From IMG/VR virus record IMGVR_UViG_3300010883_025067, positions 11,870 through 75,869 of that record: a stretch of DNA of 64,000 nucleotides. One strand, given 5' to 3'. Source of the stretch: a virus. Shown here piece by piece: positions 1 to 64,000 of this stretch; positions within the stretch are counted from its first letter, which is position 1; every line of letters begins with the position of its first letter. A model generated the notes under the pieces. The model was not told the origin of the DNA. It saw nothing but the letters and a program-made list of their open reading frames with translations, and made no database searches. Both the position numbers and the translations under genes were made by a program.

Positions 1-927
1 TATTCAGCATGGCTTCACACTCATTACGAGAAAGAATGGCTCGCAACCTGTCTTCAAACGTGGAATGGTTCACCAAAGTTTGGTAAAATTATTTCTGAGA
101 TAAAGTCATTGGGTTACAAGATTTTACCACCCGATATCAATTCATCTTCAGATGTTTGGGTTTATAATGAAGAGAGAAAAGGCTTTGTTCCACCTCTCAC
201 AGCAATCAAGGGTGTGGGCAAGTCAGCGGTTCAGGAAATTATGACACGCCGGCCCTTTACATGCATAGATCAGATGCTTTTCACTGAGGAGGGTCAGTGG
301 CGACCTTCAAAGATGAATAAGACATGTTTTGACTCACTTTGCAAGGTTGAAGCCTTTGGATCTCTGGATGAAATGTCAAGAGGTGATATCAAAAATCATA
401 GACATCTTCATGAAATTATAGTTGGAAATTACGATCTTCTTAAGAAGGGAAGATTTGGAATGTCGAAGACAGCTGCAAAGAAAATGATGAAGGAGACAGG
501 TAGGGTTCCCGAATTTATTCCTGAGAAGATAAGAGAAAGCTTTGATGAGCATGACTGGTCAAGGTCAACTAAGATAGCATTTAGTGTAGATCTCATGGCA
601 GGAGCGGATGATGACATGGTATTTCCTCCTGCCTTGATGCAAAAAATTGAAAAATCACAGGTAAAAGCTATCACGAAAATGGAAGGCAACAAGAAGGATG
701 TCGCTTGGTTCTGCATCCAGTCAATTGAAGAAAGGACAACAAAAAACGGAAAGACATTTTATCGTCTGAAGGTATGTGATAGCAGCTCTGAGAGCGTGTG
801 GCTCCGTGTGTGGGGTAGGTTTAATCAACTCCCTGACCTGTATACAATCTGGCTCGCAGAGGTGGCTTCTAGCGAGGCGTGGGGATGTTCAACTTCTGCC
901 TACAAAATGAAACAAATTAAAGTATAA
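1..927 (+). CDS. dnaE: DNA polymerase III alpha subunit, C-terminal part (runs off left edge)
   Basis: Frame open from base 1: YSAWLHTHYEKEWLA...GYKILPPDINSS, HhH motif LTAIKGVGKSAV, C-terminal OB fold (TTKNGKTFYRLKVCD). Confidence 0.88.
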   Translation, partial: YSAWLHTHYEKEWLATCLQTWNGSPKFGKIISEIKSLGYKILPPDINSSSDVWVYNEERKGFVPPLTAIKGVGKSAVQEIMTRRPFTCIDQMLFTEEGQWRPSKMNKTCFDSLCKVEAFGSLDEMSRGDIKNHRHLHEIIVGNYDLLKKGRFGMSKTAAKKMMKETGRVPEFIPEKIRESFDEHDWSRSTKIAFSVDLMAGADDDMVFPPALMQKIEKSQVKAITKMEGNKKDVAWFCIQSIEERTTKNGKTFYRLKVCDSSSESVWLRVWGRFNQLPDLYTIWLAEVASSEAWGCSTSAYKMKQIKV

Positions 928-935
928 TAACAGAC

Positions 936-1841
936 ATGCTAACATACCCAACACAGACACTATTTGTTGAAGGACCAGACTGTTCTGGAAAGACAACTCT
1001 GATCAGTAAGATCCACAGTGTATCAGATTATCGATGGCACGTGATGGATAGGTCACAGCTCTCTCGTGATGTATTCAGTCGACTATACAGCAGGTCTCTC
1101 AGTTTTATTGACAGTGACTTACATAACGAGATGTATAATCTTAACAATAGATACGTGATGCTTGATTTACCGTGGAGTGTTATTGAGAGAAGGTTTCTTA
1201 GCCGTGGTGATCCACTTCACGATCATACTTCCATGAAAAAAGTTCATGATGCTTTTACAATTAGATTTGGCAATGTGAAGATGTTTCCTAATATTATTCA
1301 TGTGAGCAGAGAGACAGATGTTGATGAACTTGCAGATAGTGTTGTCGCTTTGTTGTGTGTAAGAGAGAGAGCGTTGCTCAAAGAAGTAGCCAGCGAGGTG
1401 ATTCAGGCAGCTAATACATCTCCGACAAAGGAAGTCTTTCCTCTATCCTTTACACTGTATGACACCGGTGAATTCGAGGAGGCTGACCCTAGCATTCTTG
1501 ACTATGAGCCAGAAACAGAATATTATGAAACAGTTTATCGTGCACTATTAGAAAAAATAGATAATGAACTTGCAGGAAATAATGTGTACAATCGAAAAGA
1601 AGATCTGTCATCTAGGAGATTCGTATACACAGGAGATTCATGCATTTCTTTTATTCATGTAAGCCAGAGAAATTCTGTGATGGATTTTCACTGTGTGATT
1701 CGATCATGCAATGTAGCGACACTTTTTGAACATGATTTGAGATTTTTATATTTTTTGGCATCTGTGTGCTGGAAGAAGATTGGGAGAGATTGTGATCAGG
1801 CTAGATTAAGATTTAATTTAAATTCTGCTCACATTATTTAG
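936..1841 (+). CDS. Fusion of dNMP (thymidylate)-kinase-like domain and thymidylate synthase/dCMP hydroxymethylase-fold domain
   Basis: N-term P-loop VEGPDCSGKTT and MDRS; C-term SSRR..SC(catalytic)ISF..RSCN...D...SAHI, collinear with TS-family motifs. Confidence 0.72.
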   Translation: MLTYPTQTLFVEGPDCSGKTTLISKIHSVSDYRWHVMDRSQLSRDVFSRLYSRSLSFIDSDLHNEMYNLNNRYVMLDLPWSVIERRFLSRGDPLHDHTSMKKVHDAFTIRFGNVKMFPNIIHVSRETDVDELADSVVALLCVRERALLKEVASEVIQAANTSPTKEVFPLSFTLYDTGEFEEADPSILDYEPETEYYETVYRALLEKIDNELAGNNVYNRKEDLSSRRFVYTGDSCISFIHVSQRNSVMDFHCVIRSCNVATLFEHDLRFLYFLASVCWKKIGRDCDQARLRFNLNSAHII

Positions 1842-1856
1842 AACGGAGTAAATGGT

Positions 1857-2849
1857 ATGAAAAGAGCACTTGTAACTGGCGGCTGTGGTTTTGTTGGATC
1901 AAGTTTGACACACAGACTTGTAAAAGAGGGCTGGCAGGTTGACATTGTTGATGATATGTCGAATGGTCATTTAGAGTTACTGGAAGGCCTAAATATGAGA
2001 GTTGTGTTAGTGGATCTGCTCTCAAACTTCTATGAGTCGGACGTGGTAAGAGAGGTATCAGATGTGCATGTAATTCAGGGAGATTTCGCACACTCAGCTG
2101 TATTATCGAATATAAAGTCAGAAATATATGATGTTGTCTTCCACCAGGCGGCAATTCCCAGGGTTCTTTTTTCTGTTGAAAATCCAGGAGTGACAACAGA
2201 TGTCAATATCAGTGGTACAGTTAGATTACTTGAAGCCTGTAGGGGTAGTGTTAACAGAGTAGTCTGGGCATCCTCTTCTTCTGTCTACGGCGCCGCAGAC
2301 ATTCTTCCCACATCCGAGGCAACTACAAAAAATCCCAAGTCACCGTATGCGTGGCAGAAGAGTGCAATTGAAGATATTGCAAGTCTCTTTGGTGAGCTTT
2401 ATGATCTTGACATTGTGTGCCTGCGGTACTTTAATGTTTTTGGGCCAGGCCAGTATGGTGATTCACCTTACTCGACAGCTGTGTCTGCGTGGTGTCATGC
2501 AACTAAAAACGGTCTAACACTTAGAAGTGACGGTGATGGTAGCCAATCAAGAGACATGTGTTATATTGACAACACTGTTGATGCCAACATTCTCGCTGCA
2601 ACAGCAGATATGAAATTTTACGGAAAGACATATAACGTTTCTTGCGGTGACCAGACAACAAATCGAGAAATTCTAGAGTTTTTCACAAACAGATTTGGTC
2701 ATGTTATTGTGAGGGATGCACCGTGGCGTCCGGGGGATGTAATGCATACCCGTGCTGACATTTCAAGTATTTCAAATGATCTTGGATATGAACCAACAGT
2801 TAGATTCTGGGAGGGTCTGGAGAGGACGCTTGCATGGTGGGGTATATGA
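1857..2849 (+). CDS. NAD-dependent nucleotide-sugar epimerase/dehydratase (extended SDR)
   Basis: TGGCGFVGS, FHQAA, ASSSSVYG, YAWQK (YxxxK), LRYFNVFGP. Confidence 0.93.
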   Translation: MKRALVTGGCGFVGSSLTHRLVKEGWQVDIVDDMSNGHLELLEGLNMRVVLVDLLSNFYESDVVREVSDVHVIQGDFAHSAVLSNIKSEIYDVVFHQAAIPRVLFSVENPGVTTDVNISGTVRLLEACRGSVNRVVWASSSSVYGAADILPTSEATTKNPKSPYAWQKSAIEDIASLFGELYDLDIVCLRYFNVFGPGQYGDSPYSTAVSAWCHATKNGLTLRSDGDGSQSRDMCYIDNTVDANILAATADMKFYGKTYNVSCGDQTTNREILEFFTNRFGHVIVRDAPWRPGDVMHTRADISSISNDLGYEPTVRFWEGLERTLAWWGI

Positions 2850-2853
2850 GAAA

Positions 2854-3273
2854 ATGATGAAAACTAAGAAGCACGTAAAGTCAGCGTGGATTACAAGGAT
2901 TACTTCTAAGAAGGTTTATCAAAAGCCCTGGGGCAAAGAGCAAAACTGGTCAGGATTTCAAGGTATTCACGGCAAGACCCTGTTTATTAGAGAGGGCGAA
3001 AGAACGAGTCTTAAATACTATCCTAGAAAAACTGAGATGCTATTTGTTAGATCTGGTACAGTAGAAGTAACATTTGGAAATGAATGCTCTCTCTTGGATC
3101 CAGTTGCAAATCCAATGAAAAATGAGACGATGGCGGAAGGTGACACACTGATGGTGCAATCTTGCTGCCCGTATAGAATTTCTGCTCTAGTAGATAGTGA
3201 AATTATAGAGATTGGAGATAATATGTCTGATAAACCGATAAGACTTGAAGATGATTATGGAAGAGATACATGA
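2854..3273 (+). CDS. Cupin-domain protein (mannose-6-P isomerase type-II C-terminal-like)
   Basis: KPWGKE...KTLFIREGERTSLKYYPRKTEMLFV..G; metal His positions appear replaced by Tyr; start moved to ATG 2854. Confidence 0.65.
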   Translation: MMKTKKHVKSAWITRITSKKVYQKPWGKEQNWSGFQGIHGKTLFIREGERTSLKYYPRKTEMLFVRSGTVEVTFGNECSLLDPVANPMKNETMAEGDTLMVQSCCPYRISALVDSEIIEIGDNMSDKPIRLEDDYGRDT

Positions 3274-3830
3274 TTTCACCTGAATTTATTATTTTTACAG
3301 GTCCAATGTTCGGATCTAAGACAACAAAACTCCTTGCAACAGTTGACAGGTATGGCTATCAGCATAAGGTGATCATGGCATTTAAGCCAAAATTAGATGA
3401 TAGATATGCTAGTGGAGACATTTCTACACATAATGGTGGAAGTTTAAAGGCAGTTACTGTAAATAGTGGTTTAGATGTTGAAAGGCACGTGTTAGGTGCT
3501 GAAGAAAAAGTTGATATAATTGCTGTAGATGAGGCCTTTATGCTAGACGGAATTGCCAATTCTCTCATAAAATTATTTCAGATGGGAAAAACTATTGTTG
3601 TTTCATCCCTGCAGCTGTCAGCAAGCTGCAGTATTTTCGAAGAGGTGAGGGATATGATGCCATTTGCTACGAAGATTGAGATTTGTCCTGCTGTTTGCAC
3701 AGTAACAGGTCGTAACGCCTACTACACTCACAAGAAGTATGATAATATGAGTGAGATAGAAATAGGTGGAGCAGAGATTTATGAGCCTCGTTGCTGGGAA
3801 CATCACATTCATATGAACAAGCTAAGCTAG
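3270..3830 (+). CDS. tdk: Thymidine kinase
   Basis: GPMFGSKTT, FKPKLDDRY, IAVDEA, IGGAEIYEPRC. Confidence 0.92.
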   Translation: MISPEFIIFTGPMFGSKTTKLLATVDRYGYQHKVIMAFKPKLDDRYASGDISTHNGGSLKAVTVNSGLDVERHVLGAEEKVDIIAVDEAFMLDGIANSLIKLFQMGKTIVVSSLQLSASCSIFEEVRDMMPFATKIEICPAVCTVTGRNAYYTHKKYDNMSEIEIGGAEIYEPRCWEHHIHMNKLS

Positions 3831-3831
3831 A

Positions 3832-4746
3832 ATGATTGAACCAACAAGTATTGATACAGTGATTTATCACGCAGATTGCTCGGACGGCTTTGGCGCAGCG
3901 TATGCTGCATGGAAGCTCTTGGGTAATAGGGCTGATTATTATGCCTGTAAGCATGGAAAACCACCGCCAGATGTGACAGATAAAGTTGTAGCAATCCTTG
4001 ACTTTTCTTTTGATAATGCAACTACAAAGAAGATGATAGAGGATGCAGCAGGATTGATTGTTATCGATCACCACAAATCAGCGATGGTCGAATTACACGA
4101 TATTTCTAACACTATATTTGATATGACAAAATCAGGTGCCATACTATCATGGGAATTTTTTCATCCAGGCAAGGAGTCGCCAAAATTTATTGAATACATC
4201 CAGGATCGAGATATTTGGAAGTGGGAGCTTCCCTACTCGAGAGAATTCGCTGCAGCATTTGATATGGTTCCTTTTGACTTTGAAGAATTTGAAAAATTCG
4301 AGGATGATTCTGTATTCGATGATGCTGCTAAGAGAGGATCGTATATTCTTGCTTATTCTAAGACAGTTGTTAAAAAGGTTTGTGAGAAGGCATCAACGAG
4401 AAAGTATAAAGGTATGGATGTTCTTGTTGTGAATTCCTGTCACTGGATATCTGAGATCGGGGCTCGGCTTGCTCCGGATTGCGATTTTGCAATGATCTGG
4501 TACTACGATCACGATGACAGGATAATCAAGGTGAGCCTTAGATCATTTCATGATGCTGTTGATGTGTCTGAGCTCGCGAAAGAGTTTGGTGGTGGAGGTC
4601 ATCGCAAGGCAGCAGGTTTCCAGATACCTGGTGATATGAGAGTTGATGAGATCTTTGATGATGATCCTGATCTTGAATTTTTCGAGGATAAGGCACTTGA
4701 TGAAATGGAAGATGTTCAAAATGCTAATCAAGAGGAAGAAGAATAG
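3832..4746 (+). CDS. DHH/DHHA1 family phosphoesterase
   Basis: YHADCSDG, ILDFS, IDHHKS, QDRDIW, SLRS, GGGGHRKAAGF. Confidence 0.9.
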   Translation: MIEPTSIDTVIYHADCSDGFGAAYAAWKLLGNRADYYACKHGKPPPDVTDKVVAILDFSFDNATTKKMIEDAAGLIVIDHHKSAMVELHDISNTIFDMTKSGAILSWEFFHPGKESPKFIEYIQDRDIWKWELPYSREFAAAFDMVPFDFEEFEKFEDDSVFDDAAKRGSYILAYSKTVVKKVCEKASTRKYKGMDVLVVNSCHWISEIGARLAPDCDFAMIWYYDHDDRIIKVSLRSFHDAVDVSELAKEFGGGGHRKAAGFQIPGDMRVDEIFDDDPDLEFFEDKALDEMEDVQNANQEEEE

Positions 4747-4994
4747 GTGAAATTGCCCTTTCCAGAAGAGGAACCCGGTATTTTATCAATACTTTTTGAT
4801 GCCACTGGTGAGGGATCATGGAATGAGAGAGTGAATAGATTGCCAGAAGAAATAGCAACTTTATTAAATCGATTTTAAATTATTTGAATCATGAATGTGA
4901 TACGATTACAACGTTTAATGATTATTGTAAAAGAATAATTTCAACTATTGAATCATCATATTATGACTTTATGAGACCTGTAAATGAGCCATAG
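4747..4994 (+). pseudogene. Small hypothetical gene apparently broken by a 1-nt frameshift at the T-run 4873-4876
   Basis: GTG4747 ORF stops at TAA4876; the -1 frame continues open to TAG4994, overlapping the next start. Confidence 0.4.
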
Positions 4995-5409
4995 ACTAAG
5001 CTGGGATGAGATATGGATGGATGTTGCCTTCGGAATTGCTCGAAGGTCATACGATCCTCGTTATCAAGTTGGAGCAGTTGTTGTGACTGATGACAACACA
5101 CAGGTGCTAGCAGTCGGATATAATGGCAACTACACTGGTGGGCCTAATGAGGTTGAATCTGATACACCTGGTGAGTCTGGAATGCTTCACGCAGAGATAA
5201 ATGCTCTTCTCAAGATGGACTATAATAATCCCAAAAGAAAGAGGCTCTATCTCACGTTGTCTCCGTGTCGAATGTGTGCTAAGGCAATCATCAATGCAGG
5301 AATAGATGAAGTGCTGTATGCAGAAGAGTACAGAGACACATCAGGAGTAGAGCTTCTTCGTAAATCTGATGTTATTGTAAAAAAGCTAACACTTGCTGGC
5401 GATATTTAA
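4984..5409 (+). CDS. dCMP deaminase
   Basis: VGAVVV, GYNG, HAEINA, SPCRMC zinc motifs. Confidence 0.92.
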   Translation: MSHRLSWDEIWMDVAFGIARRSYDPRYQVGAVVVTDDNTQVLAVGYNGNYTGGPNEVESDTPGESGMLHAEINALLKMDYNNPKRKRLYLTLSPCRMCAKAIINAGIDEVLYAEEYRDTSGVELLRKSDVIVKKLTLAGDI

Positions 5410-5453
5410 TACAATAGAGTATTGCTTATTCGAGTGATCTGGAGTTTTGTACA

Positions 5454-6695
5454 GTGCCTAGATTTAAGGAGATAGCCGCTTCCGACATCAGAGTGGGAGA
5501 GGATCTTTTACACCAGTTAATTGACATTCCCCAGCGATATATGTCAGGGTCAGCTTCAAGGAAAAAGCGAGCCACATTTACAACAGGTGGTATCGGACCA
5601 GGAATCACGTCCTCCCTGTTTCACACTGTTTACGATAATGATTATAGACTACAGTCTGCGAATCCTGTATTTGACATAACAGTCGGACTATTCAGCGGCA
5701 GCGACACAGTAAAAGAGTCGGCATTCGCACAAGATAGTATTGGAAAACTTGTTTTCCCGTCGCAGTCTGTGATGATGCATCAGAAAATGGATATTTACCA
5801 GCAATTTTCACAATTATTGCTAGGCAGTGCTGATAAGCCATTTTTTCTCTCTTCAAGTGGTAGACCCGACGAACCAATTGGCTCGACAGACTCGAGAGTC
5901 GATGAGGCTCTCTTCATAAGCTTTAGGCGTAGTTTTGCAAGGGACAGAATAAAAGCTGAAACCTTTGCGATGCGATTCTGGACAACAGCATCACTTCCTA
6001 ACACTTCATCTGATGACTATAATTTATTTAAAACATCTGAGACAGGTTCTACGATTTTTACCGATGTGGGTGCTAACTCTACATCAAGGACCGAATTTTC
6101 TGGCAGGGTTGGAAACATCATTAATGCAGATGCGTCCAATTCAACTGTTGGTAATTTGTTTTACCGTCAGGGTGTTGCTGTTTTGGATCTTTCTAGAATT
6201 ATGTCTGGTAGCCAGCATGTCTCAGGTGTTATTGATGCGATGAATTCAGCAAGCCCTGGAGATACAGCACCCCCAGGCACAATGATAATTGGATCATCAG
6301 GTTCTGGAAACCCAAATGCTTACTTTATTCCAGATCTGATGGTATCCGCATCGATTGATAATATTCTTGATCACATTTGCAGCTGTAGGTTTAGTTCTGG
6401 ATCTGAGACAGCAATCACATTCCAGAATACCACAGAGATAAATTCGACGCTGATTTTTTGCAGATCGACTTCTGATGAGTTTAATTATTCCACCAATCCC
6501 ACCTATGTGGACGATGATAATTCCATACAGGTTCTCGAGGCAGGATCTGAGAACATACAGCAGTCTTTTTCCTATGTGACCTCAGTTGGACTTTACGATG
6601 CACATGACAACTTGCTTGCAATTGCGAAGCTAAGTCGACCTGTGGAGAAAAATAATGAAAAAGATCTGACATTTAGAATCAGGCTTGATTTTTAG
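5454..6695 (+). CDS. Putative virion structural (tail/baseplate-associated) protein
   Basis: Ser/Thr/Gly-rich beta protein ending EFNYSTNPTY...YVTSVGLYD...LLAIAKLSRPVEK...FRIRLDF, a terminus typical of large-phage tail proteins; preceded by ATATTTA. Confidence 0.6.
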   Translation: MPRFKEIAASDIRVGEDLLHQLIDIPQRYMSGSASRKKRATFTTGGIGPGITSSLFHTVYDNDYRLQSANPVFDITVGLFSGSDTVKESAFAQDSIGKLVFPSQSVMMHQKMDIYQQFSQLLLGSADKPFFLSSSGRPDEPIGSTDSRVDEALFISFRRSFARDRIKAETFAMRFWTTASLPNTSSDDYNLFKTSETGSTIFTDVGANSTSRTEFSGRVGNIINADASNSTVGNLFYRQGVAVLDLSRIMSGSQHVSGVIDAMNSASPGDTAPPGTMIIGSSGSGNPNAYFIPDLMVSASIDNILDHICSCRFSSGSETAITFQNTTEINSTLIFCRSTSDEFNYSTNPTYVDDDNSIQVLEAGSENIQQSFSYVTSVGLYDAHDNLLAIAKLSRPVEKNNEKDLTFRIRLDF

Positions 6696-6758
6696 ATGAC
6701 AGCAAAAATGCTGTGGCTTCCAATAATTAATGTAGTATGAATATCACCGGAGCATCTG

Positions 6759-7046
6759 TTGGAAATTTATACTGAAGATAAGATAAGCGAGATTGTGAGT
6801 CACATCAAGCGTGAAAATATTAGTATGTCTGAAAAGCTTGATCTTTTTGTGGGCCCTTCTACAGACAAGGATAGAAGACTTGTTATAAAGCCAGGGCTCA
6901 AGATAAAACATAAGAAGTCAGGCGTCGTTTACACTGTACAAGCAATTGATCTATCTGATTTATCAAACCCAACATTGATTTGCAATCGTCCAGGGTTTGT
7001 AATGGAAATCACAAAACAGCACTTTAAAGACTATGAGAGGCAATAA
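6759..7046 (+). CDS. Hypothetical protein
   Basis: 95-aa ORF, GGAG upstream, coupled to next gene. Confidence 0.6.
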   Translation: MEIYTEDKISEIVSHIKRENISMSEKLDLFVGPSTDKDRRLVIKPGLKIKHKKSGVVYTVQAIDLSDLSNPTLICNRPGFVMEITKQHFKDYERQ

Positions 7047-7741
7047 TGTCAGACTTTACTAACAAGAATCTGCGAGACAACATACGTGAATCATTAAGAC
7101 TTGATGACAATGAAGAGCTAAATGAGGCATATGTTGCACAGCTAAAGCAGTATAGCCTGCCCACTGAGATGTTAAGCGTAGCCAACAAGAGGAATCATGT
7201 TGAGCTTTATGAGGGTTACATCGAAAACTTTAATCGTGTGAGTGCTGAGCTGGATACTGCTGATAGATCTGTAGCAAACTCTAACCACTCACAGTACAGA
7301 TCATTGAAGATTGATGAATCATACAATATGAATGCAGCATATCTTCATGAGCTTTATTTTGCTAACATTAGTGATCTCCACAGTCAGATACCAATGGATT
7401 CACTTTCATACATGAGACTTTCTCGCGATTTTGGTGGTTTTGATAAATGGCAGGAGGATTTTATCGCATGCTGCAAGGCATCAAGATGTGGATGGGCTGT
7501 GACTGTTTATAGCACATATCTTCAGAGATATATGAATTGTGTCGTTGATTTACATAGCTTGCAGATTCCAATCGGTGCGTATCCTGTTGTTGTTATGGAC
7601 GTATGGCAACATGCATATTATCGAGACTACTTGAGAGATGTGAGAACATATGTGCATGCAATGATGAAGCAACTCAATTGGACAGTTATTGAAGAGAGGT
7701 TTCGTAAAGCTGACAAAATTCAAAAGGCACTGAGGACTTAA
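7046..7741 (+). CDS. Fe/Mn superoxide dismutase family protein with N-terminal leader
   Basis: NHVELYEGY, YLHELYF, RDFGGFDKW, GWAV, MDVWQHAYY; all four metal ligands present. Confidence 0.85.
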   Translation: MSDFTNKNLRDNIRESLRLDDNEELNEAYVAQLKQYSLPTEMLSVANKRNHVELYEGYIENFNRVSAELDTADRSVANSNHSQYRSLKIDESYNMNAAYLHELYFANISDLHSQIPMDSLSYMRLSRDFGGFDKWQEDFIACCKASRCGWAVTVYSTYLQRYMNCVVDLHSLQIPIGAYPVVVMDVWQHAYYRDYLRDVRTYVHAMMKQLNWTVIEERFRKADKIQKALRT

Positions 7742-7743
7742 AA

Positions 7744-8355
7744 ATGGAAATCAATAAGAAAATGATCAGAAGACTTATTCTGGAACAGATGGAAGATATG
7801 CTATCAGCAGAGGATGAGACTGATAGAACAAGATTGGGAGTTGATTCTGTGGATGACCAGATAGATTCTTTTTTGATAAAGTTTGAGAAAGACTCAGTTT
7901 CTCCTGAGGGTGCACTTTCAGAGATGAGTGCAAGATCATTAGTAGACCTCTTGCTTGAACAAGAAGAGGAGGCTGAGGATACACCTTCTGAAGAAGAACC
8001 AGCTGAGGCAGAAGAGGCAGAAGTTCCAGAGCCTGAGGATAGCACAAAGATCGATGTGACAGAGCCTGTTGAAGAGATTCAAAAGCTTCCATTAAATATC
8101 GATGCCTTTACAAAGAGAGTTGCAAGACTTGTAATGAATAATGTTATTTTACTCGATGTGAAATCAGTTATTTTGAATCGTGCGAAAAATTATCTACTTG
8201 AGAATTATGACCAAGGCCACGTTGACCAGATGAGAGAGATCCTTGATACACAGTTTGATTTCAATCTTGAGGGAAGGGAAGACACTCCTACTGCCCCATA
8301 CGCTGTAGGTGCATATGCAGGAGGAACCGGAGGCTCGGGAGGCGGCGGCGGATAA
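7744..8355 (+). CDS. Acidic hypothetical protein, putative internal head protein
   Basis: MIRRLILEQ and LLLE motifs, Glu-rich linker. Confidence 0.55.
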   Translation: MEINKKMIRRLILEQMEDMLSAEDETDRTRLGVDSVDDQIDSFLIKFEKDSVSPEGALSEMSARSLVDLLLEQEEEAEDTPSEEEPAEAEEAEVPEPEDSTKIDVTEPVEEIQKLPLNIDAFTKRVARLVMNNVILLDVKSVILNRAKNYLLENYDQGHVDQMREILDTQFDFNLEGREDTPTAPYAVGAYAGGTGGSGGGGG

Positions 8356-8642
8356 TGTCTGATAGCTACATTGACTTTGAGACAAAAAAGACAATCCATT
8401 TCAATATCACACGTGCCACCCATGCAGAGTTAAGAATTGCCTGCTTTAAGAAAAGACTTTCTATGCAAGAGGTGTTTGAGGAAATGTCACAGAGAATAGC
8501 AGCAGGGTCACCTGATGTGATTCATATTCTTGATGATCTTTCACAGAAGAAGAGAGATAGAACAATCAGAAAGCTATCACAGACAGATGCAGAGTCTTTA
8601 TTTGACGTAATTGCGCAGGAAAGTCCACTCTCAGAAGACTAG
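8355..8642 (+). CDS. Ribbon-helix-helix-like DNA-binding protein
   Basis: KTIHFNITRATHAELRIACFKKRLSMQEVFEE: beta-strand plus two helices pattern. Confidence 0.5.
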   Translation: MSDSYIDFETKKTIHFNITRATHAELRIACFKKRLSMQEVFEEMSQRIAAGSPDVIHILDDLSQKKRDRTIRKLSQTDAESLFDVIAQESPLSED

Positions 8643-8644
8643 GA

Positions 8645-8944
8645 TTGAAGATGTTTAACAAGCTGAAAAAGTTGTTTGTTAGCTTATTTGAAAGAATTTT
8701 TACAATTTCTTCAAAGGCAGCTGAGTTAACCAAAATTGTCAATGATCTTGAGGTAAGAATTTTTAAACTTGAAGATATTGTTATGAAGCAAACATATGTT
8801 CTGACAGCCTATACTAAGATCCAAGAAGGCATAGTTGATCATATACTTGGTACAGTAACAAAAGGCCACACTAAAGACAATATATCATCGCAGAGCAGCG
8901 GAATGATAATTTTTTCTGAGGACGACGACGATCTCATAAATTAG
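8645..8944 (+). CDS. Hypothetical coiled-coil protein
   Basis: 99-aa ORF in a tight operon. Confidence 0.55.
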   Translation: MKMFNKLKKLFVSLFERIFTISSKAAELTKIVNDLEVRIFKLEDIVMKQTYVLTAYTKIQEGIVDHILGTVTKGHTKDNISSQSSGMIIFSEDDDDLIN

Positions 8945-9002
8945 ATTGGTTTAACTTTTTTAGTAGCTTGTTATAATTTGTCATGCTTTTGGAGGTGATA
9001 TT

Positions 9003-9266
9003 ATGAAAAAGCTAAAAGAACTTTTGAGCAAGTGGAAGGTGCATATCTCTGTTGTTGGGGGTGCGCTTGTGATAGCAACTGCATACGGTCAGTGTACTGT
9101 TGAGCCTGATCTTGATGTACTAGAGGAATCGGCAGAGGAAGCCACAGAGACAAGTGCCAGTACTGACGAGTCTACAACTGTTACAGTGTCTGATGAGACT
9201 GTTACAGCGTCTGATAATGATGCTGCTAGCGCAAGTGAAACAACTGCAGAATCTCATGACGATTAA
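9003..9266 (+). CDS. Membrane-anchored protein with acidic Ser/Thr tail
   Basis: GGAGG RBS, hydrophobic segment then Cys, low-complexity tail. Confidence 0.65.
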   Translation: MKKLKELLSKWKVHISVVGGALVIATAYGQCTVEPDLDVLEESAEEATETSASTDESTTVTVSDETVTASDNDAASASETTAESHDD

Positions 9267-9453
9267 AGTGAAAGGTTTCACTGATCGTGTTCTTGAAAAG
9301 GTCGTTTCTAGAAAGCTGCTAGTATTTGCTACAGCAACTGGGCTGATGATTTGGGATGGTCTTGATTCTGAAACATGGGGCATGATTGCAATTTGCTATA
9401 TTGGTGGGCAAGCTGTTGTTGATGCGATGACAGCATATAGACACGGTAGTTAA
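9256..9453 (+). CDS. Small 2-TM membrane protein, holin-like
   Basis: SRKLLVFATATGLMIW...WGMIAICYIGGQAVVD; start moved to ATG 9256. Confidence 0.45.
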   Translation: MTIKVKGFTDRVLEKVVSRKLLVFATATGLMIWDGLDSETWGMIAICYIGGQAVVDAMTAYRHGS

Positions 9454-9863
9454 TGATGATTTATCTGAAGATGCGCTATCTCGTAAAGCGGCTTGTGCTT
9501 TGGATAAAGACACACTGGGAGATCGCTCTTGCTGTAACAGCAATCATTACTGTCAATGTTGTTACCCGTAGAAGAACAAGAAACATATCAGCTCTCCTGT
9601 CTGGTGCTCAAAAAGTGCATAATGATGAGGTTGAAATTTTAAAATCATCACACAGAAGTGAAGTTGAGAGCATTCTTTCCACACATAAAAGATTGCGCAA
9701 CACACTTGCTTCAATTGAGTCAAAGTACAAGAGTGAAAATAAAAAACTTGACGCAAAGAGAAAGAAAGAGATTGAGACACTTATCAAGAATAATATTGAT
9801 GATCCCGATGCAATCACTGAGAAACTTTCAGCACTAACTGGATTTAAAATTGAGGTAGAATAG
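9453..9863 (+). CDS. N-terminal TM plus coiled-coil protein (spanin-like architecture)
   Basis: Single TM (WEIALAVTAIITVNVV) followed by heptad-rich helix. Confidence 0.4.
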   Translation: MMIYLKMRYLVKRLVLWIKTHWEIALAVTAIITVNVVTRRRTRNISALLSGAQKVHNDEVEILKSSHRSEVESILSTHKRLRNTLASIESKYKSENKKLDAKRKKEIETLIKNNIDDPDAITEKLSALTGFKIEVE

Positions 9864-10304
9864 ATGCTTTTTGTAGCCATAGTTGTTGCTACACTGGGAG
9901 CTGCATATGCAGATGAGACTCAAGAAGAAGCAATAGTAACATTGCAAGAGGGAGATGTTGCGCCTTTTTCTGGGACTTTGTTTAGCACAGCTGCTTCAGC
10001 TAAGCTTGCTGTAGACCTTGAGAATGCACAACAGACATGCCAGCTCAAGATAGATCAAGCAGTAGAAGTAAAAGAGGCTGAAATGCAATATCTAGCTGAT
10101 GTCGAGAAGATCAAGTTAGAATTTTGTGAGAAACGCAGTGAAGAAATTTTAATCATAAAGAATGATCATATCGATCTTCTTAACACGCAAATTAAAAGAA
10201 GAGGAAGCCCGTCATCATCAGCCTGGTATGTCGGTGGAATTGTCACTGGTATTTTGGCGACGTCTTTTGGTGTCTTGGCAGTTTCAAAAGCCTCAGCAAA
10301 TTAA
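9864..10304 (+). CDS. Signal peptide, coiled coil and C-terminal TM protein
   Basis: AYA cleavage site, APFSGTLFS motif, C-term WYVGGIVTGILATSFGVLAV. Confidence 0.5.
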   Translation: MLFVAIVVATLGAAYADETQEEAIVTLQEGDVAPFSGTLFSTAASAKLAVDLENAQQTCQLKIDQAVEVKEAEMQYLADVEKIKLEFCEKRSEEILIIKNDHIDLLNTQIKRRGSPSSSAWYVGGIVTGILATSFGVLAVSKASAN

Positions 10305-10339
10305 AGCTACAGCAGATATTTATCTGTGAGGAGTCTTGT

Positions 10340-12106
10340 ATGCGTGTCATAGTAAAGAAAGATGCTTTGGAAGAAGCACTTTTAAAGATCATAAGTGAGG
10401 ATCGAAGTCATCAATCAGCTAGAATTGATACGATTGTAGGTGCAGATGATGATGAACCTATCGAGCCAACACCGCAAATGGCTGTGCAGCTATCAGTTGA
10501 TAAGCCTCCTGTAGATGATCCAGCATATATGCCCTCAAATGTCGAGGAGCTAGGTCGTGCAGCCTCTGTTATATCTGCTGAGGTGCCTTCAGATCAAATT
10601 GAATTTTTTTATAGAAAGCTCCACAGACTTTTAGACAGTGCCCTAGACAGACATGATGCCAAAACTTACGAACAGTCTCTGTCTGAATCGAAAATTCGAG
10701 AAAGTGTTCGAATGATTCTGGAAGCCGATGACGATGATCTCGATGATATTAAGCTTGCTATAGAGGATCCTGTCTCTGAGACAGCTGATAAGATAATTGA
10801 TTACATTGTAGCCAACCCATCATTTTTTCAAGACATCATTGGTCTAGATCCTGAAACTGGTAAGCCGATGACCAGAGCTGCAGATCCACGGCTTGTGCAA
10901 CTTCGTGTTTTGAGTCAGATGCAAAAAAATTCAGTCATTCAGAATATTCTACGAAAGAGTGAGATGTCAGAAGATGAGAAGAAAAATGTTAGAGTAGCTG
11001 TTGCTAATGAAATGCTTAGATTTGCAAAACGAGAGGTTACACCAGAAGAAGTTTCTGGATATATTGAAGCAGGAAAGGCAGAGACAGCAGCCCGTATTCC
11101 AGCTAAAGAGATGGTTAAGGTAAGAAAGGAAACTGGGTTTGAAGGCCTCGAGCTTATTGCAGCGCTCAGAGATCGTGCTGATGAGATAGAAGCAATGGGA
11201 ATGGAGGATAATGCAAGCGGGCTTAGAAAACTTGCAGACGAAACTGAGCAAGAAATTACACATCCTGAGGAATCTGTTGATCCAATTGCAGCAATAGAGA
11301 AAATCAATCCGCATGAGGCAGCAAAGATTCGCAAGCAGCTAAGAGATGAAATTCTGGAAAAAGAAGGGATAGAGCTTAGGATGTCACAACAAGCATTACA
11401 AGCACTAAAGGAAAAAATTGCGGATGAGACAGGATTAAAAGTCAACAATATTCAGAATATTCTCTATGATGACCTTAAAGTATTCGGATTCAACCCAGAG
11501 GATGCTATTAAGCTAGGCTTTCCAACTGATAAAAAAATTCCAAGCACATACGATCCAATGAAGTTAATTGCGCAGAAGAAGATCGTCGGCACTGTCTATG
11601 ATCTATTCAGATCAACAATACGAGACTATATTGAGAGTATTGGGTATGATGATGAGGCTGAAGCCAGTGTCTTAGCTTCACTGCTTGATGATGATATCGC
11701 AACCTTTCCTGGAGATGGAATCGACGGATATGTGAAGGTTCAGAACACAGCTATTACTCATAGAGATATGGATCCTGATTCACAGCAATACCTTAGTGTT
11801 AGAAATTCATTTGAAGCTGTTGTGGCATTTATTCAGGGCGTCGCAAAGGCCATCCTCGATCCTGAAAAAACAAAGGGTGCTAAAGAGGGAGGAGTCAGAG
11901 CGTTTATGCAACAGATGAACACAGATGGTGCATTTCGTCGCCAGTCATCAGATGAAGTGTTAACAACAAGGAATTTTGAACAGTACATGAATGGTTTGAT
12001 CGATAACATTCAGAATGTCATTTTGGATGAGAATATAGCATATAATATTCTTGAAAAGGCACTGAAGACTGCTCCTAAAAGAACTAAAAAGTTTTTAAGG
12101 AAATAA
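10340..12106 (+). CDS. Large acidic helical protein, putative internal virion protein
   Basis: 588 aa; LLKIISE and KIRESVRMILE motifs; ATATTTA and GAGGAG upstream. Confidence 0.55.
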   Translation: MRVIVKKDALEEALLKIISEDRSHQSARIDTIVGADDDEPIEPTPQMAVQLSVDKPPVDDPAYMPSNVEELGRAASVISAEVPSDQIEFFYRKLHRLLDSALDRHDAKTYEQSLSESKIRESVRMILEADDDDLDDIKLAIEDPVSETADKIIDYIVANPSFFQDIIGLDPETGKPMTRAADPRLVQLRVLSQMQKNSVIQNILRKSEMSEDEKKNVRVAVANEMLRFAKREVTPEEVSGYIEAGKAETAARIPAKEMVKVRKETGFEGLELIAALRDRADEIEAMGMEDNASGLRKLADETEQEITHPEESVDPIAAIEKINPHEAAKIRKQLRDEILEKEGIELRMSQQALQALKEKIADETGLKVNNIQNILYDDLKVFGFNPEDAIKLGFPTDKKIPSTYDPMKLIAQKKIVGTVYDLFRSTIRDYIESIGYDDEAEASVLASLLDDDIATFPGDGIDGYVKVQNTAITHRDMDPDSQQYLSVRNSFEAVVAFIQGVAKAILDPEKTKGAKEGGVRAFMQQMNTDGAFRRQSSDEVLTTRNFEQYMNGLIDNIQNVILDENIAYNILEKALKTAPKRTKKFLRK

Positions 12107-12107
12107 T

Positions 12108-12512
12108 ATGAAAGCTTTGATAGACCTTGTGGATAAGAGATTGCTAGAGGGTAATTCCTTATCTAACAGTGTGGGTCAAGCACTGGGATCGTTGAAGACC
12201 ACACTACCTGATCCGTTACCGATAGAGGTAAAAAATCCGGAATGGATTCTCTTACAAGATCCTGAGAGAATCGCCAAAACTTTTGAATTTGATAGCTTTG
12301 GTAACATGAGATATTTCATTGATGAGTTATTGCTTGAACAAGAGAGAATGAATCATCACTCTTTGATTATGATAGACCATATGACAGTCAGTGTAGAGAC
12401 ATATACACATTCACTAAATGCAGTGACAGAGCAGGATTTGCTGCTGGCTAAGTTTTGTGATGAAATATTTGAGGATACGAGATATTTTGAAGGAAAAAAT
12501 AAAGATGTCTAA
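12108..12512 (+). CDS. Pterin-4a-carbinolamine dehydratase family protein
   Basis: W...IAKTFEFDSF...ERMNHH...ETYTHSLNAVTEQDLLLAK. Confidence 0.8.
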   Translation: MKALIDLVDKRLLEGNSLSNSVGQALGSLKTTLPDPLPIEVKNPEWILLQDPERIAKTFEFDSFGNMRYFIDELLLEQERMNHHSLIMIDHMTVSVETYTHSLNAVTEQDLLLAKFCDEIFEDTRYFEGKNKDV

Positions 12513-12870
12513 TTCTACAATTTTTATGAGTGATGCCCTAAAAGGAAGAGTGAGTATGTTGCAACTTAGTGATGAGATAGCTCCTTCAGAAATTTTTTGC
12601 CATCTAGAATTGGGTGATAATGTTCTTGATCTCATACCACAAAAGATAGTAACATCTCCAGGCATCGTCGCATTAACCTTTCCATGCAATGCTGAGCAGG
12701 TTCTTACAATGCTTGAAAATAGAACGGTTACGCTAAAGATTCTTCATAGTACTTCTGATAAAGCAGTTCTGTCATATGAAAATGTCAGTGTTCTCGAAAC
12801 ATGTATTAATGTGTCAGGTCTCGATTCATATCAGGTAGAATTAACTGTAACAACAAGAAACTCCGCATAA
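12505..12870 (+). CDS. Hypothetical protein
   Basis: ORF overlapping previous stop; start moved to ATG 12505. Confidence 0.5.
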   Translation: MSNSTIFMSDALKGRVSMLQLSDEIAPSEIFCHLELGDNVLDLIPQKIVTSPGIVALTFPCNAEQVLTMLENRTVTLKILHSTSDKAVLSYENVSVLETCINVSGLDSYQVELTVTTRNSA

Positions 12871-12890
12871 TTAATTCATGTGAGGCAATA

Positions 12891-13040
12891 ATGAGTAAAG
12901 AATTTGAATTTGAAAAGTTTATGGATGATATCTGCAAAAAAGAATCAGTGACTAATAGTGAAAATCAGGTGCAGGAAGATGAATCTCCTCAAAGAAATTA
13001 TCGTAAGCTATACCGAGAGCTGTGGCAAAATAGAATTTGA
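12891..13040 (+). CDS. Small hypothetical protein (not in ORF track)
   Basis: GAGG RBS, MSKEFEFEKFMDDI..., 49 aa, after ATAATTA. Confidence 0.55.
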   Translation: MSKEFEFEKFMDDICKKESVTNSENQVQEDESPQRNYRKLYRELWQNRI

Positions 13041-13054
13041 TACGGAGAAAAGAA

Positions 13055-13774
13055 ATGAGCGATATAAGACTTGATAGTGCCAGAGATGTAGAGCTATTCC
13101 TTAAAATCTTAGCTGAGGAGAGTGTCAGGGAGGCACAACGATCAGTCTCGTCTATTGACCCGATGCAGAGTCAAATTGAAAAACAGGTGAAGCAGGACAA
13201 ATCAATCTATGATCTAAGAGAGCAAGATGGACCGCCATCGGGTGAAGATGAGGTAGCAAAACCTGCTGAGGATTCTGAGGCTGGGGCAGAAGCTGAGACT
13301 GAGACAGGGGAAGACGATTCTGGAGAGGGTCTTGAGGTTTCACTTGACAGTGTTGCAGACAGCATCAAGACACTGCGAAGCGGTCGATCTGTTGATGACA
13401 GAGAAATTAAGGCACAGATGCGTGCCTATTTTGATAGACTAGATGCACCAGAAAGACAGGCGCTGCAGGCCTTTATGGGAGCATTTGCAAAAATTTTAAC
13501 AAGTAACGTCACTGGAGCAGATGCGCAGGATCCAAGTGATCCACCTTTGAATATAGCCATGTCTGGTGATGAGCCCGAACCTCAAGGCACTAAGGCAGCA
13601 GCACAGGAAGAAGAGCCAGTAGCTACCGAACCTACTGAAGAGGAAGAAGAGGAAGAAGAGGAAGATGAGAAAAAGGGTGCTGAGGACACCACACCCCCAG
13701 TCCCAATTACTCCTGGTGGACCCCAGCGTGTTGCTGAGATTAGAAGACGCGTTCAAAAGCTAATGATCAGATAA
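13055..13774 (+). CDS. Acidic hypothetical protein, putative head/scaffold-like
   Basis: FLKILAEE, poly-Glu tract, GGAG RBS. Confidence 0.55.
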   Translation: MSDIRLDSARDVELFLKILAEESVREAQRSVSSIDPMQSQIEKQVKQDKSIYDLREQDGPPSGEDEVAKPAEDSEAGAEAETETGEDDSGEGLEVSLDSVADSIKTLRSGRSVDDREIKAQMRAYFDRLDAPERQALQAFMGAFAKILTSNVTGADAQDPSDPPLNIAMSGDEPEPQGTKAAAQEEEPVATEPTEEEEEEEEEDEKKGAEDTTPPVPITPGGPQRVAEIRRRVQKLMIR

Positions 13775-13776
13775 TC

Positions 13777-13805
13777 ATGTAATTTTCTCTTTTTTGTGGT
13801 ATGAT
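13777..13805 (+). promoter_or_regulatory. Class-1 promoter
   Basis: atgtaa-N17-tatgat. Confidence 0.65.
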
Positions 13806-13834
13806 TTAATCACGAGATAGATTCGGAGATTAGC

Positions 13835-14047
13835 ATGCAAAAAAGAAGAATAGGGTTACCGTCCGGCGGAGAGCTTGAGGTAGAGATGACACCTGATTTT
13901 TTGTGCTATGTCAGACGTCAGTTTAATCTCACAGAGGAAGATGTGGTAACTGATGATCATATTCGAATGTTTGTTCACGGAAGTGTTAAGTGTGCACTCG
14001 ATGATGTTGAGCATGATCCTGAATGGGTTGTTCGACGTGACCTGTAG
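13835..14047 (+). CDS. Hypothetical protein
   Basis: GGAG RBS, preceded by class-1 promoter. Confidence 0.65.
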   Translation: MQKRRIGLPSGGELEVEMTPDFLCYVRRQFNLTEEDVVTDDHIRMFVHGSVKCALDDVEHDPEWVVRRDL

Positions 14048-14086
14048 GAACAGTTGTCTCATCATACTTATCAACAGGGGTAATGT

Positions 14087-15367
14087 ATGAGATCAGAAGA
14101 GCTTCTTAGACTGCTTATTCGTGAATCTGTATTTAGACTTTATGATGGAACAGAAACAGAGTATGGCTCGTCGAGTCATGTCGAAGACCTTGATAGAATA
14201 GTCAACGAGCTTCAGCACTTAAAAAAGACACTTAAGCGTGGTTCAAGAAGACTACAAAATAGAAAAGAAATACACAGGATCCAAAGCTCAATAGAGGCAA
14301 TTCGATATCTAAGAAATGGTGTCAAAAGATTTGGAATTAGGAGTGGTTTGATCGCTGAGGGAGGATTAAAGATTCCCGGCGGTTCCGATAAAAAGTTAAA
14401 TCCCACACTAGTGGGTCAGGCAATAAAGGTGTATGAGAATCTCTTGGGACAGTGGAATTCATATCTTGAGCTAGCAGGTCATGACCCTGTTAAGCCAATC
14501 AAGCCCGTAGGGTCTGTAAGCTACTATTCACAGGACGCTTTAGAAAATCCCGACGCTGAATATGGAGACATTGATTACCTTGTAGAACTGCCAGTTATGC
14601 ATCAGGAGAGTTCGGACGAGAAAAGTAAGAGACAAATTGAGAATGCAATTAAGCGGGAATATGAGCAGTTGTTTGTCAATTTTTTGAATGCTGTTAAACC
14701 TGCTGAAGTTGACATAGAGCTTACATTAAAGCCAAGTGCTATTGGCAGTAAGGTCCCATCTAGTCCCTATATGGTCATTATTACATTGCCAGGTGGTGAG
14801 TCAGTTCAGGTAGACACAGTCACGACTTATCCGAGAAGTGCAGAGTGGATGGGAGGCAGGTATACACCAGAGCGTGGTGTCAAGGGATACCTGATAGGAA
14901 ACATATATAAGTCTCTTGGTGACCATCTGGTGATGTCTATCGGTACCCAGGGGGTGGCAATTAAGTCTAGGGAGGGAAAGAGAGTACCTGCTAAGTTTCA
15001 AAAAGGTGTCAAGGTTGAAAATATAAGCACAGATATCGGTAATTTTCTGGTAGATATTGCTGCTTACCTTGTGGGAGATAATCTAGATCCTCATCCGCTT
15101 TTGGTTGGAAATCCTGGTGTTGACAAAGACAGTGTATCCATGAGATCTCTTGTGAAGGGAATAAAGGGATTAGCTCTGACTCTTGAAGCTGGAGGAGATT
15201 ATGACGCGCTGGGTATGATGAATGCCATCAAGGCATACTATGAGGAAAATCTTAGAAGCAATGTAGAGCAGAAAAAAACCAGAGGCTTAAATGAGAAAGA
15301 CTACCAGAAGCTATTAAAGATGAATGATGTTGCTGTTAAAATGATGTCGGAGGAGTTTGGTCTCTAA
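14087..15367 (+). CDS. Pol-beta superfamily nucleotidyltransferase with N-terminal leader
   Basis: PVGS...GDIDYLV...VQVD catalytic Asp pattern; leader LLRLLIRES...LIAE/GG. Confidence 0.7.
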   Translation: MRSEELLRLLIRESVFRLYDGTETEYGSSSHVEDLDRIVNELQHLKKTLKRGSRRLQNRKEIHRIQSSIEAIRYLRNGVKRFGIRSGLIAEGGLKIPGGSDKKLNPTLVGQAIKVYENLLGQWNSYLELAGHDPVKPIKPVGSVSYYSQDALENPDAEYGDIDYLVELPVMHQESSDEKSKRQIENAIKREYEQLFVNFLNAVKPAEVDIELTLKPSAIGSKVPSSPYMVIITLPGGESVQVDTVTTYPRSAEWMGGRYTPERGVKGYLIGNIYKSLGDHLVMSIGTQGVAIKSREGKRVPAKFQKGVKVENISTDIGNFLVDIAAYLVGDNLDPHPLLVGNPGVDKDSVSMRSLVKGIKGLALTLEAGGDYDALGMMNAIKAYYEENLRSNVEQKKTRGLNEKDYQKLLKMNDVAVKMMSEEFGL

Positions 15368-16014
15368 TGGACTTTTTCACATCAGACTTACATTTTGGAC
15401 ATAGAAATATTATCAAGCATTGTGATCGACCCTTTTCGAATGTTGATGAGATGAATAGTGCCCTGATTAACAACTGGAATAGCATGGTCAACAACGATGA
15501 TCGAGTAATAGTTGTGGGTGACATGTTTTTGTGTGGCAAAGAAATAATGCCTGAGATAATGTCACAACTAAATGGTTATAAGATTCTTGTAAAGGGAAAT
15601 CATGATCTGAGTCTCAAGAAGATGAAGGAGATTGGATTTGATGAGTGTCATAGAAAAATGAGTTATACACTGCCTGGCGGTCAAAGAGCGCTTGTGCAAC
15701 ATCACCCGATACCCGAGAAGCTGCTTAGCGATCATGATCTCTTGATTCATGGACACATTCATATATCACCAAAGGTCAGAGGTAAGAGAATCAATGTCAG
15801 CTGTGACATTTGGGATTTTTCACCAATTCAGGTCAACAGACTGTGTGGTCTAGTCTCGACAAAAAAGAGTGAAGTGTCAAGTGAATGGTGTGATATCCGT
15901 CTGGATGGCGAAAACCTTCTGATACACTTGTCAATTAACATGCAAGATTTTCCCGGTGCTGTTGAGGAAATATATAAAGTGATGCAAGGTCATTGGCCGA
16001 GGAGAAGAGAATGA
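15367..16014 (+). CDS. Calcineurin-like metallophosphoesterase
   Basis: TSDLHFGH, VGD, KGNHD, HGHIH. Confidence 0.92.
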   Translation: MDFFTSDLHFGHRNIIKHCDRPFSNVDEMNSALINNWNSMVNNDDRVIVVGDMFLCGKEIMPEIMSQLNGYKILVKGNHDLSLKKMKEIGFDECHRKMSYTLPGGQRALVQHHPIPEKLLSDHDLLIHGHIHISPKVRGKRINVSCDIWDFSPIQVNRLCGLVSTKKSEVSSEWCDIRLDGENLLIHLSINMQDFPGAVEEIYKVMQGHWPRRRE

Positions 16015-19000
16015 AGCTTGGGCTTTACGGGGGAGGATTCAAACCCTTTACAACTGGGCATTTTGCAAGGTTGGCTGACGCGATACATGATAATGACAAG
16101 GTGTACTTATTTTACGGTATGCAGCAAGTAGAGCCAGCTAGGTATGGGAAGAAAGGCCAGCAGCTAAAATCGAAACAGAAGTTCAGAGATATTGGAAAAA
16201 CCGGAAGAATGTATGATGAGAAAGTTGCTGAGTCTATCTTTCAAATATACAAGACTGCTCTTGAGAGAATCCCAGAAGTCGAGGTGATTCTGGTACAAAG
16301 TCAGGCTAGGGACGAACAAGGAAATCTCGCTGCAGTTCGAGCACCTGTAACAGCGATATTCAAGAATCTTGAGGAGTTTGTTAAGAATCCCGACATGTAT
16401 GAAAAGGTTACTATCTATGGAGATAAATCCTCGATGGCACCGTACATGAAAAGTCCAAAGTTTAAAGACCTTGTGAGAGTGGGAAAGCTCCAATTCGGTG
16501 GTGCTATTCCTGAAAATCCAGAAGATTACCTGGATCCGGACAGGCTAGATAGACTAATGACTCGCGGCGAAGAAGAAGCCCGTGACGCACTAAAGGGATA
16601 TTATGCAGACTTAGAGGGAGAAGATAGAAAGGAACTATCAGATGAGGATATCACACAGCTACAATCTGTCAGAGGTACTCGAGTTAGAGATCTTGCAGCT
16701 TCTCCAGAGACAACAGAAGAAGCTAAGCGCTACCTTCCTCCTTTTCTTAACAGTGATGAAAAGGACAAGATCATTCAAATTCTTCTGGGTAGCATAGATG
16801 AGTCACTTATAAAGCCAGCAATTTCAGAAGCTGTTGTAAAAAGAGCAGCAACAAAGTTTTCTGCTATAAGGTTGCTATCAGAGCAAGATGATAAAAGTGC
16901 TGTTGGGCCTGGTGAGGAAGCACACATATACAATCTGTATGAGGAGCTGGGAATGCCCCTCAAGGACATCATTGAGATAGGTCATTTAGGATTGAAAGGA
17001 AAGCTAGAGAATGTTCAGGAGAAAATGGACGGTCAGTTTCTGGCATTCACAGTTGTCGATGGTCAGCTAAGATTTTTCACCAAGATGGATCTTCAGAGTC
17101 AGAGGGCAAAGGATAAGCGGCTAGAGTCGATTCGAGCAGGCGGACCCGGCGGAGGCATGACTTTAGATCAGATCATGTCTGCTTATACAGGAGATAGATC
17201 AAATATCGCAGATGGATTTGCAATCGCTTATGAGGCATTGGAGCCTGTAGCACTACCATATCAGGATTCACTCTTCAGAAATGGAGAGGTTGTGATGGCA
17301 TCACAGATAATGGTATCAAAGAACCCTAACACAATTCTATATAACAAGGACTCTCTAAGGACAGTCCTTGCTATCTCTTTAACAGGTGAGCCTGTTAATC
17401 AAGATGCACTGTCATCCTTTAAGTCAGAGATGCGTGATTCCTCGACGGATGCTTTTACCATGGACGAGGTACCCACAGCCTCTCTTATGAAAGGGCTTGA
17501 CGAGGATGATAGTGAGCTTGAGCAATTAGAGAAAGATCTAGAGTCAGTTGTTGCAGAGGTGGGACTTTCAATTAGTAATAATACAGTTGGTGATTACGTC
17601 AATGCGAGATTAGAGGAGTTCATCAGGGAGAAATATGAGTTTATTCCCGATGACTTTGTCCCTGGAGTCGCTGACAGATTTATGACAGGAAAGGGAAGAA
17701 TTGCCCTACAGCTTAAGAAGGTAGTATCACCTGAAGAGTACCAGCGCTTCCGATCGCTTGATAGTGTGAAGACCAGAGTGGTACAAGAGGCAATTGTTCC
17801 ACTTGAGAACATTATTCAGAGGCTGGGCATCATGATTATTGATAAGCTCGATCTCGCCCTTCAGGCTAGTAATCAGGAAGATCTGCTAGGATTTGTTAAA
17901 GACGTTAGGGGTGAATTTGAATCTGGGTTTAATTTTGGTTTGGGATCTGAAGATGAGAAGACGTTAGAGGGGATTCGTGTAGCCTTGGCGAGACTTGAGG
18001 CCAATGAAGATTTATTTACTCGCGCCACAGAAGGTATCGTCTTTACACACAACAATAAGACATATAAGCTAACCGGTCTTTTTACACCCATTAATAGATT
18101 GCGTGGATTCTTCTCATACGGCAAGGCAAAAATGCCAGACCGAGGAGAAAGTAAAGATCTAAGTGAAACAGTAAGCAAAATTTTAATGAAGATTCTTTCC
18201 GAAGGAGGAAAGGCCTTTAAGCATAAGGATGAGCAGGGAAATGAGATTGTTGCAACATCTGAAGATAGTATATCTAGACAGCAGGCTGACCGGATAATAC
18301 AAGATCTTGAGAAGAATCTACTGGAGCCATTGGGCATCAAGTTTTTACCTGTAGGTAGTACAGCAACTGACAAGCAGATGATAGGTGACATCGATCTTGT
18401 TGTCAGTGAACCTGATAAGGGGACACTATACCAGAAAATGTTGAGTGCTGCATATCTCAGTGATGAACTTGTCGAAGGTGTGCCACGCGTTCTAAAGGTC
18501 GGTCAACTTGTTGCTATCATGGTTAAGGATGCAGAGACAGGGCAATTATTTCAGGTTGATCTGTTTCCAAGTTCTAACATGGACGATACATCCTGGGAAC
18601 TCTCGGGAGGAGGAGAAGGCAAGGTTAAGGGTGAGTATCATAAGCTAATGATTTCTCTTCTTGCTAAAATAAAAGGTGAGAGAGAATCAACACCAGACAG
18701 GGTTGTTAAGTACACAGTAGCTTTTCCGGGCGGCTTACGTGAAAAAGTTAATGACATCGAAGATGAGTCAGGAAGGATAGCTGATCCTGATGATTATCTG
18801 CCTAAGCTGGGTGTGCAGGTAGAAGATAAGCATTCTGTTAAAATCTTTGAGGATCTCGTGTCTCACATGGTGGAGGCGGATACATCTGAATTTAGAGAAG
18901 CCTTAGAGAGATTTGAGGAGTATATTGGGAATAGATTAAATGCCAAGTCAGAGAAGATAAAGGGCGAGGCCCAGAAGACTCTTGATGTGATCAATGTTGC

Positions 19001-20312
19001 ATTTTTTAAAACCGCACCAGAAAGTGAATTAGCTGAGTTGCACTTTAGACAGAATGTTAGAGCGCTGCTATATGAGAATTCTGAAGCATATGAGAGCGCG
19101 AAATCATTCACTGAAAAGTCAAGAATCATCTTTAACATGTTTAAATCACCTGATTTTTTCGGAAGTGACATACAGAAAATAATCAATGTGTCAGGTGCAA
19201 ATAAGTTAGTCAGACTTGGCTTGGCACCAGGTGCAGATGATCGTCATGATATCAGTAAGATATTAAATCTTATGTATGATAGCTTATCACCTGATCGTAC
19301 GAGGGGTATCATCGAGCTTGCACCTGATGAGCATCCTAATCCCAGTAGCAAGTATCTCGCATATGTCATGCCTGATCTCGATGATCTCATGGTGATTTTT
19401 GGAATAGCCGGTGTCACCGGCGGCCAGCGCAAGGCTGGATATGTGTATGAGATCGATGTGGGTGAGAATCTTAAAGCAGCGGGAATCCAAGCACGAAGCG
19501 GAAAGGATAACTCTGTATCTGATGTCTATGTGCCCATGGTCAGCGGAATGCTTGGTATCGAGGTCAAGTTACCAAATGCTCAAGCTGGAGAGCCCACATT
19601 AAAGTATGACTTTGACAAGGGTGAATTCTTTGCTTCAAACCCTAAGCCGCAAAATCAGGATATTGCAGATCTTATAAATATGGATCCAACAGCACTTGAG
19701 GTGAATAGACGTCTGACACTTGTGAGAGATGTGATAAATGACTATCGGGCTGAGAATGACCTTCCTGAGATAGAGAGCATACTCGCTAAGATAAGCAAAA
19801 AGGAGTACAGGGATGTGGTGTTACCCGCTCTTCGAAGCAAGGGAGAGAATATTTCAGGTGCGTTGCTTGCTGTTTACACTGTTTCAGCAGATATACTTCG
19901 GAAATATTACATGCTTAAAAAAGCAGGTGTAGTCCAGGTGAAGGGAAAGGGATTATTTCACCTGCACCCAGACTTCAAGATAACGTTAACAGATGAGAGC
20001 GGCAACAGTAGATCATCAGAGTTTTTTGACTTCTCACCTGCGCAGGGTGCAGTTTACTTTAGAAATTTCAGAGGTGGGAACTATGGGATTAGATCGCAGC
20101 TCAAAAATTCACCACTGCGGAGATTAAAACAGTCTGGTATTGATCTTGATGCAGAGAGGGATCGCGATGAGTTTGCTAAGCTCGTGTCAACTTTAAATCT
20201 TCCAGATCCAATGTCAGTCGCTGCTGAGAGCTCTTCTGAGCCTACAAATGAGACTGCAATTGTGGCTCGGGCACTAAAGAGCTTAATTTTAAGGTACAAT
20301 GGAAGAGTCTGA
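16011..20312 (+). CDS. Multidomain polyprotein: HIGH-type cytidylyltransferase-like, ligase-like (DUF6267-like), Pol-beta NTase and PD-(D/E)xK nuclease-like domains
   Basis: GGGFKPFTTGH; EKMDGQ...EGIVF...YKL; VGST...GDIDLVV...FQVD; YE...SDVYV...IEVK; ATGA overlap with upstream gene gives start 16011. Confidence 0.7.
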   Translation: MKLGLYGGGFKPFTTGHFARLADAIHDNDKVYLFYGMQQVEPARYGKKGQQLKSKQKFRDIGKTGRMYDEKVAESIFQIYKTALERIPEVEVILVQSQARDEQGNLAAVRAPVTAIFKNLEEFVKNPDMYEKVTIYGDKSSMAPYMKSPKFKDLVRVGKLQFGGAIPENPEDYLDPDRLDRLMTRGEEEARDALKGYYADLEGEDRKELSDEDITQLQSVRGTRVRDLAASPETTEEAKRYLPPFLNSDEKDKIIQILLGSIDESLIKPAISEAVVKRAATKFSAIRLLSEQDDKSAVGPGEEAHIYNLYEELGMPLKDIIEIGHLGLKGKLENVQEKMDGQFLAFTVVDGQLRFFTKMDLQSQRAKDKRLESIRAGGPGGGMTLDQIMSAYTGDRSNIADGFAIAYEALEPVALPYQDSLFRNGEVVMASQIMVSKNPNTILYNKDSLRTVLAISLTGEPVNQDALSSFKSEMRDSSTDAFTMDEVPTASLMKGLDEDDSELEQLEKDLESVVAEVGLSISNNTVGDYVNARLEEFIREKYEFIPDDFVPGVADRFMTGKGRIALQLKKVVSPEEYQRFRSLDSVKTRVVQEAIVPLENIIQRLGIMIIDKLDLALQASNQEDLLGFVKDVRGEFESGFNFGLGSEDEKTLEGIRVALARLEANEDLFTRATEGIVFTHNNKTYKLTGLFTPINRLRGFFSYGKAKMPDRGESKDLSETVSKILMKILSEGGKAFKHKDEQGNEIVATSEDSISRQQADRIIQDLEKNLLEPLGIKFLPVGSTATDKQMIGDIDLVVSEPDKGTLYQKMLSAAYLSDELVEGVPRVLKVGQLVAIMVKDAETGQLFQVDLFPSSNMDDTSWELSGGGEGKVKGEYHKLMISLLAKIKGERESTPDRVVKYTVAFPGGLREKVNDIEDESGRIADPDDYLPKLGVQVEDKHSVKIFEDLVSHMVEADTSEFREALERFEEYIGNRLNAKSEKIKGEAQKTLDVINVAFFKTAPESELAELHFRQNVRALLYENSEAYESAKSFTEKSRIIFNMFKSPDFFGSDIQKIINVSGANKLVRLGLAPGADDRHDISKILNLMYDSLSPDRTRGIIELAPDEHPNPSSKYLAYVMPDLDDLMVIFGIAGVTGGQRKAGYVYEIDVGENLKAAGIQARSGKDNSVSDVYVPMVSGMLGIEVKLPNAQAGEPTLKYDFDKGEFFASNPKPQNQDIADLINMDPTALEVNRRLTLVRDVINDYRAENDLPEIESILAKISKKEYRDVVLPALRSKGENISGALLAVYTVSADILRKYYMLKKAGVVQVKGKGLFHLHPDFKITLTDESGNSRSSEFFDFSPAQGAVYFRNFRGGNYGIRSQLKNSPLRRLKQSGIDLDAERDRDEFAKLVSTLNLPDPMSVAAESSSEPTNETAIVARALKSLILRYNGRV

Positions 20313-20580
20313 TCAAGGAATGAATAGAATTTTAGAGCAGTTACACTTTGTTGCATCCTATGTTGGAGATTCCGATGATTGGGTGACTGTAAAGAAGGAG
20401 ATTCTTCGAGGAATACCCTCGCCGCTGCGCAAAAGATTCTCTCGTCGTGATTCGAGAACAAAGGAGCAGTGGTTGAATAATTTTGAGAAGGAGCTAATTA
20501 TTTACTATAAGGAGCAGACAGGTGTCGACCTAAAGCTTCGTACACTTGCAGAGAGAAGGGAGATGTTTGGTGTCCTCTGA
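20299..20580 (+). CDS. Hypothetical protein
   Basis: 93-aa ORF overlapping polyprotein stop. Confidence 0.6.
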   Translation: MEESDQGMNRILEQLHFVASYVGDSDDWVTVKKEILRGIPSPLRKRFSRRDSRTKEQWLNNFEKELIIYYKEQTGVDLKLRTLAERREMFGVL

Positions 20581-21340
20581 TCGTGAACAGATAAAGTATA
20601 TTGTGAGAAACCTCCTTAGTGAGAAAGTCGGTGATGTGGGTTTCAAGCTAGGCCAGCGTGGTCAGGAAAATAAATTTATGACATTTTTTGAGCTGTACGG
20701 ACAGGCTCCGGCTAAAAAACAATTACTTTTTTTCAGAATTCCACAGTCACTAAAAACATTTGTGGGAGCAGCCACGTATTTGACGCTGATTGGAGGAAAG
20801 GATGTTGATAGAAAATTGGCTCAACATCTCGGAGTTGGTAGCGGTGATTTTGCGGCAGATTTTTCAAAAATTCTAGTAGGTATTAAAGAAAAAGGGAATG
20901 CAGGATTTAAAGAGGTCTTTCCAACCGTAGCTAAGCATTTTGCAGAAGTGCCGGGACAGGAGGCTGAGAAACTGAGCATAGGAGATATTTCTGCTTTGAA
21001 GGAAAGTGTATCAAGTGACTTAGAGCGTGTCACGAGCAAATTGGGTGATATTGCAAATGCTAGTGATTTACAGGAAATTATCACTAAATACGGAAGCTTT
21101 GTCGGTGCTGATGTTGATATAAATGAAATCTCTGACTTTTTGGCAAAGCATAGCGCAGAGATAACAGGTGACTTAGCTGCTCTTGAAGATACACTGAGAA
21201 GAAAAGAAATTCCTGAATGGATCGATGACATGTTTGGAGAGTGGCGCCAGGGGTTTAATGATCTGATCAAAGACTTTCCAGAGCAAAAAGATAATATGAT
21301 GGAGATATTTGATCATGCTAGAGAAAAGCTTTCTCTCTAG
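20570..21340 (+). CDS. Hypothetical helical protein, putative internal virion protein
   Basis: IKYIVRNLLSE motif near the N-terminus; start uncertain. Confidence 0.5.
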   Translation: MSSDREQIKYIVRNLLSEKVGDVGFKLGQRGQENKFMTFFELYGQAPAKKQLLFFRIPQSLKTFVGAATYLTLIGGKDVDRKLAQHLGVGSGDFAADFSKILVGIKEKGNAGFKEVFPTVAKHFAEVPGQEAEKLSIGDISALKESVSSDLERVTSKLGDIANASDLQEIITKYGSFVGADVDINEISDFLAKHSAEITGDLAALEDTLRRKEIPEWIDDMFGEWRQGFNDLIKDFPEQKDNMMEIFDHAREKLSL

Positions 21341-21391
21341 CAACTATAAACGTTTCCATTTATAAATGGAATAATTCCGAGGTAGATAGGT

Positions 21392-21745
21392 GTGATGATG
21401 AGTGAAAGCAATTGGATTCCTGAGATTCTCTATGAGGAAAATTCAGACGGATCAACATCGAATATCCCGTTCGTTATCGTTCCAGTGGAAGAGGAGATGC
21501 CCTGTCTTCTCTACATGTTCGAATCTCGGGAAACGGGTGATTACGAACCGGGTCTTGAGGGAGAGGATGTTCCTGTGTCACAGTGGGATCTGCATCAGTA
21601 TGCAGACATGACTATTCTGAAGCAAAATTTGGATGGTTACACATTTGATCTCGTTAGAGTTGCACTAGGTTTGGAGCCTCTTGTCACAGCAGTTCAAAAG
21701 GGTCATGCAATTTCTTCTAAGATCAGGCAGAATTTAGATGATTAG
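21392..21745 (+). CDS. Hypothetical protein
   Basis: 117-aa ORF with RBS. Confidence 0.6.
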   Translation: MMMSESNWIPEILYEENSDGSTSNIPFVIVPVEEEMPCLLYMFESRETGDYEPGLEGEDVPVSQWDLHQYADMTILKQNLDGYTFDLVRVALGLEPLVTAVQKGHAISSKIRQNLDD

Positions 21746-21798
21746 TGAGGGATGTTTTTCTCAAAGCTAAATACTTAATCTATGCTGGAGGATAAACA

Positions 21799-22203
21799 AT
21801 GAACTTTGATATTAACAGACTTGCTAAGCTTGCCGGGTTGTCTAGAGATGAACAGGTTGGCATGTTGCAGGAAGCAGGTAATCGTAGCAAGCACGAAGAC
21901 CCAGGTCTAGAATCACATCTAGATGCTGAAGGTGGTGAGGATAATCTCAATGAGGATTCACAAGAAGGTGATGAGACGCTTGAGATAGACGATGGAGAGC
22001 TTAGTGAAGCAGTAGCACGATTTAAGCAGGAAAGGCTTGATGAGGCAAGACTTCGTGAGGCTGTGAGGGGAGAGATTCAAAGTATTCTAGACGATCTTGG
22101 TGTTTACAGATCTGATAGCTCTTGGGTCTATGGTGATGATCAACCTCAGAATAGCAGGAAAGGCATTGTTAATATGATGTTTCCAGGAGTAGGATTTAAG
22201 TAG
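21799..22203 (+). CDS. Acidic hypothetical protein, putative internal virion protein
   Basis: RLAKLAGL, MLQE, NLNE, RLREAVRGEI; ATACTTA and GGAGG upstream. Confidence 0.55.
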   Translation: MNFDINRLAKLAGLSRDEQVGMLQEAGNRSKHEDPGLESHLDAEGGEDNLNEDSQEGDETLEIDDGELSEAVARFKQERLDEARLREAVRGEIQSILDDLGVYRSDSSWVYGDDQPQNSRKGIVNMMFPGVGFK

Positions 22204-22221
22204 AGACTAGATTTCATCCAG

Positions 22222-22252
22222 CAAAAACAGCCCGCGATGCGGGCTGTTTTTG
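22222..22252. terminator. Bidirectional rho-independent terminator
   Basis: caaaaacagcccgc-gat-gcgggctgtttttg perfect inverted repeat with A/T tails. Confidence 0.85.
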
Positions 22253-22297
22253 TATATTGCTCAAGTTTTTGCTGTATAATCTGCTCAGGAGTAATGG

Positions 22298-22711
22298 ATG
22301 GGTTATCAGGTTGGGCAGGTTGTGTATCTTGTGTCTAAGAAAGACACTCGAATTTTTCCTGCAATGGTCATTGAGCAAATTTCACGCCGAACACTTGCAG
22401 GTGAGGAAGAATCATATATTATTGAGCTTCCTGATAAAAAAGCGAGTCGAGTTCCTCTTGAGAACATAGATGCAGAGATCTTTGTGTCGCTCGATCTGTT
22501 AAAAGCGCATCTCTTGAACGAGGCCACATCGACAATTGAAAAAGTTGTTGAAAATGCTGCAACTGTCCAGAAACGAGTATTTAAAAGTGAAGCAACAATT
22601 CAGGACTCAGTTTTACAGGATTCTGCTGATAGTGTTGAAATTGACATGGGTGATGGTGTGAAGGCAAGAGTGAATCTTGAAACTTTGGGCGATGTAAAGA
22701 TTGCTGAATAG
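22298..22711 (+). CDS. Hypothetical protein with N-terminal SH3/KOW-like module
   Basis: YQVGQVVYL; AGGAG RBS. Confidence 0.6.
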
Positions 22712-22716
22712 GAATA

Positions 22717-24327
22717 ATGATGCAAAATAGCTTTAAGATTGTTAGGTTTGATATTGATGCCAGAGAGGATCTGCTACGAGGAGTTAATATTTTAGCAGAT
22801 GCTGTAAGAATAACAATGGGACCTCGTGGTCGAAATGTTGTGATTGAGCAGCCGGGACAACATCCAATTCTAACCAAGGATGGTGTTACAGTTGCAAGGG
22901 CAGTTAATCTTAGAGATTCTTTTTCAAATCTAGGCGTTCAAATGATTAAGGAGGCTGCATCACGTACTGCTGATGTTGCCGGAGATGGCACAACAACAGC
23001 AACTGTGCTATCACAGGCAATTTATGCTGAAGGTTTAAAGATGCTTGCCGCTGGCTACTCTGCATCAATTATAAAAAAAGGAATAGACTTTGCAGTTCAC
23101 CAGGTCATTGAAAACTTAAAGAATATCTCTATTCCCGCTGCGGGTGATAATGAGATCAGGCAGATTGCAACAATTTCTGCAAACGGAGAAAAAGAGATAG
23201 GTGATCTAATATGCAAGGCAATTGAGTCAGTTGGAAAAGATGGTGTTGTGACAGTTGAGGAGGCCAAGGGATTCAATAGTAGCCTAACAATCGTTGAGGG
23301 AATGCAAGTTGAAAGAGGATACCTTTCTCCTTATTTTGTAACCAACCAGGACAAGATGACAGTAGAGCTTAACGATCCGTATATTCTTCTTTGCAACAAA
23401 AAGATAGACAGCATGAAGGAGATAACATTGTTACTAGAAAAGGTTCTGAATGAACAGCGTAGCTTACTTATTGTTGCAGATGACGTCGATGGAGATGCAC
23501 TTCAAGGTCTTGTAGTTAATAAAATGAAAGGGTCACTTAGGATTTGTGCTATCCGTGCTCCAGGGTTTGGTGAATCTCGCGTAAGCATGTTGCAGGACTT
23601 AGCTGTAACATTGAATGGAAGGGTATTTACTGCAGTGTCTGGAGAATCGCTAGAAGGAGTAGAGCTTAAAGATCTTGGTGCATGTAAGAAGGTGATAATA
23701 GGAAGAGGTACTTCCGTTTTCATAGGTGGGTTAGGATCACAAGAAGCAATCAGCGCAAGAGTTCTTGAATTGCAAAGTCAGATGGAGTCTGACAATGCTG
23801 ATGATGCTGAGGTTGATGCATTGCGACTTAGAATCTCAAAGCTAAGTGGTGGTGTTGCAATTTTACGCGTGGGCGGTGCAACAGAGTCTGAGTTGCGAGA
23901 AAGAAAGGATAGAGTGGATGATGCTCTTAGTGCAACTCGAGCAGCGATGCAGGAAGGAATTGTACCTGGAGGCGGCGTTGCCCTAGTCAGAGCGTCTGAA
24001 TTCAAGCTAGACAGATCAGAGAAGCTTGATTATGAGGTTGGAACTAATGTGGTTAAAAATGCGTGTCAAGCACCGTTACGACAGATAGTGGAAAATTCAG
24101 GTGGCACACCTGATCTCGTGCTGGCAAAGATCAAAAGAATGAAGACAAATCACGGATATAACGCACTGACTGATGAATACGGTGATATGCTTGTCATGGG
24201 AATCATCGATCCTCTTAAGGTTGTTAGAGCAGCACTTGAAAATGCAGCATCTGCTGCAGGCATGATGCTAACTGTTGGATGTGCAATGATTGATGACATA
24301 AGTGAAGAACAGGGTAACGATTTCTAG
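22717..24327 (+). CDS. groEL: Chaperonin GroEL (Cpn60)
   Basis: [48 protein letters not shown]. Confidence 0.97.
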
Positions 24328-24370
24328 CCTTTCATCTTTCCCTTGATATTTATGACTGGGATAGCACATT

Positions 24371-24751
24371 ATGTCGAAAGAGTCAAAATTTAGAATGATT
24401 GTGAGTCACATTCTTGAAGAGCAGGAAGAAATGCGGCTCAAAAGAGATCTTGTCAATGTCACATGCCTTTTGACGATGGTAACAGATGCTCATGTACCCG
24501 ACACACTTACTCGTATTCGAGTGTTGCCGACTGTTTCTGTTGTGGGTCAGAAGGAACCAGTACAAAGAACACCAAAGGGTAAGACCATGCTTGAAATTTA
24601 CGTCAAGTATCTACCAAGATCTGGTAGTAACTACAAAAATTTGCTATCTTTAAGCAAGCTCATCAGGAGATTACCTGGTGTGAAGATAGTTAGAATCTTG
24701 ACATTGGATGGCAGGAAAGTAACATTCAAAGGAAACCCAATCGTGGTGTGA
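24371..24751 (+). CDS. Hypothetical protein
   Basis: FRMIVSHILEE leader; ATATTTA upstream. Confidence 0.6.
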   Translation: MSKESKFRMIVSHILEEQEEMRLKRDLVNVTCLLTMVTDAHVPDTLTRIRVLPTVSVVGQKEPVQRTPKGKTMLEIYVKYLPRSGSNYKNLLSLSKLIRRLPGVKIVRILTLDGRKVTFKGNPIVV

Positions 24752-24984
24752 TGAAAAAGCCTAACGCCAGGACAGCAACGATAGTTGCAGCTTATCTGAC
24801 TGACTTACAATTGGGATTAAGATGGGCAAAGGCAAATAAAGTAATAAAGTCTGTAGGGATGATCAGAGAGATCGGTTTCAAGTCTGGAAAGCGTTATGCA
24901 GTTAAGGTTCGTGTAAGGACTAGCAAGAAAGACCTTCGAAATCTTATCAAGGATAAATTTGGAAGCTTCATAAGAGTTGTCTAA
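24748..24984 (+). CDS. Basic hypothetical protein
   Basis: GTGA overlap with previous gene. Confidence 0.55.
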   Translation: MMKKPNARTATIVAAYLTDLQLGLRWAKANKVIKSVGMIREIGFKSGKRYAVKVRVRTSKKDLRNLIKDKFGSFIRVV

Positions 24985-24987
24985 TAC

Positions 24988-25016
24988 GTGTAAACTTTGC
25001 TAATGTGTAGTAATAT
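24988..25016 (+). promoter_or_regulatory. Class-1 promoter
   Basis: gtgtaa-N17-taatat. Confidence 0.7.
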
Positions 25017-25043
25017 TAAACTGTATCTAGCAAGGAGCAATAA

Positions 25044-25268
25044 ATGAGAATGTATAGCTTTAATGAGCTTAGTAAGATGGATGAAAGTGATCTGTCTAGG
25101 GTTTATGCAAATTTTACACATAGACTTCGTAATAGTCGGCAGGGAGACTCTCGTAGTGAAATCGAGACAGAGCTTTGCTATGTTTATAGAGAGCTTGAAT
25201 TAAGAAGTTCTCGCAAGATTGCACACATAAATTATTTAGCTGCAAAGAATAATAGACAGTCTGCATAG
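25044..25268 (+). CDS. Hypothetical protein
   Basis: AAGGAG RBS, class-1 promoter upstream. Confidence 0.65.
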   Translation: MRMYSFNELSKMDESDLSRVYANFTHRLRNSRQGDSRSEIETELCYVYRELELRSSRKIAHINYLAAKNNRQSA

Positions 25269-25329
25269 TTTTTAGCCTATGGGCCTTTTCACATGTCTGT
25301 GTGTGTCTATATTACCATAGTCAAATGAC

Positions 25330-25358
25330 GTGCAAATAAAAAATAAATAGCGTAAAAT
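25330..25358 (+). promoter_or_regulatory. Class-1 promoter upstream of the sigma gene
   Basis: gtgcaa-N17-taaaat. Confidence 0.72.
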
Positions 25359-25389
25359 AAGATTATCCAACCAAAGAACAGGAACCATA

Positions 25390-26247
25390 ATGTCACAATC
25401 ACTTGATTCATATTTTAAAGATGTTTCTACAACAAATCTTCTTACACGTGAGCAGGAGGTAACTCTCTCACAAAGAATTGAAAAGGGAGATCAGGAAGCA
25501 AGAAGAATCATGATCGAGTCCAATTTACGGCTTGCCATCAGTATTGCTAAAAAATATTACAGAAGCGGATGCAGCATTGAGGATCTGATTCAAGAGTCAA
25601 ATATCGGACTGATGAAGGCAGTGGAAAAGTTTGACTGGCGCAGGGGATTTAAGTTCAGTACATACGCTAGCTGGTGGATTAAACAATCTGTTTGTCGTCA
25701 CATTGGAACAAGTAGAAATACTGTCAAAGTTCCTGCGCATACAGCATCACTAGCCTGGAAGATTCAAACTGTCTCGAAGGAATATGAGAAAGATCTAGAC
25801 CAAAAACCGAGCATCACTGAGTTGTCTGATATCTTAGGTGTATCTGAGAATATGATCAATGCCAGTCTTGCATCAATCAAGTTTCAGAATATGATTTCTA
25901 TTGACGGAACAATTGGAAATAAGGATGGTAATCGCTCTATTTCTGAAGTTGTCGCTGATTTTAACCAAGTTGATGTTGATGGTGAAATTGACAAAGAAAA
26001 GATGCTGCTTGTCGTACGTGACTGCTTACAAAAGCTCAGTTTGCGTGAGGAGCAAATTCTTCGCTTACGTTTTGGAATTTCAGAGAACTTTAGTGACACA
26101 AGTGATTTTGATCTGACAAAATCTGAAGTTAGAGAAATTTCAAAAAAAGCTAGAGCAATTTCAAAAGAAGCTAGAGCAATTTCAAAAGAAGCTAGAGCAA
26201 TTTCAAAAAAAGGAGAGAAAGTAAATGTCGATGCCAAAGGGATTTAA
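25390..26247 (+). CDS. RNA polymerase sigma70-family factor (regions 1.2-4.1; 4.2 HTH missing)
   Basis: LLTREQEV, ESNLRLAISIAKKY, DLIQESNIGLMKAVEKFDWRRGFKFSTYASWWIKQ, LSLREEQILRLRFGI. Confidence 0.92.
   Translation: MSQSLDSYFKDVSTTNLLTREQEVTLSQRIEKGDQEARRIMIESNLRLAISIAKKYYRSGCSIEDLIQESNIGLMKAVEKFDWRRGFKFSTYASWWIKQSVCRHIGTSRNTVKVPAHTASLAWKIQTVSKEYEKDLDQKPSITELSDILGVSENMINASLASIKFQNMISIDGTIGNKDGNRSISEVVADFNQVDVDGEIDKEKMLLVVRDCLQKLSLREEQILRLRFGISENFSDTSDFDLTKSEVREISKKARAISKEARAISKEARAISKKGEKVNVDAKGI
26130..26213 (+). repeat. 4 x 21-bp in-frame tandem repeat encoding (ARAISKE)n at the sigma C-terminus
   Basis: Unit tagagcaatttcaaaagaagc with 0-2 mismatches per copy. Confidence 0.9.
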
Positions 26248-26509
26248 GACAACACATGGATATGCAACAGTCAGGGCCAATGAAAGCGGCTTGGGTTATC
26301 GTGAGATAGCAGAGCACATGACAGAGAAAGGTGATAAGATGAATCACTCTACAGCTAGAAATATTTTTCTTTCAGCAATGTCTAAATTTGTATCAAACAC
26401 CTGCTCGCTGTATGATGTTCAACCAACCAGAGAGGATATCACCCGTATTTCTGCAGACCCAAGATTCCAGTCAGCAATCCTAGATATGATCAAGGACATG
26501 GATGCTTGA
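26225..26509 (+). CDS. HTH protein resembling sigma70 region 4.2
   Basis: GLGYREIAEHM...MNHSTARNIFLSAMSKF; own AGGAG RBS; overlaps sigma stop. Confidence 0.6.
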   Translation: MSMPKGFKTTHGYATVRANESGLGYREIAEHMTEKGDKMNHSTARNIFLSAMSKFVSNTCSLYDVQPTREDITRISADPRFQSAILDMIKDMDA

Positions 26510-26572
26510 ATATCTTAGTTATGATTGCCCACAATTACATAATTATTTCTGATGTGATATAAGGAGTTCGTC

Positions 26573-26962
26573 ATGGGAATGAGTTGGGATTTTTTTACTA
26601 AGAGAAGGCGGGTTGATCCTGGGACATTTATTAAGAAGCATAAGATCAGAACACATGATGATTTTGTGAGTGCTCTTGCTAGAAGGGGTATCTCACCTCC
26701 CGCGGAGGAGGTGATTTCTGCTTTGCTTTCAGAGCACGCTCTTGGAGAAACTGATCTTTGGGATGCTTTTCGTCCTGATGTGCCTAAAGTCTGGGATGAT
26801 TTTCGACCTGTAGTTCAAGAAGAACCTAAGAAAAAGTTAGAGTCATCAGATCCCATGAAGAAGGTGACGAAAACAGTGGAAAAGAAGGCAAAGACTAAAA
26901 CAGCAAAACAGTCGGAAAAGAGACTGAGAACATCCAGAAAAAAGACATCCACAGAAAGCTAA
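26573..26962 (+). CDS. Hypothetical protein with Lys-rich tail
   Basis: AAGGAG RBS; duplicated WDxFRP motif. Confidence 0.65.
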   Translation: MGMSWDFFTKRRRVDPGTFIKKHKIRTHDDFVSALARRGISPPAEEVISALLSEHALGETDLWDAFRPDVPKVWDDFRPVVQEEPKKKLESSDPMKKVTKTVEKKAKTKTAKQSEKRLRTSRKKTSTES

Positions 26963-26979
26963 CAGAGCTATGGGACGGG

Positions 26980-27648
26980 GTGTCACCTGGTTGGCGACAT
27001 ATTAAGCTTGCCGGTGACGCAGTTCGAAAGAAGAAGTACTACACACAAATGGCATTCCAGAAATGCTTAGACGTGTGTGATTTATCACGAGTGCATTCTG
27101 TTCTTGACTGGGGACCAGGATCAGGGTGGACGTCAGAAATGTTCTCTCCTGACACATCTATTCACTTTGTTGACGTGTCTAAGGAGGTGCTTGATGTTGC
27201 TACAAGATCAATTCCGCGTGCACAGACAGACCTTATCTCTGATAAGCCATCATTCAATAGTGTTATTAGAAGCTTGATTCAAAAACGCTTTGATATGATT
27301 ATCTCATTCTCTGTAATCTATCACTTTCCATCATTTGAATATTTTGAAGCGATCGCAACATGCTGGAGAATGATATCACCAGAGTACATCGTCATCAAAA
27401 CTATGATGTCAGACGTGAACACGTGGCAACGTTCGTGTTATAAAGAATATGTAGATTCAGAGAATTTTCTCAGAGGGTTGATCTTGTCAGAGTCAGATCT
27501 TACTGATCAATTTCCAGAGCACAAAGTAATATTTTGTGCTCGTGATATCGACGTAGTGCCTGGGATACTAGGTAGAAAGTCTAAGAAGATAACAGCACAA
27601 GGTATGCCTGAATACACATCTGTGCTTTATGTTTTTCGCAAGGTTTAA
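26980..27648 (+). CDS. Class I SAM-dependent methyltransferase
   Basis: VLDWGPGSG, FVDVS, FDMIISFSVIYHF. Confidence 0.85.
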   Translation: MSPGWRHIKLAGDAVRKKKYYTQMAFQKCLDVCDLSRVHSVLDWGPGSGWTSEMFSPDTSIHFVDVSKEVLDVATRSIPRAQTDLISDKPSFNSVIRSLIQKRFDMIISFSVIYHFPSFEYFEAIATCWRMISPEYIVIKTMMSDVNTWQRSCYKEYVDSENFLRGLILSESDLTDQFPEHKVIFCARDIDVVPGILGRKSKKITAQGMPEYTSVLYVFRKV

Positions 27649-27653
27649 TAAGA

Positions 27654-27881
27654 ATGAGATTGGGTCAAGAACACTATAGTTATTTACCGGGAACACTCGT
27701 TAAAAACGAGAGAGATGATGAATTAGGAGTAATCATTTGTCAAGATGAGCCTCATAAACTTTACTGGCGAGTTCTAACAACAGACGGGATGAAGACATGG
27801 TCGCAGCACAATTTGCAGAGAGTCGAGAATGAAAGAGCCCAAGTTGTTAACAGAAAATGCGTGGCTAGAAGAGACGACTGA
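27654..27881 (+). CDS. Small SH3/KOW-like protein
   Basis: LPGTLVK...LGVII...WRVLT. Confidence 0.5.
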   Translation: MRLGQEHYSYLPGTLVKNERDDELGVIICQDEPHKLYWRVLTTDGMKTWSQHNLQRVENERAQVVNRKCVARRDD

Positions 27882-28080
27882 TTCAGTTGTCATAATGATA
27901 GATAGAATATCTGTCGCATTTTTAATTGAGGAATTCATCGACTTCTGCAACGAGATGGATGAGATTCGATCGAAGTTAATGTCAGATCCTAGATTCATGG
28001 TAGCACATGCCACATCCGGTAACAAAAGCGTCGAGTATCTGACGAGAAATAATTCTACTGATGATGAGGATTACAACTAG
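27829..28080 (+). CDS. Hypothetical protein
   Basis: 83-aa acidic ORF. Confidence 0.5.
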   Translation: MKEPKLLTENAWLEETTDSVVIMIDRISVAFLIEEFIDFCNEMDEIRSKLMSDPRFMVAHATSGNKSVEYLTRNNSTDDEDYN

Positions 28081-28143
28081 TCTTCATAGTGAAAATACAC
28101 AGGCTAGAGAATATTTAATAATGTTTTGCAGGGGCACACCACA

Positions 28144-28608
28144 ATGAAAATCAGTAAAGGTCAACTACGAAGAATTATCAGAGAGGAGCTAGAGCGGCAC
28201 CTTCTATCAGAACAATCGGTGATGTCCGCTGAGGAAATCAAAAAGAAGTATCCCCCAGGTGGACCAGACCATAAGGCAGCACAGATGGTTCGCTTGGCAG
28301 CGAAGTTTCCTGCTGGGGCGGATTCTCAATATGTAGCATCAGTAGATTCCGGTTCCGAGGCATACAATCCGAAACACGTGCTCGATGCAGCTAAGAAGAA
28401 AGGTGTAACACCTGATTCAGCATTTGAAAGTCATCTCGACACTCTCGGAAAAAGCCTCTCAGCTGCTGTCAGAGGGATGTTTACAGGTCACCGCGACACA
28501 GGAACCATGTCCAAAGCATCTCTTATTAACTATGTTCTCAAAAATCATGGAAAATTTTCCAACGATGAAGTTAAGAAAGTAACGATGGCCTGGGCAAAAT
28601 CTAACTAG
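28144..28608 (+). CDS. Putative internal virion protein
   Basis: MKISKGQLRRIIREELERHLLSE leader; ATATTTA upstream. Confidence 0.6.
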   Translation: MKISKGQLRRIIREELERHLLSEQSVMSAEEIKKKYPPGGPDHKAAQMVRLAAKFPAGADSQYVASVDSGSEAYNPKHVLDAAKKKGVTPDSAFESHLDTLGKSLSAAVRGMFTGHRDTGTMSKASLINYVLKNHGKFSNDEVKKVTMAWAKSN

Positions 28609-28641
28609 CATTACCACAGCACTCTGTGATGTCTTAGTTTC

Positions 28642-28670
28642 GTGCAACATACCAGGGCTTGTGGTATTAT
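28642..28670 (+). promoter_or_regulatory. Class-1 promoter
   Basis: gtgcaa-N17-tattat. Confidence 0.7.
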
Positions 28671-28689
28671 CTTATAGGAGGTAATACCA

Positions 28690-29262
28690 GTGATTTTTAG
28701 GCTTTCCCTTATTTCTCTTCTTCTTGCATGCGCAGAACCGAGTCATGTGTCTCTTGTTTCGCAATCACGAACTAATGCAGGTCCGTATGTGGGATCTAGT
28801 CAGATTTTTACATCACCTGTTACGGGTGAGACAATCGTATATTCTGATGCAACCACACAGGATGATTTTAAAAGGCTTAATGATCTAACAAGAAAGGCTG
28901 TGCCATTTATATCTAAGAGGGTATCTAGCCTTCAAGCCATTCCGTGCACAGATGGTCTGATTAATATTCACATCATTCCTGATAAAAAACTAAATGATAG
29001 AAGCATTATGACGTTTACAAAGGATGAACCTGCTGGAAAAGAATTTTACGGAATAACGACGTACGTTTTTCCTAATATTGCGTGGTCATTCATTTGTTCT
29101 GATTGTGACAAGCCGTCAGATGACATTCTTATTCATGAGCTTACTCACTTCTACATGGCACAGTGTGGAATAGCACCGGAAAATCAAGATGAAAGTGACT
29201 GTCATGATATTGTTGAGGAATATAGGAAGTCCAAGACAGACACAAGACTAATCATAGAATAA
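28690..29262 (+). CDS. Lipoprotein, zincin-type metallopeptidase
   Basis: LLAC lipobox; ILIHELTHF (HExxH). Confidence 0.65.
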   Translation: MIFRLSLISLLLACAEPSHVSLVSQSRTNAGPYVGSSQIFTSPVTGETIVYSDATTQDDFKRLNDLTRKAVPFISKRVSSLQAIPCTDGLINIHIIPDKKLNDRSIMTFTKDEPAGKEFYGITTYVFPNIAWSFICSDCDKPSDDILIHELTHFYMAQCGIAPENQDESDCHDIVEEYRKSKTDTRLIIE

Positions 29263-29323
29263 TGAAGTTCACAACTATGCTTCGAGAGCATATAATTAAT
29301 ATTGCATGTTTGAGGTGTTTTAA

Positions 29324-29773
29324 GTGTCTATCAACAACAGAGTAAAACAGGGAGCAAACTTTGTTCCAGCCTATGAGGTCTCGGGTGTTCCGTATGTGAC
29401 TAGCTCGGCTGCGAATGAGGTCGTAACCAAGGCCATTCGGGTCAAGTTTCCATATGTGACACGATTCTTCGTCGTTCAGAACACGTCTGATAACTGGATA
29501 AGAGTAGGATTTACAGAGAACGGTGTTACGGGAACTCTTGGGGCTCACGAAACAAATAATTATCTTCTCGTATCGGGCAATCAGACAACACCCAGGCTTG
29601 AGCTTAGATGCAAAGAGCTGTGGTTTGCTGCTGATTCAGGGCTAGCACCAGCAAGCTTTAGTCTAATTGCAGGACTGACAGGCATAGAGAAAACACAGTT
29701 CCCAGTGCTAACAGGTGCACTTACAGGTTCAGATAATAACGTGATACTTCCCAAGTTTGAGGGCGTGGGATAA
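29324..29773 (+). CDS. Putative virion structural protein (beta-sandwich)
   Basis: AYEVSGVPYVTSS...FPYVTR...IRVGF; ATAATTA and GAGG upstream. Confidence 0.5.
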   Translation: MSINNRVKQGANFVPAYEVSGVPYVTSSAANEVVTKAIRVKFPYVTRFFVVQNTSDNWIRVGFTENGVTGTLGAHETNNYLLVSGNQTTPRLELRCKELWFAADSGLAPASFSLIAGLTGIEKTQFPVLTGALTGSDNNVILPKFEGVG

Positions 29774-29776
29774 TCT

Positions 29777-29805
29777 TTGTAAAAATCTCATTGTAGTTGT
29801 AATAT
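29777..29805 (+). promoter_or_regulatory. Class-1 promoter
   Basis: ttgtaa-N17-taatat. Confidence 0.65.
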
Positions 29806-29812
29806 CACTTCA

Positions 29813-30034
29813 ATGCAACCAGGAAATCTTGTGAAGCTGAATGAAACAGCAATGCTGTCCATTGGTCTAGAGCCCAAAGAAAAATATGGGCTCATTGTTG
29901 ATACTAACGAAAGAGTCTTTGCAGGCCATTATAATTCGAAAGGAACAGATGACTTGGTTAAGCTGATGGTGGTAATGTCATCAGAATTTATTGGTGAGTT
30001 TTTTGAGGATGATCTTATTTTAGTAGGAGTGTGA
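29813..30034 (+). CDS. Small SH3/KOW-like protein
   Basis: MQPGNLVKL...YGLIV...FFEDDLILV. Confidence 0.55.
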   Translation: MQPGNLVKLNETAMLSIGLEPKEKYGLIVDTNERVFAGHYNSKGTDDLVKLMVVMSSEFIGEFFEDDLILVGV

Positions 30035-30504
30035 TCATGAGTGAAAGAAAGAAAGTGGCTGTTAGCGGTGGATTTGATCCTATTCATGTCGGACATGTGA
30101 GAATGATCTTAGAAGCTGCAGAATATGGAGATGTAATTATTATTTTGAATAGTGATGAATGGTTGACAAGAAAGAAAGACTATGCTTTTATGCCGTGGCA
30201 AGAGAGAGCGGAAATTCTGCACTCAATTCGTGGTGTCATTGAAGTTGTCAAGGCATTAGATTATGATAATACAGTTTGTAAATCACTCACTGATTTAAAG
30301 AATGTTGTTAATCTGGACTACTTTGCAAATGGAGGAGACAGAGTAGACAAGAATACACCTGAGATGGATGTCTGTGAGAAGCTTGGAATAGAGATGTTAT
30401 TCGGAATCGGAGGCGGAAAAATTCAGAGTAGCAGTTGGCTTGTAAAGGGTGTTAAAGATAAGGAGGGTGAAGATGAGAAATCCAATCACACAGCAGGGGT
30501 ATAA
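30031..30504 (+). CDS. Cytidylyltransferase-like (HIGH) nucleotidyltransferase, RfaE-II/TagD-like
   Basis: SGGFDPIHVGH, LNSDEWL, FANGGDR, KIQSSS. Confidence 0.88.
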   Translation: MIMSERKKVAVSGGFDPIHVGHVRMILEAAEYGDVIIILNSDEWLTRKKDYAFMPWQERAEILHSIRGVIEVVKALDYDNTVCKSLTDLKNVVNLDYFANGGDRVDKNTPEMDVCEKLGIEMLFGIGGGKIQSSSWLVKGVKDKEGEDEKSNHTAGV

Positions 30505-30946
30505 TGACCTTTTAGCTGAACTCAATCATCGCACATCGAAAGGTCGTCTCGAAATAGCTGATGAGATCGAAACAGCAAGAGGTCATGGCGACATCATTGA
30601 AAATGAGGAGTTTGACTATGCCAAGGATCGTCAGCAATCTAACGAATCACGCATTTCTTATCTTAAAAACTTTCTTTCTAGCGCTGAAATTATGACAAAT
30701 TATAATCTAGCAAGGGACGGTCGGGTTGTCTTTGGTGTACGTGCAAAACTGCTTAACTGTGATAAAGACACACAGCATACATACAGAGTGGTGGGTGAAA
30801 CCGAATCAGACATTCCGAATGGAAAACTAAGCTATAAGTCCCCTCTTGCCAGAGCAATTCTTGGCACCAGTGCAGGTGAAACAGTTGAATTTGAGACACC
30901 GAAAGGTGTCAGCTACTACGAAGTTCTAGACGTGCTGTACGATTAA
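30473..30946 (+). CDS. greA: Transcription elongation factor GreA
   Basis: ITQQGY..L, ARGHGDIIENEEFDYAK, YRVVGETESD, SYKSPLARAILG, TPKG. Confidence 0.92.
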   Translation: MRNPITQQGYNDLLAELNHRTSKGRLEIADEIETARGHGDIIENEEFDYAKDRQQSNESRISYLKNFLSSAEIMTNYNLARDGRVVFGVRAKLLNCDKDTQHTYRVVGETESDIPNGKLSYKSPLARAILGTSAGETVEFETPKGVSYYEVLDVLYD

Positions 30947-31077
30947 TACAGCGCAGAGGCTCTCAGACAGCACCAGATATTACTAGACATCTTAGATGAT
31001 ATGATAATCAGGTATGTTTTTACTAGGCATCTCAAGCTGAGTATCAATTACGCATACATGACAAATAGGAAAGAGTT

Positions 31078-31263
31078 ATGCAACAGGAAGATCTACAGAA
31101 AGCACTCAGAATTAGAGAGTCTGTGATGCAACAATATAAGTTACTTGATGGTGGTCAGTCTCCATCTACCGCTGTGCTAAGGCAGGAGGATATCGCAGCG
31201 TTTTGTGAGTCTCTTATGAGTCTCGTTGACGATTTATTAGGGCCATACGTCAACTTTTCATAG
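31078..31263 (+). CDS. Hypothetical protein
   Basis: 61-aa ORF with AGGA RBS. Confidence 0.5.
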   Translation: MQQEDLQKALRIRESVMQQYKLLDGGQSPSTAVLRQEDIAAFCESLMSLVDDLLGPYVNFS

Positions 31264-31302
31264 CATTCTCAGCTGTAATGTATTTGCCTCATATGTATTT
31301 AC

Positions 31303-32247
31303 ATGGCAGATATGAATCTGAGCATCGTAGAAAGATTTAAACGATTAGAGATATATGCTGTTAGTGCAATCAAGCTCTTGATTGCTTTTGTGATTGTGTC
31401 AATTTTTACAGGTTGTACACAAGACTTTGCCATCACAGATCAGTCAGAAACAAGAGTTGTCATTGATTCGTTTATGCAGGCGAATCAAGTTGAGAAGATC
31501 GATGTCTTAGTTGCTCTTGATACATCGTGCTCTATGATCGATAATTTTGCAAATGTTTCAAGCGGAATGGAGTTACTAAGAGCTGATATTGAAAGCTTGA
31601 CTATAGATTATAAATTCGGATACATCACAGCCGATTCAACTCGGCTGGGGTTTGTTGGACCGTATGACTATAGTTCAAGTTCGATAGATATGATGCTAGC
31701 ACCGGGATTGTTGCCACAGACAATGAATGAGGAAGGGTTTGCAGCGACATATACATTTTTATCCACAGAATCTGGTGACGAGTTTTCAAGATCTGATGCT
31801 GATTTTTTACTGTTCTTAGTCTCCGATGAGGATGAGCAGAGTAGCATAACTGCACAGATGTTTCATGATTGGTTGCAAGCACTATTTGTTGATGTGAAGC
31901 ATGATATTATATCGATCACTACGTTGCATGAGAGCGAAAGTGTGTGTAGTCTCACATGGGATTATGGCTGGAAATATGAGGAGCTTGCAGGTCTGTATAA
32001 CAAGAGTGCATTGGATATCTGTGATGAGGACTGGTCACTGTGGTTGTCTGAGTCATCCTTTATCACAAGTCGAGAGAATAGCATAGAGCTAACTGAGAGT
32101 GATCCAATTGTTCAGTCAATTGTTGTTTATATTGAAAGAGTTCCGACATGGGATTGGGAGTATATTAAAGAGACCAACACAGTTCAGCTAGGTTTTACAC
32201 CTGACTATGGAGAGCTTGTTGAGGTCGGATATAAGGTTGAGATCTAA
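31303..32247 (+). CDS. Lipoprotein with vWA-like domain (myxobacterial type)
   Basis: FTGC lipobox; DVLVALDTSCSM MIDAS; VSDEDEQS; paralogous to C-half of 41963-43555. Confidence 0.7.
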   Translation: MADMNLSIVERFKRLEIYAVSAIKLLIAFVIVSIFTGCTQDFAITDQSETRVVIDSFMQANQVEKIDVLVALDTSCSMIDNFANVSSGMELLRADIESLTIDYKFGYITADSTRLGFVGPYDYSSSSIDMMLAPGLLPQTMNEEGFAATYTFLSTESGDEFSRSDADFLLFLVSDEDEQSSITAQMFHDWLQALFVDVKHDIISITTLHESESVCSLTWDYGWKYEELAGLYNKSALDICDEDWSLWLSESSFITSRENSIELTESDPIVQSIVVYIERVPTWDWEYIKETNTVQLGFTPDYGELVEVGYKVEI

Positions 32248-32425
32248 GATGGGATTTTTGCACCATCTTGTATTTTCGTATTTTCTCCTCGGAATAAACA
32301 TTGTTGTAATGATTTTTTCACTCTCACTTGGTGAGAACGATGCTGTAATATTTAGTGCTGTTGCTAGCTGCTCGAGCCTAATAATGATTGATCTACTGAG
32401 TAGCATGCGAAAGTAGACTCATAAC

Positions 32426-32454
32426 GTGTAAATCTCTTGTAGTTGAGTTACAAT
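32426..32454 (+). promoter_or_regulatory. Class-1 promoter driving tRNA-Leu
   Basis: gtgtaa-N17-tacaat, 9 nt before the tRNA. Confidence 0.75.
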
Positions 32455-32463
32455 TAAGATTGA

Positions 32464-32548
32464 ACCGGAGTGGTGGAATTGGTATACACAAGAGACTTAA
32501 AATCTCTCGCCTTCGGGCTTACGGGTTCGAATCCCGTCTCCGGTACCA
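32464..32548 (+). tRNA. tRNA-Leu (anticodon TAA)
   Basis: accggag/ctccggt acceptor, agaga-cttaaaa-tctct anticodon arm, long variable arm, GTTCGAATC, CCA. Confidence 0.95.
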
Positions 32549-32716
32549 TTTGGAGAAAAGAATGAGTGAAAGAAGGTGAATACTGGACTCCTCCCGATCG
32601 GGAGCATGTAGCCTATTGGCAAATGGATGACTTCAGGAGATTAAAATGAGCGGCGGACACTTTGAATACAAAGACTGTGTGGGACAAAAAGATGAATGGT
32701 AGCAAGGTAGATTCAT

Positions 32717-32884
32717 ATGAGCTTTAGTGAAGATAAACTACAGATCGATTATCGTCATGCATGTGATACACTAGTGAGATTACGTCAAAGAGTTGGTATG
32801 TTGCGAACAATGATTGAATTATGTGAGAGCAGGATGCAGCAGCTTGAGACCGGAACCGAAGAATGTGATAATGATGAAAATTGA
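32717..32884 (+). CDS. Small coiled-coil hypothetical protein (not in ORF track)
   Basis: MSFSEDKLQIDYRHACDTLVRLRQR..., 55 aa, overlaps helicase start. Confidence 0.45.
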   Translation: MSFSEDKLQIDYRHACDTLVRLRQRVGMLRTMIELCESRMQQLETGTEECDNDEN

Positions 32885-34475
32885 AGACTTCTTTCCATAT
32901 CCGGAGATCAGAGATGCACAACGTACAGCGATCGATTTTTGTATTCAAAGCTTAGTAGATAAGAGATACGTGATCATCGAGGCAGGAACAGGTGTTGGAA
33001 AATCTGCTATCGGTCTGACATCCTCTAGAATGCTCTGCAAGAATGCTGAGAAGTATGTGGACTTTGGTGAAGGTGCATACTTTTTGACCACACAAAAGAT
33101 CTTGCAAGATCAATATATTAGTGATTTCGGCAAGGACCATATGAGATCGATTAAGTCCTCATCAAATTATCAGTGTAGCTATTATAAGAGAAATACATGT
33201 CAAGAGTCACAGAGATTGTTGAGAAATGAAGAAAAAGGTTCTAGATTTTTTAAGGCATGTACATTCAGCTGTAAATATAAAAATGCGAAACAGCAATTTC
33301 TCGAATCGCCAGAGTCTGTTACAAACTTTCCATATTTTCTAACTGAAGCAACATTTTCAGGAAAAATTACACCGAGAGATGTGCTGATCATTGATGAGGC
33401 TCATAATATTGAGGCTGAGCTTAGCAATTTTATTGAGATCACAATTTCTGAAAGGTTTGTGAAATACGCACTAAAGATGCGGTGGCCAGATAAGTCAACA
33501 CAGCTCCAGGCTGTTAAGTGGATTAGAGAAGCTTACTTTAATAAGATTAAATCACAGCTGTCACACATGGAGACGACACTTAAGAATACAGGGTTAAAGG
33601 ATAGATTGTCAGACTTTAAGGCACTTGCAAAACAGTATGACATGCTCAAGTCACATGTTGGAAAGATTGAGACATTTCTCAATGTCTACAATAAGGAAAA
33701 TTGGGTCATGGACCTTGTGCCTGCTAGAGGTAGAGCGATGAGAAAGTTTACATTTAAGCCTATTGATGTATCTCCGTTTGCGCAAGGCTACCTGTTTCGC
33801 ATGGGAAGAAAGGTGATCATGATGTCAGCCACAATTCTTGATCATGAAACTTTCTGTCGCTCGTTAGGAATTGACAGAAGTGATGTAGCATTTATTTCTA
33901 TTCCATCACCGTTTCCTGTTCAGAATAGGCCCATCTTTATCTGTCCAGTTGGCAGCATGAATGCAAGTAATATAGACCAGACACTGCCAAAAATGGCTGA
34001 TGCTGTTAAGGAAATTCTTAAGGAGCACAAGGGTCAGAAGGGAATTATTCACTGTCATACTTACAAAATTGCAAATTACCTTGCAAACAATATACGATCA
34101 AAGCGCTTGCTAATCCACGATGGAAACAGTAGAGATGAGATTCTTCGCAAGCACATCGCTTCAAAAGATGACACAGTTTTGCTCTCACCTTCAATGTCTG
34201 AGGGTGTTGATCTCAGAAATGACTTATCAAGATTTCAAATAGTAATGAAGATTCCTTATCCCTATCTTGGTGATCCACTAATAAAAAAGAGGATGAATAA
34301 GTGGGATGGATGGTATTCGATGCAGACTGCAAAGAGAATTGTGCAATCAGTGGGTAGAAGTGTTCGATCGATGGACGACCAAGCTGTGACATATATCCTT
34401 GATGCTGATTGGAGTAAGTTCTTTTATAGGAATAGAAAGATGTTTTCTGATGACTTCAAGAGCTGTCTGGCTTGA
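32871..34475 (+). CDS. DinG/XPD-family SF2 DNA helicase
   Basis: FPYPEIRDAQ Q-motif, EAGTGVGKS, IIDEAH, MSAT, EGVD, QSVGRSVRS; Cys cluster. Confidence 0.92.
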   Translation: MMKIEDFFPYPEIRDAQRTAIDFCIQSLVDKRYVIIEAGTGVGKSAIGLTSSRMLCKNAEKYVDFGEGAYFLTTQKILQDQYISDFGKDHMRSIKSSSNYQCSYYKRNTCQESQRLLRNEEKGSRFFKACTFSCKYKNAKQQFLESPESVTNFPYFLTEATFSGKITPRDVLIIDEAHNIEAELSNFIEITISERFVKYALKMRWPDKSTQLQAVKWIREAYFNKIKSQLSHMETTLKNTGLKDRLSDFKALAKQYDMLKSHVGKIETFLNVYNKENWVMDLVPARGRAMRKFTFKPIDVSPFAQGYLFRMGRKVIMMSATILDHETFCRSLGIDRSDVAFISIPSPFPVQNRPIFICPVGSMNASNIDQTLPKMADAVKEILKEHKGQKGIIHCHTYKIANYLANNIRSKRLLIHDGNSRDEILRKHIASKDDTVLLSPSMSEGVDLRNDLSRFQIVMKIPYPYLGDPLIKKRMNKWDGWYSMQTAKRIVQSVGRSVRSMDDQAVTYILDADWSKFFYRNRKMFSDDFKSCLA

Positions 34476-34478
34476 AAC

Positions 34479-35114
34479 ATGAAAGATAAGAAGCCCAAAA
34501 AGATTAATCAGCTTTTTCGAACACCCATCAAGATCACGCTAGCATGTAGCGGTGGGCCTGACTCTATGGCCATACTCGACTTTCTTAGACTGGGAAGAAA
34601 GAAAGTTCAAGTTGCACACTTTAATCATTGTACTGATCACGCCGACGAAGCCGAAGAGGTTGTTAGAGTTTATTGTAAACGATATGATATTCCAATTGTT
34701 AGAGACACAATTAAGCGAGAAAAACTTGCAGGTGAATCATATGAGCAGTATTGGAGAGAGGAAAGACTTCAATTTTTGCATGATGTTGAGGGCACTGTTT
34801 TAACAGCACATAATCTCGATGACGTCGCAGAATGGTGGCTTTTTACATCCATGAGAGGCAATCCAAGAATTATGCCCTATAAAAATAAGAATATCTGTCG
34901 ACCCTTTCTGTTAACAGAAAAAGAGGCATTGTGTGACTGGGCAGACAATAGAAATATTCCATATGTTTGTGATCCGTCAAATCAAAACTTTCGATTTGCG
35001 AGAAGTAGAATTAGACACAGTGTCATGCGAGATGTCCTGGAGATCAATCCAGGGTTTAAAAAGGTTATCAGTAAGAAAATTAAGCAGTCTTATAGTGAGA
35101 GAGAAAAATGCTAA
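34479..35114 (+). CDS. tilS: tRNA(Ile)-lysidine synthase, minimal catalytic domain
   Basis: SGGPDS PP-loop, HFNH, TAHNLDD, RPFL, DPSN...RSRIR. Confidence 0.9.
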   Translation: MKDKKPKKINQLFRTPIKITLACSGGPDSMAILDFLRLGRKKVQVAHFNHCTDHADEAEEVVRVYCKRYDIPIVRDTIKREKLAGESYEQYWREERLQFLHDVEGTVLTAHNLDDVAEWWLFTSMRGNPRIMPYKNKNICRPFLLTEKEALCDWADNRNIPYVCDPSNQNFRFARSRIRHSVMRDVLEINPGFKKVISKKIKQSYSEREKC

Positions 35115-36163
35115 TTAGTCCAGCTCGAAGCTCAGATAAAATGACATCGGTTCTCTGCTTTGATGACGTACTTCTAGTTCCAAGATATTCTGAAGTTGAA
35201 AGTCGAAAGGATATTAGTCTGGATATTGATCTTGGTCCGGGAGGTTCGTTATCACTACCTATAGTATCGTCTCCCATGGATACTGTGACTGAGTCGGCTA
35301 TGACGATCGCGATGCACCGATCCGGCGGGCTGGGAATAATTCACAGGTATAACACCATCGAAGAGCAGGCTAGTCTCGTTAAAGAAGTACGTGCAAGCGG
35401 GATGTGTAATATTGGTGCAGCAATTGGTGTGACAGGAGATTTTATTAATCGTGCCCGTGCTCTCTACGATGCCGGTGCCAGAGTAATCTGCGTCGATATT
35501 GCTCACGGACATCACGCAATGATGAGACATGCTCTTCAGGTTCTTCGGAATACTTTCGGTACAGATATCCACATCATGGCAGGCAATGTCGCAACACGTG
35601 AGGCATTTGACTCTTTGTCGGACTGGGGTGCAGACTCAGTTAGAGTGGGTATTGGTGGGGGATCGATTTGCTCAACTCGCATTCAAACTGGACACGGTGT
35701 TCCGACATTGCAGTCGATTCTAGATGTTGCTGAGTCTAAGCATGCGGGCCAGGTTAAGATTATTGCTGATGGTGGGATTCGAAATAGCGGAGACATCGTC
35801 AAAGCCCTTGCAGCGGGTGCAGACATTGTGATGCTTGGATCGCTGCTGGCTGGGTCAGATGAGACACCAGGAGAGGAGATCTTCCTTCGTGGAGGAAAAT
35901 TTAAGGAATATCGAGGAATGGCGTCAGTTGAAGCACAGATTCAGTGGAGAGGCCATGTCTCTTCAAGAGAGGGTGTGTCCACAACTATAGCATGCAAGGG
36001 ATCTGCATCAGATGTCGTTGCAAATCTCGAGCTGGGAATTCGATCAGGCTTATCGTATTCGGGAGCAACAAGTGTTAGTGAGTTGCAACGCTGCGCAAGT
36101 TTTATTAGGCAGACATTGTCAGGTGCTGTTGAAAGCTCCACACACATTAACAAGATAATATAA
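35108..36163 (+). CDS. guaB: IMP dehydrogenase / GMP reductase family (no CBS domains)
   Basis: FDDVLLVP, SSPMDTVTE, GIGGGSICSTR, IIADGGI, YRGMAS. Confidence 0.88.
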   Translation: MLISPARSSDKMTSVLCFDDVLLVPRYSEVESRKDISLDIDLGPGGSLSLPIVSSPMDTVTESAMTIAMHRSGGLGIIHRYNTIEEQASLVKEVRASGMCNIGAAIGVTGDFINRARALYDAGARVICVDIAHGHHAMMRHALQVLRNTFGTDIHIMAGNVATREAFDSLSDWGADSVRVGIGGGSICSTRIQTGHGVPTLQSILDVAESKHAGQVKIIADGGIRNSGDIVKALAAGADIVMLGSLLAGSDETPGEEIFLRGGKFKEYRGMASVEAQIQWRGHVSSREGVSTTIACKGSASDVVANLELGIRSGLSYSGATSVSELQRCASFIRQTLSGAVESSTHINKII

Positions 36164-37114
36164 GTGCATCTAGCAAATAAGAATTGGTGGAATAGAGTTA
36201 ATAAAGAATTTAGATCTTTCTTTTCTGGCTGTAGGATACTTGAAGTCGGAAGCTACAGTGAAAATGGAAGTATAAGAGACTTTATTGATGATGATTATGC
36301 TGAGTATATTGGAGTCGATTGGAGACCAGGCCCATGTGTTGATGTGATTTCGCTGGCACATAAGATGCTTTCTGAATCTGAGAAAGATGAAAAGTTTGAT
36401 GCTGTCATATCATCGTCAATGCTTGAGCACGATCCACACTGGAGAGAAAGCATTTTAAGAATGTGTGAGCTTCTAGCAGATAATGGAGTTCTAATTCTCA
36501 CCTGGGGAAATATTCATAATTTACTCCATGAGCTTGATACAGCACCGGATGGAAAGTTTCATCCATTATCAACACAAAATGTCAGAGGCTTACTTCAAGA
36601 GCTTAATATGCACATTCACATTTCTGCTTACCCTAGTGAGCTGGGATTCACTGAGGGAGTATTGCTTGGATATGCTCCAGGCTTACTAGAGATATATGAA
36701 TTCTCTGAGTTCGAAATAACGTTAATGGAATACTATTTCCGACAGGATAATCGATATATAACACTGGTAGAATACTTCACAAATAAAGAAATACAGATGA
36801 CTGAGATTTGTATAGCATGGAAGCAATTCCACAATGAGCTGATAGATTCAATGAAGAGAGATATAGATTTTCATCTAGTCCCGGAGTCCTGGCACCGGGC
36901 GTCTATGCTCTACCACTCTGTAAGTCCTCGAAACAGTCATACACACATAATTGAGATATTGACAGATTATGTTGATAATCATTGTGAATTCCCACAGGCT
37001 GAATCGATCATAGTTGCTTTTAAAAATAAAAGCCATGTACCTGCAGATAGCAGGCAATTGATTGGAAAGACTAATGAAACTATTCGTGCAGTTCGTAACA
37101 CACTTTATGAATAA
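36164..37114 (+). CDS. Class I SAM methyltransferase-like protein with helical insertion
   Basis: ILEVGS..NG, YIGVD...GPCVD, FDAVISSSMLEHD. Confidence 0.72.
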   Translation: MHLANKNWWNRVNKEFRSFFSGCRILEVGSYSENGSIRDFIDDDYAEYIGVDWRPGPCVDVISLAHKMLSESEKDEKFDAVISSSMLEHDPHWRESILRMCELLADNGVLILTWGNIHNLLHELDTAPDGKFHPLSTQNVRGLLQELNMHIHISAYPSELGFTEGVLLGYAPGLLEIYEFSEFEITLMEYYFRQDNRYITLVEYFTNKEIQMTEICIAWKQFHNELIDSMKRDIDFHLVPESWHRASMLYHSVSPRNSHTHIIEILTDYVDNHCEFPQAESIIVAFKNKSHVPADSRQLIGKTNETIRAVRNTLYE

Positions 37115-37141
37115 TCTTATTAGTCAGGTGCTGCAAACGGC

Positions 37142-37170
37142 ATGTAAATTTTTATCTTTTAGTTTAATAT
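37142..37170 (+). promoter_or_regulatory. Class-1 promoter driving the tRNA pair
   Basis: atgtaa-N17-taatat, 10 nt before the tRNA. Confidence 0.72.
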
Positions 37171-37180
37171 TAAATCCTAC

Positions 37181-37257
37181 GGGGGGTTAGCTCAATCGGT
37201 CAGAGCAAGGGTCTCATAAGCCCTGGGTTCTGGGTTCAAGTCCCAGGCTCCCTACCA
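37181..37257 (+). tRNA. tRNA with CAT anticodon (Ile2 candidate, or elongator Met)
   Basis: agggt-ctcataa-gccct arm, GTTCAAGTC, A73, CCA; not initiator type; TilS gene 2 kb upstream. Confidence 0.88.
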
Positions 37258-37277
37258 CTCACAAAGAGATGCTTTAA

Positions 37278-37353
37278 TGGGGTGTAGTTCAATTGGCAGA
37301 ACGTCTGGCTGTTAACCAGGAAGTTGGTGGTTCGAGTCCACCTGCCCCAGCCA
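37278..37353 (+). tRNA. tRNA-Asn (GTT)
   Basis: tctgg-ctgttaa-ccagg arm, GTTCGAGTC, G73, CCA. Confidence 0.93.
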
Positions 37354-37404
37354 TTTATAGCAAATTTTCCATACAAAAGGTCTGTCAAAGAGCTAAGTAG
37401 CTAT

Positions 37405-37623
37405 ATGAGCAATCTAATCGGTGTCAAAAAAGCAATCACACTTCTTAAAAAAGAAGTAATAGAGAAGTTAGAATTAAAGTGCACTGTAAAAGAATCATTC
37501 AGTGCTGGTGGACCTGTGATCGAAGTACATACTGTTTCATCACAGTCTCTTGAAGTAAGAAAGAGTCTACCCTTGATTTTCAAAGGTTATCAGCTCATTG
37601 TGATTAAAAGTGATGAAAAGTAA
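37405..37623 (+). CDS. Hypothetical protein
   Basis: Start moved to ATG 37405, outside the tRNA. Confidence 0.45.
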   Translation: MSNLIGVKKAITLLKKEVIEKLELKCTVKESFSAGGPVIEVHTVSSQSLEVRKSLPLIFKGYQLIVIKSDEK

Positions 37624-37912
37624 GTACAGTCTTGGTGATCTGGTATTCATTTACGAAAATATCCAATTTCTTCACGGGTTTGATCCGGTCAAACAGGAGG
37701 GCTGCGATTCTCTTAGCATGTCAGTGGGCATTGTTATAAACTCCCATCAGATGTCTATGTATGATCCGATGTCAAATGGGAGATCAACAACAACATTTCA
37801 GCATAGCGTCATGATTAACGATAAGAAGCATAGTTTTTTTGAGGAAGAGTTAAATATTATGCAAAGATTGAATAAAGATGAACTTGATGCTTATAATACA
37901 TGTAAGGAATAA
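37610..37912 (+). CDS. Small SH3/KOW-like protein
   Basis: YSLGDLVF...VGIVI...FFEEEL. Confidence 0.55.
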   Translation: MMKSKYSLGDLVFIYENIQFLHGFDPVKQEGCDSLSMSVGIVINSHQMSMYDPMSNGRSTTTFQHSVMINDKKHSFFEEELNIMQRLNKDELDAYNTCKE

Positions 37913-37915
37913 ATT

Positions 37916-38275
37916 ATGTTACGTGTATTAATAGCTTGCTCTCTACTTTGTATTTCAAACAGTGCAATTGCTCACACTCCTAAGGGTGTATCTCATTCTG
38001 CAAAACCCACCCATAATGCTGCATGTCACAAGGCAAGTACGGGATGGGTCTGGCATGCAGGTCATTGGAAATATCTTAAGGTTGGGAGGGGAAATCAGAC
38101 AGTTGTTAGAAGGTGGAAGTGGATTCCCGGTCACTGGCAACATCATGTTCATGGGCAATCACATAGAGCCTATAGTGAAGTCCCACCAAGGATTCATCAT
38201 AGCTCTCACTGGAAACCAGGAAGGTGGGTAGGTCATGGCCCACACCGTCGCTGGGTACCAGGTATGTGGAGTTGA
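37916..38275 (+). CDS. Secreted WxxGxW-repeat protein
   Basis: Signal peptide (AIA); WVWHAGHW, WKWIPGHW, WKPGRW, WVPGMW. Confidence 0.75.
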   Translation: MLRVLIACSLLCISNSAIAHTPKGVSHSAKPTHNAACHKASTGWVWHAGHWKYLKVGRGNQTVVRRWKWIPGHWQHHVHGQSHRAYSEVPPRIHHSSHWKPGRWVGHGPHRRWVPGMWS

Positions 38276-38316
38276 TAATATACAAGCTTTAGCAAAGTTA
38301 ATATATTTACTAACAT

Positions 38317-38514
38317 ATGATAAAAATCGGTGATAGAGTTGCGCCAATTAGTAATATGTCTCTTTCGGGCGTCGTCATTGACATGCGTCAACAACAAAGT
38401 GACCAGTGGATGGTGGGTGGTGCTATGCAGGCTATCTTTATCATTAAGCTGAAACTAGACAGTGATGGATCTGAACCTGAATTTAGGGCAGATGATCTTA
38501 TGAGACTTGACTGA
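38317..38514 (+). CDS. Small SH3/KOW-like protein
   Basis: IKIGDRV...SGVVID...FRADDL. Confidence 0.6.
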   Translation: MIKIGDRVAPISNMSLSGVVIDMRQQQSDQWMVGGAMQAIFIIKLKLDSDGSEPEFRADDLMRLD

Positions 38515-38780
38515 TGGGAACGAGACAGATTCGGCACAGTACACCCGATCTTGTTAATGAGAATGTAGTCTTTTTCCGAAAGCACGAGGATGGTTACTTT
38601 GAAAGAGTTGAGAAGATAATGATTCGCGATACAAGAACAAATAAGCTAGTTACAAATGAGGAAACAGTCTCTGATGAAAAATATGAGATAACAACCGACT
38701 CCGACTATGAGCATGAGGTTAAATATCAGGACGTAGATGGTAAAGAGAAATCGATTCGGTATAAACAAATTAGAGAATGA
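38514..38780 (+). CDS. Hypothetical protein
   Basis: Translationally coupled ORF. Confidence 0.55.
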   Translation: MGTRQIRHSTPDLVNENVVFFRKHEDGYFERVEKIMIRDTRTNKLVTNEETVSDEKYEITTDSDYEHEVKYQDVDGKEKSIRYKQIRE

Positions 38781-39067
38781 AGCCTTGGTTTCTGTATGTA
38801 GTTGAATGTTCGGACAACACACTTTACACTGGAATCACGACAGATATCAATCGTCGATTGCATGAGCACAACAATACACGAAGAGGTGCAAGATATACAA
38901 GATCTAGGCGACCTGTTAGTCTTGTATATTGGAGAGATCTTAACGATCGATCAGAGGCTACGAGTGCCGAGCTAGCCTTTAAACGTCTTAGCAGAGCACA
39001 AAAGCTTAAAATGATTGCTAAGAGTGACCATGAAGAGTACGATAAAAAGAGTTATCATCGAAACTGA
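38777..39067 (+). CDS. GIY-YIG nuclease (UPF0213/YhbQ-like)
   Basis: WFLYVVECSDNTLYTGITTDINRRLHEHN..RGARYTR.RRP. Confidence 0.9.
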   Translation: MKPWFLYVVECSDNTLYTGITTDINRRLHEHNNTRRGARYTRSRRPVSLVYWRDLNDRSEATSAELAFKRLSRAQKLKMIAKSDHEEYDKKSYHRN

Positions 39068-39437
39068 TGTAGATTCCAATGGTGTCGTGTATGCTGAAAA
39101 GTTCTTTCATTGGCTTTATGCTGAGGTGATGAAATATAGCTCTAACCTACTTAATAAACCCTGTTTGATCAGACATGTTTATGAGGTAGATATAAAAAGT
39201 CCTGTAAAAGCAGGTAATATCTTGGAGATATCATTGAATCCGAAGGGTTTTGGCAGCACATCGATTAGTATTGATGTCAGGGTTAAGGATAGAGAATCAG
39301 ATGTATCTTATCTTTCAATCAAGCAACTCGTACTAGTAGCAGTTGACGAAGATCAGATGTCAATTGAACATGGTATAGCTAGTGAGAAGGATTGCTTCTT
39401 GCCATACGGCTGGTCAACCTATAAGTCCGATGCTTAA
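39030..39437 (+). CDS. Hotdog-fold acyl-CoA thioesterase-like protein
   Basis: DVDSNGVVY, SPVKAGNIL, GSTSISIDV, LVAVDE. Confidence 0.7.
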   Translation: MKSTIKRVIIETDVDSNGVVYAEKFFHWLYAEVMKYSSNLLNKPCLIRHVYEVDIKSPVKAGNILEISLNPKGFGSTSISIDVRVKDRESDVSYLSIKQLVLVAVDEDQMSIEHGIASEKDCFLPYGWSTYKSDA

Positions 39438-39488
39438 TCTTCTTGTAAACACTACAGCCATGTGCTTTAAAATTATTAAGGAGATGCA

Positions 39489-39704
39489 ATGAAGCAAGAA
39501 TCAATTATAGCATACGAACCAACTGATGAGGAAATAAATGATGCCATATCGTTTATGCTCAAGTGCTCGTCTGCAGACTTAGCTGATGCCTGGAATCGAA
39601 CCACAAATGAATGGTGTATTAATTCAGTAATCAGATTGCACAGAGAGTTGTGTAAGACAGGTAGAATTAATCTTTTGATCAGCGAGATGTCACAGCAAGA
39701 ATAA
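39489..39704 (+). CDS. Hypothetical protein
   Basis: AAGGAG RBS. Confidence 0.55.
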   Translation: MKQESIIAYEPTDEEINDAISFMLKCSSADLADAWNRTTNEWCINSVIRLHRELCKTGRINLLISEMSQQE

Positions 39705-39725
39705 ACGATTGTTTATTTAATAGCA

Positions 39726-40358
39726 ATGGCAAGAAACATGTTTTTATTTTGTGCTTTATTTTTTATCGGTTGCTCTAGTCAGGAAAGCGTCGATGTAGAC
39801 GTCAGAGAGAGTGATTTTATTCTTTTGCTTAAAAGTACACCGAAAAAATTTGGTGATTGGAGATTGCTGCCTGAGGTCGTGATCTGCCAAAATGCACCAA
39901 TCTCAGAAAAGCAAATTATGAATGCTGTTGATTTTTGGAGATCTCTTGGGTATAGATTTGGAGTTATTAGTTCAAAATATTCTGAATCATGCTTCACACA
40001 TGGTAGACCATACTATCATATAACCATTGAGATGAATAATCGGGCTGTTGATGAGATGCATTGTGGTGAGACTGCTTTATATCTACAGGGTGAATCACAT
40101 GAAATACTTGGTGCAAGAATTTATTTAAGAAGCGGTGATGGCAACAGCCCCGGTGTGATAGAGCACGAATTCGGGCACGCGCTCGGCTGGAAGCATTTTA
40201 GAAAAAATGGTCACTTGATGCATCCAGCTTTGCGGAACGGTGGGTTCGACACACAGGGATTAAAAAATAATATTGTCCCAGTTGTGGGATATGGGATCGC
40301 AAGTGATGTAAATGAATCTGATATGATTCAGGTGTGTAGCGATCGTCGAGAAAAGTGA
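39726..40358 (+). CDS. Lipoprotein, matrixin-like (metzincin) metalloprotease
   Basis: FIGC lipobox; HEFGHALGWKH and Met-turn LMHP. Confidence 0.85.
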   Translation: MARNMFLFCALFFIGCSSQESVDVDVRESDFILLLKSTPKKFGDWRLLPEVVICQNAPISEKQIMNAVDFWRSLGYRFGVISSKYSESCFTHGRPYYHITIEMNNRAVDEMHCGETALYLQGESHEILGARIYLRSGDGNSPGVIEHEFGHALGWKHFRKNGHLMHPALRNGGFDTQGLKNNIVPVVGYGIASDVNESDMIQVCSDRREK

Positions 40359-40606
40359 CAGAAGATATTAAAGATACTATTGAGTGGTGGAAGCATAAAG
40401 CATTCTTGCTTGAAAAGAGAATAGAGCAGTTAGAGCTTGAAAATTTTGAATTTCGAAGAACAATATGTGAAACTGTTGACAGGCTTAAGACACATAACTT
40501 AGATATGAAAGTAGTCGTCGAATCTAATGTAGGTGTGCTAAGTGAATGTGACGATGATAATATCTTGAGACCAAAATTTAAAAAAGCCAAGTGGAAGAAA
40601 GATTAG
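40355..40606 (+). CDS. Hypothetical coiled-coil protein
   Basis: GTGA overlap. Confidence 0.5.
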   Translation: MTEDIKDTIEWWKHKAFLLEKRIEQLELENFEFRRTICETVDRLKTHNLDMKVVVESNVGVLSECDDDNILRPKFKKAKWKKD

Positions 40607-40641
40607 TCGATATTAAGTCATATATTTATCTTTAGGGCAAT

Positions 40642-41394
40642 ATGAGACTCTTATTAATTCTTCTTCTGTCCGCAACAACAGTTGCTGATGCAACAGCAAA
40701 AAAACATATTGATATTGTTACTGACGACATTACGTCATCTGTATTTATTTCTCGTGTATCAAATGAGCCTCTAACAGAATTTGAAAAGAAAGTTCGTGAG
40801 GCTGCTGTTAAGGTTATTGCAAAACGAGGTCATGGTTCTGGAACCTATGTGAAGCTAAAGGGCTTTCATCTTGTCTTCACAGCAGCCCATGTTGTGACTG
40901 ACGGAAGCAGACAATTTCTAGTGATGGGTGATGGTGAGAAGGTAATCGGACATCTCGTATACTCAGATAAAAAACTTGATGTGGGAGTTTTGCTTATTCC
41001 AGAAATGAAGACTCGTAGTCCAATGAAATACAAGCCACTGAAGGATCTCGCTGAAGTAGGTACACAGATCATGTATGCAGGGTTTCCAGCATCTCACAAC
41101 CTTTTATCAATAAGAGGCATGATAGCTGGTCACGAACTTGATAGATACGGAAACAAGGTTTTGCTGTTACATTCATATGCGTGGTTTGGATGTTCCGGAT
41201 CAGGTGTGTATGACCAGCATGGAAATTTTGTAGGTGTGCTTTGGGGAATTGATTCACCACAAGGAAGATTGATTCCACAGATAGTCGAGGATATTGTCTG
41301 GGTGACACCGTCAAGTAACATTAATGAAGACAAGATCATTGCTGGGATTTGTAAAAGCCTACTAACAGAATCTCGTGTTTGTTCTCTTTACTAG
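40642..41394 (+). CDS. Secreted trypsin-like serine protease
   Basis: Signal peptide; GSG, TAAHVV (His), LDVGVL (Asp), GCSGSG (Ser). Confidence 0.88.
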   Translation: MRLLLILLLSATTVADATAKKHIDIVTDDITSSVFISRVSNEPLTEFEKKVREAAVKVIAKRGHGSGTYVKLKGFHLVFTAAHVVTDGSRQFLVMGDGEKVIGHLVYSDKKLDVGVLLIPEMKTRSPMKYKPLKDLAEVGTQIMYAGFPASHNLLSIRGMIAGHELDRYGNKVLLLHSYAWFGCSGSGVYDQHGNFVGVLWGIDSPQGRLIPQIVEDIVWVTPSSNINEDKIIAGICKSLLTESRVCSLY

Positions 41395-41963
41395 GGCGTG
41401 ATTATTTGAGCAATGCCCGCTTCAAGAGCTGATTGACTATAGCCTCGTAGTATCTGCTTTATAACCATGTCCTCTGTTATAAAGAAGAATGTGGGCCATC
41501 CTGTTATGTTCCATCCAGTTGTAGAGGAGTAGTCTATCATATTTCTGCTTCCTGCTAGAACATGTGAATCTTCGATAACAAACAAATCTGCCCAATATGC
41601 ACAATCATCAGATGTCGCAGGCTCACCTTCTGCTGTTTCAATGAGCACAGTTAGATATTCAAGATTCTCTGACGCATACTTTGCCTTCACCTGATCTACC
41701 TTAGATGCAGCATCCATACATGGGCCACACCACATCACGCTGAAGTCTAGAACAATTGGCTGTTTGTAGAAGTCGTAAAGAGAGACGTCATTTCCATGCT
41801 GATCAACAAGTGTAAAATTGCAAGGATGATCTTCGATGTTTTGTGAGCATTCTTCCCACGGATATGGATTTTCTTGAACCTGACTGTCATCGCTTTTATC
41901 GAGACGAGGTGTGCATGCATTACATGCAGATGTGAGAAAGAGAAAAAATAGAGACTTATACAT
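41391..41963 (-). CDS. Redoxin/TlpA-like thioredoxin-fold protein, probable lipoprotein
   Basis: NFTLVDQHG...VLDFSVMWCGPC...GWPTF; N-terminal signal with Cys. Confidence 0.85.
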   Translation of the reverse strand: MYKSLFFLFLTSACNACTPRLDKSDDSQVQENPYPWEECSQNIEDHPCNFTLVDQHGNDVSLYDFYKQPIVLDFSVMWCGPCMDAASKVDQVKAKYASENLEYLTVLIETAEGEPATSDDCAYWADLFVIEDSHVLAGSRNMIDYSSTTGWNITGWPTFFFITEDMVIKQILRGYSQSALEAGIAQIITP

Positions 41964-43555
41964 TATTCACAGTTTCCTAATATTGCGTATTCAACTTCTA
42001 TTGTGCTATTCATTGCTGGAGGAGAGCTAAAGATAATTGAATTAGAGGTGATGCTGTAACTCCAGCTAGCTGATGAATATCCATTTACAGTTACAATAAT
42101 TGTCTCTTCAATGGGAAAGTCTGTGAGCTGGAACGAACTCTTTGCCATTGATTCTCTGGCAAGTGTGTCCATTTGTGCACCCCAGTCAACTGCACAAATG
42201 GACATGAAGGTTCCACTTAAAGCTTGTACGACTTCGTAATACCCACCACCAAACTGAGCATACATACCATTTGAATTGCATCCTGATGGAAAATCACCTG
42301 CTACAGCATGTGCAACAATTTGTTCAGTTGAAGTTTTTAGGCTTTGGAGGTGATTAGCATAATCTTGAGGAAGCATTGTCGAATATCTGCTAGAGGCATC
42401 AGTTTCATCTGAGACATAGATAATTACGAGTTTTGCATCCGATCGCAGAAAAGAGCTGCCAGGTCCAGCATCTGCCCCTGACTGTGTTGACTCATAAGAC
42501 TCCCACAAGCCTCTCTCTAAACCACTTCCAGAGACACCAATGCTGTTGATGATATTTGTAACGGTTCCGATAGGGTCAGCATGATTGCTATCAATAATCC
42601 CTCCGACAAAATTTTCATTATCAGTTGTAATAAATGCGAGTTGATAGTCCACACCTGATGTAGCAAAGACATTAATGAAAGAGCTAAAGTTGTTTGCCAG
42701 ATTTGTCTGGTGTCTGTACATCGAGCATGAATTATCAATGACAAATAGAATATCAGACTTTGATTCACCTGTTTGTTCGAATGATTCACTTACGATTGCT
42801 GCATACTTTCCTAGTGCGACTTGATCAGCACTTGCAGTAGGTGAAACAGGATCACTCGATGAAACTTCAACATATGAAGAGTCATCCACTAGATCAGTTG
42901 GTATGTATTCAATAATCACGTCTATGCTGCTGCTTGGAGGAATGATCCAGGGAAGGCTTCCGTGTATGCTCTGGTTATCATTGAAATTAAAGTCAACTGG
43001 CAGTGTTGTGAAAAATTCTACGTCGTCGACATGTAGATCAGCATCACCAACATTTGCAATGTTGACATTGATTTTTTCATCACAACCGACATCCACTTCA
43101 CCAAAGTCATAATACTCAGGAGTTATTTCTATGATGGGTGCATTTCCTGCACCATTTAGTGTCACCACTACTAGAGGACTATCTGGATCATTTGATTCAA
43201 TAAAGATCCTATCTGTGTCTGTTGAGTATGTTATGGGTGTGTAAGCTATCTCAATGCTTGTGGCCTCACCTGCCTCTAGGGAGGATTCATCGGGTGGGAT
43301 AAGTGTAAAAACAGATCTGCCTGATCTTAGGTAGATATCGTTAAGATCTAACGTATCAGTTCCTACATTGGAAACAATGATTTCACTAATATTTGTTTCA
43401 AATCCAGAGTGTAGTGACCCAAAATCAATTGATCCAGGAGAGACGTGAATGTCTGGGATCATATCAATCTTCGGATTTAGTTCATAATCTGAGCAGCCGG
43501 TCAACGCTACTAACATTGTAAAAATTACGCAAGATCGTGAAGTATATGACATCAA
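41963..43555 (-). CDS. Lipoprotein with two Ig-like (choice-of-anchor D/ASH-type) domains and a vWA-like domain
   Basis: LTGC lipobox; IHVSPGSIDFG...NVG...L; IESNDPD; DILFVIDNSCSM; VSDE. Confidence 0.8.
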   Translation of the reverse strand: MMSYTSRSCVIFTMLVALTGCSDYELNPKIDMIPDIHVSPGSIDFGSLHSGFETNISEIIVSNVGTDTLDLNDIYLRSGRSVFTLIPPDESSLEAGEATSIEIAYTPITYSTDTDRIFIESNDPDSPLVVVTLNGAGNAPIIEITPEYYDFGEVDVGCDEKINVNIANVGDADLHVDDVEFFTTLPVDFNFNDNQSIHGSLPWIIPPSSSIDVIIEYIPTDLVDDSSYVEVSSSDPVSPTASADQVALGKYAAIVSESFEQTGESKSDILFVIDNSCSMYRHQTNLANNFSSFINVFATSGVDYQLAFITTDNENFVGGIIDSNHADPIGTVTNIINSIGVSGSGLERGLWESYESTQSGADAGPGSSFLRSDAKLVIIYVSDETDASSRYSTMLPQDYANHLQSLKTSTEQIVAHAVAGDFPSGCNSNGMYAQFGGGYYEVVQALSGTFMSICAVDWGAQMDTLARESMAKSSFQLTDFPIEETIIVTVNGYSSASWSYSITSNSIIFSSPPAMNSTIEVEYAILGNCE

Positions 43556-43602
43556 TAATACCTATTCATCACGACATATCAAGCAGCTAAATACTTAAAA
43601 AT

Positions 43603-43866
43603 ATGCGCTTTAAAAAGGGTGATCTAGTTAGATATGTTGCTAATCCACTTTCAACAGCGCCCAGAATTATCCCGAAAGGAAGAGGTCTGATCGGGATTGT
43701 TATCAACACTAGAGAGTTTCGTGTGGGTAATAAGGACGATGTAGATACACAAGCAATTATGAAAATAGTATCAGTACATTGGTCAGATATAACCTGGAAT
43801 GAGAGTAATGGTCTTTCTGAGGAATATGAGCCGGATCTTAAAATTATTCAAGCATCTGAAAAATAA
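43603..43866 (+). CDS. Small SH3/KOW-like protein
   Basis: FKKGDLVRY...IGIVI...VHW. Confidence 0.6.
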   Translation: MRFKKGDLVRYVANPLSTAPRIIPKGRGLIGIVINTREFRVGNKDDVDTQAIMKIVSVHWSDITWNESNGLSEEYEPDLKIIQASEK

Positions 43867-44206
43867 AATATTTTCAATCAAATCTACTCTGTATGAGACA
43901 GGTGAGATTGTTAGCATTGTGCCATGTCCGTCACCTGAAGGTTTTTCTTATGGATCAATTTCAAGTGAGTCAATATTAATATTTAAAAAAATAGATCTAC
44001 AGTCTTACCCATCATTCCATGATTTCTTAGGACCTCACACAGAGGCGAAACAAGGTGATATTGCAACTGTGATCCGATTTGTAGGAAGGCCTACAAAAAT
44101 TCGGGAAGGAAAAAAATGGTCACACTACGACGTATATGAGATCATGATTCACGGTTCACTCTATCAGACTTTTGCACAAACATTGGTTTGTAGAGAAAAT
44201 ATATAG
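43799..44206 (+). CDS. Hypothetical protein
   Basis: 135-aa ORF, start uncertain. Confidence 0.45.
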   Translation: MRVMVFLRNMSRILKLFKHLKNKIFSIKSTLYETGEIVSIVPCPSPEGFSYGSISSESILIFKKIDLQSYPSFHDFLGPHTEAKQGDIATVIRFVGRPTKIREGKKWSHYDVYEIMIHGSLYQTFAQTLVCRENI

Positions 44207-44239
44207 TATAATAAGAATAGAAGAACAGTAGCTGATATT

Positions 44240-44602
44240 ATGAATAAGTTTTCTTTAGTGATCCTTTGTATGATAGTTTCCTTTGCATCACAAGGTTGTG
44301 CATCAAAGCTACATTACGTGGGAAAAAATTTCGAACCCAGCCAAAGTCTTTGTGCTGATGCACTTGTTGTAAACTTAGATGCAGCTGGATGCAATGCGAT
44401 TTATTACGGACATTCACCATCATATAACGCTTTCAAGGTGCGCTGTGTTAGTGCTGACTGGAATAATAACAACAATGAGTGGATTTCTTATTCTTTCTTT
44501 CTCAAGCCTGCAGGGCAGGATTTTGAAGTTCACAATGATTTATTCATGCTTTGTTCTGATATTTCATCGAGCCTATATTTTCTCAATGAGAACAATAGAT
44601 AA
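44240..44602 (+). CDS. Putative Cys-rich lipoprotein
   Basis: Hydrophobic N-terminus then SQGC; 4 further Cys. Confidence 0.5.
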   Translation: MNKFSLVILCMIVSFASQGCASKLHYVGKNFEPSQSLCADALVVNLDAAGCNAIYYGHSPSYNAFKVRCVSADWNNNNNEWISYSFFLKPAGQDFEVHNDLFMLCSDISSSLYFLNENNR

Positions 44603-44805
44603 TGACAATTGACATATACTTTACAGGTTGCCCTGATGCGTTGACTAAGATGGTTAAGAAGCCTGAGTATCATAAGCTTCTTGCTGTAATGAAGCAGAAT
44701 ACCAAACAGGCAGATCCTGACTTATTTAAATTCAATGATGGTTCTTTGATCAGATTAAGTCAAATCGAATATCTTGATGTAAAACCAGACGTTTCTTTTC
44801 ACTAG
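44602..44805 (+). CDS. Hypothetical protein
   Basis: Coupled ORF. Confidence 0.5.
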   Translation: MTIDIYFTGCPDALTKMVKKPEYHKLLAVMKQNTKQADPDLFKFNDGSLIRLSQIEYLDVKPDVSFH

Positions 44806-44881
44806 ATAATATCAGATATAATAAATAACATTCTTTAAATGGTGTAAATTTGAAGAATGTATATTATCTTTTTATATGCTT

Positions 44882-44967
44882 GCGCAAGTGGTGGAATTGG
44901 TAGACACACAGGTCTTAGGAACCTGTGCTCATGTGGCGTGGGGGTTCGAGTCCCCCCTTGCGCACCA
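44882..44967 (+). tRNA. tRNA-Leu (TAG)
   Basis: gcgcaag/cttgcgc, caggt-cttagga-acctg, variable arm, CCA. Confidence 0.95.
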
Positions 44968-44970
44968 TCT

Positions 44971-45056
44971 GGAAGGCATCCGAATTGGTGAGGACACAGA
45001 TTTGAAATCTGTTGCACTGCAAAGTGTTGGGGGTTCGAGTCCCCCGCCTTCCGCCA
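44971..45056 (+). tRNA. tRNA-Ser (TGA)
   Basis: ggaaggc/gccttcc, acaga-tttgaaa-tctgt, long variable arm, G73, CCA. Confidence 0.93.
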
Positions 45057-45059
45057 TTT

Positions 45060-45134
45060 GCCACCGTAGCTCAATGGCAGAGCACCGCTCTTGTAAAGCG
45101 GGGGTCAAGGGTTCAAATCCCTTCGGTGGCTCCA
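45060..45134 (+). tRNA. tRNA-Thr (TGT)
   Basis: gccaccg/cggtggc, ccgct-cttgtaa-agcgg, CCA. Confidence 0.95.
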
Positions 45135-45137
45135 TTC

Positions 45138-45210
45138 GGGGATGTAGCTCAATTGGGAGAGCATCTGCTTTGCACGCAGAAGGTTGCTGGTTCAAGTCCA
45201 GCTGTCTCCA
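45138..45210 (+). tRNA. tRNA-Ala (TGC), no encoded CCA
   Basis: G3:U70 pair, tctgc-tttgcac-gcaga; followed by CAA. Confidence 0.92.
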
Positions 45211-45217
45211 CAAGAAT

Positions 45218-45294
45218 CGGGATGTGGCGCAGCCTGGCAGCGCATCTGCTTTGGGAGCAGAGGGTCGCAGGTTCGAATCCTGTCATCCCGACCA
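45218..45294 (+). tRNA. tRNA-Pro (TGG)
   Basis: cgggatg/catcccg, tctgc-tttggga-gcaga, CCA. Confidence 0.95.
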
Positions 45295-45309
45295 CCTGAT
45301 TCAATTTAG

Positions 45310-45519
45310 ATGAATGTAAAAAGAACAACTAGAATAGCTGTTGAATTAACTTGTGATGAGACAATAGAAGCAATTATTTGCTGGCTAACCAAGGGCGTAG
45401 GAAATAATCGGTCTTGTAATCTTGCAGCAAGAATTTTAAATGGTGATAAAAGGAAGTTACTGCTTAGAAATAAGAAGTTGATTGTCGAGTTTCAGGAGGA
45501 AGATAATGAAGAAACATGA
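45310..45519 (+). CDS. Hypothetical protein
   Basis: 69-aa ORF after the tRNA cluster. Confidence 0.5.
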   Translation: MNVKRTTRIAVELTCDETIEAIICWLTKGVGNNRSCNLAARILNGDKRKLLLRNKKLIVEFQEEDNEET

Positions 45520-45582
45520 AGTTTCGAGAAATACAATAAGCTTCTTTTTTGTAGAATTAGATAACACCCAGCAGGAGAAAAT

Positions 45583-45825
45583 ATGGGCAACTGCAATGTT
45601 GGACGTCTAAAGATCGTTTCAAGAAATACGCAAGAAGGTGATGCAAGCTTTTATTATAATCGTTTTGTTTATGTGAATGTTCACGGAGAGATAGAACAGC
45701 TTCTTCTCACAGATCGAGAGACTGAAGCTGCGAAGATTCGTGCCGAGAAGAATGTGAAGTTACTTGCTCAACCGACATTTCTTGATCGCCTTGTTCGATG
45801 GTGCTTGTGTCTACTGGGCGCATAG
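45583..45825 (+). CDS. Hypothetical protein
   Basis: AGGAG RBS. Confidence 0.6.
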   Translation: MGNCNVGRLKIVSRNTQEGDASFYYNRFVYVNVHGEIEQLLLTDRETEAAKIRAEKNVKLLAQPTFLDRLVRWCLCLLGA

Positions 45826-45850
45826 TTATACATCGGAGTGTTGCTGTCTT

Positions 45851-46330
45851 TTGAGTTTTAAAGATCATCTCTGGTTTTCAGGTAGCGGTCAATCACACAA
45901 TTACACTGATATTCTATCATCTATAGAATCACACGTCAGTAATCAGGGAGAGATCTTTATTGGTACTGATAGTATGATAGATAGAAGAGCATGCATCTTT
46001 GTCACTGCCATTTGTTTACACGGTGCTAATGATCAATTGGGTGGAAGATATTTTTTCACACGAATAAAAGATAAGAGTGAGCCCTACGAGAATTTGAAAG
46101 TTCGAATAATGCAAGAGGTATTTAGCTCAATTGAGACAGGACACAATGTAAAGGAAGTTTTTCCTGATGCTGATATCGAGATTCATATAGATGTTGGAAC
46201 AACAATTCACTCACAAACTCGACACCTGGCAGATATCGTGACAGGGTGGACAAGGGCAGCAGGATTCATCTGTAGAATAAAGCCGTACTCCTGGGCTTCA
46301 ACAGCAGTTGCTGATAAGCATACAAAATAA
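45851..46330 (+). CDS. RNase H-like YkuK (DUF458) family protein
   Basis: IFIGTDS, FVTAI, GGRYF, RIMQEV..SI, EIHIDVG, IKP.SWAS.VADKHTK; start approximate. Confidence 0.8.
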   Translation: MSFKDHLWFSGSGQSHNYTDILSSIESHVSNQGEIFIGTDSMIDRRACIFVTAICLHGANDQLGGRYFFTRIKDKSEPYENLKVRIMQEVFSSIETGHNVKEVFPDADIEIHIDVGTTIHSQTRHLADIVTGWTRAAGFICRIKPYSWASTAVADKHTK

Positions 46331-46339
46331 AATGTTGCT

Positions 46340-46549
46340 CTAGTACAAGCCCAATAATGATGTGATGGACAATCCTGTCGCCATGCCAAAGAAAAATACA
46401 GTTACAACTGTTAAGATATCAGTTCTTTTTCTGTTATACCTGTGCATGTCTCTATCTAGCATGTGTACCTGATACTGAATGATAGGTGGTAGATTCTCGT
46501 TGCTAAATTGTTCCCTAGATCCTGTCGGGAATTTAATTAGGTTAGACAT
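46340..46549 (-). CDS. Small membrane protein
   Basis: MSNLIKFP start, C-terminal TM; fills the gap between + genes. Confidence 0.5.
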   Translation of the reverse strand: MSNLIKFPTGSREQFSNENLPPIIQYQVHMLDRDMHRYNRKRTDILTVVTVFFFGMATGLSITSLLGLY

Positions 46550-46581
46550 CTTGTATATTTAGATTATAATGGAGAGAGACA

Positions 46582-47379
46582 GTGCGTATCAAAGAATATA
46601 ATATTGAACTTCTGTTTGAGAACGATGATGATCCAACTAAGCTTCGTGTTCTTGATTTTGATGACACGATAGCTGATACAGTGGAACAGGTGATGATTAC
46701 ACAGACAGCTCCGGATGGAACTGTATCACATAAGCCGATCAGTTCTAAAGAGTTCGCTGTCTATGAGTTGCAGCCCGGTGAATCGATCGATCCTGATATA
46801 GCATTTCAAGAATTTTCTCGAGTTGATATTGAGAAAGCCACACCGGTTCCGCTCATAGCTGACCTATTAAGAAAATTCGCATCAGCAGAAGGTAGAAGAA
46901 AACTCTTAATACTCACAGCACGTGGACAAGAAGTTGCTGATGATGTGATGGGTTTTCTTGAGAGAAGGGTGGGTATATCTGATCCAGCAGGAAAGATAGA
47001 CTTTAGAGGTGTTAACAACAAGGATCCTGCAGCAAAGGTGTCGGTAATAGAGAGCTATCTTGATGATTATCCCAATATTCAGTTCGTTTCTTTTTATGAT
47101 GATTCAGGACAGAATGTCAAGGCCGTCGCCAAGTTTCTTGATGATCGTGGGATAAAGAGGGATGTGAGACAGGTCGTAACAGATGAGGAGGGTAATGTTC
47201 GATTGGTTAGACCAAGGATTGACGAAGCAACACTAGTGACAGACTTTGGTATGATAACGCGTAATTTTCTTCGAGGAATAGTTGTAGAGGACAATGTTGA
47301 CACTGTCACTGAAACATCTGAAGTTTTCGATGAAAGAGATTTAGCACGTGACTTTTTCAGAAGAATGCTTAGTGAGTAA
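46582..47379 (+). CDS. HAD-superfamily phosphatase (polynucleotide 3'-phosphatase-like)
   Basis: VLDFDDT, ILTARG, K, FYDDS..N; flanked by LLFE and RRMLSE motifs. Confidence 0.8.
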   Translation: MRIKEYNIELLFENDDDPTKLRVLDFDDTIADTVEQVMITQTAPDGTVSHKPISSKEFAVYELQPGESIDPDIAFQEFSRVDIEKATPVPLIADLLRKFASAEGRRKLLILTARGQEVADDVMGFLERRVGISDPAGKIDFRGVNNKDPAAKVSVIESYLDDYPNIQFVSFYDDSGQNVKAVAKFLDDRGIKRDVRQVVTDEEGNVRLVRPRIDEATLVTDFGMITRNFLRGIVVEDNVDTVTETSEVFDERDLARDFFRRMLSE

Positions 47380-47566
47380 GTAACTCATGCAATTTGCTAA
47401 CAGTAACTGATGCAGTATTGGAAAATATACCAGGGTGAATAGCATGCAAGCAGCATGCGATTCCTGCAGCTACTAGACGAATAGATACATGTTGTGCGAA
47501 AATAAAGTGTTGGCGGTAATTCATGTCAACATCTTCAAGATGATCTCTAGCTGTTTTCAATACCAT
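47369..47566 (-). CDS. DUF6356-like small protein
   Basis: HLEDVDMNYRQHFIFA...LHAIHPGIFSNTAS. Confidence 0.7.
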   Translation of the reverse strand: MVLKTARDHLEDVDMNYRQHFIFAQHVSIRLVAAGIACCLHAIHPGIFSNTASVTVSKLHELLTH

Positions 47567-47610
47567 ACATTTATCCTACTTTGAAATAGTTATTTCGTAA
47601 GGCTTCGAAT

Positions 47611-48264
47611 ATGAAAATGAGAGAAAAATTGTTGTCACAGGTGAGACGCTTACTAAGTGAGATTGCAACACAGGCATTTCCCAGTGCGCTACCTGTTGAC
47701 ATCAAGGACATAACAAAAGTCATCCAGCAGCTCCGACAGGAGCAGATGTCCAAGGAATCGGAGATTAGTGCAGCACAGAAAGAACCTGATCCTAATGTCC
47801 GCTCAACCAGGGTGGCACAACTACAAGGAGAGCTAGGTGATATCATAGCTCAAAAGAGCCAGCTTGTTCAGATGCAGAAAAAATCCACTACGTCAGAGGC
47901 AATCAGTCAGATAAGTTCTAATCTTAAGATTTCAAGAGTAGACCTTATGGAGCTTGTTAGAGAGCAACTTGATGATGATCAAGCTAAGCCCGTCGCCCGT
48001 CAGCAACACAGGAATAGATCTAGAGAAAGAATGAAAATTACCAAGGCCCATCTCAGACAGATAATTAATGAGGAGATCAATCGTGTCCTTGATGATGATA
48101 TTGATGAAGATACACAGGGCCTCAGGGCAAAGCTTGGCGGAGATGATCCTCTGTCTGTGGCTGGAGGAGATACTGAAGATGATCCGCTTGTCGATGAAGA
48201 AGCACTTACACTACCCACTGGAGACCGCGGAGGTTGGGAATACATGACCGGCGGTGAACACTAG
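47611..48264 (+). CDS. Putative internal virion protein
   Basis: VRRLLSE, LMELVREQL, MKITKAHLRQIINEEI. Confidence 0.55.
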   Translation: MKMREKLLSQVRRLLSEIATQAFPSALPVDIKDITKVIQQLRQEQMSKESEISAAQKEPDPNVRSTRVAQLQGELGDIIAQKSQLVQMQKKSTTSEAISQISSNLKISRVDLMELVREQLDDDQAKPVARQQHRNRSRERMKITKAHLRQIINEEINRVLDDDIDEDTQGLRAKLGGDDPLSVAGGDTEDDPLVDEEALTLPTGDRGGWEYMTGGEH

Positions 48265-48267
48265 GTC

Positions 48268-48337
48268 TCATCTAGCACCCAGCTTTCATCTAGCACCCAG
48301 CTTTCATCTAGCACCCAGCTTTCATCTAGCACCCAGC
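48268..48337. repeat. Intergenic 18-bp tandem repeat, about 4 copies
   Basis: tcatctagcacccagctt x3 plus 16 bp, no spacers. Confidence 0.92.
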
Positions 48338-48392
48338 ACTTATCACTCGATGACTCAGACGCTTCTAGTCAGAAGAGAATAGTTATTAGTAG

Positions 48393-48866
48393 ATGAATAT
48401 CAAACCGCTAATAGATCTGCTGCTAAGTGATGGAGCTTCTGATGAGGATTCACACAAGAATACTTCTGATCAGAATCAAGCGATAGAGAATATAAAGGAA
48501 TCTTTGAGACACCGCAATGATGAGATGGATAGGAAGCTCGCTAAGATTGCACAGAATCAGGAAAGAATATACAGCTCACTTAACACTCGCGTCAAAAGTC
48601 TAGAGGACAATTTTTCAAAGCTGAGGGTATTTGTTGAGCAGAATACAGATGATTTACAGCATGAGTCATTAAGCACTATTGAAATTTTAGAAAGGCTGGA
48701 CTTGTTAGAATACAGCGGCCGTCGTTTTAAAATTCCTAAATGGGCTAGGGTTTCGTTTGAGAAAGTTTGTCATAGACTTCCTGAAATATACATGTTCTGC
48801 ATAGGGTGCACACTTTCAGGGGCCGTTGCCGCTGCCATTTTCTGGATAGTCAGTAACACAAATTAG
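48393..48866 (+). CDS. Coiled-coil protein with C-terminal TM anchor
   Basis: Heptad-rich centre; hydrophobic C-terminus. Confidence 0.6.
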   Translation: MNIKPLIDLLLSDGASDEDSHKNTSDQNQAIENIKESLRHRNDEMDRKLAKIAQNQERIYSSLNTRVKSLEDNFSKLRVFVEQNTDDLQHESLSTIEILERLDLLEYSGRRFKIPKWARVSFEKVCHRLPEIYMFCIGCTLSGAVAAAIFWIVSNTN

Positions 48867-48868
48867 TC

Positions 48869-48897
48869 GTGCAAATGTATGTCATCTTGTGTATAAT
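48869..48897 (+). promoter_or_regulatory. Class-1 promoter
   Basis: gtgcaa-N17-tataat. Confidence 0.78.
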
Positions 48898-48914
48898 GAA
48901 GATAGGAGGCAGCA

Positions 48915-49181
48915 TTGGCAGCAAGAATTCCTAAGAAGCTCAAGAAGCAGGCAAAACAAGGCATGCGACAAGCTGTCGATATTGGAAAAGCAAAGAAGCT
49001 CAAGAGAACCTGGTCGTTTTGTCTCGGTGATCTTGTTCAGTACAGAGATCTTTGGGGGCTAATCATTGCACAGCCTACTCCTGATAGCTACACTGTTCTG
49101 ACTACATCGGGCACATATCAGGTAAGGGCAGCTTCTTTGAGCAGGATTCAGCAGCTAGCACGTGCAAACACAGGTACTTAG
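48915..49181 (+). CDS. Small SH3/KOW-like protein with basic N-terminus
   Basis: FCLGDLVQY...WGLII; AGGAGG RBS. Confidence 0.6.
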   Translation: MAARIPKKLKKQAKQGMRQAVDIGKAKKLKRTWSFCLGDLVQYRDLWGLIIAQPTPDSYTVLTTSGTYQVRAASLSRIQQLARANTGT

Positions 49182-49190
49182 AGTTATAAT
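49162..49190 (+). promoter_or_regulatory. Class-1 promoter upstream of MoxR
   Basis: gtgcaa-N17-tataat. Confidence 0.78.
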
Positions 49191-49222
49191 AAACTGTAAA
49201 CATACAGCACAGGAAACAAATC

Positions 49223-50293
49223 GTGGACATCAATACTTTTACAGCAGTCGTACCGAAGTTGCCAGCAGGTCAGGCAATTCTTCTCCGTGGGCCTCACGGT
49301 ATCGGCAAGTCTCAACTCTTTCGTCAAATTTCTGAAAGTGTTGTTCTTGAGGATGGTTCCGTTGGAATTCCGCTTATCGACCGTCGGCTTGCTCAAATGA
49401 CTGAGGGAGATATTATTGGACTGCCTGAACTTGTGGATGGTGTGACTCGATTTGCTCCTGTTGAATGGTTGTTGAGAGCTTGTCGTGAGCCGGTTGCGTT
49501 GATGCTTGATGAGATCAATCGAGCAACACCTGAGGTGATGCAGTGTGCATTCCAGCTTGTCCTGGACCGAGAATTGAATGGACATGTTTTGCACCCTGAG
49601 ACTAGGATCTACTGTGCTGTGAATGCTTCTTCTGACTACCAGGTCAATGAGATGGATCCCGCACTTCTCGATCGATTCTGGGTCGTTGACCTTGACGTCA
49701 ATGAGAGGGACTGGATTGATTGGGCAAAGAGTAGTGACATTGATCCTGTTATCGTTGAGTTCATTCGAGATAATCCTTGTCACCTTCGTCACAAGGGTAC
49801 AATTGAGCCGGGCAAGGTGTACCCATCTCCTCGTTCTTATGATAGGCTTGATGTATCACTTAAGTCAGCCTCCTGGAACCCGGTTGATTTGGCTGGGCGT
49901 GACATTCCTGACGGATTCTACGCTATGTCACTGGGCTTTCTTGGAACAGAGGCAGCAATCACATTTCGTGACTATGTAAAGAATTACGACATGCAGATCT
50001 CTGCAGAGGATATCTTGGAACGATGGGATGAGAACACTGAGATGGTGTTGAAGATGGGTGTTGATAGACACAATGGCCTGATTGAAAAGCTTGTTGACAA
50101 TAGCCGTGATAATGAGTGGAGTGTTTCACAGACCAAGAACGCTTGTGACTTCATTCGAGAGTTGTCTGATGAACTTCTTGTTAGCTTCTTCAACTCTATC
50201 ATGGATACTAAAAACGTGCCAAACATCAGATCGGTTCACAAGTTTATTGGAATGGCTGTTGTTGAAGCAGTAACAGCTGCTCAAAAGGCGTGA
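49223..50293 (+). CDS. MoxR-family AAA+ ATPase
   Basis: GPHGIGKS, LMLDEINRA, AVN, MDPALLDRF, PSPRSY. Confidence 0.9.
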   Translation: MDINTFTAVVPKLPAGQAILLRGPHGIGKSQLFRQISESVVLEDGSVGIPLIDRRLAQMTEGDIIGLPELVDGVTRFAPVEWLLRACREPVALMLDEINRATPEVMQCAFQLVLDRELNGHVLHPETRIYCAVNASSDYQVNEMDPALLDRFWVVDLDVNERDWIDWAKSSDIDPVIVEFIRDNPCHLRHKGTIEPGKVYPSPRSYDRLDVSLKSASWNPVDLAGRDIPDGFYAMSLGFLGTEAAITFRDYVKNYDMQISAEDILERWDENTEMVLKMGVDRHNGLIEKLVDNSRDNEWSVSQTKNACDFIRELSDELLVSFFNSIMDTKNVPNIRSVHKFIGMAVVEAVTAAQKA

Positions 50294-50502
50294 ATAGATA
50301 CAGAGGAAGCAAGAGGTCACCTCAAAAGGGTGACCTCACAGTTATCATCCTAGAGGGAAATCGATACGATGGCAGACTTGGATTGATCATCATCCCAGGC
50401 CCAGGTGAAAAAGTAGATTTGATAGTATCTCCACCACACGGGAAAAGCCCTAGAAGCTTAGTGGTATCATCACAGCATTTGAAATACGTGCAATCAGCAT
50501 AG
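50290..50502 (+). CDS. Small KOW-like protein
   Basis: KGDLTVIILEGNRYDGRLG. Confidence 0.5.
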   Translation: MNRYRGSKRSPQKGDLTVIILEGNRYDGRLGLIIIPGPGEKVDLIVSPPHGKSPRSLVVSSQHLKYVQSA

Positions 50503-50516
50503 TAGTGTAGTAAAAT
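50488..50516 (+). promoter_or_regulatory. Class-1 promoter upstream of the vWA gene
   Basis: gtgcaa-N17-taaaat. Confidence 0.75.
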
Positions 50517-50538
50517 ATATCTATAAAGGTGGAATCAT

Positions 50539-51858
50539 ATGTCACAGGATAAGGGAACATCAGTTGATCTTCCAACTGGTCAGCTTTCTTCTAAAGAGGA
50601 GGCAGCTAGGTTTAATATTGAACCGCATCTCGTTAATCTAATGCTTCACGAACCGTTTTATAGCCACGTTCTCAGAAGGGTTGCAAAGGTTCGCAGCACA
50701 GCATTGCCAACAGCGGGTGTGACAGTTAGAGATGGTGAGTTCACAATGCTGTGGAATCCCCGCTTTCTTGCAGCGCTTGCTTCACTTCATGTCAGAGGAT
50801 TGCTCAAGCATGAGTGTCTTCATCTTGTTTTCAAGCATTGTACGGGTAGAAGGCAGGATCCTCATGTTCTTTGGAACTGGGCGACTGATCTTGCGATTAA
50901 TTCACTTATTCCAGAGAAAGAGTTGCCTGAAGGTGGCCTTTGTCCGGGACAGGCACTTGATCTGAGTAAGGTTGAGGATCCGAAGCAACTTGAAAAGTGG
51001 AAGAAGGTGTCTGAGCTTATTGAATCTTTTACTCTTGGATTGGCAGCAGAGAAGTACATGGCATTGCTTCGACAGGATCCTGATGTGAGTAAGACCATTG
51101 AGCAACAGGGTGACCCAACAGGTCAAGGTGGCGAAGGTGGTGAAGGTGGCTCTCCTGGTCCCACTGATGATCACACCGGCTGGGGAGAGCTCACTGATGA
51201 AGAAAAGCAGATCGCTGAAGGGAAGATTCGCCAGGCAGTGAGTGAGGCTGTGAAGAAATGTGATCGAACTGGTCAGTGGGGATCACTATCAGGAGAGGCT
51301 CGTGAGTCGTTGCGTGCCTTGTGCAATAACGCTGTTAACTGGAAAAAGGTGCTCCATAACTTCTGTGGTCGAAGCCAGCGCGCTAACCGCTCCAGAACAT
51401 TGAAGAAGATCAATCGTAAGTATCCGTATATTCACCCAGGAACCCGCAGGGGACACAGTGCTTCAGTGGTTGTCTATATTGATCAATCAGGATCCGTCGG
51501 TAGCGATGAGATCAACATGTTTTTCGGTGCTTTGAATCAGCTTGGACGAATCACATCGTTCAGTGTTTTCTTCTTTGATACCGATGTTGATAAGAAGAAT
51601 CAGATCAAGTGGCGACGCGGACAGAAGGTGGAAGCCAGTCGGACACGATCTGGTGGAACTTGTTTCTCAGCAGTTGAGAATCACTTGAAGAAGCACGGTT
51701 CAGAATTTGATGGTCACATCATTCTAACTGATGGTCAGGCTGGTGACCCTGGACCCTCTATTAAGCGTCGTTGCTGGGTCCTGCTGCCTGGCTGTGATCT
51801 GTACTTCAAGCCTCACCCGAATGATGTTGTTGTGAAGATGGATAGCTTGCTAAGGTAA
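50539..51858 (+). CDS. HExxH metallopeptidase-like plus vWA domain protein (DUF2201 type), MoxR partner
   Basis: PTAGV, HECLH, WNWATDLAIN, IDQSGSV, GGT.F, LTDG. Confidence 0.88.
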   Translation: MSQDKGTSVDLPTGQLSSKEEAARFNIEPHLVNLMLHEPFYSHVLRRVAKVRSTALPTAGVTVRDGEFTMLWNPRFLAALASLHVRGLLKHECLHLVFKHCTGRRQDPHVLWNWATDLAINSLIPEKELPEGGLCPGQALDLSKVEDPKQLEKWKKVSELIESFTLGLAAEKYMALLRQDPDVSKTIEQQGDPTGQGGEGGEGGSPGPTDDHTGWGELTDEEKQIAEGKIRQAVSEAVKKCDRTGQWGSLSGEARESLRALCNNAVNWKKVLHNFCGRSQRANRSRTLKKINRKYPYIHPGTRRGHSASVVVYIDQSGSVGSDEINMFFGALNQLGRITSFSVFFFDTDVDKKNQIKWRRGQKVEASRTRSGGTCFSAVENHLKKHGSEFDGHIILTDGQAGDPGPSIKRRCWVLLPGCDLYFKPHPNDVVVKMDSLLR

Positions 51859-51937
51859 GAAGCTGCTGGTATCTACGAGGGAGGGCTTTCCTCCCTTTTT
51901 TGTATTCTTTGTCATACTTAAGAGTGAGGTGGTGATA

Positions 51938-52036
51938 ATGAATCATTTAGCTGAAGCACTGGAAGAGTTGAGTGATGAGGAGATTCAAGAGTATGAGGAA
52001 GCTATCGAGCTTTGGATAACATACAGCGGAGACTGA
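51938..52036 (+). CDS. Very small acidic protein (not in ORF track)
   Basis: GAGGTG RBS, ATACTTA upstream, 32 aa. Confidence 0.4.
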   Translation: MNHLAEALEELSDEEIQEYEEAIELWITYSGD

Positions 52037-52045
52037 AAATCACTT

Positions 52046-52303
52046 ATGTTTATCACAGATAAGAAATTGAGAATGTTGATTAGAGAGTCTCTATTAGAGA
52101 GATATGATGAACATTGGATGTCTGGTTTGAGTGAATCAGAGATTCAGGAGATCATAAGAAAGCTGGGTCCAAAGAAGTATAGACTCTACTCTAAGAAGAA
52201 GAATCCTAAGACAGGAGAGAGAAGAAATCTCGGTACCTTCAAATCAAAGAAAGCAGCAAGAAAGCACGAGAAAGACATCGAGTTCTTTAAGCAGCAGGGA
52301 TAG
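52046..52303 (+). CDS. Small basic protein with leader, putative internal virion nucleic-acid-binding protein
   Basis: LRMLIRESLLE leader then KYRLYSKK...RNLGTFKSKKAARKHE. Confidence 0.6.
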   Translation: MFITDKKLRMLIRESLLERYDEHWMSGLSESEIQEIIRKLGPKKYRLYSKKKNPKTGERRNLGTFKSKKAARKHEKDIEFFKQQG

Positions 52304-52355
52304 TCGTGATCATTTTGAACAACGTGAAATAGTGCGTTAAGGTAGGAGAGCCAGG

Positions 52356-52577
52356 ATGAGAATTGGTGATCTGGTCTTCTATAAGGGATTTGTCCACGAC
52401 AACACTGACCCACCTTCGTTGGAATTCTTTGACCGTTTACGACTAGGACTTATTGTCTCTGTGAGTGGTAGTTCATTTCAGCTCTCCACCGGAAGGTGTT
52501 TATGGTGGACGTGTACTACAGCTGGTGAGATATTCAAAAATTGGGAAATGCTAATTGTTAGTAAGATTGACAGATAG
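52356..52577 (+). CDS. Small SH3/KOW-like protein
   Basis: MRIGDLVFY...LGLIV; AGGAG RBS. Confidence 0.55.
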   Translation: MRIGDLVFYKGFVHDNTDPPSLEFFDRLRLGLIVSVSGSSFQLSTGRCLWWTCTTAGEIFKNWEMLIVSKIDR

Positions 52578-52582
52578 ATAGT

Positions 52583-52873
52583 GTGCCAAGAAAAAAAGTA
52601 AAAGTAGGAGATCTCTATGAGGTTGATACCTTTGCCCGTGTCATAGTGCATGTTAAGATTACACAGGTGATATGTGACAAATCATATAAGTGTGTCTTAG
52701 TTAGGGAATCTGATTTAAAAGATCTACGCAATGCTAGCGTGCACATCGAGAAAGGTACTAAGCCCGAAGATGTAGAGGGATATCTTTATGAGTGGCAGAT
52801 TAAAAAAAGCCTAAGCCGAGGGGGAAAGAGACGAAGAGTGGTTCGAGGAAATAGAAAAAAAGAAGAGACGTAA
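52583..52873 (+). CDS. Hypothetical basic protein
   Basis: VKVGDLYEV. Confidence 0.55.
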   Translation: MPRKKVKVGDLYEVDTFARVIVHVKITQVICDKSYKCVLVRESDLKDLRNASVHIEKGTKPEDVEGYLYEWQIKKSLSRGGKRRRVVRGNRKKEET

Positions 52874-52921
52874 CATTTATTTTTCTAGACTTTAACTGTA
52901 ATTTCGATACCTGGAGTCTCA

Positions 52922-53605
52922 ATGTTAGGCAGATTATTTTTTACAGCAATTTTCGCATGCAGCAGCGGTTCAGACATCAACACTAAAACGGAAGATGAAG
53001 TTGAGTCACCTGAGCAATCGTATGATGAATTTATATCACCAGAAATAAATGTATCACCAGAACTGTTAGGCACAGATACATCGACTTCTTCTAGCACTGA
53101 TAGCGATGAAGAAGATGTATCACCCATCACGTGGACTGAATGTGATCAGTGGCCCAATAGTCATCCATGTGATTTCAAATTGTTTGACCCAAATGGTGAT
53201 GTCTGGACTCTATACGACAACTATGGCACAGTGATGGTAATCGAATTTGTGACAATGTGGTGTGCTGTCTGCAACAGCATTGCACCACATGTTCAGACAA
53301 TGCAGGATACCTATACTTCTCGTGGGTATGACTTCTTATGGGTAACTGTCATCATCGAGGATTACAATCGTGAGAGTGTAGAGTTTTCAGAAGCTCAGGC
53401 ATGGATTGATAGAAACGGAATGACAACATCACCTGTTCTGGTAGGCTCACGTGACATGATAGACATGAGTGGCCAACTAGGCTATCCTATCAGCTCCTGG
53501 CCTACACTTGTTGTGATAGATGATGAGATGGTCCTGACACATGGAATTAACGGCTGGAATGAAAGTATCATTCTAGAATGGGTTGAAGACGCGCTAGGTC
53601 TGTGA
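52922..53605 (+). CDS. Redoxin-family lipoprotein, paralog of 41391-41963
   Basis: IFAC lipobox; HPCDFKLFD; MWCAVC; SWPTLVVID. Confidence 0.85.
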   Translation: MLGRLFFTAIFACSSGSDINTKTEDEVESPEQSYDEFISPEINVSPELLGTDTSTSSSTDSDEEDVSPITWTECDQWPNSHPCDFKLFDPNGDVWTLYDNYGTVMVIEFVTMWCAVCNSIAPHVQTMQDTYTSRGYDFLWVTVIIEDYNRESVEFSEAQAWIDRNGMTTSPVLVGSRDMIDMSGQLGYPISSWPTLVVIDDEMVLTHGINGWNESIILEWVEDALGL

Positions 53606-54343
53606 TCACTTTTTACGGTGCTTTTCTTGAATGATTTTAATTGCTTCACTTACAATCTGCAATCTATACAGTTCAGGCTCTGTGATAGGATCATACATGT
53701 TTTCTAGATCTATTCCAAATTTTTGTGGATCCTGATACAAGTCATTGAGTGATTGCTCTTGTTTTGTGTCATGCTTTTTAGCTTTTTTGATAGCCTTGGC
53801 TTTTGCCATTCCTGAGGCAACCATCCTTGCAATCATAATATCAGCGAAATCTTTGTCGCCGTCTCCATCATGATCCTTTTTCTTTGTTCTCTTTTTACTC
53901 TTTTCTGCTAGGAGTGGTTTAAAGGCTTTCTCTAAAAGCTCTGCTCTGACTACATTGATTGATTCTTTTTTTGGGTTTTTATCGGCAGCATCCATCTGTC
54001 TCACGATTTTTCTCGCCCAGCTATAACCCGTGTCACCACCCCAGAGCATCCAGGCAATGTAACCTCTATCTGTTGCATGAGTCTTTCCCGGATCTATTTT
54101 TTTATTTTTTTTGTGACGATCAAAAAATGATTTCATTCTTCTGACAGTTTTCGGAGAGAGATTTGATCTACTCTTAAGGTTTGATGCGCGCTGCACACCA
54201 GATCCTATTCCTTGCTTCGATGCCTGCTTAGCACTCAGCCCTCCCTTGCCTTTGTTTTTTCTTCTAAGCTCGAGTCCTCGCTTAGCAGCTTTGGCAACAG
54301 AGGCTGGAGGCTTAAAGTCTATGTGATCGTATTTGCCAGCCAT
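53606..54343 (-). CDS. Basic phage head-associated domain protein with a DxDxDG loop
   Basis: PP..VAKAAKRGL...TVRRMKSFFDRH...GYIAWMLWGGD.G..WA; KDHDGDGDKD; start moved to ATG 54343 after minus-strand ATATTTA. Confidence 0.6.
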   Translation of the reverse strand: MAGKYDHIDFKPPASVAKAAKRGLELRRKNKGKGGLSAKQASKQGIGSGVQRASNLKSRSNLSPKTVRRMKSFFDRHKKNKKIDPGKTHATDRGYIAWMLWGGDTGYSWARKIVRQMDAADKNPKKESINVVRAELLEKAFKPLLAEKSKKRTKKKDHDGDGDKDFADIMIARMVASGMAKAKAIKKAKKHDTKQEQSLNDLYQDPQKFGIDLENMYDPITEPELYRLQIVSEAIKIIQEKHRKK

Positions 54344-54434
54344 TATACATGTAAATATTCTAAAGATGATATAAAATATTATAGGAGATTCAATAAAAGT
54401 ATTCTTCTTTGCAATGTGATTCATGGAGAAATAA

Positions 54435-54617
54435 GTGGACAAGCAGCAGTGTGAAAAGGTAGAGGAAATCAGGAAGAACCTCGAGGAGCTTAGAACAGTG
54501 AGCTGGTCTTCATATAAACTAATTGGCTATCCACTAACCAGAAATCTGGCGAATAAAATTGATCGTGCAGCTACTGACATCTCGTACCTTTTGAAGCTGA
54601 TTGATTCTGACATGTAA
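54435..54617 (+). CDS. Hypothetical protein
   Basis: GGAG RBS, class-1 promoter upstream. Confidence 0.5.
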   Translation: MDKQQCEKVEEIRKNLEELRTVSWSSYKLIGYPLTRNLANKIDRAATDISYLLKLIDSDM

Positions 54618-54640
54618 ATCATTAGATTTGTTGTTAAAAT
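54612..54640 (+). promoter_or_regulatory. Class-1 promoter
   Basis: atgtaa-N17-taaaat. Confidence 0.7.
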
Positions 54641-54646
54641 AGTTTC

Positions 54647-54904
54647 ATGCAAAAATGGAATGCCTGGGACAAAAGATGCATGTGTATCGCACTTTTAAAC
54701 CGCGAGCTTTTGAGCCAGGGCAGGACACTCACCGAGATAGAAGTTGAATACAACAAGGGGTGGTTTTGTCATGATAAAGCCATCGTGTATAGACGACCTG
54801 ATCTCACGAAACAAGCAGAGAAAATGCTTAGAAAGGGACACCGAGCAGTGTTTGATTTGACGCTTAAAAGCTATGCAATACATGCAAAAAACAAACGTTT
54901 GTAG
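54647..54904 (+). CDS. Hypothetical protein
   Basis: Directly after a class-1 promoter (possibly leaderless). Confidence 0.55.
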   Translation: MQKWNAWDKRCMCIALLNRELLSQGRTLTEIEVEYNKGWFCHDKAIVYRRPDLTKQAEKMLRKGHRAVFDLTLKSYAIHAKNKRL

Positions 54905-54910
54905 TACAAT
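54882..54910 (+). promoter_or_regulatory. Class-1 promoter upstream of RadA-like gene and ligase
   Basis: atgcaa-N17-tacaat. Confidence 0.72.
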
Positions 54911-54954
54911 AAGCAGGTAAATAACAACAACAACCCGCACGCAATGGATACAAA

Positions 54955-55704
54955 ATGCGACTTAATACAAACATTGGCACTGTGCCTCTTGGAACAAACA
55001 TTCTTGATGTCGAGGTACCTGAAGCTCTTCGTAAGCGGCTTCCTTCTGGTCTTGAATTCTTTGACGATGCTATGGGTGGTAAGGGCTTCACTCCTTCTGC
55101 AGTGACATTGTTTACTGGTACTCCTGGTGCTGGAAAGACAACCTTGATGCTAGAGCTTGCAAACTCTCTCACTTTTCGCGGTGCAAACGTTCTGTTTAAT
55201 ACTGCTGAGGAATCGCTTTATCAGCTCAAGATGACTGTTGAAAGATTGCGGCTTCGGTCTGGATTTAACGCAGGACAGGAAACGATGGTTCCTGCTTTGC
55301 TCAAGAATTGTGATGAGTTGCGTGCGAGGTATCCAAACAAGCCATTTTTCCTTATTGTGGACAGTCTCCAGTGTCTCAATGACGGCAAGTATGGTGATCA
55401 TCAGACCAACTCAAAGACTGCACAACGGTCGATGGCTCTGATCACCGATTACTGTAAGGAGCACTTCTGTAACGCAGTTATCATCGGTCAGGTCACAAAG
55501 GATGGAAAGATGGCTGGTGCGAATGTTTTGAAGCATATGGTTGATTCATTGGTGACACTCGATATTGAACGTCGTGATGAGGATCTCATGGGCTGCCGAG
55601 TTCTCCAGGTTGAGAAGAATCGATTCGGCGGCGCCGGCCACATCTTCTTTCTGGCACTTCGAGAGAGTGGTTTTATGGAGATCAGCCGAGTTAGCTTGTC
55701 TTAG
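54955..55704 (+). CDS. RadA/Sms-like RecA-fold ATPase (ATPase domain only)
   Basis: GTPGAGKTT, TAEES, IVDSLQ, GQVTKDGKMAG..LKHMVD, KNRFG. Confidence 0.88.
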   Translation: MRLNTNIGTVPLGTNILDVEVPEALRKRLPSGLEFFDDAMGGKGFTPSAVTLFTGTPGAGKTTLMLELANSLTFRGANVLFNTAEESLYQLKMTVERLRLRSGFNAGQETMVPALLKNCDELRARYPNKPFFLIVDSLQCLNDGKYGDHQTNSKTAQRSMALITDYCKEHFCNAVIIGQVTKDGKMAGANVLKHMVDSLVTLDIERRDEDLMGCRVLQVEKNRFGGAGHIFFLALRESGFMEISRVSLS

Positions 55705-55735
55705 GGGGCATTGCCCCCTCCTCTGGGAGGACGTT

Positions 55736-56959
55736 ATGGTAGCAGAAATTTTAAATCAAATCAAAGATACACAGGGATCAAATGCAAAGAAAGCTCTGCT
55801 TGAGAGTCACAGAGATAATGATCTGTTGAAGAAAGTTCTCAAGTATGGGCTTGATTCGTTTACGCCTTTCAATATCGTCAAGGTACCAAAAGTAAAGACA
55901 AGACTGGAGTTTCCTCTTTCCGAAGAGGCCGGCTGGAATGAGTTTTTTACAGTTTTGGATGAGTGTGCTTCTAGAACAGTGACAGGAAACGCTGCGATAG
56001 ATCGAGTTTATACATGCTTTTCTAGTGTTCAAGAAGAGGACGAAGCATGGATGAGAAAGGTGCTTAAGAAACACCTTGCAATAGGTGCATCAATCAAGAC
56101 AGTGAATAAGGTTTTTCGCGGCCTCGTTCCTACATTTGATGTTTCTCTTGCACAAAAGTTTGATGAGAAGCGACTGGCTGGAAAGAAAACTGTAGCAGTT
56201 GAGCCAAAGCTTGATGGAATAAGATGCTTCGCCGTTGTTCGGAATGGTAATGCACAACTCTTCGCAAGGTCAGGAAAACTGCTAACGAACTTTGATTTGA
56301 CAATCGGAAAGGAACTGTCTAAGCTGGGTGATGGGTGCTATGATGGTGAGTTGATGGGAGAGGATTTCATATCTCTAATGAGACAAGCGTATAGGAAGGA
56401 TGATGTAGATACATCAAAGACATACCTGTCGTTATTTGACTTACTTCCAATTGATGAATGGCTAGCTGGTGAGACTGTTATGACTTGCAGAGACCGTGGA
56501 ACAGAGTTGAAAACCAGACTCAAAAGTGTTAATCACAAACACATCAGGATGATAACGCGTTGGGAGATTGATGCTGACAAGGAGAAGATCGAGATCCTTC
56601 ACAAGGTGTTCATGGACTCTGGTTACGAGGGAGCAATGGTAAAGGACTTAGATGCACCTTACAGATTCGGTCGCGGCTATGAGGTAATAAAGCTAAAGCA
56701 ATTTCATGATACTGATCTTGAGATAGAATCTCTGCAGGAAGGCACAGGTAAGCATGTCGGCAAGCTAGGATCAGTTGAGGTGACGTTCAATGGTGTGAAG
56801 GTAAGGGTTGGCTCGGGATTCTCAGATGAGTTGAGAGATGAGATCTGGTCAGATCCTGATGCATTTATTGGTCGTATTATTGAGATTCGTTATCAGGAGG
56901 TGACACCTGATGGTTCTCTTAGATTTCCCACGTTCGTCTGCTTTAGGAATGATCGTTGA
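55736..56959 (+). CDS. ATP-dependent DNA ligase
   Basis: EPKLDGIRC, YDGEL, FD, EGAMVK, KLK, VGSGFSD, LRFPTF; GGGAGG RBS before ATG 55736. Confidence 0.95.
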   Translation: MVAEILNQIKDTQGSNAKKALLESHRDNDLLKKVLKYGLDSFTPFNIVKVPKVKTRLEFPLSEEAGWNEFFTVLDECASRTVTGNAAIDRVYTCFSSVQEEDEAWMRKVLKKHLAIGASIKTVNKVFRGLVPTFDVSLAQKFDEKRLAGKKTVAVEPKLDGIRCFAVVRNGNAQLFARSGKLLTNFDLTIGKELSKLGDGCYDGELMGEDFISLMRQAYRKDDVDTSKTYLSLFDLLPIDEWLAGETVMTCRDRGTELKTRLKSVNHKHIRMITRWEIDADKEKIEILHKVFMDSGYEGAMVKDLDAPYRFGRGYEVIKLKQFHDTDLEIESLQEGTGKHVGKLGSVEVTFNGVKVRVGSGFSDELRDEIWSDPDAFIGRIIEIRYQEVTPDGSLRFPTFVCFRNDR

Positions 56960-57163
56960 AGTTAAGCAGTGATGCTATCAATCAGTTGCTTCGTATCATT
57001 AGTGAAGTTGATGAACCATGGTGGCCACAAGGACCGAGTGAGATGCTAAAGGAAAGACTTGAAAGTCAGAGTTTTGTGAAGAGAGATGGAAAACTCTACA
57101 TCAAGGTTAAGAAAGAAAAGTAAACGTTCGTTCCTCTCGCATTATAATTTTTTTGAGGTATGT

Positions 57164-57445
57164 ATGCGTTTAGCTATTGAGATCTTTGCAATGCTTTTCA
57201 TATTATCATTTTATGATGTAGCTGCTCAGGATTTACCTGAATCTGATGAATCGTCACAGGACAGGAAAATTGTGTATAAACAGAGAACAGAAATTGATTT
57301 TGAGGGAATTGAGATTGAAGGGCAGCTTGTAAAGCCACAGGGCTCGTTGATAATAGATCGCAGAGTCGGAACCTTTAATCCTCTTATTAGATTACGAACA
57401 GACTTTGACGAGGAAATAAAATCATCCGTAAATAGCGTAAAGTGA
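57164..57445 (+). CDS. CglF/GltF-like adventurous-gliding motility protein homolog
   Basis: Signal peptide (VAA/Q) then VYKQRTEIDFEGIEIEGQLVKPQG...FNPLIRLRTDF..EI..S, the pattern I recall for myxobacterial CglF. Confidence 0.72.
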   Translation: MRLAIEIFAMLFILSFYDVAAQDLPESDESSQDRKIVYKQRTEIDFEGIEIEGQLVKPQGSLIIDRRVGTFNPLIRLRTDFDEEIKSSVNSVK

Positions 57446-57657
57446 AGACGGGTGACCTTGTCATACTGCGTCGACCCTCGCACAAGTATGACAATAAGAA
57501 TTTAACTGGGATTATAGTGGAAGTGTTTGGTGCATTTAATGTAGCATCAACATCAATTAGAAATGAATCACACAGCCCTGTGTATAAAGTTATGACATCC
57601 GAAGGCAATGTAGAAGTATTCCTAAGTGAATGTGTCATACCGCTTCGAAAGAATTGA
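57442..57657 (+). CDS. Small SH3/KOW-like protein
   Basis: MKTGDLVIL...TGIIVEV...YKVM. Confidence 0.6.
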   Translation: MKTGDLVILRRPSHKYDNKNLTGIIVEVFGAFNVASTSIRNESHSPVYKVMTSEGNVEVFLSECVIPLRKN

Positions 57658-57677
57658 ATTAAATAAGATAAGTAATT

Positions 57678-57869
57678 TTGATGGCCAAATCACACAAAGC
57701 TGCATATGAAGTTAGAAAGACGGATAAGCCTCGTCCGTGGGGTATTTTTATCTCTGGAACCGAGTTTTGTATCGGCACTTCATTTTCTGAGGAGACTGCA
57801 TCTCTTTATGTGGATAGACTAAATAATCCCCTCATAACAACTGAAGAACAGATAAGGGAAAGCAAATGA
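57678..57869 (+). CDS. Hypothetical protein
   Basis: 63-aa ORF. Confidence 0.5.
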   Translation: MMAKSHKAAYEVRKTDKPRPWGIFISGTEFCIGTSFSEETASLYVDRLNNPLITTEEQIRESK

Positions 57870-58060
57870 ACTGGAAAACACATCTACCGTTAGTGCTTAG
57901 CACACTTGCACTTTGTGTTGCTGCCTTTGCTCATCATGATGCAAATCTCAGAATTGATGACAGTGAAGCTAGCCTTAAAGAGATAAGAGAAAATATGGAT
58001 GATCACCATCATCGCTCACCCAGGCATCCACCTATCAGGATTCAGGGAGAGTGTAAATGA
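57866..58060 (+). CDS. Small secreted/membrane protein
   Basis: Hydrophobic N-terminus with AFA; ATGA overlap. Confidence 0.5.
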   Translation: MNWKTHLPLVLSTLALCVAAFAHHDANLRIDDSEASLKEIRENMDDHHHRSPRHPPIRIQGECK

Positions 58061-58138
58061 TAAATCACTGATATAAATTTATGCAAGCCCCTTTCCTGTT
58101 TGCTTCCAGTGTCTAGATAATTAGAATAGGAGGTAGTC

Positions 58139-58408
58139 ATGCAGGATAATAGTATTGTATTTCTTGAGGAGTTGCTTGAGGATTCTGAGGTAATTGAGGC
58201 ATTGAATTCACCAACACACATGATCAGCGGATCAGGATGGGGATGGTATCTAGATCCTGATGTTAATCAGATGGTGAAAACACGGAGAGGAACTGAGGTT
58301 GTTCCAGTTCCAAAAACTATGGATGAACATGATAGAATTCTTGTCCGCTTGTCCTACAGATATCTTCTGATTCCGGTTGCGGAGGTTGAGGTCGTTGGCT
58401 GGAACTAG
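58139..58408 (+). CDS. Hypothetical protein
   Basis: AGGAGG RBS, ATAATTA upstream. Confidence 0.65.
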   Translation: MQDNSIVFLEELLEDSEVIEALNSPTHMISGSGWGWYLDPDVNQMVKTRRGTEVVPVPKTMDEHDRILVRLSYRYLLIPVAEVEVVGWN

Positions 58409-58658
58409 CCCATCGGAATTGAGTGGTTTCGAAATAGGACAGAATGTCTGGTGCATTCGTACTGACGGTGTGATTGCTTACGGAAAGATTATACAGTTTT
58501 ATCCAATTAATAATGAAGGGCCAGCTGTGAGTGTGGTTGATGAGATCACAGGAGCCTACCGTGTTGTACTACTAGATACTGTGACGCTAGAACCTCCCAA
58601 AGGAGGCAAGAGTCGCCTATCTCGCAGCAAGGTGCAACACGTGCAAAAAAAGAAATAG
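58377..58658 (+). CDS. Small SH3-like protein
   Basis: FEIGQNVW...YGKII; start uncertain. Confidence 0.5.
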   Translation: MRRLRSLAGTSPSELSGFEIGQNVWCIRTDGVIAYGKIIQFYPINNEGPAVSVVDEITGAYRVVLLDTVTLEPPKGGKSRLSRSKVQHVQKKK

Positions 58659-58669
58659 AGTGGTATGAT
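58641..58669 (+). promoter_or_regulatory. Class-1 promoter
   Basis: gtgcaa-N17-tatgat. Confidence 0.75.
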
Positions 58670-58691
58670 GTAGTCATAAGGAGGTTGCAAT

Positions 58692-58838
58692 ATGCAAACC
58701 TGGAAAGCTACGGTAAAAACACCCTGGGGAGATGTTGAAGTTAAGGTGCAGGCACCCAATCAACATGCAGCCCTTCATATCATTCGTGGAATGTATCCCG
58801 ATTGTCTGATCATCGGAAATTACGCAGGGCTGTGCTAA
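58692..58838 (+). CDS. Small hypothetical protein (not in ORF track)
   Basis: AAGGAGG RBS, class-1 promoter, MQTWKATVKTPWG..., 48 aa. Confidence 0.65.
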   Translation: MQTWKATVKTPWGDVEVKVQAPNQHAALHIIRGMYPDCLIIGNYAGLC

Positions 58839-59201
58839 ATGTCAAGATATGATATTATTGTAACTGAGCTTGTTAGGACAGGCAGCGATGATCTTTTCTG
58901 GAGAGCTGTTGGAACATGCAATGGTCGAAGCTTCGATGCTAAGAGCATTCTCTACCAGGGTTCACCAATTTTTAAGATCGTCAATGCTGGTCCCATTTCG
59001 AAAAGCTCATGGGGCCGCGGCGAGAGATCTGCTGTGGCTAGTGCGTGTAGACACAAGATGCTATCAGAAACTGGCCAGCTTCCTGTGACCCAGCGTCGAC
59101 AAAAGACCGCTCGTCGCAAACGACGTGACCCGAACGTAAAATATCACCACAGCGGATGGCCGATGAATTCTTCTATCTCAGCTCTAAAAAGAAGTCGATA
59201 G
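58839..59201 (+). CDS. Hypothetical basic protein
   Basis: Abuts previous stop. Confidence 0.55.
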   Translation: MSRYDIIVTELVRTGSDDLFWRAVGTCNGRSFDAKSILYQGSPIFKIVNAGPISKSSWGRGERSAVASACRHKMLSETGQLPVTQRRQKTARRKRRDPNVKYHHSGWPMNSSISALKRSR

Positions 59202-59265
59202 ATCTTTAAACACATAAAGTGAATGTGGTTATACTTGCTTCTTTTACGATGTGTGTGGAGATAAA

Positions 59266-59517
59266 ATGAAATTTGAATTGCTTTGTGTGGGAGCATTTAT
59301 GCTAGGCACTGTTGACTATGTTGATTTGGGAAACAGTGTGGCTAGAGTTGAAATACTAACTGCATGTGAGAAAGCAGAGTGTGTGGCTGGATCTCATATT
59401 GCTACTGAGCTTTTTCCTCTTATTCTTTTTCCCTGTGAAATTGAAGAAGGTGACATGTTTTACTTTGAGTATGCTGATGGAGTGACCGAGATCCGATGCG
59501 GCGAGCCGCCAGATTGA
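59266..59517 (+). CDS. Hypothetical protein
   Basis: GGAG RBS; FPCEIEEGD motif. Confidence 0.55.
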   Translation: MKFELLCVGAFMLGTVDYVDLGNSVARVEILTACEKAECVAGSHIATELFPLILFPCEIEEGDMFYFEYADGVTEIRCGEPPD

Positions 59518-59541
59518 ATTAGAGTAATGGAGATCTAACAG

Positions 59542-59772
59542 TTGAGTGGGTATCCTGATTGGTACAATTCGGTGAAAGTCGGTGATGTTGTACGTCATGT
59601 TCCGGAGAAGTCTGATAATGCATTGCTCTATGAGATTGAAGGAATCGGACCAGATTTCAAGGCAGGTCTTGTTATCGAGGTTCTGAGTGCTTCATGTAAG
59701 GTTTTTGCTAATGGAAGCAGAGCAATGTGGTATCAACATGATGAACTTGAACTTATTCAAAGAATTGAGTAA
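59542..59772 (+). CDS. Small SH3/KOW-like protein
   Basis: VKVGDVVRH...AGLVIEV...ELELI. Confidence 0.6.
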   Translation: MSGYPDWYNSVKVGDVVRHVPEKSDNALLYEIEGIGPDFKAGLVIEVLSASCKVFANGSRAMWYQHDELELIQRIE

Positions 59773-59785
59773 AATAATAAGTTTT

Positions 59786-59861
<76 letters not shown>

Positions 59862-59868
59862 TCTTGCT

Positions 59869-60435
59869 ATGAACATATTTGTATTAAATACTGACCCGAG
59901 GCTTGCAGCAAAAGATCACTGCGATAAGCATGTATGCAAGATGATACTCGAAGCAGGACAGATGTTGTGCACAGCACACTGGATTGGCTGGCTTAACATC
60001 TTTGGAAAGTCTCTTCTTGACTTCGAAACCCACAAAGAAGCTAAGCTCTGGCTTAGCGAAAATATACCAGAGAAACATCGCCCGCCGTGGTTGATGACAC
60101 ATGTCAACCATCCTTGCAGTATCTGGACTAGAGAGTCGCTATCAAACTATAGATGGCATGCCGATCTTGGAATAAATTTATGTGCTGAATATTCGAGACG
60201 ATATCATAAGATTCATAAAGGATTCAGGGTTCACATGTGGCTTCATCAGAATATGCCACCCAGCGTCGAAGATATCGGTCTGACCAATTTCAAGGTATGC
60301 ATGGATGAGTCATACAAGATAAGCACAGATCCTGTCCAGTGTTACAGAGAGTACTATCGTCGCGACAAAGTGAGATTCGCAAAGTGGAAAAACGGGCCTG
60401 CACCAGAATGGTTCAAGATATCTAACACTTATTGA
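59869..60435 (+). CDS. Pyrimidine-dimer DNA glycosylase / endonuclease V family protein
   Basis: MNIFVL...DKHVCKMILE.QML.TAH...HVNHPCSIW...EY..RY...YREYY...K. Confidence 0.82.
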   Translation: MNIFVLNTDPRLAAKDHCDKHVCKMILEAGQMLCTAHWIGWLNIFGKSLLDFETHKEAKLWLSENIPEKHRPPWLMTHVNHPCSIWTRESLSNYRWHADLGINLCAEYSRRYHKIHKGFRVHMWLHQNMPPSVEDIGLTNFKVCMDESYKISTDPVQCYREYYRRDKVRFAKWKNGPAPEWFKISNTY

Positions 60436-60491
60436 AACAAGTCTGACTTCGTGAGATATGATCTAATAATCTATCACACAAAGGAGTTAAA

Positions 60492-62405
60492 ATGGTTAGA
60501 TTTTGTTATTTACTCTTGTTGAGCTTTTCATGCGCAACAGGTGAAGATCCCATAGAGGATCTTGATTTTTATGAAGGACCTGTTCACGGACAGGTTGCTG
60601 GTGTTGTCACCACCCTAGAAGGTGATCCAGTTGAGGGTGTTGATGTATCAATTGACGGATACACAATTGTCAGCACAGATGCTAATGGAGCATTTGTGTT
60701 TGAAGATATTGAGCCCGCAGATAAACTAGTTGTGGAATATTCGAAGAGAGGCTTTGCAAAGAATTATGCAATGGTATCTCTTAATTCCTGGGAAACTGTA
60801 AGTGCGAATTCAACATTACTTGAAATTGATGGATCAGATACTTTCATCGGAGCAGATGGCGGCTTGGTTGAGGTTGCCGGTGTCACTGCTAATTTTCCAG
60901 CTGATTCATTGATTGACTCGTGGGGAAGCACATATGGGGGTCAGGTCACAGCAGAGGTAACTTATGTTGATCCACATGAGGATTCAGTGTTAGGTACACC
61001 AGGTGATCTTTCTGCATTAGCATTTAAAGAAGATGGGGGCTCGTCTAGATTTGAACTAGTTCAACTAGTCTCATATGGGATGGTTGACATCACTCTGTAT
61101 GCTGATGATGATAAGCTTCTCACACTAGCAGATGATGTGAGTGTTCCGGTTTCTCTACCAATTTCAAATGGTCAGTTGCCTGATAATGTTTCCCTAACAG
61201 GAGGCGATGCTCCACCTGCTTGGTCGTTTAGTGCCAGTGAAGGTAGGTGGGTTCAAGAATCACAGGGTTCGGTCGTGTCAACAGCTGCGGGATTGCGCTT
61301 TGAGTTTGATGCTTCTCACTTTTCATGGTGGAATTGTGATCAGGGATTTGTTCCGACATGCGCAACAGGTCGTGTTGTCGATGTCATCGGCTTTCCTGTT
61401 AGAGGTGCTTCTGTGAGATGTGCTGGAGGCCAGACAACATCTGTTGTGGTCTCAGATGACGATGGCTATTATAGCTGTAGTGTGCTGGCGGGTGATAGTG
61501 TGACTGTGATAGGTTCTACCTTTGTCGGTAATCGAAACTGGTCAAAATCAGAAGGTGAATTCTTTATCAATGGCTCAACATCATCTGCAAGTGAGTGCCA
61601 ACCTTTGCCAGATATTCAGATTGATGTGTGCAGGGTAACTGGTGCAGTAGCTGTAGATAATTTGTCATCGGTTGTCAAAGATAATGAGAGTAGGGATGCA
61701 GATCACATGTCAGCTCTATTCTGGTATCCACCTGGTCCTCCTGAGTTTTGCGAAGATCCGTGGGAAGCTCTGTCTCCAGGTGATTGCTGGACAGGTGATA
61801 GCGAGGAGATCACGGGTAACTTTCCTGAAAGCGCAGTGCCGGGAATTCCTGAGAATTCCAGATCTGCAGGTAGCTGGATTGAAATCGCAGCAGGTGAGTC
61901 CTATCGTATTGACGAGAAGACAGTCAGTGGCAAACCGTATTATGCTTGGAACAGTATGAGTCTAGAAGGTGATAGTCTTGCAACTGATCGACCTGATGTT
62001 CATGAAGGTGATCTACTTGATATTTTTGCTCAAGGTAGCTTTAGCAGTTACTTCGGTCCTTGGCAGAATTATGGATTCGCTACAATTCCTACACAGACGA
62101 TGTTTGTAAGCACAGAGGCTAGCAGCTGGAATGTCGGGTCGAGTTTGACACAGAGCTATACTGGTAATGATGACGACACTGTTGTTGTTTTCGGTGCTTT
62201 ACCAGAAGGACAGCTACTGATGTGCAGGTTTGATGATGACGGCAGTTTCACGCTTAGATCATCACTATTAGATGGTGTGAGTGAAGGGGTAGCAGGATTG
62301 GGTGTCTATCATCTTGATGTGGATATCACAGCCGGTCCTGATGGTCTTCCAATTAGATCAGTCATAACTTCAGGTCATACTAAATCTGTTATAATTAATC
62401 GATAG
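60492..62405 (+). CDS. Large lipoprotein with carboxypeptidase-regulatory-like (beta-sandwich) repeats
   Basis: SFSC lipobox-like; GVVTTLEGDPVEGVDV...TDANGAF; HFSWWNCD; GRVVDVIGFPVRGASV. Confidence 0.75.
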   Translation: MVRFCYLLLLSFSCATGEDPIEDLDFYEGPVHGQVAGVVTTLEGDPVEGVDVSIDGYTIVSTDANGAFVFEDIEPADKLVVEYSKRGFAKNYAMVSLNSWETVSANSTLLEIDGSDTFIGADGGLVEVAGVTANFPADSLIDSWGSTYGGQVTAEVTYVDPHEDSVLGTPGDLSALAFKEDGGSSRFELVQLVSYGMVDITLYADDDKLLTLADDVSVPVSLPISNGQLPDNVSLTGGDAPPAWSFSASEGRWVQESQGSVVSTAAGLRFEFDASHFSWWNCDQGFVPTCATGRVVDVIGFPVRGASVRCAGGQTTSVVVSDDDGYYSCSVLAGDSVTVIGSTFVGNRNWSKSEGEFFINGSTSSASECQPLPDIQIDVCRVTGAVAVDNLSSVVKDNESRDADHMSALFWYPPGPPEFCEDPWEALSPGDCWTGDSEEITGNFPESAVPGIPENSRSAGSWIEIAAGESYRIDEKTVSGKPYYAWNSMSLEGDSLATDRPDVHEGDLLDIFAQGSFSSYFGPWQNYGFATIPTQTMFVSTEASSWNVGSSLTQSYTGNDDDTVVVFGALPEGQLLMCRFDDDGSFTLRSSLLDGVSEGVAGLGVYHLDVDITAGPDGLPIRSVITSGHTKSVIINR

Positions 62406-62440
62406 TGAGATGCCTCAATGAGGCCTCGCTAACTCTAAAC

Positions 62441-62499
62441 ATGCCAGACAGGGGGTATACTTAATTCCAGATTATCTGGAGATATCCCCTGTCTGGCAT
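62441..62499 (+). promoter_or_regulatory. Nested RNA hairpin covering the RBS and start codon of the downstream gene
   Basis: atgccagacagggggtat / atatcccctgtctggcat outer stem; tccaga-tta-tctgga inner stem. Confidence 0.7.
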
Positions 62500-62716
62500 T
62501 GATTTTAATGAGGAAGATCATTATTTTTCTCCAGGTGATCTGGTGAAACATAAATCATATTCACAGTCACACGGTCTTATTCTAAGCATTGGAAAGTGGT
62601 CAGGCAGTGAAGAGGTTCCGATATTCGTAGCCAGGGTGATGTGGGAAAATGGTAAAATATTTGAAGAGATCTTTCATGTTCTCGAACTAATAGCAGGGGT
62701 CACTGAGATCACATGA
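62489..62716 (+). CDS. Small SH3/KOW-like protein with probable CTG start (not in ORF track)
   Basis: Open frame FSPGDLVKH...HGLIL...ARVMWENG...LELI; GGAG 7 nt before CTG; stop overlaps next ATG (ATGA). Confidence 0.6.
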   Translation: MSGIDFNEEDHYFSPGDLVKHKSYSQSHGLILSIGKWSGSEEVPIFVARVMWENGKIFEEIFHVLELIAGVTEIT

Positions 62717-62913
62717 CTGAGGGGTATGACTCAGGAGATCTTGTCAGGCTTGACCTAACTGAAGATCAAGTGATCTCTGAGTATGAAATTGGAATGTATC
62801 ATGAGAAGGTCTGTCTCGTGCTTAGACTGCTACCCAACGATCGCTGTGCAGTGGTTCTAATGCCGGCCGGTCAAATCATGCAATTCTTAAGTAGCTCATT
62901 TCAACATGTGTAA
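62713..62913 (+). CDS. Small SH3/KOW-like protein
   Basis: YDSGDLVRL. Confidence 0.55.
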   Translation: MTEGYDSGDLVRLDLTEDQVISEYEIGMYHEKVCLVLRLLPNDRCAVVLMPAGQIMQFLSSSFQHV

Positions 62914-62936
62914 AATCTAATAATCGAGATTATAAT
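62908..62936 (+). promoter_or_regulatory. Class-1 promoter
   Basis: gtgtaa-N17-tataat. Confidence 0.78.
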
Positions 62937-62942
62937 AGACAC

Positions 62943-63128
62943 ATGAAAGTCGGTGACATGGTAAGAGTTCGATATCGGGACGATGACCACTGGTTCATTG
63001 GGATCATTATCGAAACTCCCTATGATGGGGAAGGTGTGATGTGGAAGATGTGGTGTGGTGCAAGAGAAACACAGCATATTTTGGCACCACACCTGGATGA
63101 GATCGAGGTGTTCAGTGAAACCCGGTGA
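62943..63128 (+). CDS. Small SH3/KOW-like protein
   Basis: MKVGDMVRV...IGIII; directly after a class-1 promoter. Confidence 0.65.
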   Translation: MKVGDMVRVRYRDDDHWFIGIIIETPYDGEGVMWKMWCGARETQHILAPHLDEIEVFSETR

Positions 63129-63303
63129 TTTGGTAATGAGCCTTCCCGGATATGTTCCAGCTGTTGGAATTGTCGTCCGCGTATTTGAGATTGATAGTCT
63201 TCCGGAACACTTGGCAGTCTTACCGATGGTGGAATTTATGACCCAGGATGGATTACGAACATGGAAGAGAAGAAAATTGAAGGTGATCAGTGAAAGTCGG
63301 TGA
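63115..63303 (+). CDS. Small SH3/KOW-like protein
   Basis: GAGG RBS, GTG start, KPGDLV...VGIVV...LKVISE. Confidence 0.55.
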   Translation: MKPGDLVMSLPGYVPAVGIVVRVFEIDSLPEHLAVLPMVEFMTQDGLRTWKRRKLKVISESR

Positions 63304-63556
63304 TTTGGTGAGAGTTCGTGACGCTTGGGAGCGTACCGCCACCGGGGAAACCCAGCCTCGAACCACTGATGAGGGGTGGGATGGACCCATGTTGCTCGTC
63401 GAAGAGTACCCACCCCCTGATCAAGGCATGTTTGTGGCATTGTGGGGTGGCCAATGTGTTGTTGTAAATGAGAAAGAGGGACTGACAGAGGTCGAGGTAA
63501 TCAGTGAAGCAATTGAACCTGCTTCTCTCATGCGTGCAATTAGACACAGCTTATAG
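63290..63556 (+). CDS. Small SH3/KOW-like protein
   Basis: MKVGDLVRV...VEVISE. Confidence 0.6.
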   Translation: MKVGDLVRVRDAWERTATGETQPRTTDEGWDGPMLLVEEYPPPDQGMFVALWGGQCVVVNEKEGLTEVEVISEAIEPASLMRAIRHSL

Positions 63557-63562
63557 TAAAAT
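63534..63562 (+). promoter_or_regulatory. Class-1 promoter
   Basis: gtgcaa-N17-taaaat. Confidence 0.75.
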
Positions 63563-63579
63563 ATAATCAAGGAGGTCAC

Positions 63580-63792
63580 ATGACTATTGGAATCCTGGTA
63601 ACAGAAGTTGAAACAGACCTAGAATGGTGCATGTTTCCCGGTCAAACAGGAGTGATTGTCGGCAACGCAGACGAGGAGATGGGTCTCCCGGGATGCGGAA
63701 GGTTTTGGACGGTTTGCTTTGGCCAAGAACTGGCGGTCTTCCTTGATGATGATTTGCAAGTATTGATGCGGCATCATAATGGCAACCTATGA
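63580..63792 (+). CDS. Small SH3/KOW-like protein
   Basis: AAGGAGG RBS; TGVIV...WTV...DDLQVL. Confidence 0.6.
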   Translation: MTIGILVTEVETDLEWCMFPGQTGVIVGNADEEMGLPGCGRFWTVCFGQELAVFLDDDLQVLMRHHNGNL

Positions 63793-64000
63793 AGCAACAG
63801 TTGGGATCGGTAATCTGGTTCGCATTCCAATGAGAGGGAATGAGATTTTTCTCGTTCTTGAAAGAAATATGGAACCATGGGATGCAGAGAGATTCGATAA
63901 CTCTTCTAAGTTTGCTGGCTGGAGGCTTCTGGAGATAGTAACAGGTAGGGTCGTCTTATCAACAGGTAGACATCTGGAGGTGTTCAGTGAATGTCGGTGA
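63779..64000 (+). CDS. Small SH3/KOW-like protein
   Basis: VGIGNLVRI...LEVFSE; stop at window end. Confidence 0.5.
   Translation: MATYEATVGIGNLVRIPMRGNEIFLVLERNMEPWDAERFDNSSKFAGWRLLEIVTGRVVLSTGRHLEVFSECR

What the first reader, a model, noticed from the sequence alone, without database searches (positions are those of the whole stretch)
7046..54343. Shared 'LRxxIREE...[IL]xE' leader on about 15 unrelated proteins: candidate capsid-loading and protease-release code
Seen: an amphipathic helix and/or [IL]-[LIA]-x-E site in 7046 (NLRDNIRESL..ELNE), 7744 (MIRRLILEQ), 10340 (KIRESVRMILE), 12108 (KRLLE), 13055, 14087 (LLRLLIRES..LIAE), 16011 (internal, three times), 20570 (IVRNLLSE), 21799, 24371, 28144 (LRRIIREELERHLLSE), 46582, 47611 (LRQIINEEI), 52046 (LRMLIRESLLE) and 54343(-). 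I did not see it in the replication or translation enzymes, and it co-occurs with the ATANTTA motif. Established: T4 gp21 and phiKZ gp175 prohead proteases cleave after Glu in short hydrophobic-x-E sites, and T4 internal proteins carry a cleaved capsid-targeting leader. Inference: this is a modular tag grafted onto diverse enzymes (SOD, NTases, HAD phosphatase, pterin dehydratase) to package them in the head and inject them with the DNA.
Basis: partly seen in the sequence, partly recalled or inferred. Interest (0 to 1): 0.8.

Follow-up and report, generated by a model that had tools for sequence, protein, structure and literature searches.

The report
Shared capsid-loading leader on phage proteins
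An uncultured T4-type jumbo phage lineage starts many unrelated proteins, including a superoxide dismutase, with the same short helix ending in its head protease's cutting motif, most likely an enlarged version of phage T4's "load into the head, then clip" tag, though no experiment shows this.

Summary
The window is a 76-kb fragment (CheckV 24%) of a jumbo phage.

- **Canonical leader:** two or three of its proteins carry it (MKISKGQLRRIIREELERHLLSE at 28144; copies at 48031 and 52046).
- **Degenerate form:** about seven more begin with a weaker version of its core, hydrophobic-[RK]-x-hydrophobic-hydrophobic-[RSL]-E.
- **Weakest cases:** four have only a short hydrophobic-x-E or a different leader, and two cited sites fail.

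In relatives the leader is unmistakable. In IMG/VR, 174 copies sit at residue 1 of 150 unique proteins. The 142 complete ones fall into 93 unrelated body clusters. Conservation runs for 22 residues, ends in L-L-x-E, then stops.

An 83%-identical relative carries a T4-type head module with an S77 (gp21-like) protease. The leader aligns in register with the N-termini of the two small proteins encoded right after that protease.

The SOD homologues keep an invariant [LI]-x-E|[SA] junction exactly where the enzyme core begins. Leader genes follow a late-type ATAYTTA motif shared with virion genes, never the sigma70-like promoters.

Best reading (about 0.7): a T4 CTS-like packaging and cleavage tag. 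Packaging, cutting and injection are all unobserved. This scan found analogous tags with other sequences on other DNA.

The parts
28144..28212 (+). Canonical leader MKISKGQLRRIIREELERHLLSE at residue 1 of a 154-aa protein of unknown family. The true start is ATG 28144, not TTG 28126.
   Evidence: Leader HMMs built from relatives score 29.1 and 33.2 bits. The identical leader sits on the unrelated 161-aa protein P0005. ATATTTA lies at 28111-28117.
48031..48096 (+). Second canonical leader MKITKAHLRQIINEEINRVLDD, starting at Met141 inside ORF 47611-48264. It is either a tandem cargo module or an internal start.
   Evidence: 21.7 and 24.2 bits. Similar internal copies occur in relatives.
52046..52099 (+). 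Leader variant MFITDKKLRMLIRESLLE on an 85-aa basic protein.
   Evidence: 13 bits, E 4.5e-4 with the G3 leader HMM. 7.8 bits with the relatives-only HMM. Hit by the narrow regex.
7046..7126 (+). 27-residue propeptide of a Fe/Mn-type SOD: MSDFTNKNLRDNIRESL...ELNE|A, with the predicted cut after Glu27.
   Evidence: Pfam Sod_Fe_C. PDB 1COJ aligns query residue 38 to chain residue 12, so the core starts near residue 28. In 100 homologues the junction has P1 = E in 100/100, P3 = L/I in 94/100 and P1' = S/A in 99/100.
7744..7785 (+). Degenerate leader MEINKKMIRRLILE on a 203-aa acidic protein.
   Evidence: Narrow regex hit. 7.0 bits. Conserved in G1; the G3 homologue has 'YRRLFEQ'.
10340..10399 (+). 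Degenerate leader MRVIVKKDALEEALLKIISE on a 588-aa protein of unknown family.
   Evidence: Broad regex hit. Homologues in G5, G6 and G3 keep a short basic N-terminus followed by [LV]xE. ATATTTA at 10316.
14087..14125 (+). Degenerate leader MRSEELLRLLIRE on a 426-aa protein with a possible NTase fold.
   Evidence: Narrow regex hit. Atlas relatives are 80-100 aa shorter at the N-terminus and NTP_transf_2 is a lead only. ATACTTA at 14064.
20570..20623 (+). Degenerate leader (V)SSDREQIKYIVRNLLSE. The start codon is uncertain (TTG 20546 or GTG 20570).
   Evidence: Broad regex hit. LLSE is conserved in G1. One of the enriched [IL]LSE sites.
47611..47661 (+). Degenerate leader MKMREKLLSQVRRLLSE at the start of the ORF that also holds the 48031 copy.
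   Evidence: Broad regex hit. [IL]LSE site.
56956..57006 (+). Degenerate leader MKLSSDAINQLLRIISE on a 55-aa ORF.
   Evidence: Broad regex hit. 8.9 bits with the relatives-only HMM.
12108..12149 (+). N-terminal extension MKALIDLVDKRLLE of a pterin-4a-carbinolamine dehydratase. It is a different leader type, so its membership is uncertain.
   Evidence: The Pfam Pterin_4a match starts at residue 42. 131 of 150 relatives are at least 120 aa long, and the N-termini I inspected begin M[KR]xL-hydrophobic-[ED] and lack the LRRII core.
13055..13117 (+). Weak case: MSDIRLDSARDVELFLKILAE.
   Evidence: 'FLKILAEES' is conserved in G1 and G5. It is not hit by the leader HMMs.
21799..21873 (+). A different leader type: MNFDINRLAKLAGL...GMLQE|A.
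   Evidence: The G5 homologue has 'VNRICELAGL...GLLSE|A', and a G3 HAD-like protein starts 'MDAVINRWCKLAGILQE'. ATACTTA at 21771.
24371..24418 (+). Weak case: MSKESKFRMIVSHILE.
   Evidence: The G1 ortholog has 'LRLVVGHILKE'. ATATTTA at 24346.
16869..16883 (+). Internal candidate cleavage junction RLLSE297 in the 1439-aa multidomain protein.
   Evidence: A stand-alone homologue of the following domain in G6 starts about 6 residues downstream.
18189..18203 (+). Internal candidate junction KILSE737 in the 1439-aa multidomain protein.
19062..19076 (+). Internal candidate junction ALLYE1028 in the 1439-aa multidomain protein.
28111..28117 (+). One example of the late-type promoter-like motif ATAYTTA. 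Other copies start at 5402, 10316, 14064, 21771, 24346, 38303, 40622 and 46555.
   Evidence: The same motif precedes portal, sheath, tube, baseplate and fibre genes in G1 and G3.

Best explanation
The motif is the local, partly degenerate form of a lineage-wide N-terminal propeptide. Its consensus is M-K-I-T-K-R-Q-L-R-R-I-I-K-E-E-K-A-[RK]-L-L-x-E.

I propose that it works like the capsid targeting sequence (CTS) of phage T4 internal proteins.
1. The basic amphipathic helix docks the protein onto the assembling prohead core (inferred).
2. The T4-type S77 prohead protease then cuts after Glu in the [LI]-x-E site or sites at the end of the leader, or at the leader/enzyme junction, releasing the mature protein inside the head (inferred).
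3. The cargo then leaves with the DNA at infection (inferred).

Shown here: the leader is real and modular, it is conserved as a peptide rather than as DNA, it ends in the protease motif, it resembles the N-termini of the head-core proteins encoded beside the protease gene, and it is linked to late-type promoter motifs.

In the window the predicted cargo includes:
- a Fe/Mn-type SOD that retains its metal ligands;
- several proteins of unknown family;
- possibly an NTase-like protein;
- possibly a 1439-aa multidomain protein that would be cut into pieces.
For: 1. **Lineage.** The window is 24% of a jumbo phage. Relative G001 (83% nt identity over 44 kb, collinear) extends 70 kb upstream and carries gp20 portal, an S77 protease (PF03420, E 2e-25, with His and Ser aligned to the two residues that read Ala in the crystallised T4 chain 5JBL), an acidic scaffold and a gp23 MCP.
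2. **Leader anatomy.** The DNA pattern for TKxQLRRII[KR]EE finds 174 copies in IMG/VR. In 170 of them a start codon lies exactly 3 codons upstream. Columns that the pattern did not constrain are conserved through position 22 (KA[RK]LLxE) and then become random. The first [LIVM]xE after residue 15 ends at position 21 or 22 in 111 of 150 unique proteins.
3. **Modularity.** 142 complete proteins fall into 93 body clusters, median length 97 aa. The identical 23-aa leader sits on unrelated P0005. In the complete 284-kb relative about 30 genes carry the leader.
4. **Peptide-level selection.** Codons vary synonymously and the upstream DNA is not conserved.
5. **Link to the head.** The leader profile aligns in register from residue 1-2 with the N-termini of the two conserved small proteins encoded directly after the protease gene (hhalign Prob 75% and 94%, E 2.5e-5 and 2.2e-7). 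The MCP has a conserved Q[LV]L[RK]E|S about 30 residues before the conserved VRR motif, close to where T4 gp23 has LTE|A. The scaffold starts MSKSLYDEAIAE|A, compared with T4 gp22 MLKEQLIAE|A.
6. **SOD junction.** E is invariant at P1, L/I fills P3 in 94%, P2 is variable and S/A fills P1' in 99%. The junction lies at the residue where the SOD core begins, despite indels upstream.
7. **Promoters.** ATAYTTA precedes virion genes and leader genes. The sigma70-like RTGYAA-N17-TAnnAT promoters precede 13 other genes and no leader gene.
8. **Precedent.** T4 gp21 cuts after L/I-x-E, and a 10-residue CTS suffices to load foreign proteins into T4 heads (PMC9026906, PMC3012670, PMC5694885).
Against: - There are no proteomic, structural or genetic data. 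Packaging, cleavage and ejection are all inferred.
- The window's own contig has no protease or capsid gene, so the link goes through relatives.
- Most window cases are degenerate and individually insignificant (0-9 bits).
- [LI]-x-E is a short, common motif.
- Some leader copies are internal (48031), which a simple N-terminal signal does not require.
- The leader shows no sequence similarity to the T4 CTS itself.
- The large arrays of small leader genes in the 284-kb relative have few late-promoter motifs.
- The PCD extension belongs to another leader type.
Confidence: 0.7

Rival explanations
1. The leader is a protease-removed propeptide, but its job is not cargo delivery. The tagged proteins would be extra prohead-core or scaffold-like components, or zymogens held inactive. 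They would be degraded or expelled during maturation rather than kept and injected.
For: The leader resembles the N-termini of core proteins next to the protease gene. In T4 those core proteins (gp22, gp67, gp68) are cut into fragments that leave the head (PMC5694885). Many tagged proteins are small, and 7744 is highly acidic like a scaffold.
Against: The tagged set includes folded enzymes with intact catalytic residues (SOD). It spans 93 unrelated families, some with pentapeptide-repeat or RMF domains. That diversity is hard to explain as scaffolding. The single clean junction before the SOD core looks like release of a mature enzyme.
Confidence: 0.13
2. The helix is a general interaction or localisation module unrelated to the capsid, for example oligomerisation or binding to a host or phage structure. 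The hydrophobic-x-E sites would then be incidental features of an amphipathic helix rich in Glu.
For: [LI]-x-E is frequent in any Glu- and Leu-rich helix. Internal and near-C-terminal copies exist (48031; the last 7 residues of 46582, FRRMLSE; 24748). No binding partner could be identified.
Against: In 170 of 174 copies the leader starts at residue 1. Conservation stops exactly at L-L-x-E22. The SOD junction keeps P3, P1 and P1' but not P2. The leader resembles the head-core N-termini, and leader genes share the late-type promoter motif with virion genes.
Confidence: 0.1
3. The leader is a recognition sequence for a modifying enzyme (RiPP-like logic), as this scan proposed earlier for a shared tag in phage RB43.
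For: The complete relative encodes radical-SAM enzymes.
Against: The radical-SAM genes of the 284-kb relative lie at 132, 228 and 245 kb, not beside the leader arrays at 183-190 and 270-284 kb. None is found in the other four records searched, which are fragments. No large enzyme gene is embedded in the arrays, judged from a gene list by length and N-terminus without a family search. The tagged proteins include full-size enzymes, not short precursors.
Confidence: 0.03
4. For the degenerate window cases only (7046, 7744, 10340, 13055, 14087, 20570, 24371, 47611, 56956): some are chance amphipathic N-termini and do not belong to the system.
For: Individual scores are 0-9 bits. 12457 is already shown to be an artefact of start-codon choice.
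Against: As a set they are strongly enriched at N-termini. Most are conserved in relatives. The SOD case is independently supported by 100 homologues.
Confidence: 0.3

Closest known systems
Capsid targeting sequence (CTS) of phage T4 internal proteins IPI, IPII, IPIII and Alt, removed by prohead protease gp21 (Mullaney and Black 1996, as reviewed in PMC9026906, PMC3012670 and PMC5694885)
   Same: A short N-terminal propeptide at residue 1 of otherwise unrelated proteins. It ends in L/I-x-E, the motif cut by an S77-family protease. The phage has a T4-type head module (gp20 portal, gp21 protease, scaffold, gp23 MCP). The cargo is small and diverse, and it is hypervariable between relatives.
   Different: The leader is 22 residues rather than 10 and shows no sequence similarity to the T4 CTS. 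It heads about 30 proteins per complete genome and at least 93 body clusters in the lineage, against a handful in T4. Cargo includes recognisable enzymes (SOD). Copies can be internal. Function is untested here, whereas the T4 CTS is proven by fusions.
Propeptides of phiKZ, 201phi2-1 and SPN3US head and ejection proteins, cut by gp175/gp245 at S/A-x-E
   Same: Jumbo phages in which many head proteins (about 19 in 201phi2-1) are processed after Glu by a gp21-related protease. The propeptides are thought to target proteins to the prohead (PMC5694885, PMC9026906).
   Different: Those propeptides are long (often over 100 residues) and the reviews do not describe one common leader for them. P3 there is Ser/Ala, not Leu/Ile. 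The present lineage is T4-type (gp23 MCP), not phiKZ-type.
Encapsulin cargo-loading peptides
   Same: A short portable peptide addresses diverse enzymes, including oxidative-stress enzymes, to the lumen of an HK97-fold shell (from my own knowledge, not tested here).
   Different: Those peptides are usually C-terminal, are not cleaved and bind the shell protein directly. They involve no protease and no DNA delivery.

Membership tests
T4-type CTS / internal-protein system | The same short peptide sits at the extreme N-terminus of proteins whose remaining sequences are unrelated. | tested here: met
   170 of 174 copies have a start codon 3 codons upstream. 142 proteins fall into 93 body clusters. 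P0005 shares only the leader. In the window, 33 tagged proteins (with G3) fall into 29 clusters.
T4-type CTS / internal-protein system | The peptide ends in the gp21 cleavage motif L/I-x-E. | tested here: met
   Consensus ...KA[RK]LLxE22, after which conservation is lost. 28144 ends HLLSE23. The SOD junction [LI]xE|[SA] is invariant at P1.
T4-type CTS / internal-protein system | The phage encodes an S77 (gp21-type) prohead protease within a T4-type head module. | tested here: met
   Met in relatives: G001 (83% nt identical, collinear) has PF03420 at E 2e-25 between the portal and the scaffold/MCP genes. More than 597 related proteases exist in IMG/VR. The window's own contig is a 24% fragment without the head module, so the gene itself could not be seen.
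T4-type CTS / internal-protein system | Sequence homology of the leader to the T4 CTS (MKTYQEFIAE-like). | tested here: not met
   By eye, the cargo leader MKITKRQLRRIIKEE... shows no similarity to the T4 CTS as I recall it; no alignment was run. Only the scaffold N-terminus (MSKSLYDEAIAE|A) resembles T4 gp22 (MLKEQLIAE|A). The system is therefore analogous rather than the same leader family.
T4-type CTS / internal-protein system | Expression together with head genes (late). | tested here: inconclusive
   ATAYTTA precedes virion genes and six leader or cargo ORFs. The sigma70-like promoters precede none of them. These are motif matches only, without transcript data.
T4-type CTS / internal-protein system | Physical incorporation into proheads, cleavage by the protease, and presence of the mature protein in virions. 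| not testable with these tools
   No cultured host or virion proteome is available.
Fe/Mn superoxide dismutase (cargo at 7046) | SOD fold with the four metal ligands (His, His, Asp, His). | tested here: met
   PF02777 at E 1e-17. 1COJ at E 6e-33, with the NH..., LHELYF and DVWQHAYY motifs aligned. H51, H101, D185 and H189 are invariant in 43 homologues.

The most novel reading that the evidence does not exclude
A widespread lineage of uncultured T4-type jumbo phages uses one 22-residue address tag to load roughly 30 proteins per genome, from at least 93 unrelated body clusters across the lineage, into the capsid. The load would include active enzymes: a superoxide dismutase and possibly nucleotidyltransferase or repair enzymes released from a polyprotein. 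It would also include pentapeptide-repeat and ribosome-modulation-factor-like proteins. All would be injected with the DNA as a ready-made takeover and anti-defence kit. The tag would then be a portable, predictable code for finding injected phage effectors in metagenomes.
Probability: 0.4. Interest if true: 0.8.

Novelty: new variant of a known kind. Interest (0 to 1): 0.62.

Why it matters
If the tag works as proposed, three things follow.

- **Finding injected proteins.** It gives a sequence rule for picking out the proteins a whole lineage of abundant, uncultured ocean jumbo phages delivers into the host at the moment of infection. That class of protein, which includes anti-restriction and host-takeover factors, is otherwise almost impossible to predict from sequence.
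- **Scale of the mechanism.** It would show that the T4 CTS principle scales from three or four internal proteins to dozens per genome, and to real enzymes such as SOD.
- **A testable handle.** It offers a portable 22-residue tag with a defined release site for packaging foreign proteins in T4-type capsids.

The SOD case alone is a concrete hypothesis: a phage that injects an antioxidant enzyme.

Tried and rejected
The contexts of P0004 and P0005 could not be fetched.
- **PHROGs** on ten leader proteins gave nothing useful. The only hit was a marginal phrog_1 match for 52046.
- **Whole-database search with residues 1-40 of 28144** returned only its own small family plus P0005, because few word candidates were drawn. 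A leader-only query to the search for related loci was too short. The first DNA pattern had too few fixed bases.
- **Complex prediction**, G001 protease against SOD residues 1-50: no verdict (score 0.01, controls not run). This is not evidence either way.
- **AlphaFold2 of the SOD** with 43 homologues gave a poor model (pLDDT 60). It shows a helix at 6-17 and coil at 18-28 around the predicted cut, which is too weak to lean on.
- **PDB sequence search for 14087** found nothing.
- **All-against-all N-terminus comparison**, meant to find further leader types, timed out.
- **Narrow canonical HMM.** It detects only 28144 and 48031 in a six-frame scan of the contig, so I rejected the idea that all 15 cited sites are the same leader.
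- **My own correction.** I first placed the G3 SOD cluster inside the canonical leader arrays. That was a coordinate mix-up. It lies at 10-15 kb, near the arrays but not within them.
- **RiPP-like and radical-SAM reading:** rejected for lack of adjacency.
- **Nucleotide-level signal** (promoter or RBS cassette): rejected because codons vary synonymously and the upstream DNA differs.

Full report
**What the window is**

The 64-kb window is bases 11870-75869 of a 75,869-bp viral contig that CheckV rates 24% complete. It is therefore a piece of a roughly 300-kb jumbo phage.

- Coding is almost all on the + strand.
- The contig encodes DnaK, DnaJ, a Pol III alpha-like protein, GroEL, a sigma-70 factor, thymidine kinase, dCMP deaminase, IMPDH/GMP reductase, an ATP-dependent ligase, a helicase and 9 tRNAs. 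DnaK, DnaJ and Pol III alpha were recognised by eye from their N-terminal sequences, not by a family search.
- It has no capsid, portal or protease gene.

**Is the motif there?**

Translating the cited starts shows a recurrent basic amphipathic N-terminal helix.

- A pattern taken only from relatives ([LI][RK]x[LI][IV][RKL]E) hits four N-termini (7744, 14087, 28144, 52046) and no internal position. In 2000 shuffles the mean is 0.02 and none reaches 4.
- My broader pattern gives 10 N-terminal hits against 1 internal, with 0.32 expected.
- An HMM trained on relatives only places 9-10 N-terminal sites among the contig's 16 best hits.

The cases are not equal, however.

- Leader HMMs built from relatives give significant scores only to 28144 (29-33 bits), to an internal Met-initiated copy at 48031 (22-24 bits) and, more weakly, to 52046 (13 bits).
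- 7046, 7744, 10340, 14087, 20570, 47611 and the uncited 56956 carry a degenerate core.
- 12108, 13055, 21799 and 24371 have only a short hydrophobic-x-E or another leader type.
- The N-terminus of 46582 and the site at 54343(-) are not supported.
- ORF 12457 is a start-codon artefact.

**Relatives reveal the system**

The 154-aa protein at 28144 has few homologues. One database protein, P0005, shares only the first 23 residues (96% identical) and is otherwise unrelated.

Two IMG/VR contigs are collinear with the first 44 kb of the contig at about 83% nucleotide identity. The longer one, G001 (115 kb), extends 70 kb upstream. That extension is a T4-type virion module, in this order:
1. terminase (assigned by position and size only, not by a family search);
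2. gp20 portal (PF07230, E 4e-75);
3. a 284-aa protein;
4. an S77 prohead protease (PF03420, E 2e-25), which aligns to T4 gp21 structure 5JBL; His and Ser stand where the crystallised chain reads Ala, apparently its mutated catalytic residues;
5. small proteins of 161, 85, 167 and 228 aa;
6. a 494-aa highly acidic scaffold-like protein;
7. a gp23-type MCP (PF07068, E 1e-78);
8. then tail genes.

The nearest isolates are distant: Microcystis phage Mel-JY01 at 35% and Flavobacterium 'immuto' phages at 44% MCP identity, with Rhodothermus RM378 further off. The protease has more than 597 relatives in IMG/VR.

**The leader in the lineage**

- In 80 loci around the protease, the broad pattern is 30 times more frequent per position at N-termini than internally (114 against 38 hits).
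- In a complete 284-kb relative (G003, CheckV 100%), about 30 genes start M[KR]ITKRQLRRII[KR]EE. Most lie in arrays at 183-190 kb and 270-284 kb.
- A degenerate DNA pattern for TKxQLRRII[KR]EE finds 174 copies in 93 stretches of IMG/VR, where I estimate far fewer than one by chance. In 170 of them a start codon lies exactly three codons upstream.
- Among 150 unique proteins, the columns the pattern did not fix are conserved through position 22 (M-K-I ... K-A-[RK]-L-L-x-E) and are random afterwards. The first [LIVM]-x-E after residue 15 ends at position 21 or 22 in 111 of 150.
- The 142 complete proteins (median 97 aa) fall into 93 body clusters.
- Pfam recognises only a pentapeptide-repeat protein, an RMF-like protein, an EF-hand and a few others among 93 representatives.
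- Codons vary synonymously and the upstream DNA is not conserved, so selection acts on the peptide.

**Link to head assembly**

- The leader profile aligns in register, from residue 1-2, with the N-termini of the two conserved small proteins encoded immediately after the protease gene. These start MAKLSRxxLKxIVKECLVEILSEG and xKLTPxLLRKIVLEEK (hhalign Prob 75% and 94%, E 2.5e-5 and 2.2e-7).
- The gene between portal and protease also starts with LLLRHISE.
- The MCP N-terminal region has a conserved Q[LV]L[RK]E|[SQAV] about 30 residues before the conserved VRR motif. In an alignment with T4 gp23 this lies within 6 residues of the T4 LTE|A site. That LTE|A is the maturation cleavage site is from my memory and PMC5694885, which reports a 65-residue propeptide.
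- The scaffold-like protein starts MSKSLYDEAIAE|A, like T4 gp22 MLKEQLIAE|A.
- The protease itself has near-invariant LLTE11|W, IKE24|S and an invariant E173. These resemble the self-processing sites discussed for gp21 (PMC9026906).

**The best single case: SOD**

- Gene 7046 matches Sod_Fe_C and Aquifex Fe-SOD 1COJ (E 6e-33). The alignment runs from query residue 38 to chain residue 12, so the enzyme core starts near residue 28, directly after ...ELNE27.
- The four metal ligands are present and invariant.
- The family is large: 1869 proteins at E up to 1e-10. The best 120 are all 228-244 aa and all have the extension.
- In the 100 homologues that could be anchored on the YVAQ motif, P1 is Glu in 100, P3 is Leu or Ile in 94, P1' is Ser or Ala in 99, and P2 is any of eight residues. 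The position of P1 drifts from 24 to 39 because of indels upstream. This matches the L/I-x-E specificity established for T4 gp21 (PMC9026906).
- The extension's helix (FTNKDLKENIKKSL) lines up by eye, in register, with the canonical leader.

**Promoters**

- The motif ATAYTTA, usually GATAYTTA(G/T/A), is strand-biased: 16 against 9 copies in the contig, 21 against 6 in G001 and 45 against 19 in G003.
- It lies 6-57 nt upstream of portal, sheath, tube, baseplate and fibre genes in the relatives.
- In the window it lies upstream of the ORFs starting at 5454, 10340, 14087, 21799, 24371, 28126 (which contains the 28144 start), 38317, 40642 and 46582.
- Genes 7046/7744, 12108/13055 and 15993/20570 follow these in tightly packed same-strand runs, so they may be co-transcribed.
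- The sigma70-like promoter noted elsewhere in this scan (RTGYAA-N16-18-TAnnAT) precedes 13 genes, including Pol III alpha, the sigma factor, AAA/VWA genes and lipoproteins. None of them is a leader gene.

These are motif matches only and say nothing direct about transcription.

**Other points on the cited sites**

- The three internal sites in the 1439-aa protein (RLLSE297, KILSE737, ALLYE1028) resemble the end of the leader (HLLSE, NLLSE, RLLSE).
- [IL]LSE is 4-fold enriched in the contig.
- A stand-alone homologue of the second domain in G006 begins about six residues after E297. This fits a domain boundary and a polyprotein cut by the same protease.
- The PCD (12108) has a 30-45-residue extension that appears to be shared by most of its 150 best relatives. 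It is of another type (M[KR]xL-hydrophobic-[ED]...), so I count it as uncertain.
- The 21799 leader (INRLAKLAGL...MLQE|A) is a further type. It recurs on a HAD-like protein in G003.

**Interpretation**

The closest known system is the T4 capsid targeting sequence. It is a 10-20-residue N-terminal propeptide on otherwise unrelated internal proteins. It directs them to the scaffolding core and is removed by gp21 at L/I-x-E (PMC3012670, PMC9026906, PMC5694885).

- Features that match: position, modularity, cleavage motif, protease family, head-module context and small diverse cargo.
- Features that differ: the leader sequence (not homologous to the T4 CTS), its length (22 residues), the number of tagged proteins (about 30 per complete genome; at least 93 body clusters in the lineage), the enzymatic cargo and the internal copies.

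No paper in the searchable library contains the leader string or describes such expanded families.

This scan has reported analogous shared leaders, with different sequences, in other uncultured T4-type phages. The kind of finding is therefore recurrent within the scan, but this leader was not seen before.

**Confidence**

| Claim | Probability |
|---|---|
| The leader is a real, modular, selected peptide | about 0.97 |
| It is cut by the prohead protease | about 0.75 |
| It targets proteins to the prohead | about 0.65-0.7 |
| The mature proteins are injected | about 0.45 |

Rivals are scaffold-like or zymogen propeptides without delivery, a capsid-unrelated interaction helix, and a RiPP-like recognition tag. 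The last is disfavoured because radical-SAM genes are not adjacent to the arrays.

A complex prediction of protease with the SOD N-terminus gave no verdict. An AlphaFold model of the SOD was too poor to use.

Noticed in passing
window 48031-48264 within ORF 47611-48264; also G003 proteins at 185415, 271033, 272814, 273550 and 274326: Canonical leader copies occur inside longer ORFs, usually starting with Met, Val or Ile. The preceding module often has its own N-terminal leader. These may be tandem cargo modules cut apart by the protease, or internal translation starts.
   Followed up: partly
window 21799-21873; G003 gene 176272-177561(-); G005 homologue: A second leader type, M-x-x-D-[IV]-N-R-[LIW]-x-[KE]-L-A-G-[LI] ... 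[ML]L[QS]E|A, sits on unrelated proteins. One is a HAD-like protein in G003 that follows a late-type promoter motif.
   Followed up: partly
window 12108-12509 and its 150 best database relatives: Most phage PCD-like proteins (131 of 150 are at least 120 aa) appear to carry an N-terminal extension of about 30-45 residues starting M[KR]xL-hydrophobic-[ED]-hydrophobic-hydrophobic-[DN] and ending near a conserved 'LP[IV]' just before the domain. This may be a third propeptide type.
   Followed up: partly
window 47359-47379 (C-terminus of ORF 46582-47379) and about 24922-24951 (ORF 24748-24984): Leader-like cores lie at or near C-termini: FRRMLSE forms the last seven residues of the HAD-like protein, and DLRNLIKDKF lies near the end of a 78-aa protein (conserved in G001). 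T4 Alt and gp21 have C-terminal propeptides, so C-terminal tags are conceivable.
   Followed up: no
window 13777, 24988, 25330, 28642, 48869, 49162, 50488, 54349, 54612, 58641, 63534 and others: The sigma70-like promoters RTGYAA-N16-18-TAnnAT precede replication, regulatory, lipoprotein and small 'GDLV' genes but no leader gene. Together with ATAYTTA this suggests two cleanly separated promoter classes. The phage encodes its own sigma-70 factor (25390-26247).
   Followed up: partly
IMG/VR loci L131-L210 (alignment A2): Among 93 representative leader-tagged proteins of relatives, Pfam recognises a pentapeptide-repeat protein (E 1e-28), a ribosome-modulation-factor-like protein (E 6e-6) and an EF-hand. 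These are plausible injected host-interference factors.
   Followed up: no
G001 protease (L008:15406-16017:-) and alignment A4: The protease clade has near-invariant LLTE11|W and IKE24|S near the N-terminus and an invariant Glu173 (FMMxE|GK) before a C-terminal tail. These are candidate self-processing sites like those discussed for T4 gp21.
   Followed up: no
window 32464-32548, 37181-37353, 44882-45294, 59786-59861: Nine tRNA genes (Leu x2, Met, Asn, Ser, Thr, Ala, Pro, Arg). Several of the ORFs called at these places are artefacts of the tRNA genes.
   Followed up: no
window 5454-6695 and G001 (reverse-complement coordinates 4762-6027): The 413-aa protein at 5454 is a paralogue of a 421-aa protein in the virion module of the relative. 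Both start M-x-x-FKEIAASDI, and the window copy follows a late-type motif. The window region 5.4-21 kb therefore looks like a late, virion-associated block.
   Followed up: no

Follow-up and report, generated by a model that had tools for sequence, protein, structure and literature searches.

Internal proteins of phage T4 reach the core via a capsid targeting sequence, and the prohead protease gp21 cuts after Glu (PMC3012670, PMC5694885); several cuts inside a propeptide are usual (PMC5694885). In the giant phages phiKZ, 201phi2-1 and SPN3US, a gp21-related protease trims large packaged ejection proteins after Glu, among them subunits of the virion RNA polymerase (PMC5694885). In these phages the cuts remove propeptides at (S/A/G)-x-E. 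To our knowledge, they are not known to separate a chain of different enzymes. The locus described here resembles T4 IPI-III and Alt in that a short leader ending in hydrophobic-x-Glu is carried by unrelated cargo, in that a gp21-family protease and a gp23-family capsid protein are encoded in the lineage, and in that the cargo genes are at a distance from the head module. In contrast to the T4 proteins, the tag forms a longer helix, of about 13-15 residues, occurs also internally and at C-termini, and joins several predicted nucleic-acid enzymes into a chain of up to 1433 aa.

The enzyme content recalls the ASFV repair set (Pol X and DNA ligase, with AP endonuclease), where a Pol X consisting only of palm and thumb is likewise accompanied by a ligase and a nuclease. 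Here, however, the ligase appears nearer to RNA ligases, the nuclease is of the PD-(D/E)xK type, a HIGH-type nucleotidyltransferase is added and everything is in one chain. The combination of an RNA-ligase-like enzyme with a gene for a calcineurin-type phosphoesterase is also reminiscent of RNA repair by T4 Pnkp and Rnl1 or by bacterial Pnkp/Hen1; bacterial Pnkp includes a calcineurin-type phosphoesterase beside its ligase. Unlike in these systems, no kinase or methyltransferase module was found here, while Pol X and a nuclease are present.

The gene lies in a window of 64,000 nucleotides, which is the whole stretch of DNA that was analysed and belongs to an incomplete 75.9 kb contig of an uncultured T4-related ('Far-T4') jumbo phage. 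A single open frame spans positions 15993-20312 on the + strand, the strand that also holds all modules, joints and cassette features given below. We place the real start at the ATG at 16011, because homologous proteins begin at MKLGLYGG in the alignment, which gives a gene of 1433 aa plus stop (16011-20312). This ATG has a GAGGAG ribosome-binding site in front of it and overlaps, as ATGA, with the stop codon of the phosphoesterase gene upstream. The homologue search returned 54 homologues at 23-88% identity, and thus the gene is real. An earlier note had read a chain of four enzymes from this stretch, and the frame and all motifs that it quoted lie where it had placed them: GGGFKPFTTGH from aa 7, LLSE at aa 288-291 (16872-16883), EKMDGQ at aa 337 (17019), EGIVF at aa 674 (18030), ILSE/GG with the ILSE ending at aa 731 (18203), VGST at aa 781 (18351), GDIDL at aa 792 (18384), ALLYE ending at aa 1022 (19076) and SDVYV...IEVK at aa 1170-1186 (19518-19568). 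With the 1433-aa protein as single query, Pfam and PDB sequence searches gave nothing usable and PHROGs gave a weak NMNAT match alone (E 0.003). The protein was also modelled with AlphaFold in two models, each spanning two modules, and folds were searched with Foldseek and VIA. The four domain calls of the earlier note proved broadly right, except that its Pol-beta nucleotidyltransferase was narrowed to the palm and thumb of a family-X polymerase and its C-terminal nuclease region gained an N-terminal subdomain.

Module 1 (aa 1-261; 16011-16793) is predicted to be a HIGH-signature nucleotidyltransferase of the NMNAT/NadD/PPAT fold. GGFKPFxxGH, G222 and R226 are near-invariant among 18 sequences, Foldseek matched NadM (5e-4), VIA gave Z 9.7-10.4 over 150-180 residues, and a profile against the PDB again found NadM (E 0.015); against Pfam the gathering score was not reached. 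The HIGH motif, a C-terminal [ST]xxR-type motif and the modelled Rossmann-like fold together place the module in the HIGH-signature superfamily.

Module 2 (aa 297-711; 16899-18143) is a predicted ATP-dependent polynucleotide ligase of the covalent nucleotidyltransferase superfamily, as judged by motif I (E337-K338-x-D-G-Q), motif IV (E674-G-x-V) and motif V (K686), with K338 as the predicted adenylylated lysine. Across 40 sequences, E337, K338, D340, G341, E674, G675, V677 and K686 do not vary, and a large helical insert occupies about aa 497-665. Foldseek matched T4 Rnl1 and Trl1. In VIA, NgrRnl (Rnl5; Z 7.7), T4 Rnl2 (7.4), Trl1 (7.4), REL1 (7.0) and T4 Rnl1 (7.0) scored above the ASFV DNA ligase (5.7), with modest values because a two-domain model was searched; the Z-scores of modules 2 and 4 are for this reason probably underestimates. 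Pfam RNA_ligase matched six homologues weakly, below the cut-off. With RNA ligases as the best matches, the modelled fold appears more like RNA ligases than DNA ligases.

Module 3 (aa 732-1003; 18204-19019) comprises a predicted family-X polymerase palm and thumb, with a helical tail behind them. The homologue alignment shows no variation at G782-S783, D793, D795 and D850. Foldseek matched Pol lambda (4e-6), a profile against the PDB pointed to the same enzyme (E 0.06), and VIA gave Z 11.0 for Pol beta, 10.7 for Tth PolX, 10.3 for TdT and 9.1 for ASFV Pol X, over 159-182 residues (159 for the ASFV enzyme). The hG[GS] palm motif, three catalytic Asp and the modelled thumb argue for family X, and the alignments take in palm and thumb alone, as in ASFV Pol X, and do not extend to the 8-kDa dRP-lyase and fingers domains that full-size enzymes have.

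The last module begins with a small alpha/beta subdomain (module 4a, aa 1023-1136; 19077-19418), for which VIA gave at best weak nucleotidyltransferase or GrpB-like matches (Z 6-7). Module 4b (aa 1137-1400; 19419-20210) has the predicted fold of a PD-(D/E)xK nuclease. GYxYE (E1147), D1171 and E1184-x-K1186 are 100% conserved in 30 sequences, and these residues sit on a beta hairpin in the AlphaFold model. The helix-1 Glu, the Asp and the (D/E)xK on adjacent strands form the core motif of such nucleases. VIA scores were middling (HhaI 6.2, Hjc 6.1, I-Ssp6803I 5.7), again with a two-module model as query. The chain ends in a C-terminal tail (20211-20309) that, by sequence and model, carries a tag-like amphipathic helix (..NETAIVARALKSLILRY..). 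Two relatives (P0021 and P0026) terminate in ..LRKMIREIL, and Pfam searches of the homologues' alternative C-terminal domains gave sub-threshold matches alone.

The modules are separated by three joints, which in the two AlphaFold models are low-pLDDT stretches between confident domains. Joint 1 (aa 262-296; 16794-16898) is a low-confidence helix (pLDDT <50 throughout) with IDE at 262-264 and LSE at 289-291. Joint 2 (aa 712-731; 18144-18203), also of low pLDDT, is a helix between LSE 717-719 and LSE 729-731, where hydrophobic-x-E is kept in 81% and 100% of homologues, respectively, and it is followed by an invariant GG-x-AF. Joint 3 (aa 1004-1022; 19020-19076; pLDDT 55-65) holds a tag helix with LAE at 1007-1009 and LYE at 1020-1022 and the consensus xE-x-x-Phi-R-x-x-I/V-R-x-Phi-Phi-x-E. 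The whole protein contains 34 [LIVMF]xE motifs, and just six of them combine a motif conservation of 0.67-1.00 with poorly conserved flanks (0.38-0.58). These six form one pair per joint (aa 262/289, 717/729 and 1007/1020). The proposal that domain boundaries coincide with LxE motifs therefore holds beyond chance, and the predicted domains do break at these motifs.

The joint element is also found elsewhere in the contig. We built a tag profile solely from the homologues (11-mer core, threshold at least 10 bits), and it matched 6 of 100 N-terminal windows of other contig ORFs and 0 of 361 internal windows (Fisher 9e-5). The 11-mer core is needed for this N-terminal enrichment; a 15-mer profile gave just three extra matches in the contig and did not score on recognised head-module proteins. 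Unrelated small ORFs far from the cassette start with the tag (7744, 24371, 39015, 47611 and 52046). The earlier note took small leader-bearing proteins for putative head proteins, which was not borne out, the contig being without head genes. C-terminal tags are not general among the ORFs of the window, and the 1433-aa protein has internal tags and none at its N-terminus. Whether the tag is N- or C-terminal on a protein, it always bears the glutamate of a hydrophobic-x-Glu on its cargo-facing side.

Among relatives the joint positions are breakpoints of domain shuffling, and the suggestion that the domains occur free or in other arrangements with the same linkers was strongly borne out. In five relatives (L004-L007 and L010) module 1 is a separate gene of 276-281 aa, followed 2 nt on by a leader-bearing gene for modules 2-4. 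Joint 1 matches this stop/start gap together with the N-terminal leader of the downstream gene (MAILITP...INE), and the separate module-1 proteins terminate in the helix tag (..VAE/AHLRALIRGIIRG). Another relative (L012) is laid out as modules 1-2, module 3 and a tagged 496-aa gene; its 225-aa module-3 gene is separate, although a word-based search found no free-standing module 3. In twelve free-standing module-4 proteins the tag starts near residue 7, and an acidic run comes after it. In P0021 and P0026 an extra domain is inserted exactly at joint 2, bracketed by LSE and LIAE/GG. The cultured Microcystis phage Mel-JY01 encodes a protein (WWT39297) composed of leader, module 1, IIAE/GG and module 2; its gene shares the strand of the head genes and lies upstream of the terminase, at a distance of 2.6 kb. 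Like the present phage, this T4-type phage brings members of the same enzyme families together, but it has modules 1 and 2 only. A leader ending in hydrophobic-x-Glu is thus shared by otherwise unrelated proteins, as seen in the N-terminal enrichment, the module-4 proteins and WWT39297. Several divergent sequences show the fused form independently, namely P0002, P0003, P0022, P0030/31 (at 41% identity), P0032-35, P0045 and P0050-52. The protein had been taken for a polyprotein, but a fusion of tagged genes that are neighbours describes it better than a dedicated polyprotein does.

The gene belongs to a cassette found in conserved form on many contigs of marine jumbo phages. Its first gene (14087-15367) encodes a 426-aa protein that is tagged at its N-terminus (MRSEELLRLLIRES) and contains GDIDYLV, for which we found no family, no PDB sequence match and no BLASTP similarity to module 3. 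It is followed by an untagged calcineurin-type metallophosphoesterase (15367-16014; PHROG 547 at 6e-47, Pfam Metallophos_2, conserved synteny), which is translationally coupled to the 1433-aa gene and likely its end-healing partner. Tags were seen to cluster on neighbouring genes of the cassette. Ahead of the cassette is a sigma70-like, promoter-like site RTGYAA-N17-TANNAT (13777-13805), a motif with 17 sites against 1.08 expected; the next site on the + strand is at 24988. The cassette sits among chaperone and nucleotide-metabolism genes. Family searches showed that the contig encodes GroEL, and ORFs with DnaK-like and DnaJ-like N-termini, as judged by eye, lie upstream. RTGYAA-N17-TANNAT is absent from the 20-kb head module of a relative. 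Neither this module nor the window is enriched in the T4 late-promoter motif TATAAATA, and inspection by eye of the regions ahead of head genes revealed no common late motif.

No head gene and no protease were found on the 75.9 kb contig of the window, and the protease is therefore known solely from a relative. This relative (G001, 115 kb), whose copy of the 1433-aa protein is 88% identical, encodes a Peptidase_S77 of the T4 gp21 family (PF03420), which passes the cut-off with E 1e-26. Its gene is part of a terminase-portal-protease-scaffold-capsid module, and the capsid protein is gp23-like. A predicted complex of this protease with a 60-residue joint-2 peptide scored 0.02, which is evidence neither way.

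We consider loading of the chain into the capsid and its cleavage there the best reading, with a rough probability of 55%, because the joint sites are conserved, the joints are gene boundaries in relatives, the tag is enriched at N-termini and a relative has a gp21-type protease. Fusion of neighbouring cassette genes would have produced one chain of four nucleic-acid enzymes, which with the coupled phosphoesterase may make up a kit that cuts, heals, fills and seals broken polynucleotides, either DNA or RNA. The joining element would be a portable amphipathic helix tag that elsewhere is N- or C-terminal on separate proteins, and the hydrophobic-x-Glu at its edge corresponds to the site type of T4 gp21-type prohead proteases, the protease of this lineage being assumed to share the T4 specificity. 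The chain could be anchored by its tags in the prohead's scaffolding core, the prohead protease would cut on either side of each tag, and the separate enzymes freed inside the capsid might then pass into the host with the DNA. A more far-reaching proposal, which we consider less likely than not, is that a complete break-repair kit is packed as one chain through a protease-removable tag usable at either end or internally, is injected with the genome, and serves repair or end processing, or defence against host nucleases or NAD+ depletion, before phage genes are expressed. Evidence against packaging comes from the promoter type, the silence of the tag profile on head proteins, the lack of an N-terminal tag on the chain and the cyanophage S-H25. 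In this T4-type phage the same enzyme families stand together as a nuclease-ligase-cytidylyltransferase cluster, but as separate, untagged genes beside replication genes, and such enzymes can thus work in the cytoplasm.

An alternative is a plain cytoplasmic repair enzyme of several domains, which would be neither packaged nor cut. Its helices would be flexible linkers or would dock the cassette proteins (the 426-aa protein, module 1, modules 2-4 and a 264-aa protein) into one repair complex. The clustering of tags on adjacent cassette genes, a promoter type common to non-structural genes and absent from the head module, the untagged S-H25 counterparts and the readiness with which functionally linked neighbours fuse agree with such an enzyme. 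However, the tag also heads unrelated small ORFs distant from the cassette, and the Glu conserved on the cargo side, whichever protein end bears the tag, and the paired sites flanking the helix are required by a removable tag and not by a docking helix. We therefore regard a purely cytoplasmic enzyme as rather unlikely, although it is the strongest competitor of capsid loading.

The shared helix might instead be a signal unrelated to the capsid, such as a client tag for phage chaperones (GroEL, Hsp70-like, DnaJ-like) or another localisation signal. Chaperone genes are at hand on the contig, and the tag, with basic residues on both sides of a hydrophobic core, resembles what Hsp70 is known to prefer. 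The invariant Glu at the tag edge and the acidic run behind it are left unexplained by such a signal, which makes it improbable. An assembly or sequencing artefact that merged separate genes would suit the relatives with a separate module 1 just 2 nt before the next gene, but it can be dismissed with near certainty, as the fused form repeats in independent and divergent sequences.

If the chain is packaged and cut, capsid targeting as known from T4 would apply to large multi-enzyme chains as well as to small internal proteins, the tag would be usable anywhere instead of in N-terminal leaders only, and the cargo would range beyond anti-restriction inhibitors to a repair toolkit loaded in advance. 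The tag with its hydrophobic-x-Glu would then serve as a sequence rule by which injected proteins of uncultured T4-related phages can be predicted, and as a natural template for putting several enzymes into phage capsids. Even if unpackaged, the combination of Pol X, an RNA-ligase-like ligase, a PD-(D/E)xK nuclease and a HIGH-type nucleotidyltransferase would represent an uncharacterised phage system for repair or modification. In both G001 and Mel-JY01, the next gene past the protease begins with a similar helix followed by hydrophobic-x-Glu.

The window is phage DNA with a G+C content of about 40% and almost all genes on the + strand; in it an open frame spans 15993-20312. Since the homologues begin with MKLGLYGG, we place the gene start at the ATG at 16011, which has GAGGAG in front and overlaps the stop codon of the preceding gene. 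The encoded 1433-aa protein has 54 homologues, which are 23-88% identical to it and without exception come from metagenomic contigs, at most 280 kb long. The ORF at 16011-20312 is a genuine conserved gene, and the fused chain is not an artefact, because the fusion was found again in divergent sequences. All motifs that the earlier note had quoted from this frame are present in the translation at their coordinates, and its observation of four enzymes joined by junction motifs is confirmed as a whole.

In two AlphaFold2 models, based on alignments of about 40 homologues (aa 1-736, mean pLDDT 83.6; aa 712-1433, 84.8), the confident domains are set apart by helices of low confidence (aa 262-296, 712-732 and about 1002-1021). 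The fold of module 1 (aa 1-261) is of the NadD/PPAT/NMNAT type (Z 9.7-10.4 across 150-180 residues; NadM match at 5e-4 in Foldseek), with GGFKPFxxGH, G222 and R226 near-invariant; the module may resynthesize NAD+ or adenylylate another acceptor. Module 2 (aa 297-711) carries the invariant ligase motifs EK338xDGQ, E674-G-x-V and K686. In structure comparisons it matches RNA ligases best (NgrRnl 7.7, T4 Rnl2 7.4, Trl1 7.4, REL1 7.0, T4 Rnl1 7.0), with ASFV DNA ligase below every one of them at 5.7; Pfam RNA_ligase is seen in six homologues, each time sub-threshold. Module 3 (aa 732-1003), initially called a Pol-beta nucleotidyltransferase, can be named more closely: its structure corresponds to the palm and thumb parts of family-X polymerases (Pol lambda 4e-6 in the structure search; Z of 11.0 for Pol beta, 10.7 for Tth PolX, 10.3 for TdT and 9.1 for ASFV Pol X, the last with 159 of 176 residues aligned). 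G782-S783, D793, D795 and D850 are invariant. Module 4 consists of a small alpha/beta subdomain (aa 1023-1136), with weak matches only (Z 6-7), and a PD-(D/E)xK domain (aa 1137-1400; Z of 6.2 for HhaI, 6.1 for Hjc and 5.7 for I-Ssp6803I), in which E1147, D1171, E1184 and K1186 are 100% conserved among 30 sequences. Upstream and translationally coupled lies a calcineurin-type phosphoesterase gene (15367-16014; PHROG 547, 6e-47). Nuclease, Pol X, ligase and phosphoesterase are together predicted to form a kit that would cut, heal, fill and seal DNA or RNA. It resembles the Pol X/ligase pair of ASFV base-excision repair, while its type of ligase and its partnership with a phosphoesterase recall RNA repair systems.

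The protein contains 34 copies of the motif [LIVMF]xE, and thus a bare LxE at a domain boundary carries little weight. In the homologue alignments, just six of these sites show a highly conserved motif between flanks of low conservation; these six fall as pairs, one per joint: 262/289, 717/729 (conserved in 81% and 100%) and 1007/1020 (79% and 97%). Joint 3 contains a helix with a sharp consensus, xE-x-x-Phi-R-x-x-I/V-R-x-Phi-Phi-x-E, and an acidic run comes after it. Wherever this amphipathic tag occurs, a Glu stands on its cargo-facing side.

The joints coincide with gene boundaries in related contigs. In five related loci (L004-L007 and L010) module 1 is a gene of its own (270-281 aa), and 2 nt on comes a gene that encodes modules 2-4 and has MAILITP...RF.INE at its start; locus L012 has modules 1-2, then module 3 alone, then a 496-aa gene with the tag at its start. 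Separately encoded module-1 proteins end in the tag (..VAE/AHLRALIRGIIRG-COOH). Free-standing module-4 proteins came up in an exhaustive HMMER search; twelve of them start with the tag, near residue 7 (as in M..NDLRLLIRNILQE and an acidic run). Module 1 is absent in most homologues, unrelated domains take the place of module 4 straight after joint 3 in many, and two homologues, P0021 and P0026, have an extra domain at joint 2, with LSE on one side and LIAE/GG on the other. Because joints are gene boundaries and tags lie at the ends of separate proteins, the junction motifs are terminal tags of formerly separate genes, retained through fusion.

Several variants were seen among these relatives. 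The extra domain of P0021 (aa about 480-690) and P0026, about 200 aa without a family assignment, lies after the ligase module and before Pol X, with tag/LxE linkers on its two sides, and both proteins have a tag at their C-terminus as well (..LRKMIREIL). Among the free-standing module-4 proteins, a subgroup (P0077, P0078, P0083, P0084, P0088, P0093) has a basic Cys-containing domain of about 50 aa (MPYK..C..C..) ahead of the tag helix and nuclease domain. At locus L003 (10001-14190) the chain is in two pieces, of 951 aa and 445 aa, with the break inside the helical tail of module 3; this may be a frameshift or a true fission. An alternative C-terminal module in the homologue P0046 (aa 973-1034) has a sub-threshold match to ADP-ribosyltransferase exoenzyme (PF03496, E 0.004) and recalls T4 Alt, a packaged protein.

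A tag profile built from joint 3 of the homologues, minus the 1433-aa protein and its near relatives, was run against the other ORFs of the contig. It reached at least 10 bits in six N-terminal windows out of 100 (20546, 7744, 24371, 39015, 47611 and 52046) and in none of the 361 internal ones (Fisher 9e-5). The motif had been said to head small putative head proteins; the enrichment bears out its place at the N-termini of other ORFs, and their status as head proteins stays putative.

The window's own record, a single 75.9-kb contig, has no head genes. A relative, G001 (115 kb, CheckV completeness 38%), encodes a copy of the 1433-aa protein with 88% identity and a Peptidase_S77 (T4 gp21) protease (E 1e-26) within a terminase-portal-protease-scaffold-capsid module. 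Its capsid protein is of the gp23 family, with the closest cultured relatives in Microcystis phage Mel-JY01, Flavobacterium 'immuto' phages, RM378, RsoM2USA and XacN1. The scaffold-like protein of G001 has the N-terminus MSKSLYDEAIAE/A, which we take to be near the T4 capsid targeting sequence. A small gene after the protease gene encodes an N-terminal helix and ILQE/G, and its Mel-JY01 counterpart starts ..YQKIVQEVVREVIAE. Mel-JY01 also encodes, 2.6 kb upstream of terminase on the same strand, a 639-aa protein in the order leader (..LRLHIFSE), module 1, (IIAE/GG), module 2. T4 internal proteins enter the scaffolding core by means of their capsid targeting sequence; gp21 cleaves behind Glu, and propeptides are commonly cut more than once (PMC3012670, PMC5694885).

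The best reading, to which we give a probability of roughly 55%, is that the enzymes are brought into the prohead by a portable helix tag that a protease can remove, where a gp21-type protease would cleave either side of every tag and the four freed enzymes would be delivered along with the DNA. The tag-jointed chain would then be a variant of T4 capsid targeting and gp21 processing; the literature searched gave no description of capsid-cargo polyproteins. The earlier note had proposed such a packaged precursor: models and alignments support its domains and joint logic, while packaging and cleavage are what we infer. Caution is advisable because the protease is seen only in a relative, with its specificity assumed from T4, and because the strict tag profile gave no score on recognised head proteins. 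Promoter-like RTGYAA-N17-TANNAT sites number 17 versus 1.08 expected (window 13777-63562), 15 of them on the + strand in front of genes. One such sigma70-like site, at 13777, precedes the cassette of 14087-15367, 15367-16014 and 16011-20312, with the following one at 24988; caution is also due because this type is missing from the 20-kb head module of G001. The main rival, an uncut cytoplasmic repair enzyme with the helices as linkers or complex-assembly tags, seems less likely to us. Synechococcus phage S-H25, a cultured T4-like cyanophage, has untagged PD-(D/E)xK-like, KWDG ligase and cytidylyltransferase genes (MT162468.2 144717-147678; L024 2908-5869), probably the cytoplasmic counterpart of the repair kit. 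This cluster adjoins primase/helicase, a further reason for caution about packaging.

Other genes around the cassette deserve mention. Its first protein (14087-15367, 426 aa) has an N-terminal tag (MRSEELLRLLIRES) and a GDIDYLV motif; it had no match in Pfam, PHROG and PDB sequence searches, BLASTP showed no similarity between it and module 3, and in some relatives the gene has shrunk to about 100 aa. An acidic 245-aa protein (13037-13774) has a tag-like C-terminus (..RVAE/IRRRVQKLMIR-COOH) resembling the relatives' separate module-1 proteins. The acidic 588-aa protein at 10340-12106 may be a further multi-part tagged protein: its N-terminal leader (..EEALLKIISE) is weak and its internal tag, at aa 115 (SESKIRESVRMILE and an acidic run), is strong. 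A GroEL gene lies at 22717-24327 (Cpn60, 6e-66), and just upstream of the window, at about 6150-9130 of its contig (G000:C1), ORF N-termini look DnaJ-like and DnaK-like by eye only.

Follow-up and report, generated by a model that had tools for sequence, protein, structure and literature searches.

Gliding of Myxococcus xanthus requires GltF (MXAN_4868), a protein of 89 aa that has a signal peptide, lacks any domain, and is recruited to focal adhesions (Luciano 2011, PMC3169522). Relatives of GltF in Bdellovibrionota are known from the same study, and GltF is identical to the CglF protein of M. xanthus (Jakobczak 2015, PMC4488436, in which the Nfs system of this species is also mentioned). M. 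xanthus GltF is disordered apart from a C-terminal helix, and in an AlphaFold model of the machine, this helix lies in a groove of GltC, a strand in the center of the protein is paired with GltG at its TonB-like C-terminal domain, and GltD is contacted as well (PMC11761067). In this model, GltF bridges the inner-membrane and outer-membrane modules; the contacts between GltF, GltG, and GltC are predictions (PMC11761067). GltF is essential to the myxobacterial gliding machine, and the mechanism is poorly understood. M. xanthus also contains a paralog, NfsF, which belongs to the Nfs spore-coat machine. NfsF belongs to the GltF family, and its machine, which spans the envelope, is of a similar kind.

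A GltF homolog encoded on a marine viral contig

The stretch of DNA that was analyzed, called the window, is 64,000 nt long and comprises bases 11870-75869 of an IMG/VR record of 75,869 bases, which was rated about 24% complete by CheckV. It contains an open reading frame (ORF) at 57164-57445 on the plus strand, which starts with the ATG at 57164, ends with the TGA at 57443-57445, and encodes 93 aa plus stop. A Shine-Dalgarno-like GAGGT is present at 57155-57159 (+), 5 nt before the ATG, and AGGAG or GAGG precedes the start in four related phage copies, too. A mechanical ORF list gave 57086 as the start of the longest ORF. This start was rejected because the ortholog of a second viral contig, L002, which is 87% identical and has the same synteny, and all other relatives begin at the position of the sequence MRLAIE.

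Three parts of the protein can be distinguished. Residues 1-21 (57164-57226, +) are predicted to form a Sec-type signal peptide, with putative cleavage between V-A-A and Q-D, based on hydropathy, a modelled helix (residues 2-14), and the architecture of the family. Residues 3-16 are strongly hydrophobic, the hydropathy exceeds 2 across residues 3-13, and a signal peptide with A-x-A followed by Q, D, or E is common to all 160 of 160 relatives, the junction of the cellular family being A-x-A followed by Q-D/E. Because phage GltF does not contain a single cysteine, it is not a lipoprotein, but a soluble protein that is secreted. Residues 22-33 (57227-57262, +) constitute an acidic, disordered spacer, which varies in length and sequence across the family and has pLDDT values below 50 at residues 21-28. 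The conserved GltF core encompasses the 60 residues 34-93 (57263-57442, +) and consists of a strand-forming block, Y-K-x-R/K-T-E-I-D-F-E ... G-x-L-V-K-P, and a C-terminal block, F-N-P-L-I-x-L-R, followed by the helix at 81-91.

The NCBIfam model NF033764 (adventurous gliding motility protein CglF) matched the phage ORF with an E value of 4.6e-13 over 82 of 88 model positions, and the score of 49 bits is below the curated equivalog cut-off of 90 bits. The GltF of a Myxococcota metagenome-assembled genome (MAG; L004), which is defined by synteny, reached 47.9 bits with the same model. Therefore, the cut-off reflects the distance from Myxococcus, and not a loss of the family. The gene order in L004 is GltC, a GltD-like TPR protein of 1104 aa, GltE, the GltF homolog, GltG, and CglE (= GltH), and each of these neighbors (gltC, gltD, gltE, gltG, and cglE) was found beside the GltF homolog in 54-74 of the 80 cellular loci that were fetched. 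In the nfs locus, the genes are contiguous, and the gltC-type gene directly precedes the gltD-type gene. The MAG clusters likewise place gltC directly before gltD. The phage GltF protein has 953 homologs at E<=1e-3, with 530 representatives in a profile-free scan, and the similarity clearly exceeds what chance would give. Pfam and PHROGs searches with the same protein yielded no match. On the level of sequence, the HMM match and the synteny-proven orthologs confirm that the phage ORF is a true homolog of CglF/GltF. The family assignment made by the sequence-only reading thus holds, and so does its description of a secreted protein of 93 aa, as the ORF, the signal peptide, and the quoted motifs are all present.

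The phage protein and GltF/CglF of M. xanthus are similar in length (93 versus 89 aa), and they share a signal peptide, the lack of a Pfam domain, the conserved core, and disorder combined with a C-terminal helix. They differ in that the phage gene stands alone, whereas the M. xanthus gene is located between gltE and gltG, and in that the closest relatives of the phage protein are the GltF proteins of uncultured marine Myxococcota, with 50-66% identity. In some Myxococcota genomes (G002, C128:75074-75815; G060; and G015), a second, weaker GltF-like gene is located a few hundred bases from the first, which makes these genes tandem paralogs.

The phage lineage, its gltF genes, and the likely host

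Nearly all genes of the record are on one strand, nine tRNAs are present, and the encoded proteins include GroEL, an ATP-dependent DNA ligase, an HNH enzyme, a helicase, DnaK, and a DnaE-type polymerase. The best cultured match of the helicase is from a jumbo phage of 309 kb. The chaperone set (L084:6153-9127 and window 22717-24327) comprises a DnaK of 625 aa that is 55-60% identical to bacterial DnaK, a neighbor of 344 aa, and GroEL; the neighbor is read as DnaJ-like, and its PHROG matches are only of unknown function. The DnaE-type (Pol III alpha-like) replicative polymerase is encoded at L084:9194-11899, continuing into positions 1-927 of the window, and the near-complete members of the lineage with this polymerase carry T4-type Gp23 capsids. 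Orthologs of the polymerase were found in four large gltF-bearing viral records (G006, G007, G009, and G010) with identities of 58, 47, 43, and 43%, and all four contain a T4-type Gp23 capsid gene with about 200 bits. A terminase match was obtained for G007, G009, and G010. At E<=0.001, none was found for G006, a record with terminal repeats and a completeness rating of 100%.

Within the 75.9-kb record itself, neither a capsid gene nor a terminase gene was found. Its phage status therefore rests on kinship with near-complete phages. The lack of these genes and the cell-like DnaK and GroEL could also be taken to mean that a cellular fragment was misfiled as viral, or that gltF is a decaying passenger gene. 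However, such an artefact is highly improbable, because the polymerase has its orthologs in phages with Gp23 capsids and terminal repeats, and because the genes on one strand, the nine tRNAs, and a phage-specific promoter motif are at odds with it, as are the intact and selected viral gltF copies described below. The window contains 15 copies of this promoter-like motif, CRTGYAA-N17-TANNAT, compared to an expectation of 0.21, and 14 of them are on the plus strand, ahead of genes. The copy at 54881-54910 (+), which is followed by the next copy at 58640-58669, probably starts a unit of four genes that would be co-transcribed, i.e., a RadA-like ATPase, the DNA ligase, an ORF of 55 aa, and gltF. 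The window stretch is present in marine and seawater metagenomes of 19 studies. The phage identity of the record is sound.

A profile scan of IMG/VR revealed that at least 101 contigs carry a gltF relative. Eighty of them were fetched for analysis of the genomic context, and these have mostly 34-47% GC. Homologs of GltC, GltD, GltE, GltG, or CglE were found neither in the window nor in the 80 viral loci, and the gltF gene is thus present alone, as is expected for a captured gene. In bulk metagenomes, lone gltF genes are likewise located on low-GC contigs, whereas the glt cluster is located on high-GC contigs. All of the 80 viral gltF copies are intact and encode proteins of 75-94 aa with signal peptides. 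In a tree of 156 GltF sequences, the label viral or cellular changes only 4 times, compared to 51.7 times after shuffling, and the GltF of the window groups with L002 and next with the clade of a complete phage of 203 kb. The dN/dS ratio of gltF is 0.09 versus L002, and the median of 139 viral pairs is 0.10, indicating that purifying selection on the phage gene is strong. The GC content of the gene (37%) is at or below that of the phage (41%), which argues against a recent capture. Judged from these comparisons of sequences, gltF has long been present in phages under selection and is no passenger that was picked up recently. As expected for a host-derived auxiliary gene, it is located on a phage genome, its cellular homologs belong to a cellular system, and its phage copies are kept by selection.

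A tblastn search against 50,697 GenBank phages gave no gltF match, and no paper on a phage-borne gltF was found in the literature. These results agree with the sequence-only reading, which had known of no described phage gene for gliding motility. Its view of the gene as phage-encoded is supported by the kinship of the polymerase to those of phages with Gp23 capsids and by the IMG/VR record. The novelty lies in a known family in a new context, a phage, as no virus has been reported to contain any part of the gliding machine. The lone, strongly conserved phage gltF gene, present in more than 100 viral contigs, could serve as a host marker for an abundant group of large marine phages that is currently hostless.

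The nearest cellular GltF proteins, with the above-mentioned 50-66% identity, are from uncultured Myxococcota MAGs of one subgroup, the label "Myxococcota" being based on record titles and on the fact that G003 and G005 fall in one phylum sample. A GltF match was found in 70 of 121 sampled Myxococcota genomes, but only about 20 of the matches were near or above 90 bits. A second line of evidence comes from tmRNA, which is encoded by all five large gltF-bearing relatives (L248-L252, records G006-G010). The tags of these phages, ANNNNNF.., ANNNLYF.., ANNNYFY.., ANNNNHF.., and ANNNAHF.., are of the ANNNxxF/Y type. ANNN-type tags, e.g., ANNNKHFALAA and ANNNNHFAATAVA, are present in 16 of the 19 Myxococcota genomes with the closest GltF, but in only 2 of 33 remaining genomes (Fisher p 1e-8), all genomes of this comparison being from the Myxococcota. 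No tmRNA was found on the window's own contig fragment, and the tags are thus those of its relatives. The tag match of the related phages independently supports the view that a single subgroup of marine Myxococcota is the host of the lineage. In summary, this subgroup is the most likely host of the phage lineage, and the nearest GltF proteins together with the tmRNA tags of related phages lend indirect backing to the earlier proposal that the gene identifies the host group.

The GC content of the phages (34-47%) is 10-30 points lower than that of the candidate hosts (52-72%). A similar GC gap exists between T4-like cyanophages and their hosts. No low-GC cellular lineage with a glt cluster was found, and every low-GC metagenome contig with gltF lacked glt neighbors. 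The nearest cultured relatives of the G006 capsid infect Flavobacterium, Microcystis, and Rhodothermus, which provides no clue to the host. A Shine-Dalgarno 4-mer precedes 38% of the first starts, compared to a background of 11-13%, which argues weakly against a Bacteroidota host. The large difference in GC content from every genome in which glt genes were found and the non-myxobacterial hosts of the capsid relatives would fit a host without any Glt or Nfs machine, in which GltF would act on another TonB/TolA-like domain or together with vWA lipoproteins, proteases, and redoxins of the phage. This is quite unlikely, however, as the tmRNA tags of the related phages match those of precisely that subgroup of Myxococcota whose GltF is closest.

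Some of the cellular loci have unexpected titles. L005, L052, and L058 as well as about 19 "Enterobacterales" loci are titled Klebsiella pneumoniae/Enterobacterales and have 60-68% GC. Most of the 80 cellular loci, including those with Klebsiella/Enterobacterales titles, carry glt-cluster neighbors, and the labels look wrong.

Predicted partners and possible roles of phage GltF

An AlphaFold2 model of the phage GltF monomer contains only two helices, i.e., residues 2-14 in the signal peptide and residues 81-91, while the rest is disordered (mean pLDDT of 58). For a complex of phage GltF (residues 22-93) with the C-terminal domain of GltG from L004, the prediction yielded a score of 0.34, compared to 0.00 for the best of three controls, and thus supports the pairing weakly. 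Of 80 solved complexes, 58 passed the mark for such predictions, as did 2 of 110 mismatched pairs. Only 7 of these 80 solved complexes passed it with a score of <=0.60, and both passing mismatches did so in this range as well. At least 53% of the contacts agree between the runs with GltF and the GltG domain, and the pLDDT of the partner is at least 48. TonB-box peptides are known to pair as a beta-strand with the C-terminal domain of TonB. A short extended segment of GltF is likewise predicted to join a TonB-like domain as an additional strand; in contrast to TonB-box proteins, however, GltF is a soluble linker and not the plug of an outer-membrane receptor, and in its case, the pairing is known by prediction only. 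Homologs of the GltG C-terminal domain and of GltC were found in none of five large related phages, four of which are rated at least 94% complete. Therefore, any partners of GltF must be host proteins, which also speaks against a role outside a host Glt- or Nfs-type machine.

We tentatively favor the possibility that phage GltF is a host-derived lone working linker that is supplied to a Glt/Nfs-type machine of the marine Myxococcota host. The host Sec system would export the phage protein to the periplasm of the infected cell, where it would take the place of host GltF in the envelope-spanning machine. Its strand would then pair with GltG at the TonB-like domain, and its C-terminal helix would lie in the groove of GltC, as in the published AlphaFold model, so that the two modules would be bridged. 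By analogy with other phage-encoded subunits, the linker supplied by the phage might keep the machine running, or re-tune it, rather than poison it, when the expression of host genes declines. The host machine may be Glt-like or Nfs-like, and thus, the term "gliding" is an assumption. Phage copies of a subunit of a host machine have a precedent in psbA, which encodes the D1 protein of photosystem II and is present in cyanophages. As in the case of psbA, gltF encodes a single host-derived subunit that has long been kept in T4-like marine phages under purifying selection, and the protein is presumably inserted into a host complex. The two cases differ in that the target of GltF would not be metabolic, but an envelope machine of the motility or transport type.

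The conservation of residues was counted over 61 distinct phage and 79 distinct cellular GltF sequences. Y38, T42, E43, I44, D45, F46, G53, L55, P58, R66, F71, N72, and R78 turned out to be invariant or nearly so (>=97%) in phage and cellular proteins alike. Identical invariant residues imply the same partners, which is a further argument against action in a host without the machine. Four residues that are fixed in the cellular proteins vary among the phage copies, i.e., E54, D65E, L74M, and M85I, and E54 is present in 100% of the cellular sequences versus 41% of the phage sequences. The changes at the relaxed positions are mostly conservative and fit the low-GC bias, but the loss of one contact could be another explanation.

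The variation of E54, D65, L74, and M85 is also a point for the main rival of the working linker, according to which phage GltF binds only one host partner, e.g., the TonB-like domain of GltG or the groove of GltC, and does not transmit force. As a result, the motor would be uncoupled from the surface and the infected cell would stop, or machine parts on the surface that the phage uses as receptors would be hidden, leading to superinfection exclusion. The fact that the phage carries only one part of the machine and has other exported envelope proteins would fit this as well, and phages often encode small periplasmic exclusion proteins. Nevertheless, we regard such jamming as somewhat unlikely. 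A one-sided blocker needs only one interface, whereas both blocks and all family invariants are kept in deeply diverged phage clades with a dN/dS of about 0.1, and most of the relaxed positions are conservative exchanges that an AT bias would produce anyway. Because both interface blocks have long been kept, we infer that a working linker is likelier than a one-sided blocker. The earlier proposal that the phage manipulates gliding, either to spread infected cells or to jam a receptor complex, gained no support from these analyses.

If the phage protein is indeed a working linker, the phage lineage might use its own tuned GltF to control the Glt/Nfs motor of the host. Infected predatory cells would then be kept moving or attached, or the motor would drive the surface handling of the vWA lipoprotein adhesins of the phage. 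This further step is unlikely. If it were true, phage GltF would represent the first functional component of a bacterial motor of the gliding type to be encoded by a virus, and the natural set of GltF variants could be used to dissect the role of the linker. The presence of gltF in these phages may indicate that a Glt/Nfs-type machine operates in uncultured marine Myxococcota and is important enough to be targeted by phages, and it makes available dozens of natural GltF variants for testing the predicted GltG-GltF-GltC bridge.

Other exported proteins encoded near gltF

The window encodes a further set of exported proteins, i.e., two paralogous vWA/MIDAS lipoproteins, a trypsin-like protease, two redoxin lipoproteins, and a metzincin. 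The genes are located at 31303-32247 (+), 41963-43555 (-), 40642-41394 (+), 41391-41963 (-), 52922-53605 (+), and 39726-40358 (+). One of the vWA/MIDAS lipoproteins contains Ig domains of the choice-of-anchor-D type, and the family of the vWA protein of 530 aa is widespread on large marine contigs. In 10-34 of 67 related phage loci, homologs of the exported set are located no more than about 10 kb from gltF, and for the genes of the vWA lipoprotein, the trypsin-like protease, and the redoxins, the values are 20-34 of 67. This neighborhood would suit a GltF that acts with the exported proteins in a host without a Glt machine. However, of 6 tested genes that separate gltF from the vWA gene in related phages, only 2 match Pfam (NUDIX and DUF6356), and with mostly Pfam-less genes, the region between the two does not form an obvious module, and in particular not a recognizable Glt module.

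A further idea, according to which the phage vWA lipoproteins correspond to CglB or CglD and belong with the glt genes, was not supported. Only weak partial matches were obtained (32 bits to CglD and 53 bits to a MIDAS adhesin of Bdellovibrio), and the vWA homologs of the MAGs are multi-copy and located far from the glt cluster. Lastly, several unrelated proteins of related phages (L097:10241-12070 and L129:10566-12255) begin with the leader M-K-L-L-x-E-N-W-R, which recalls a shared leader on the window.
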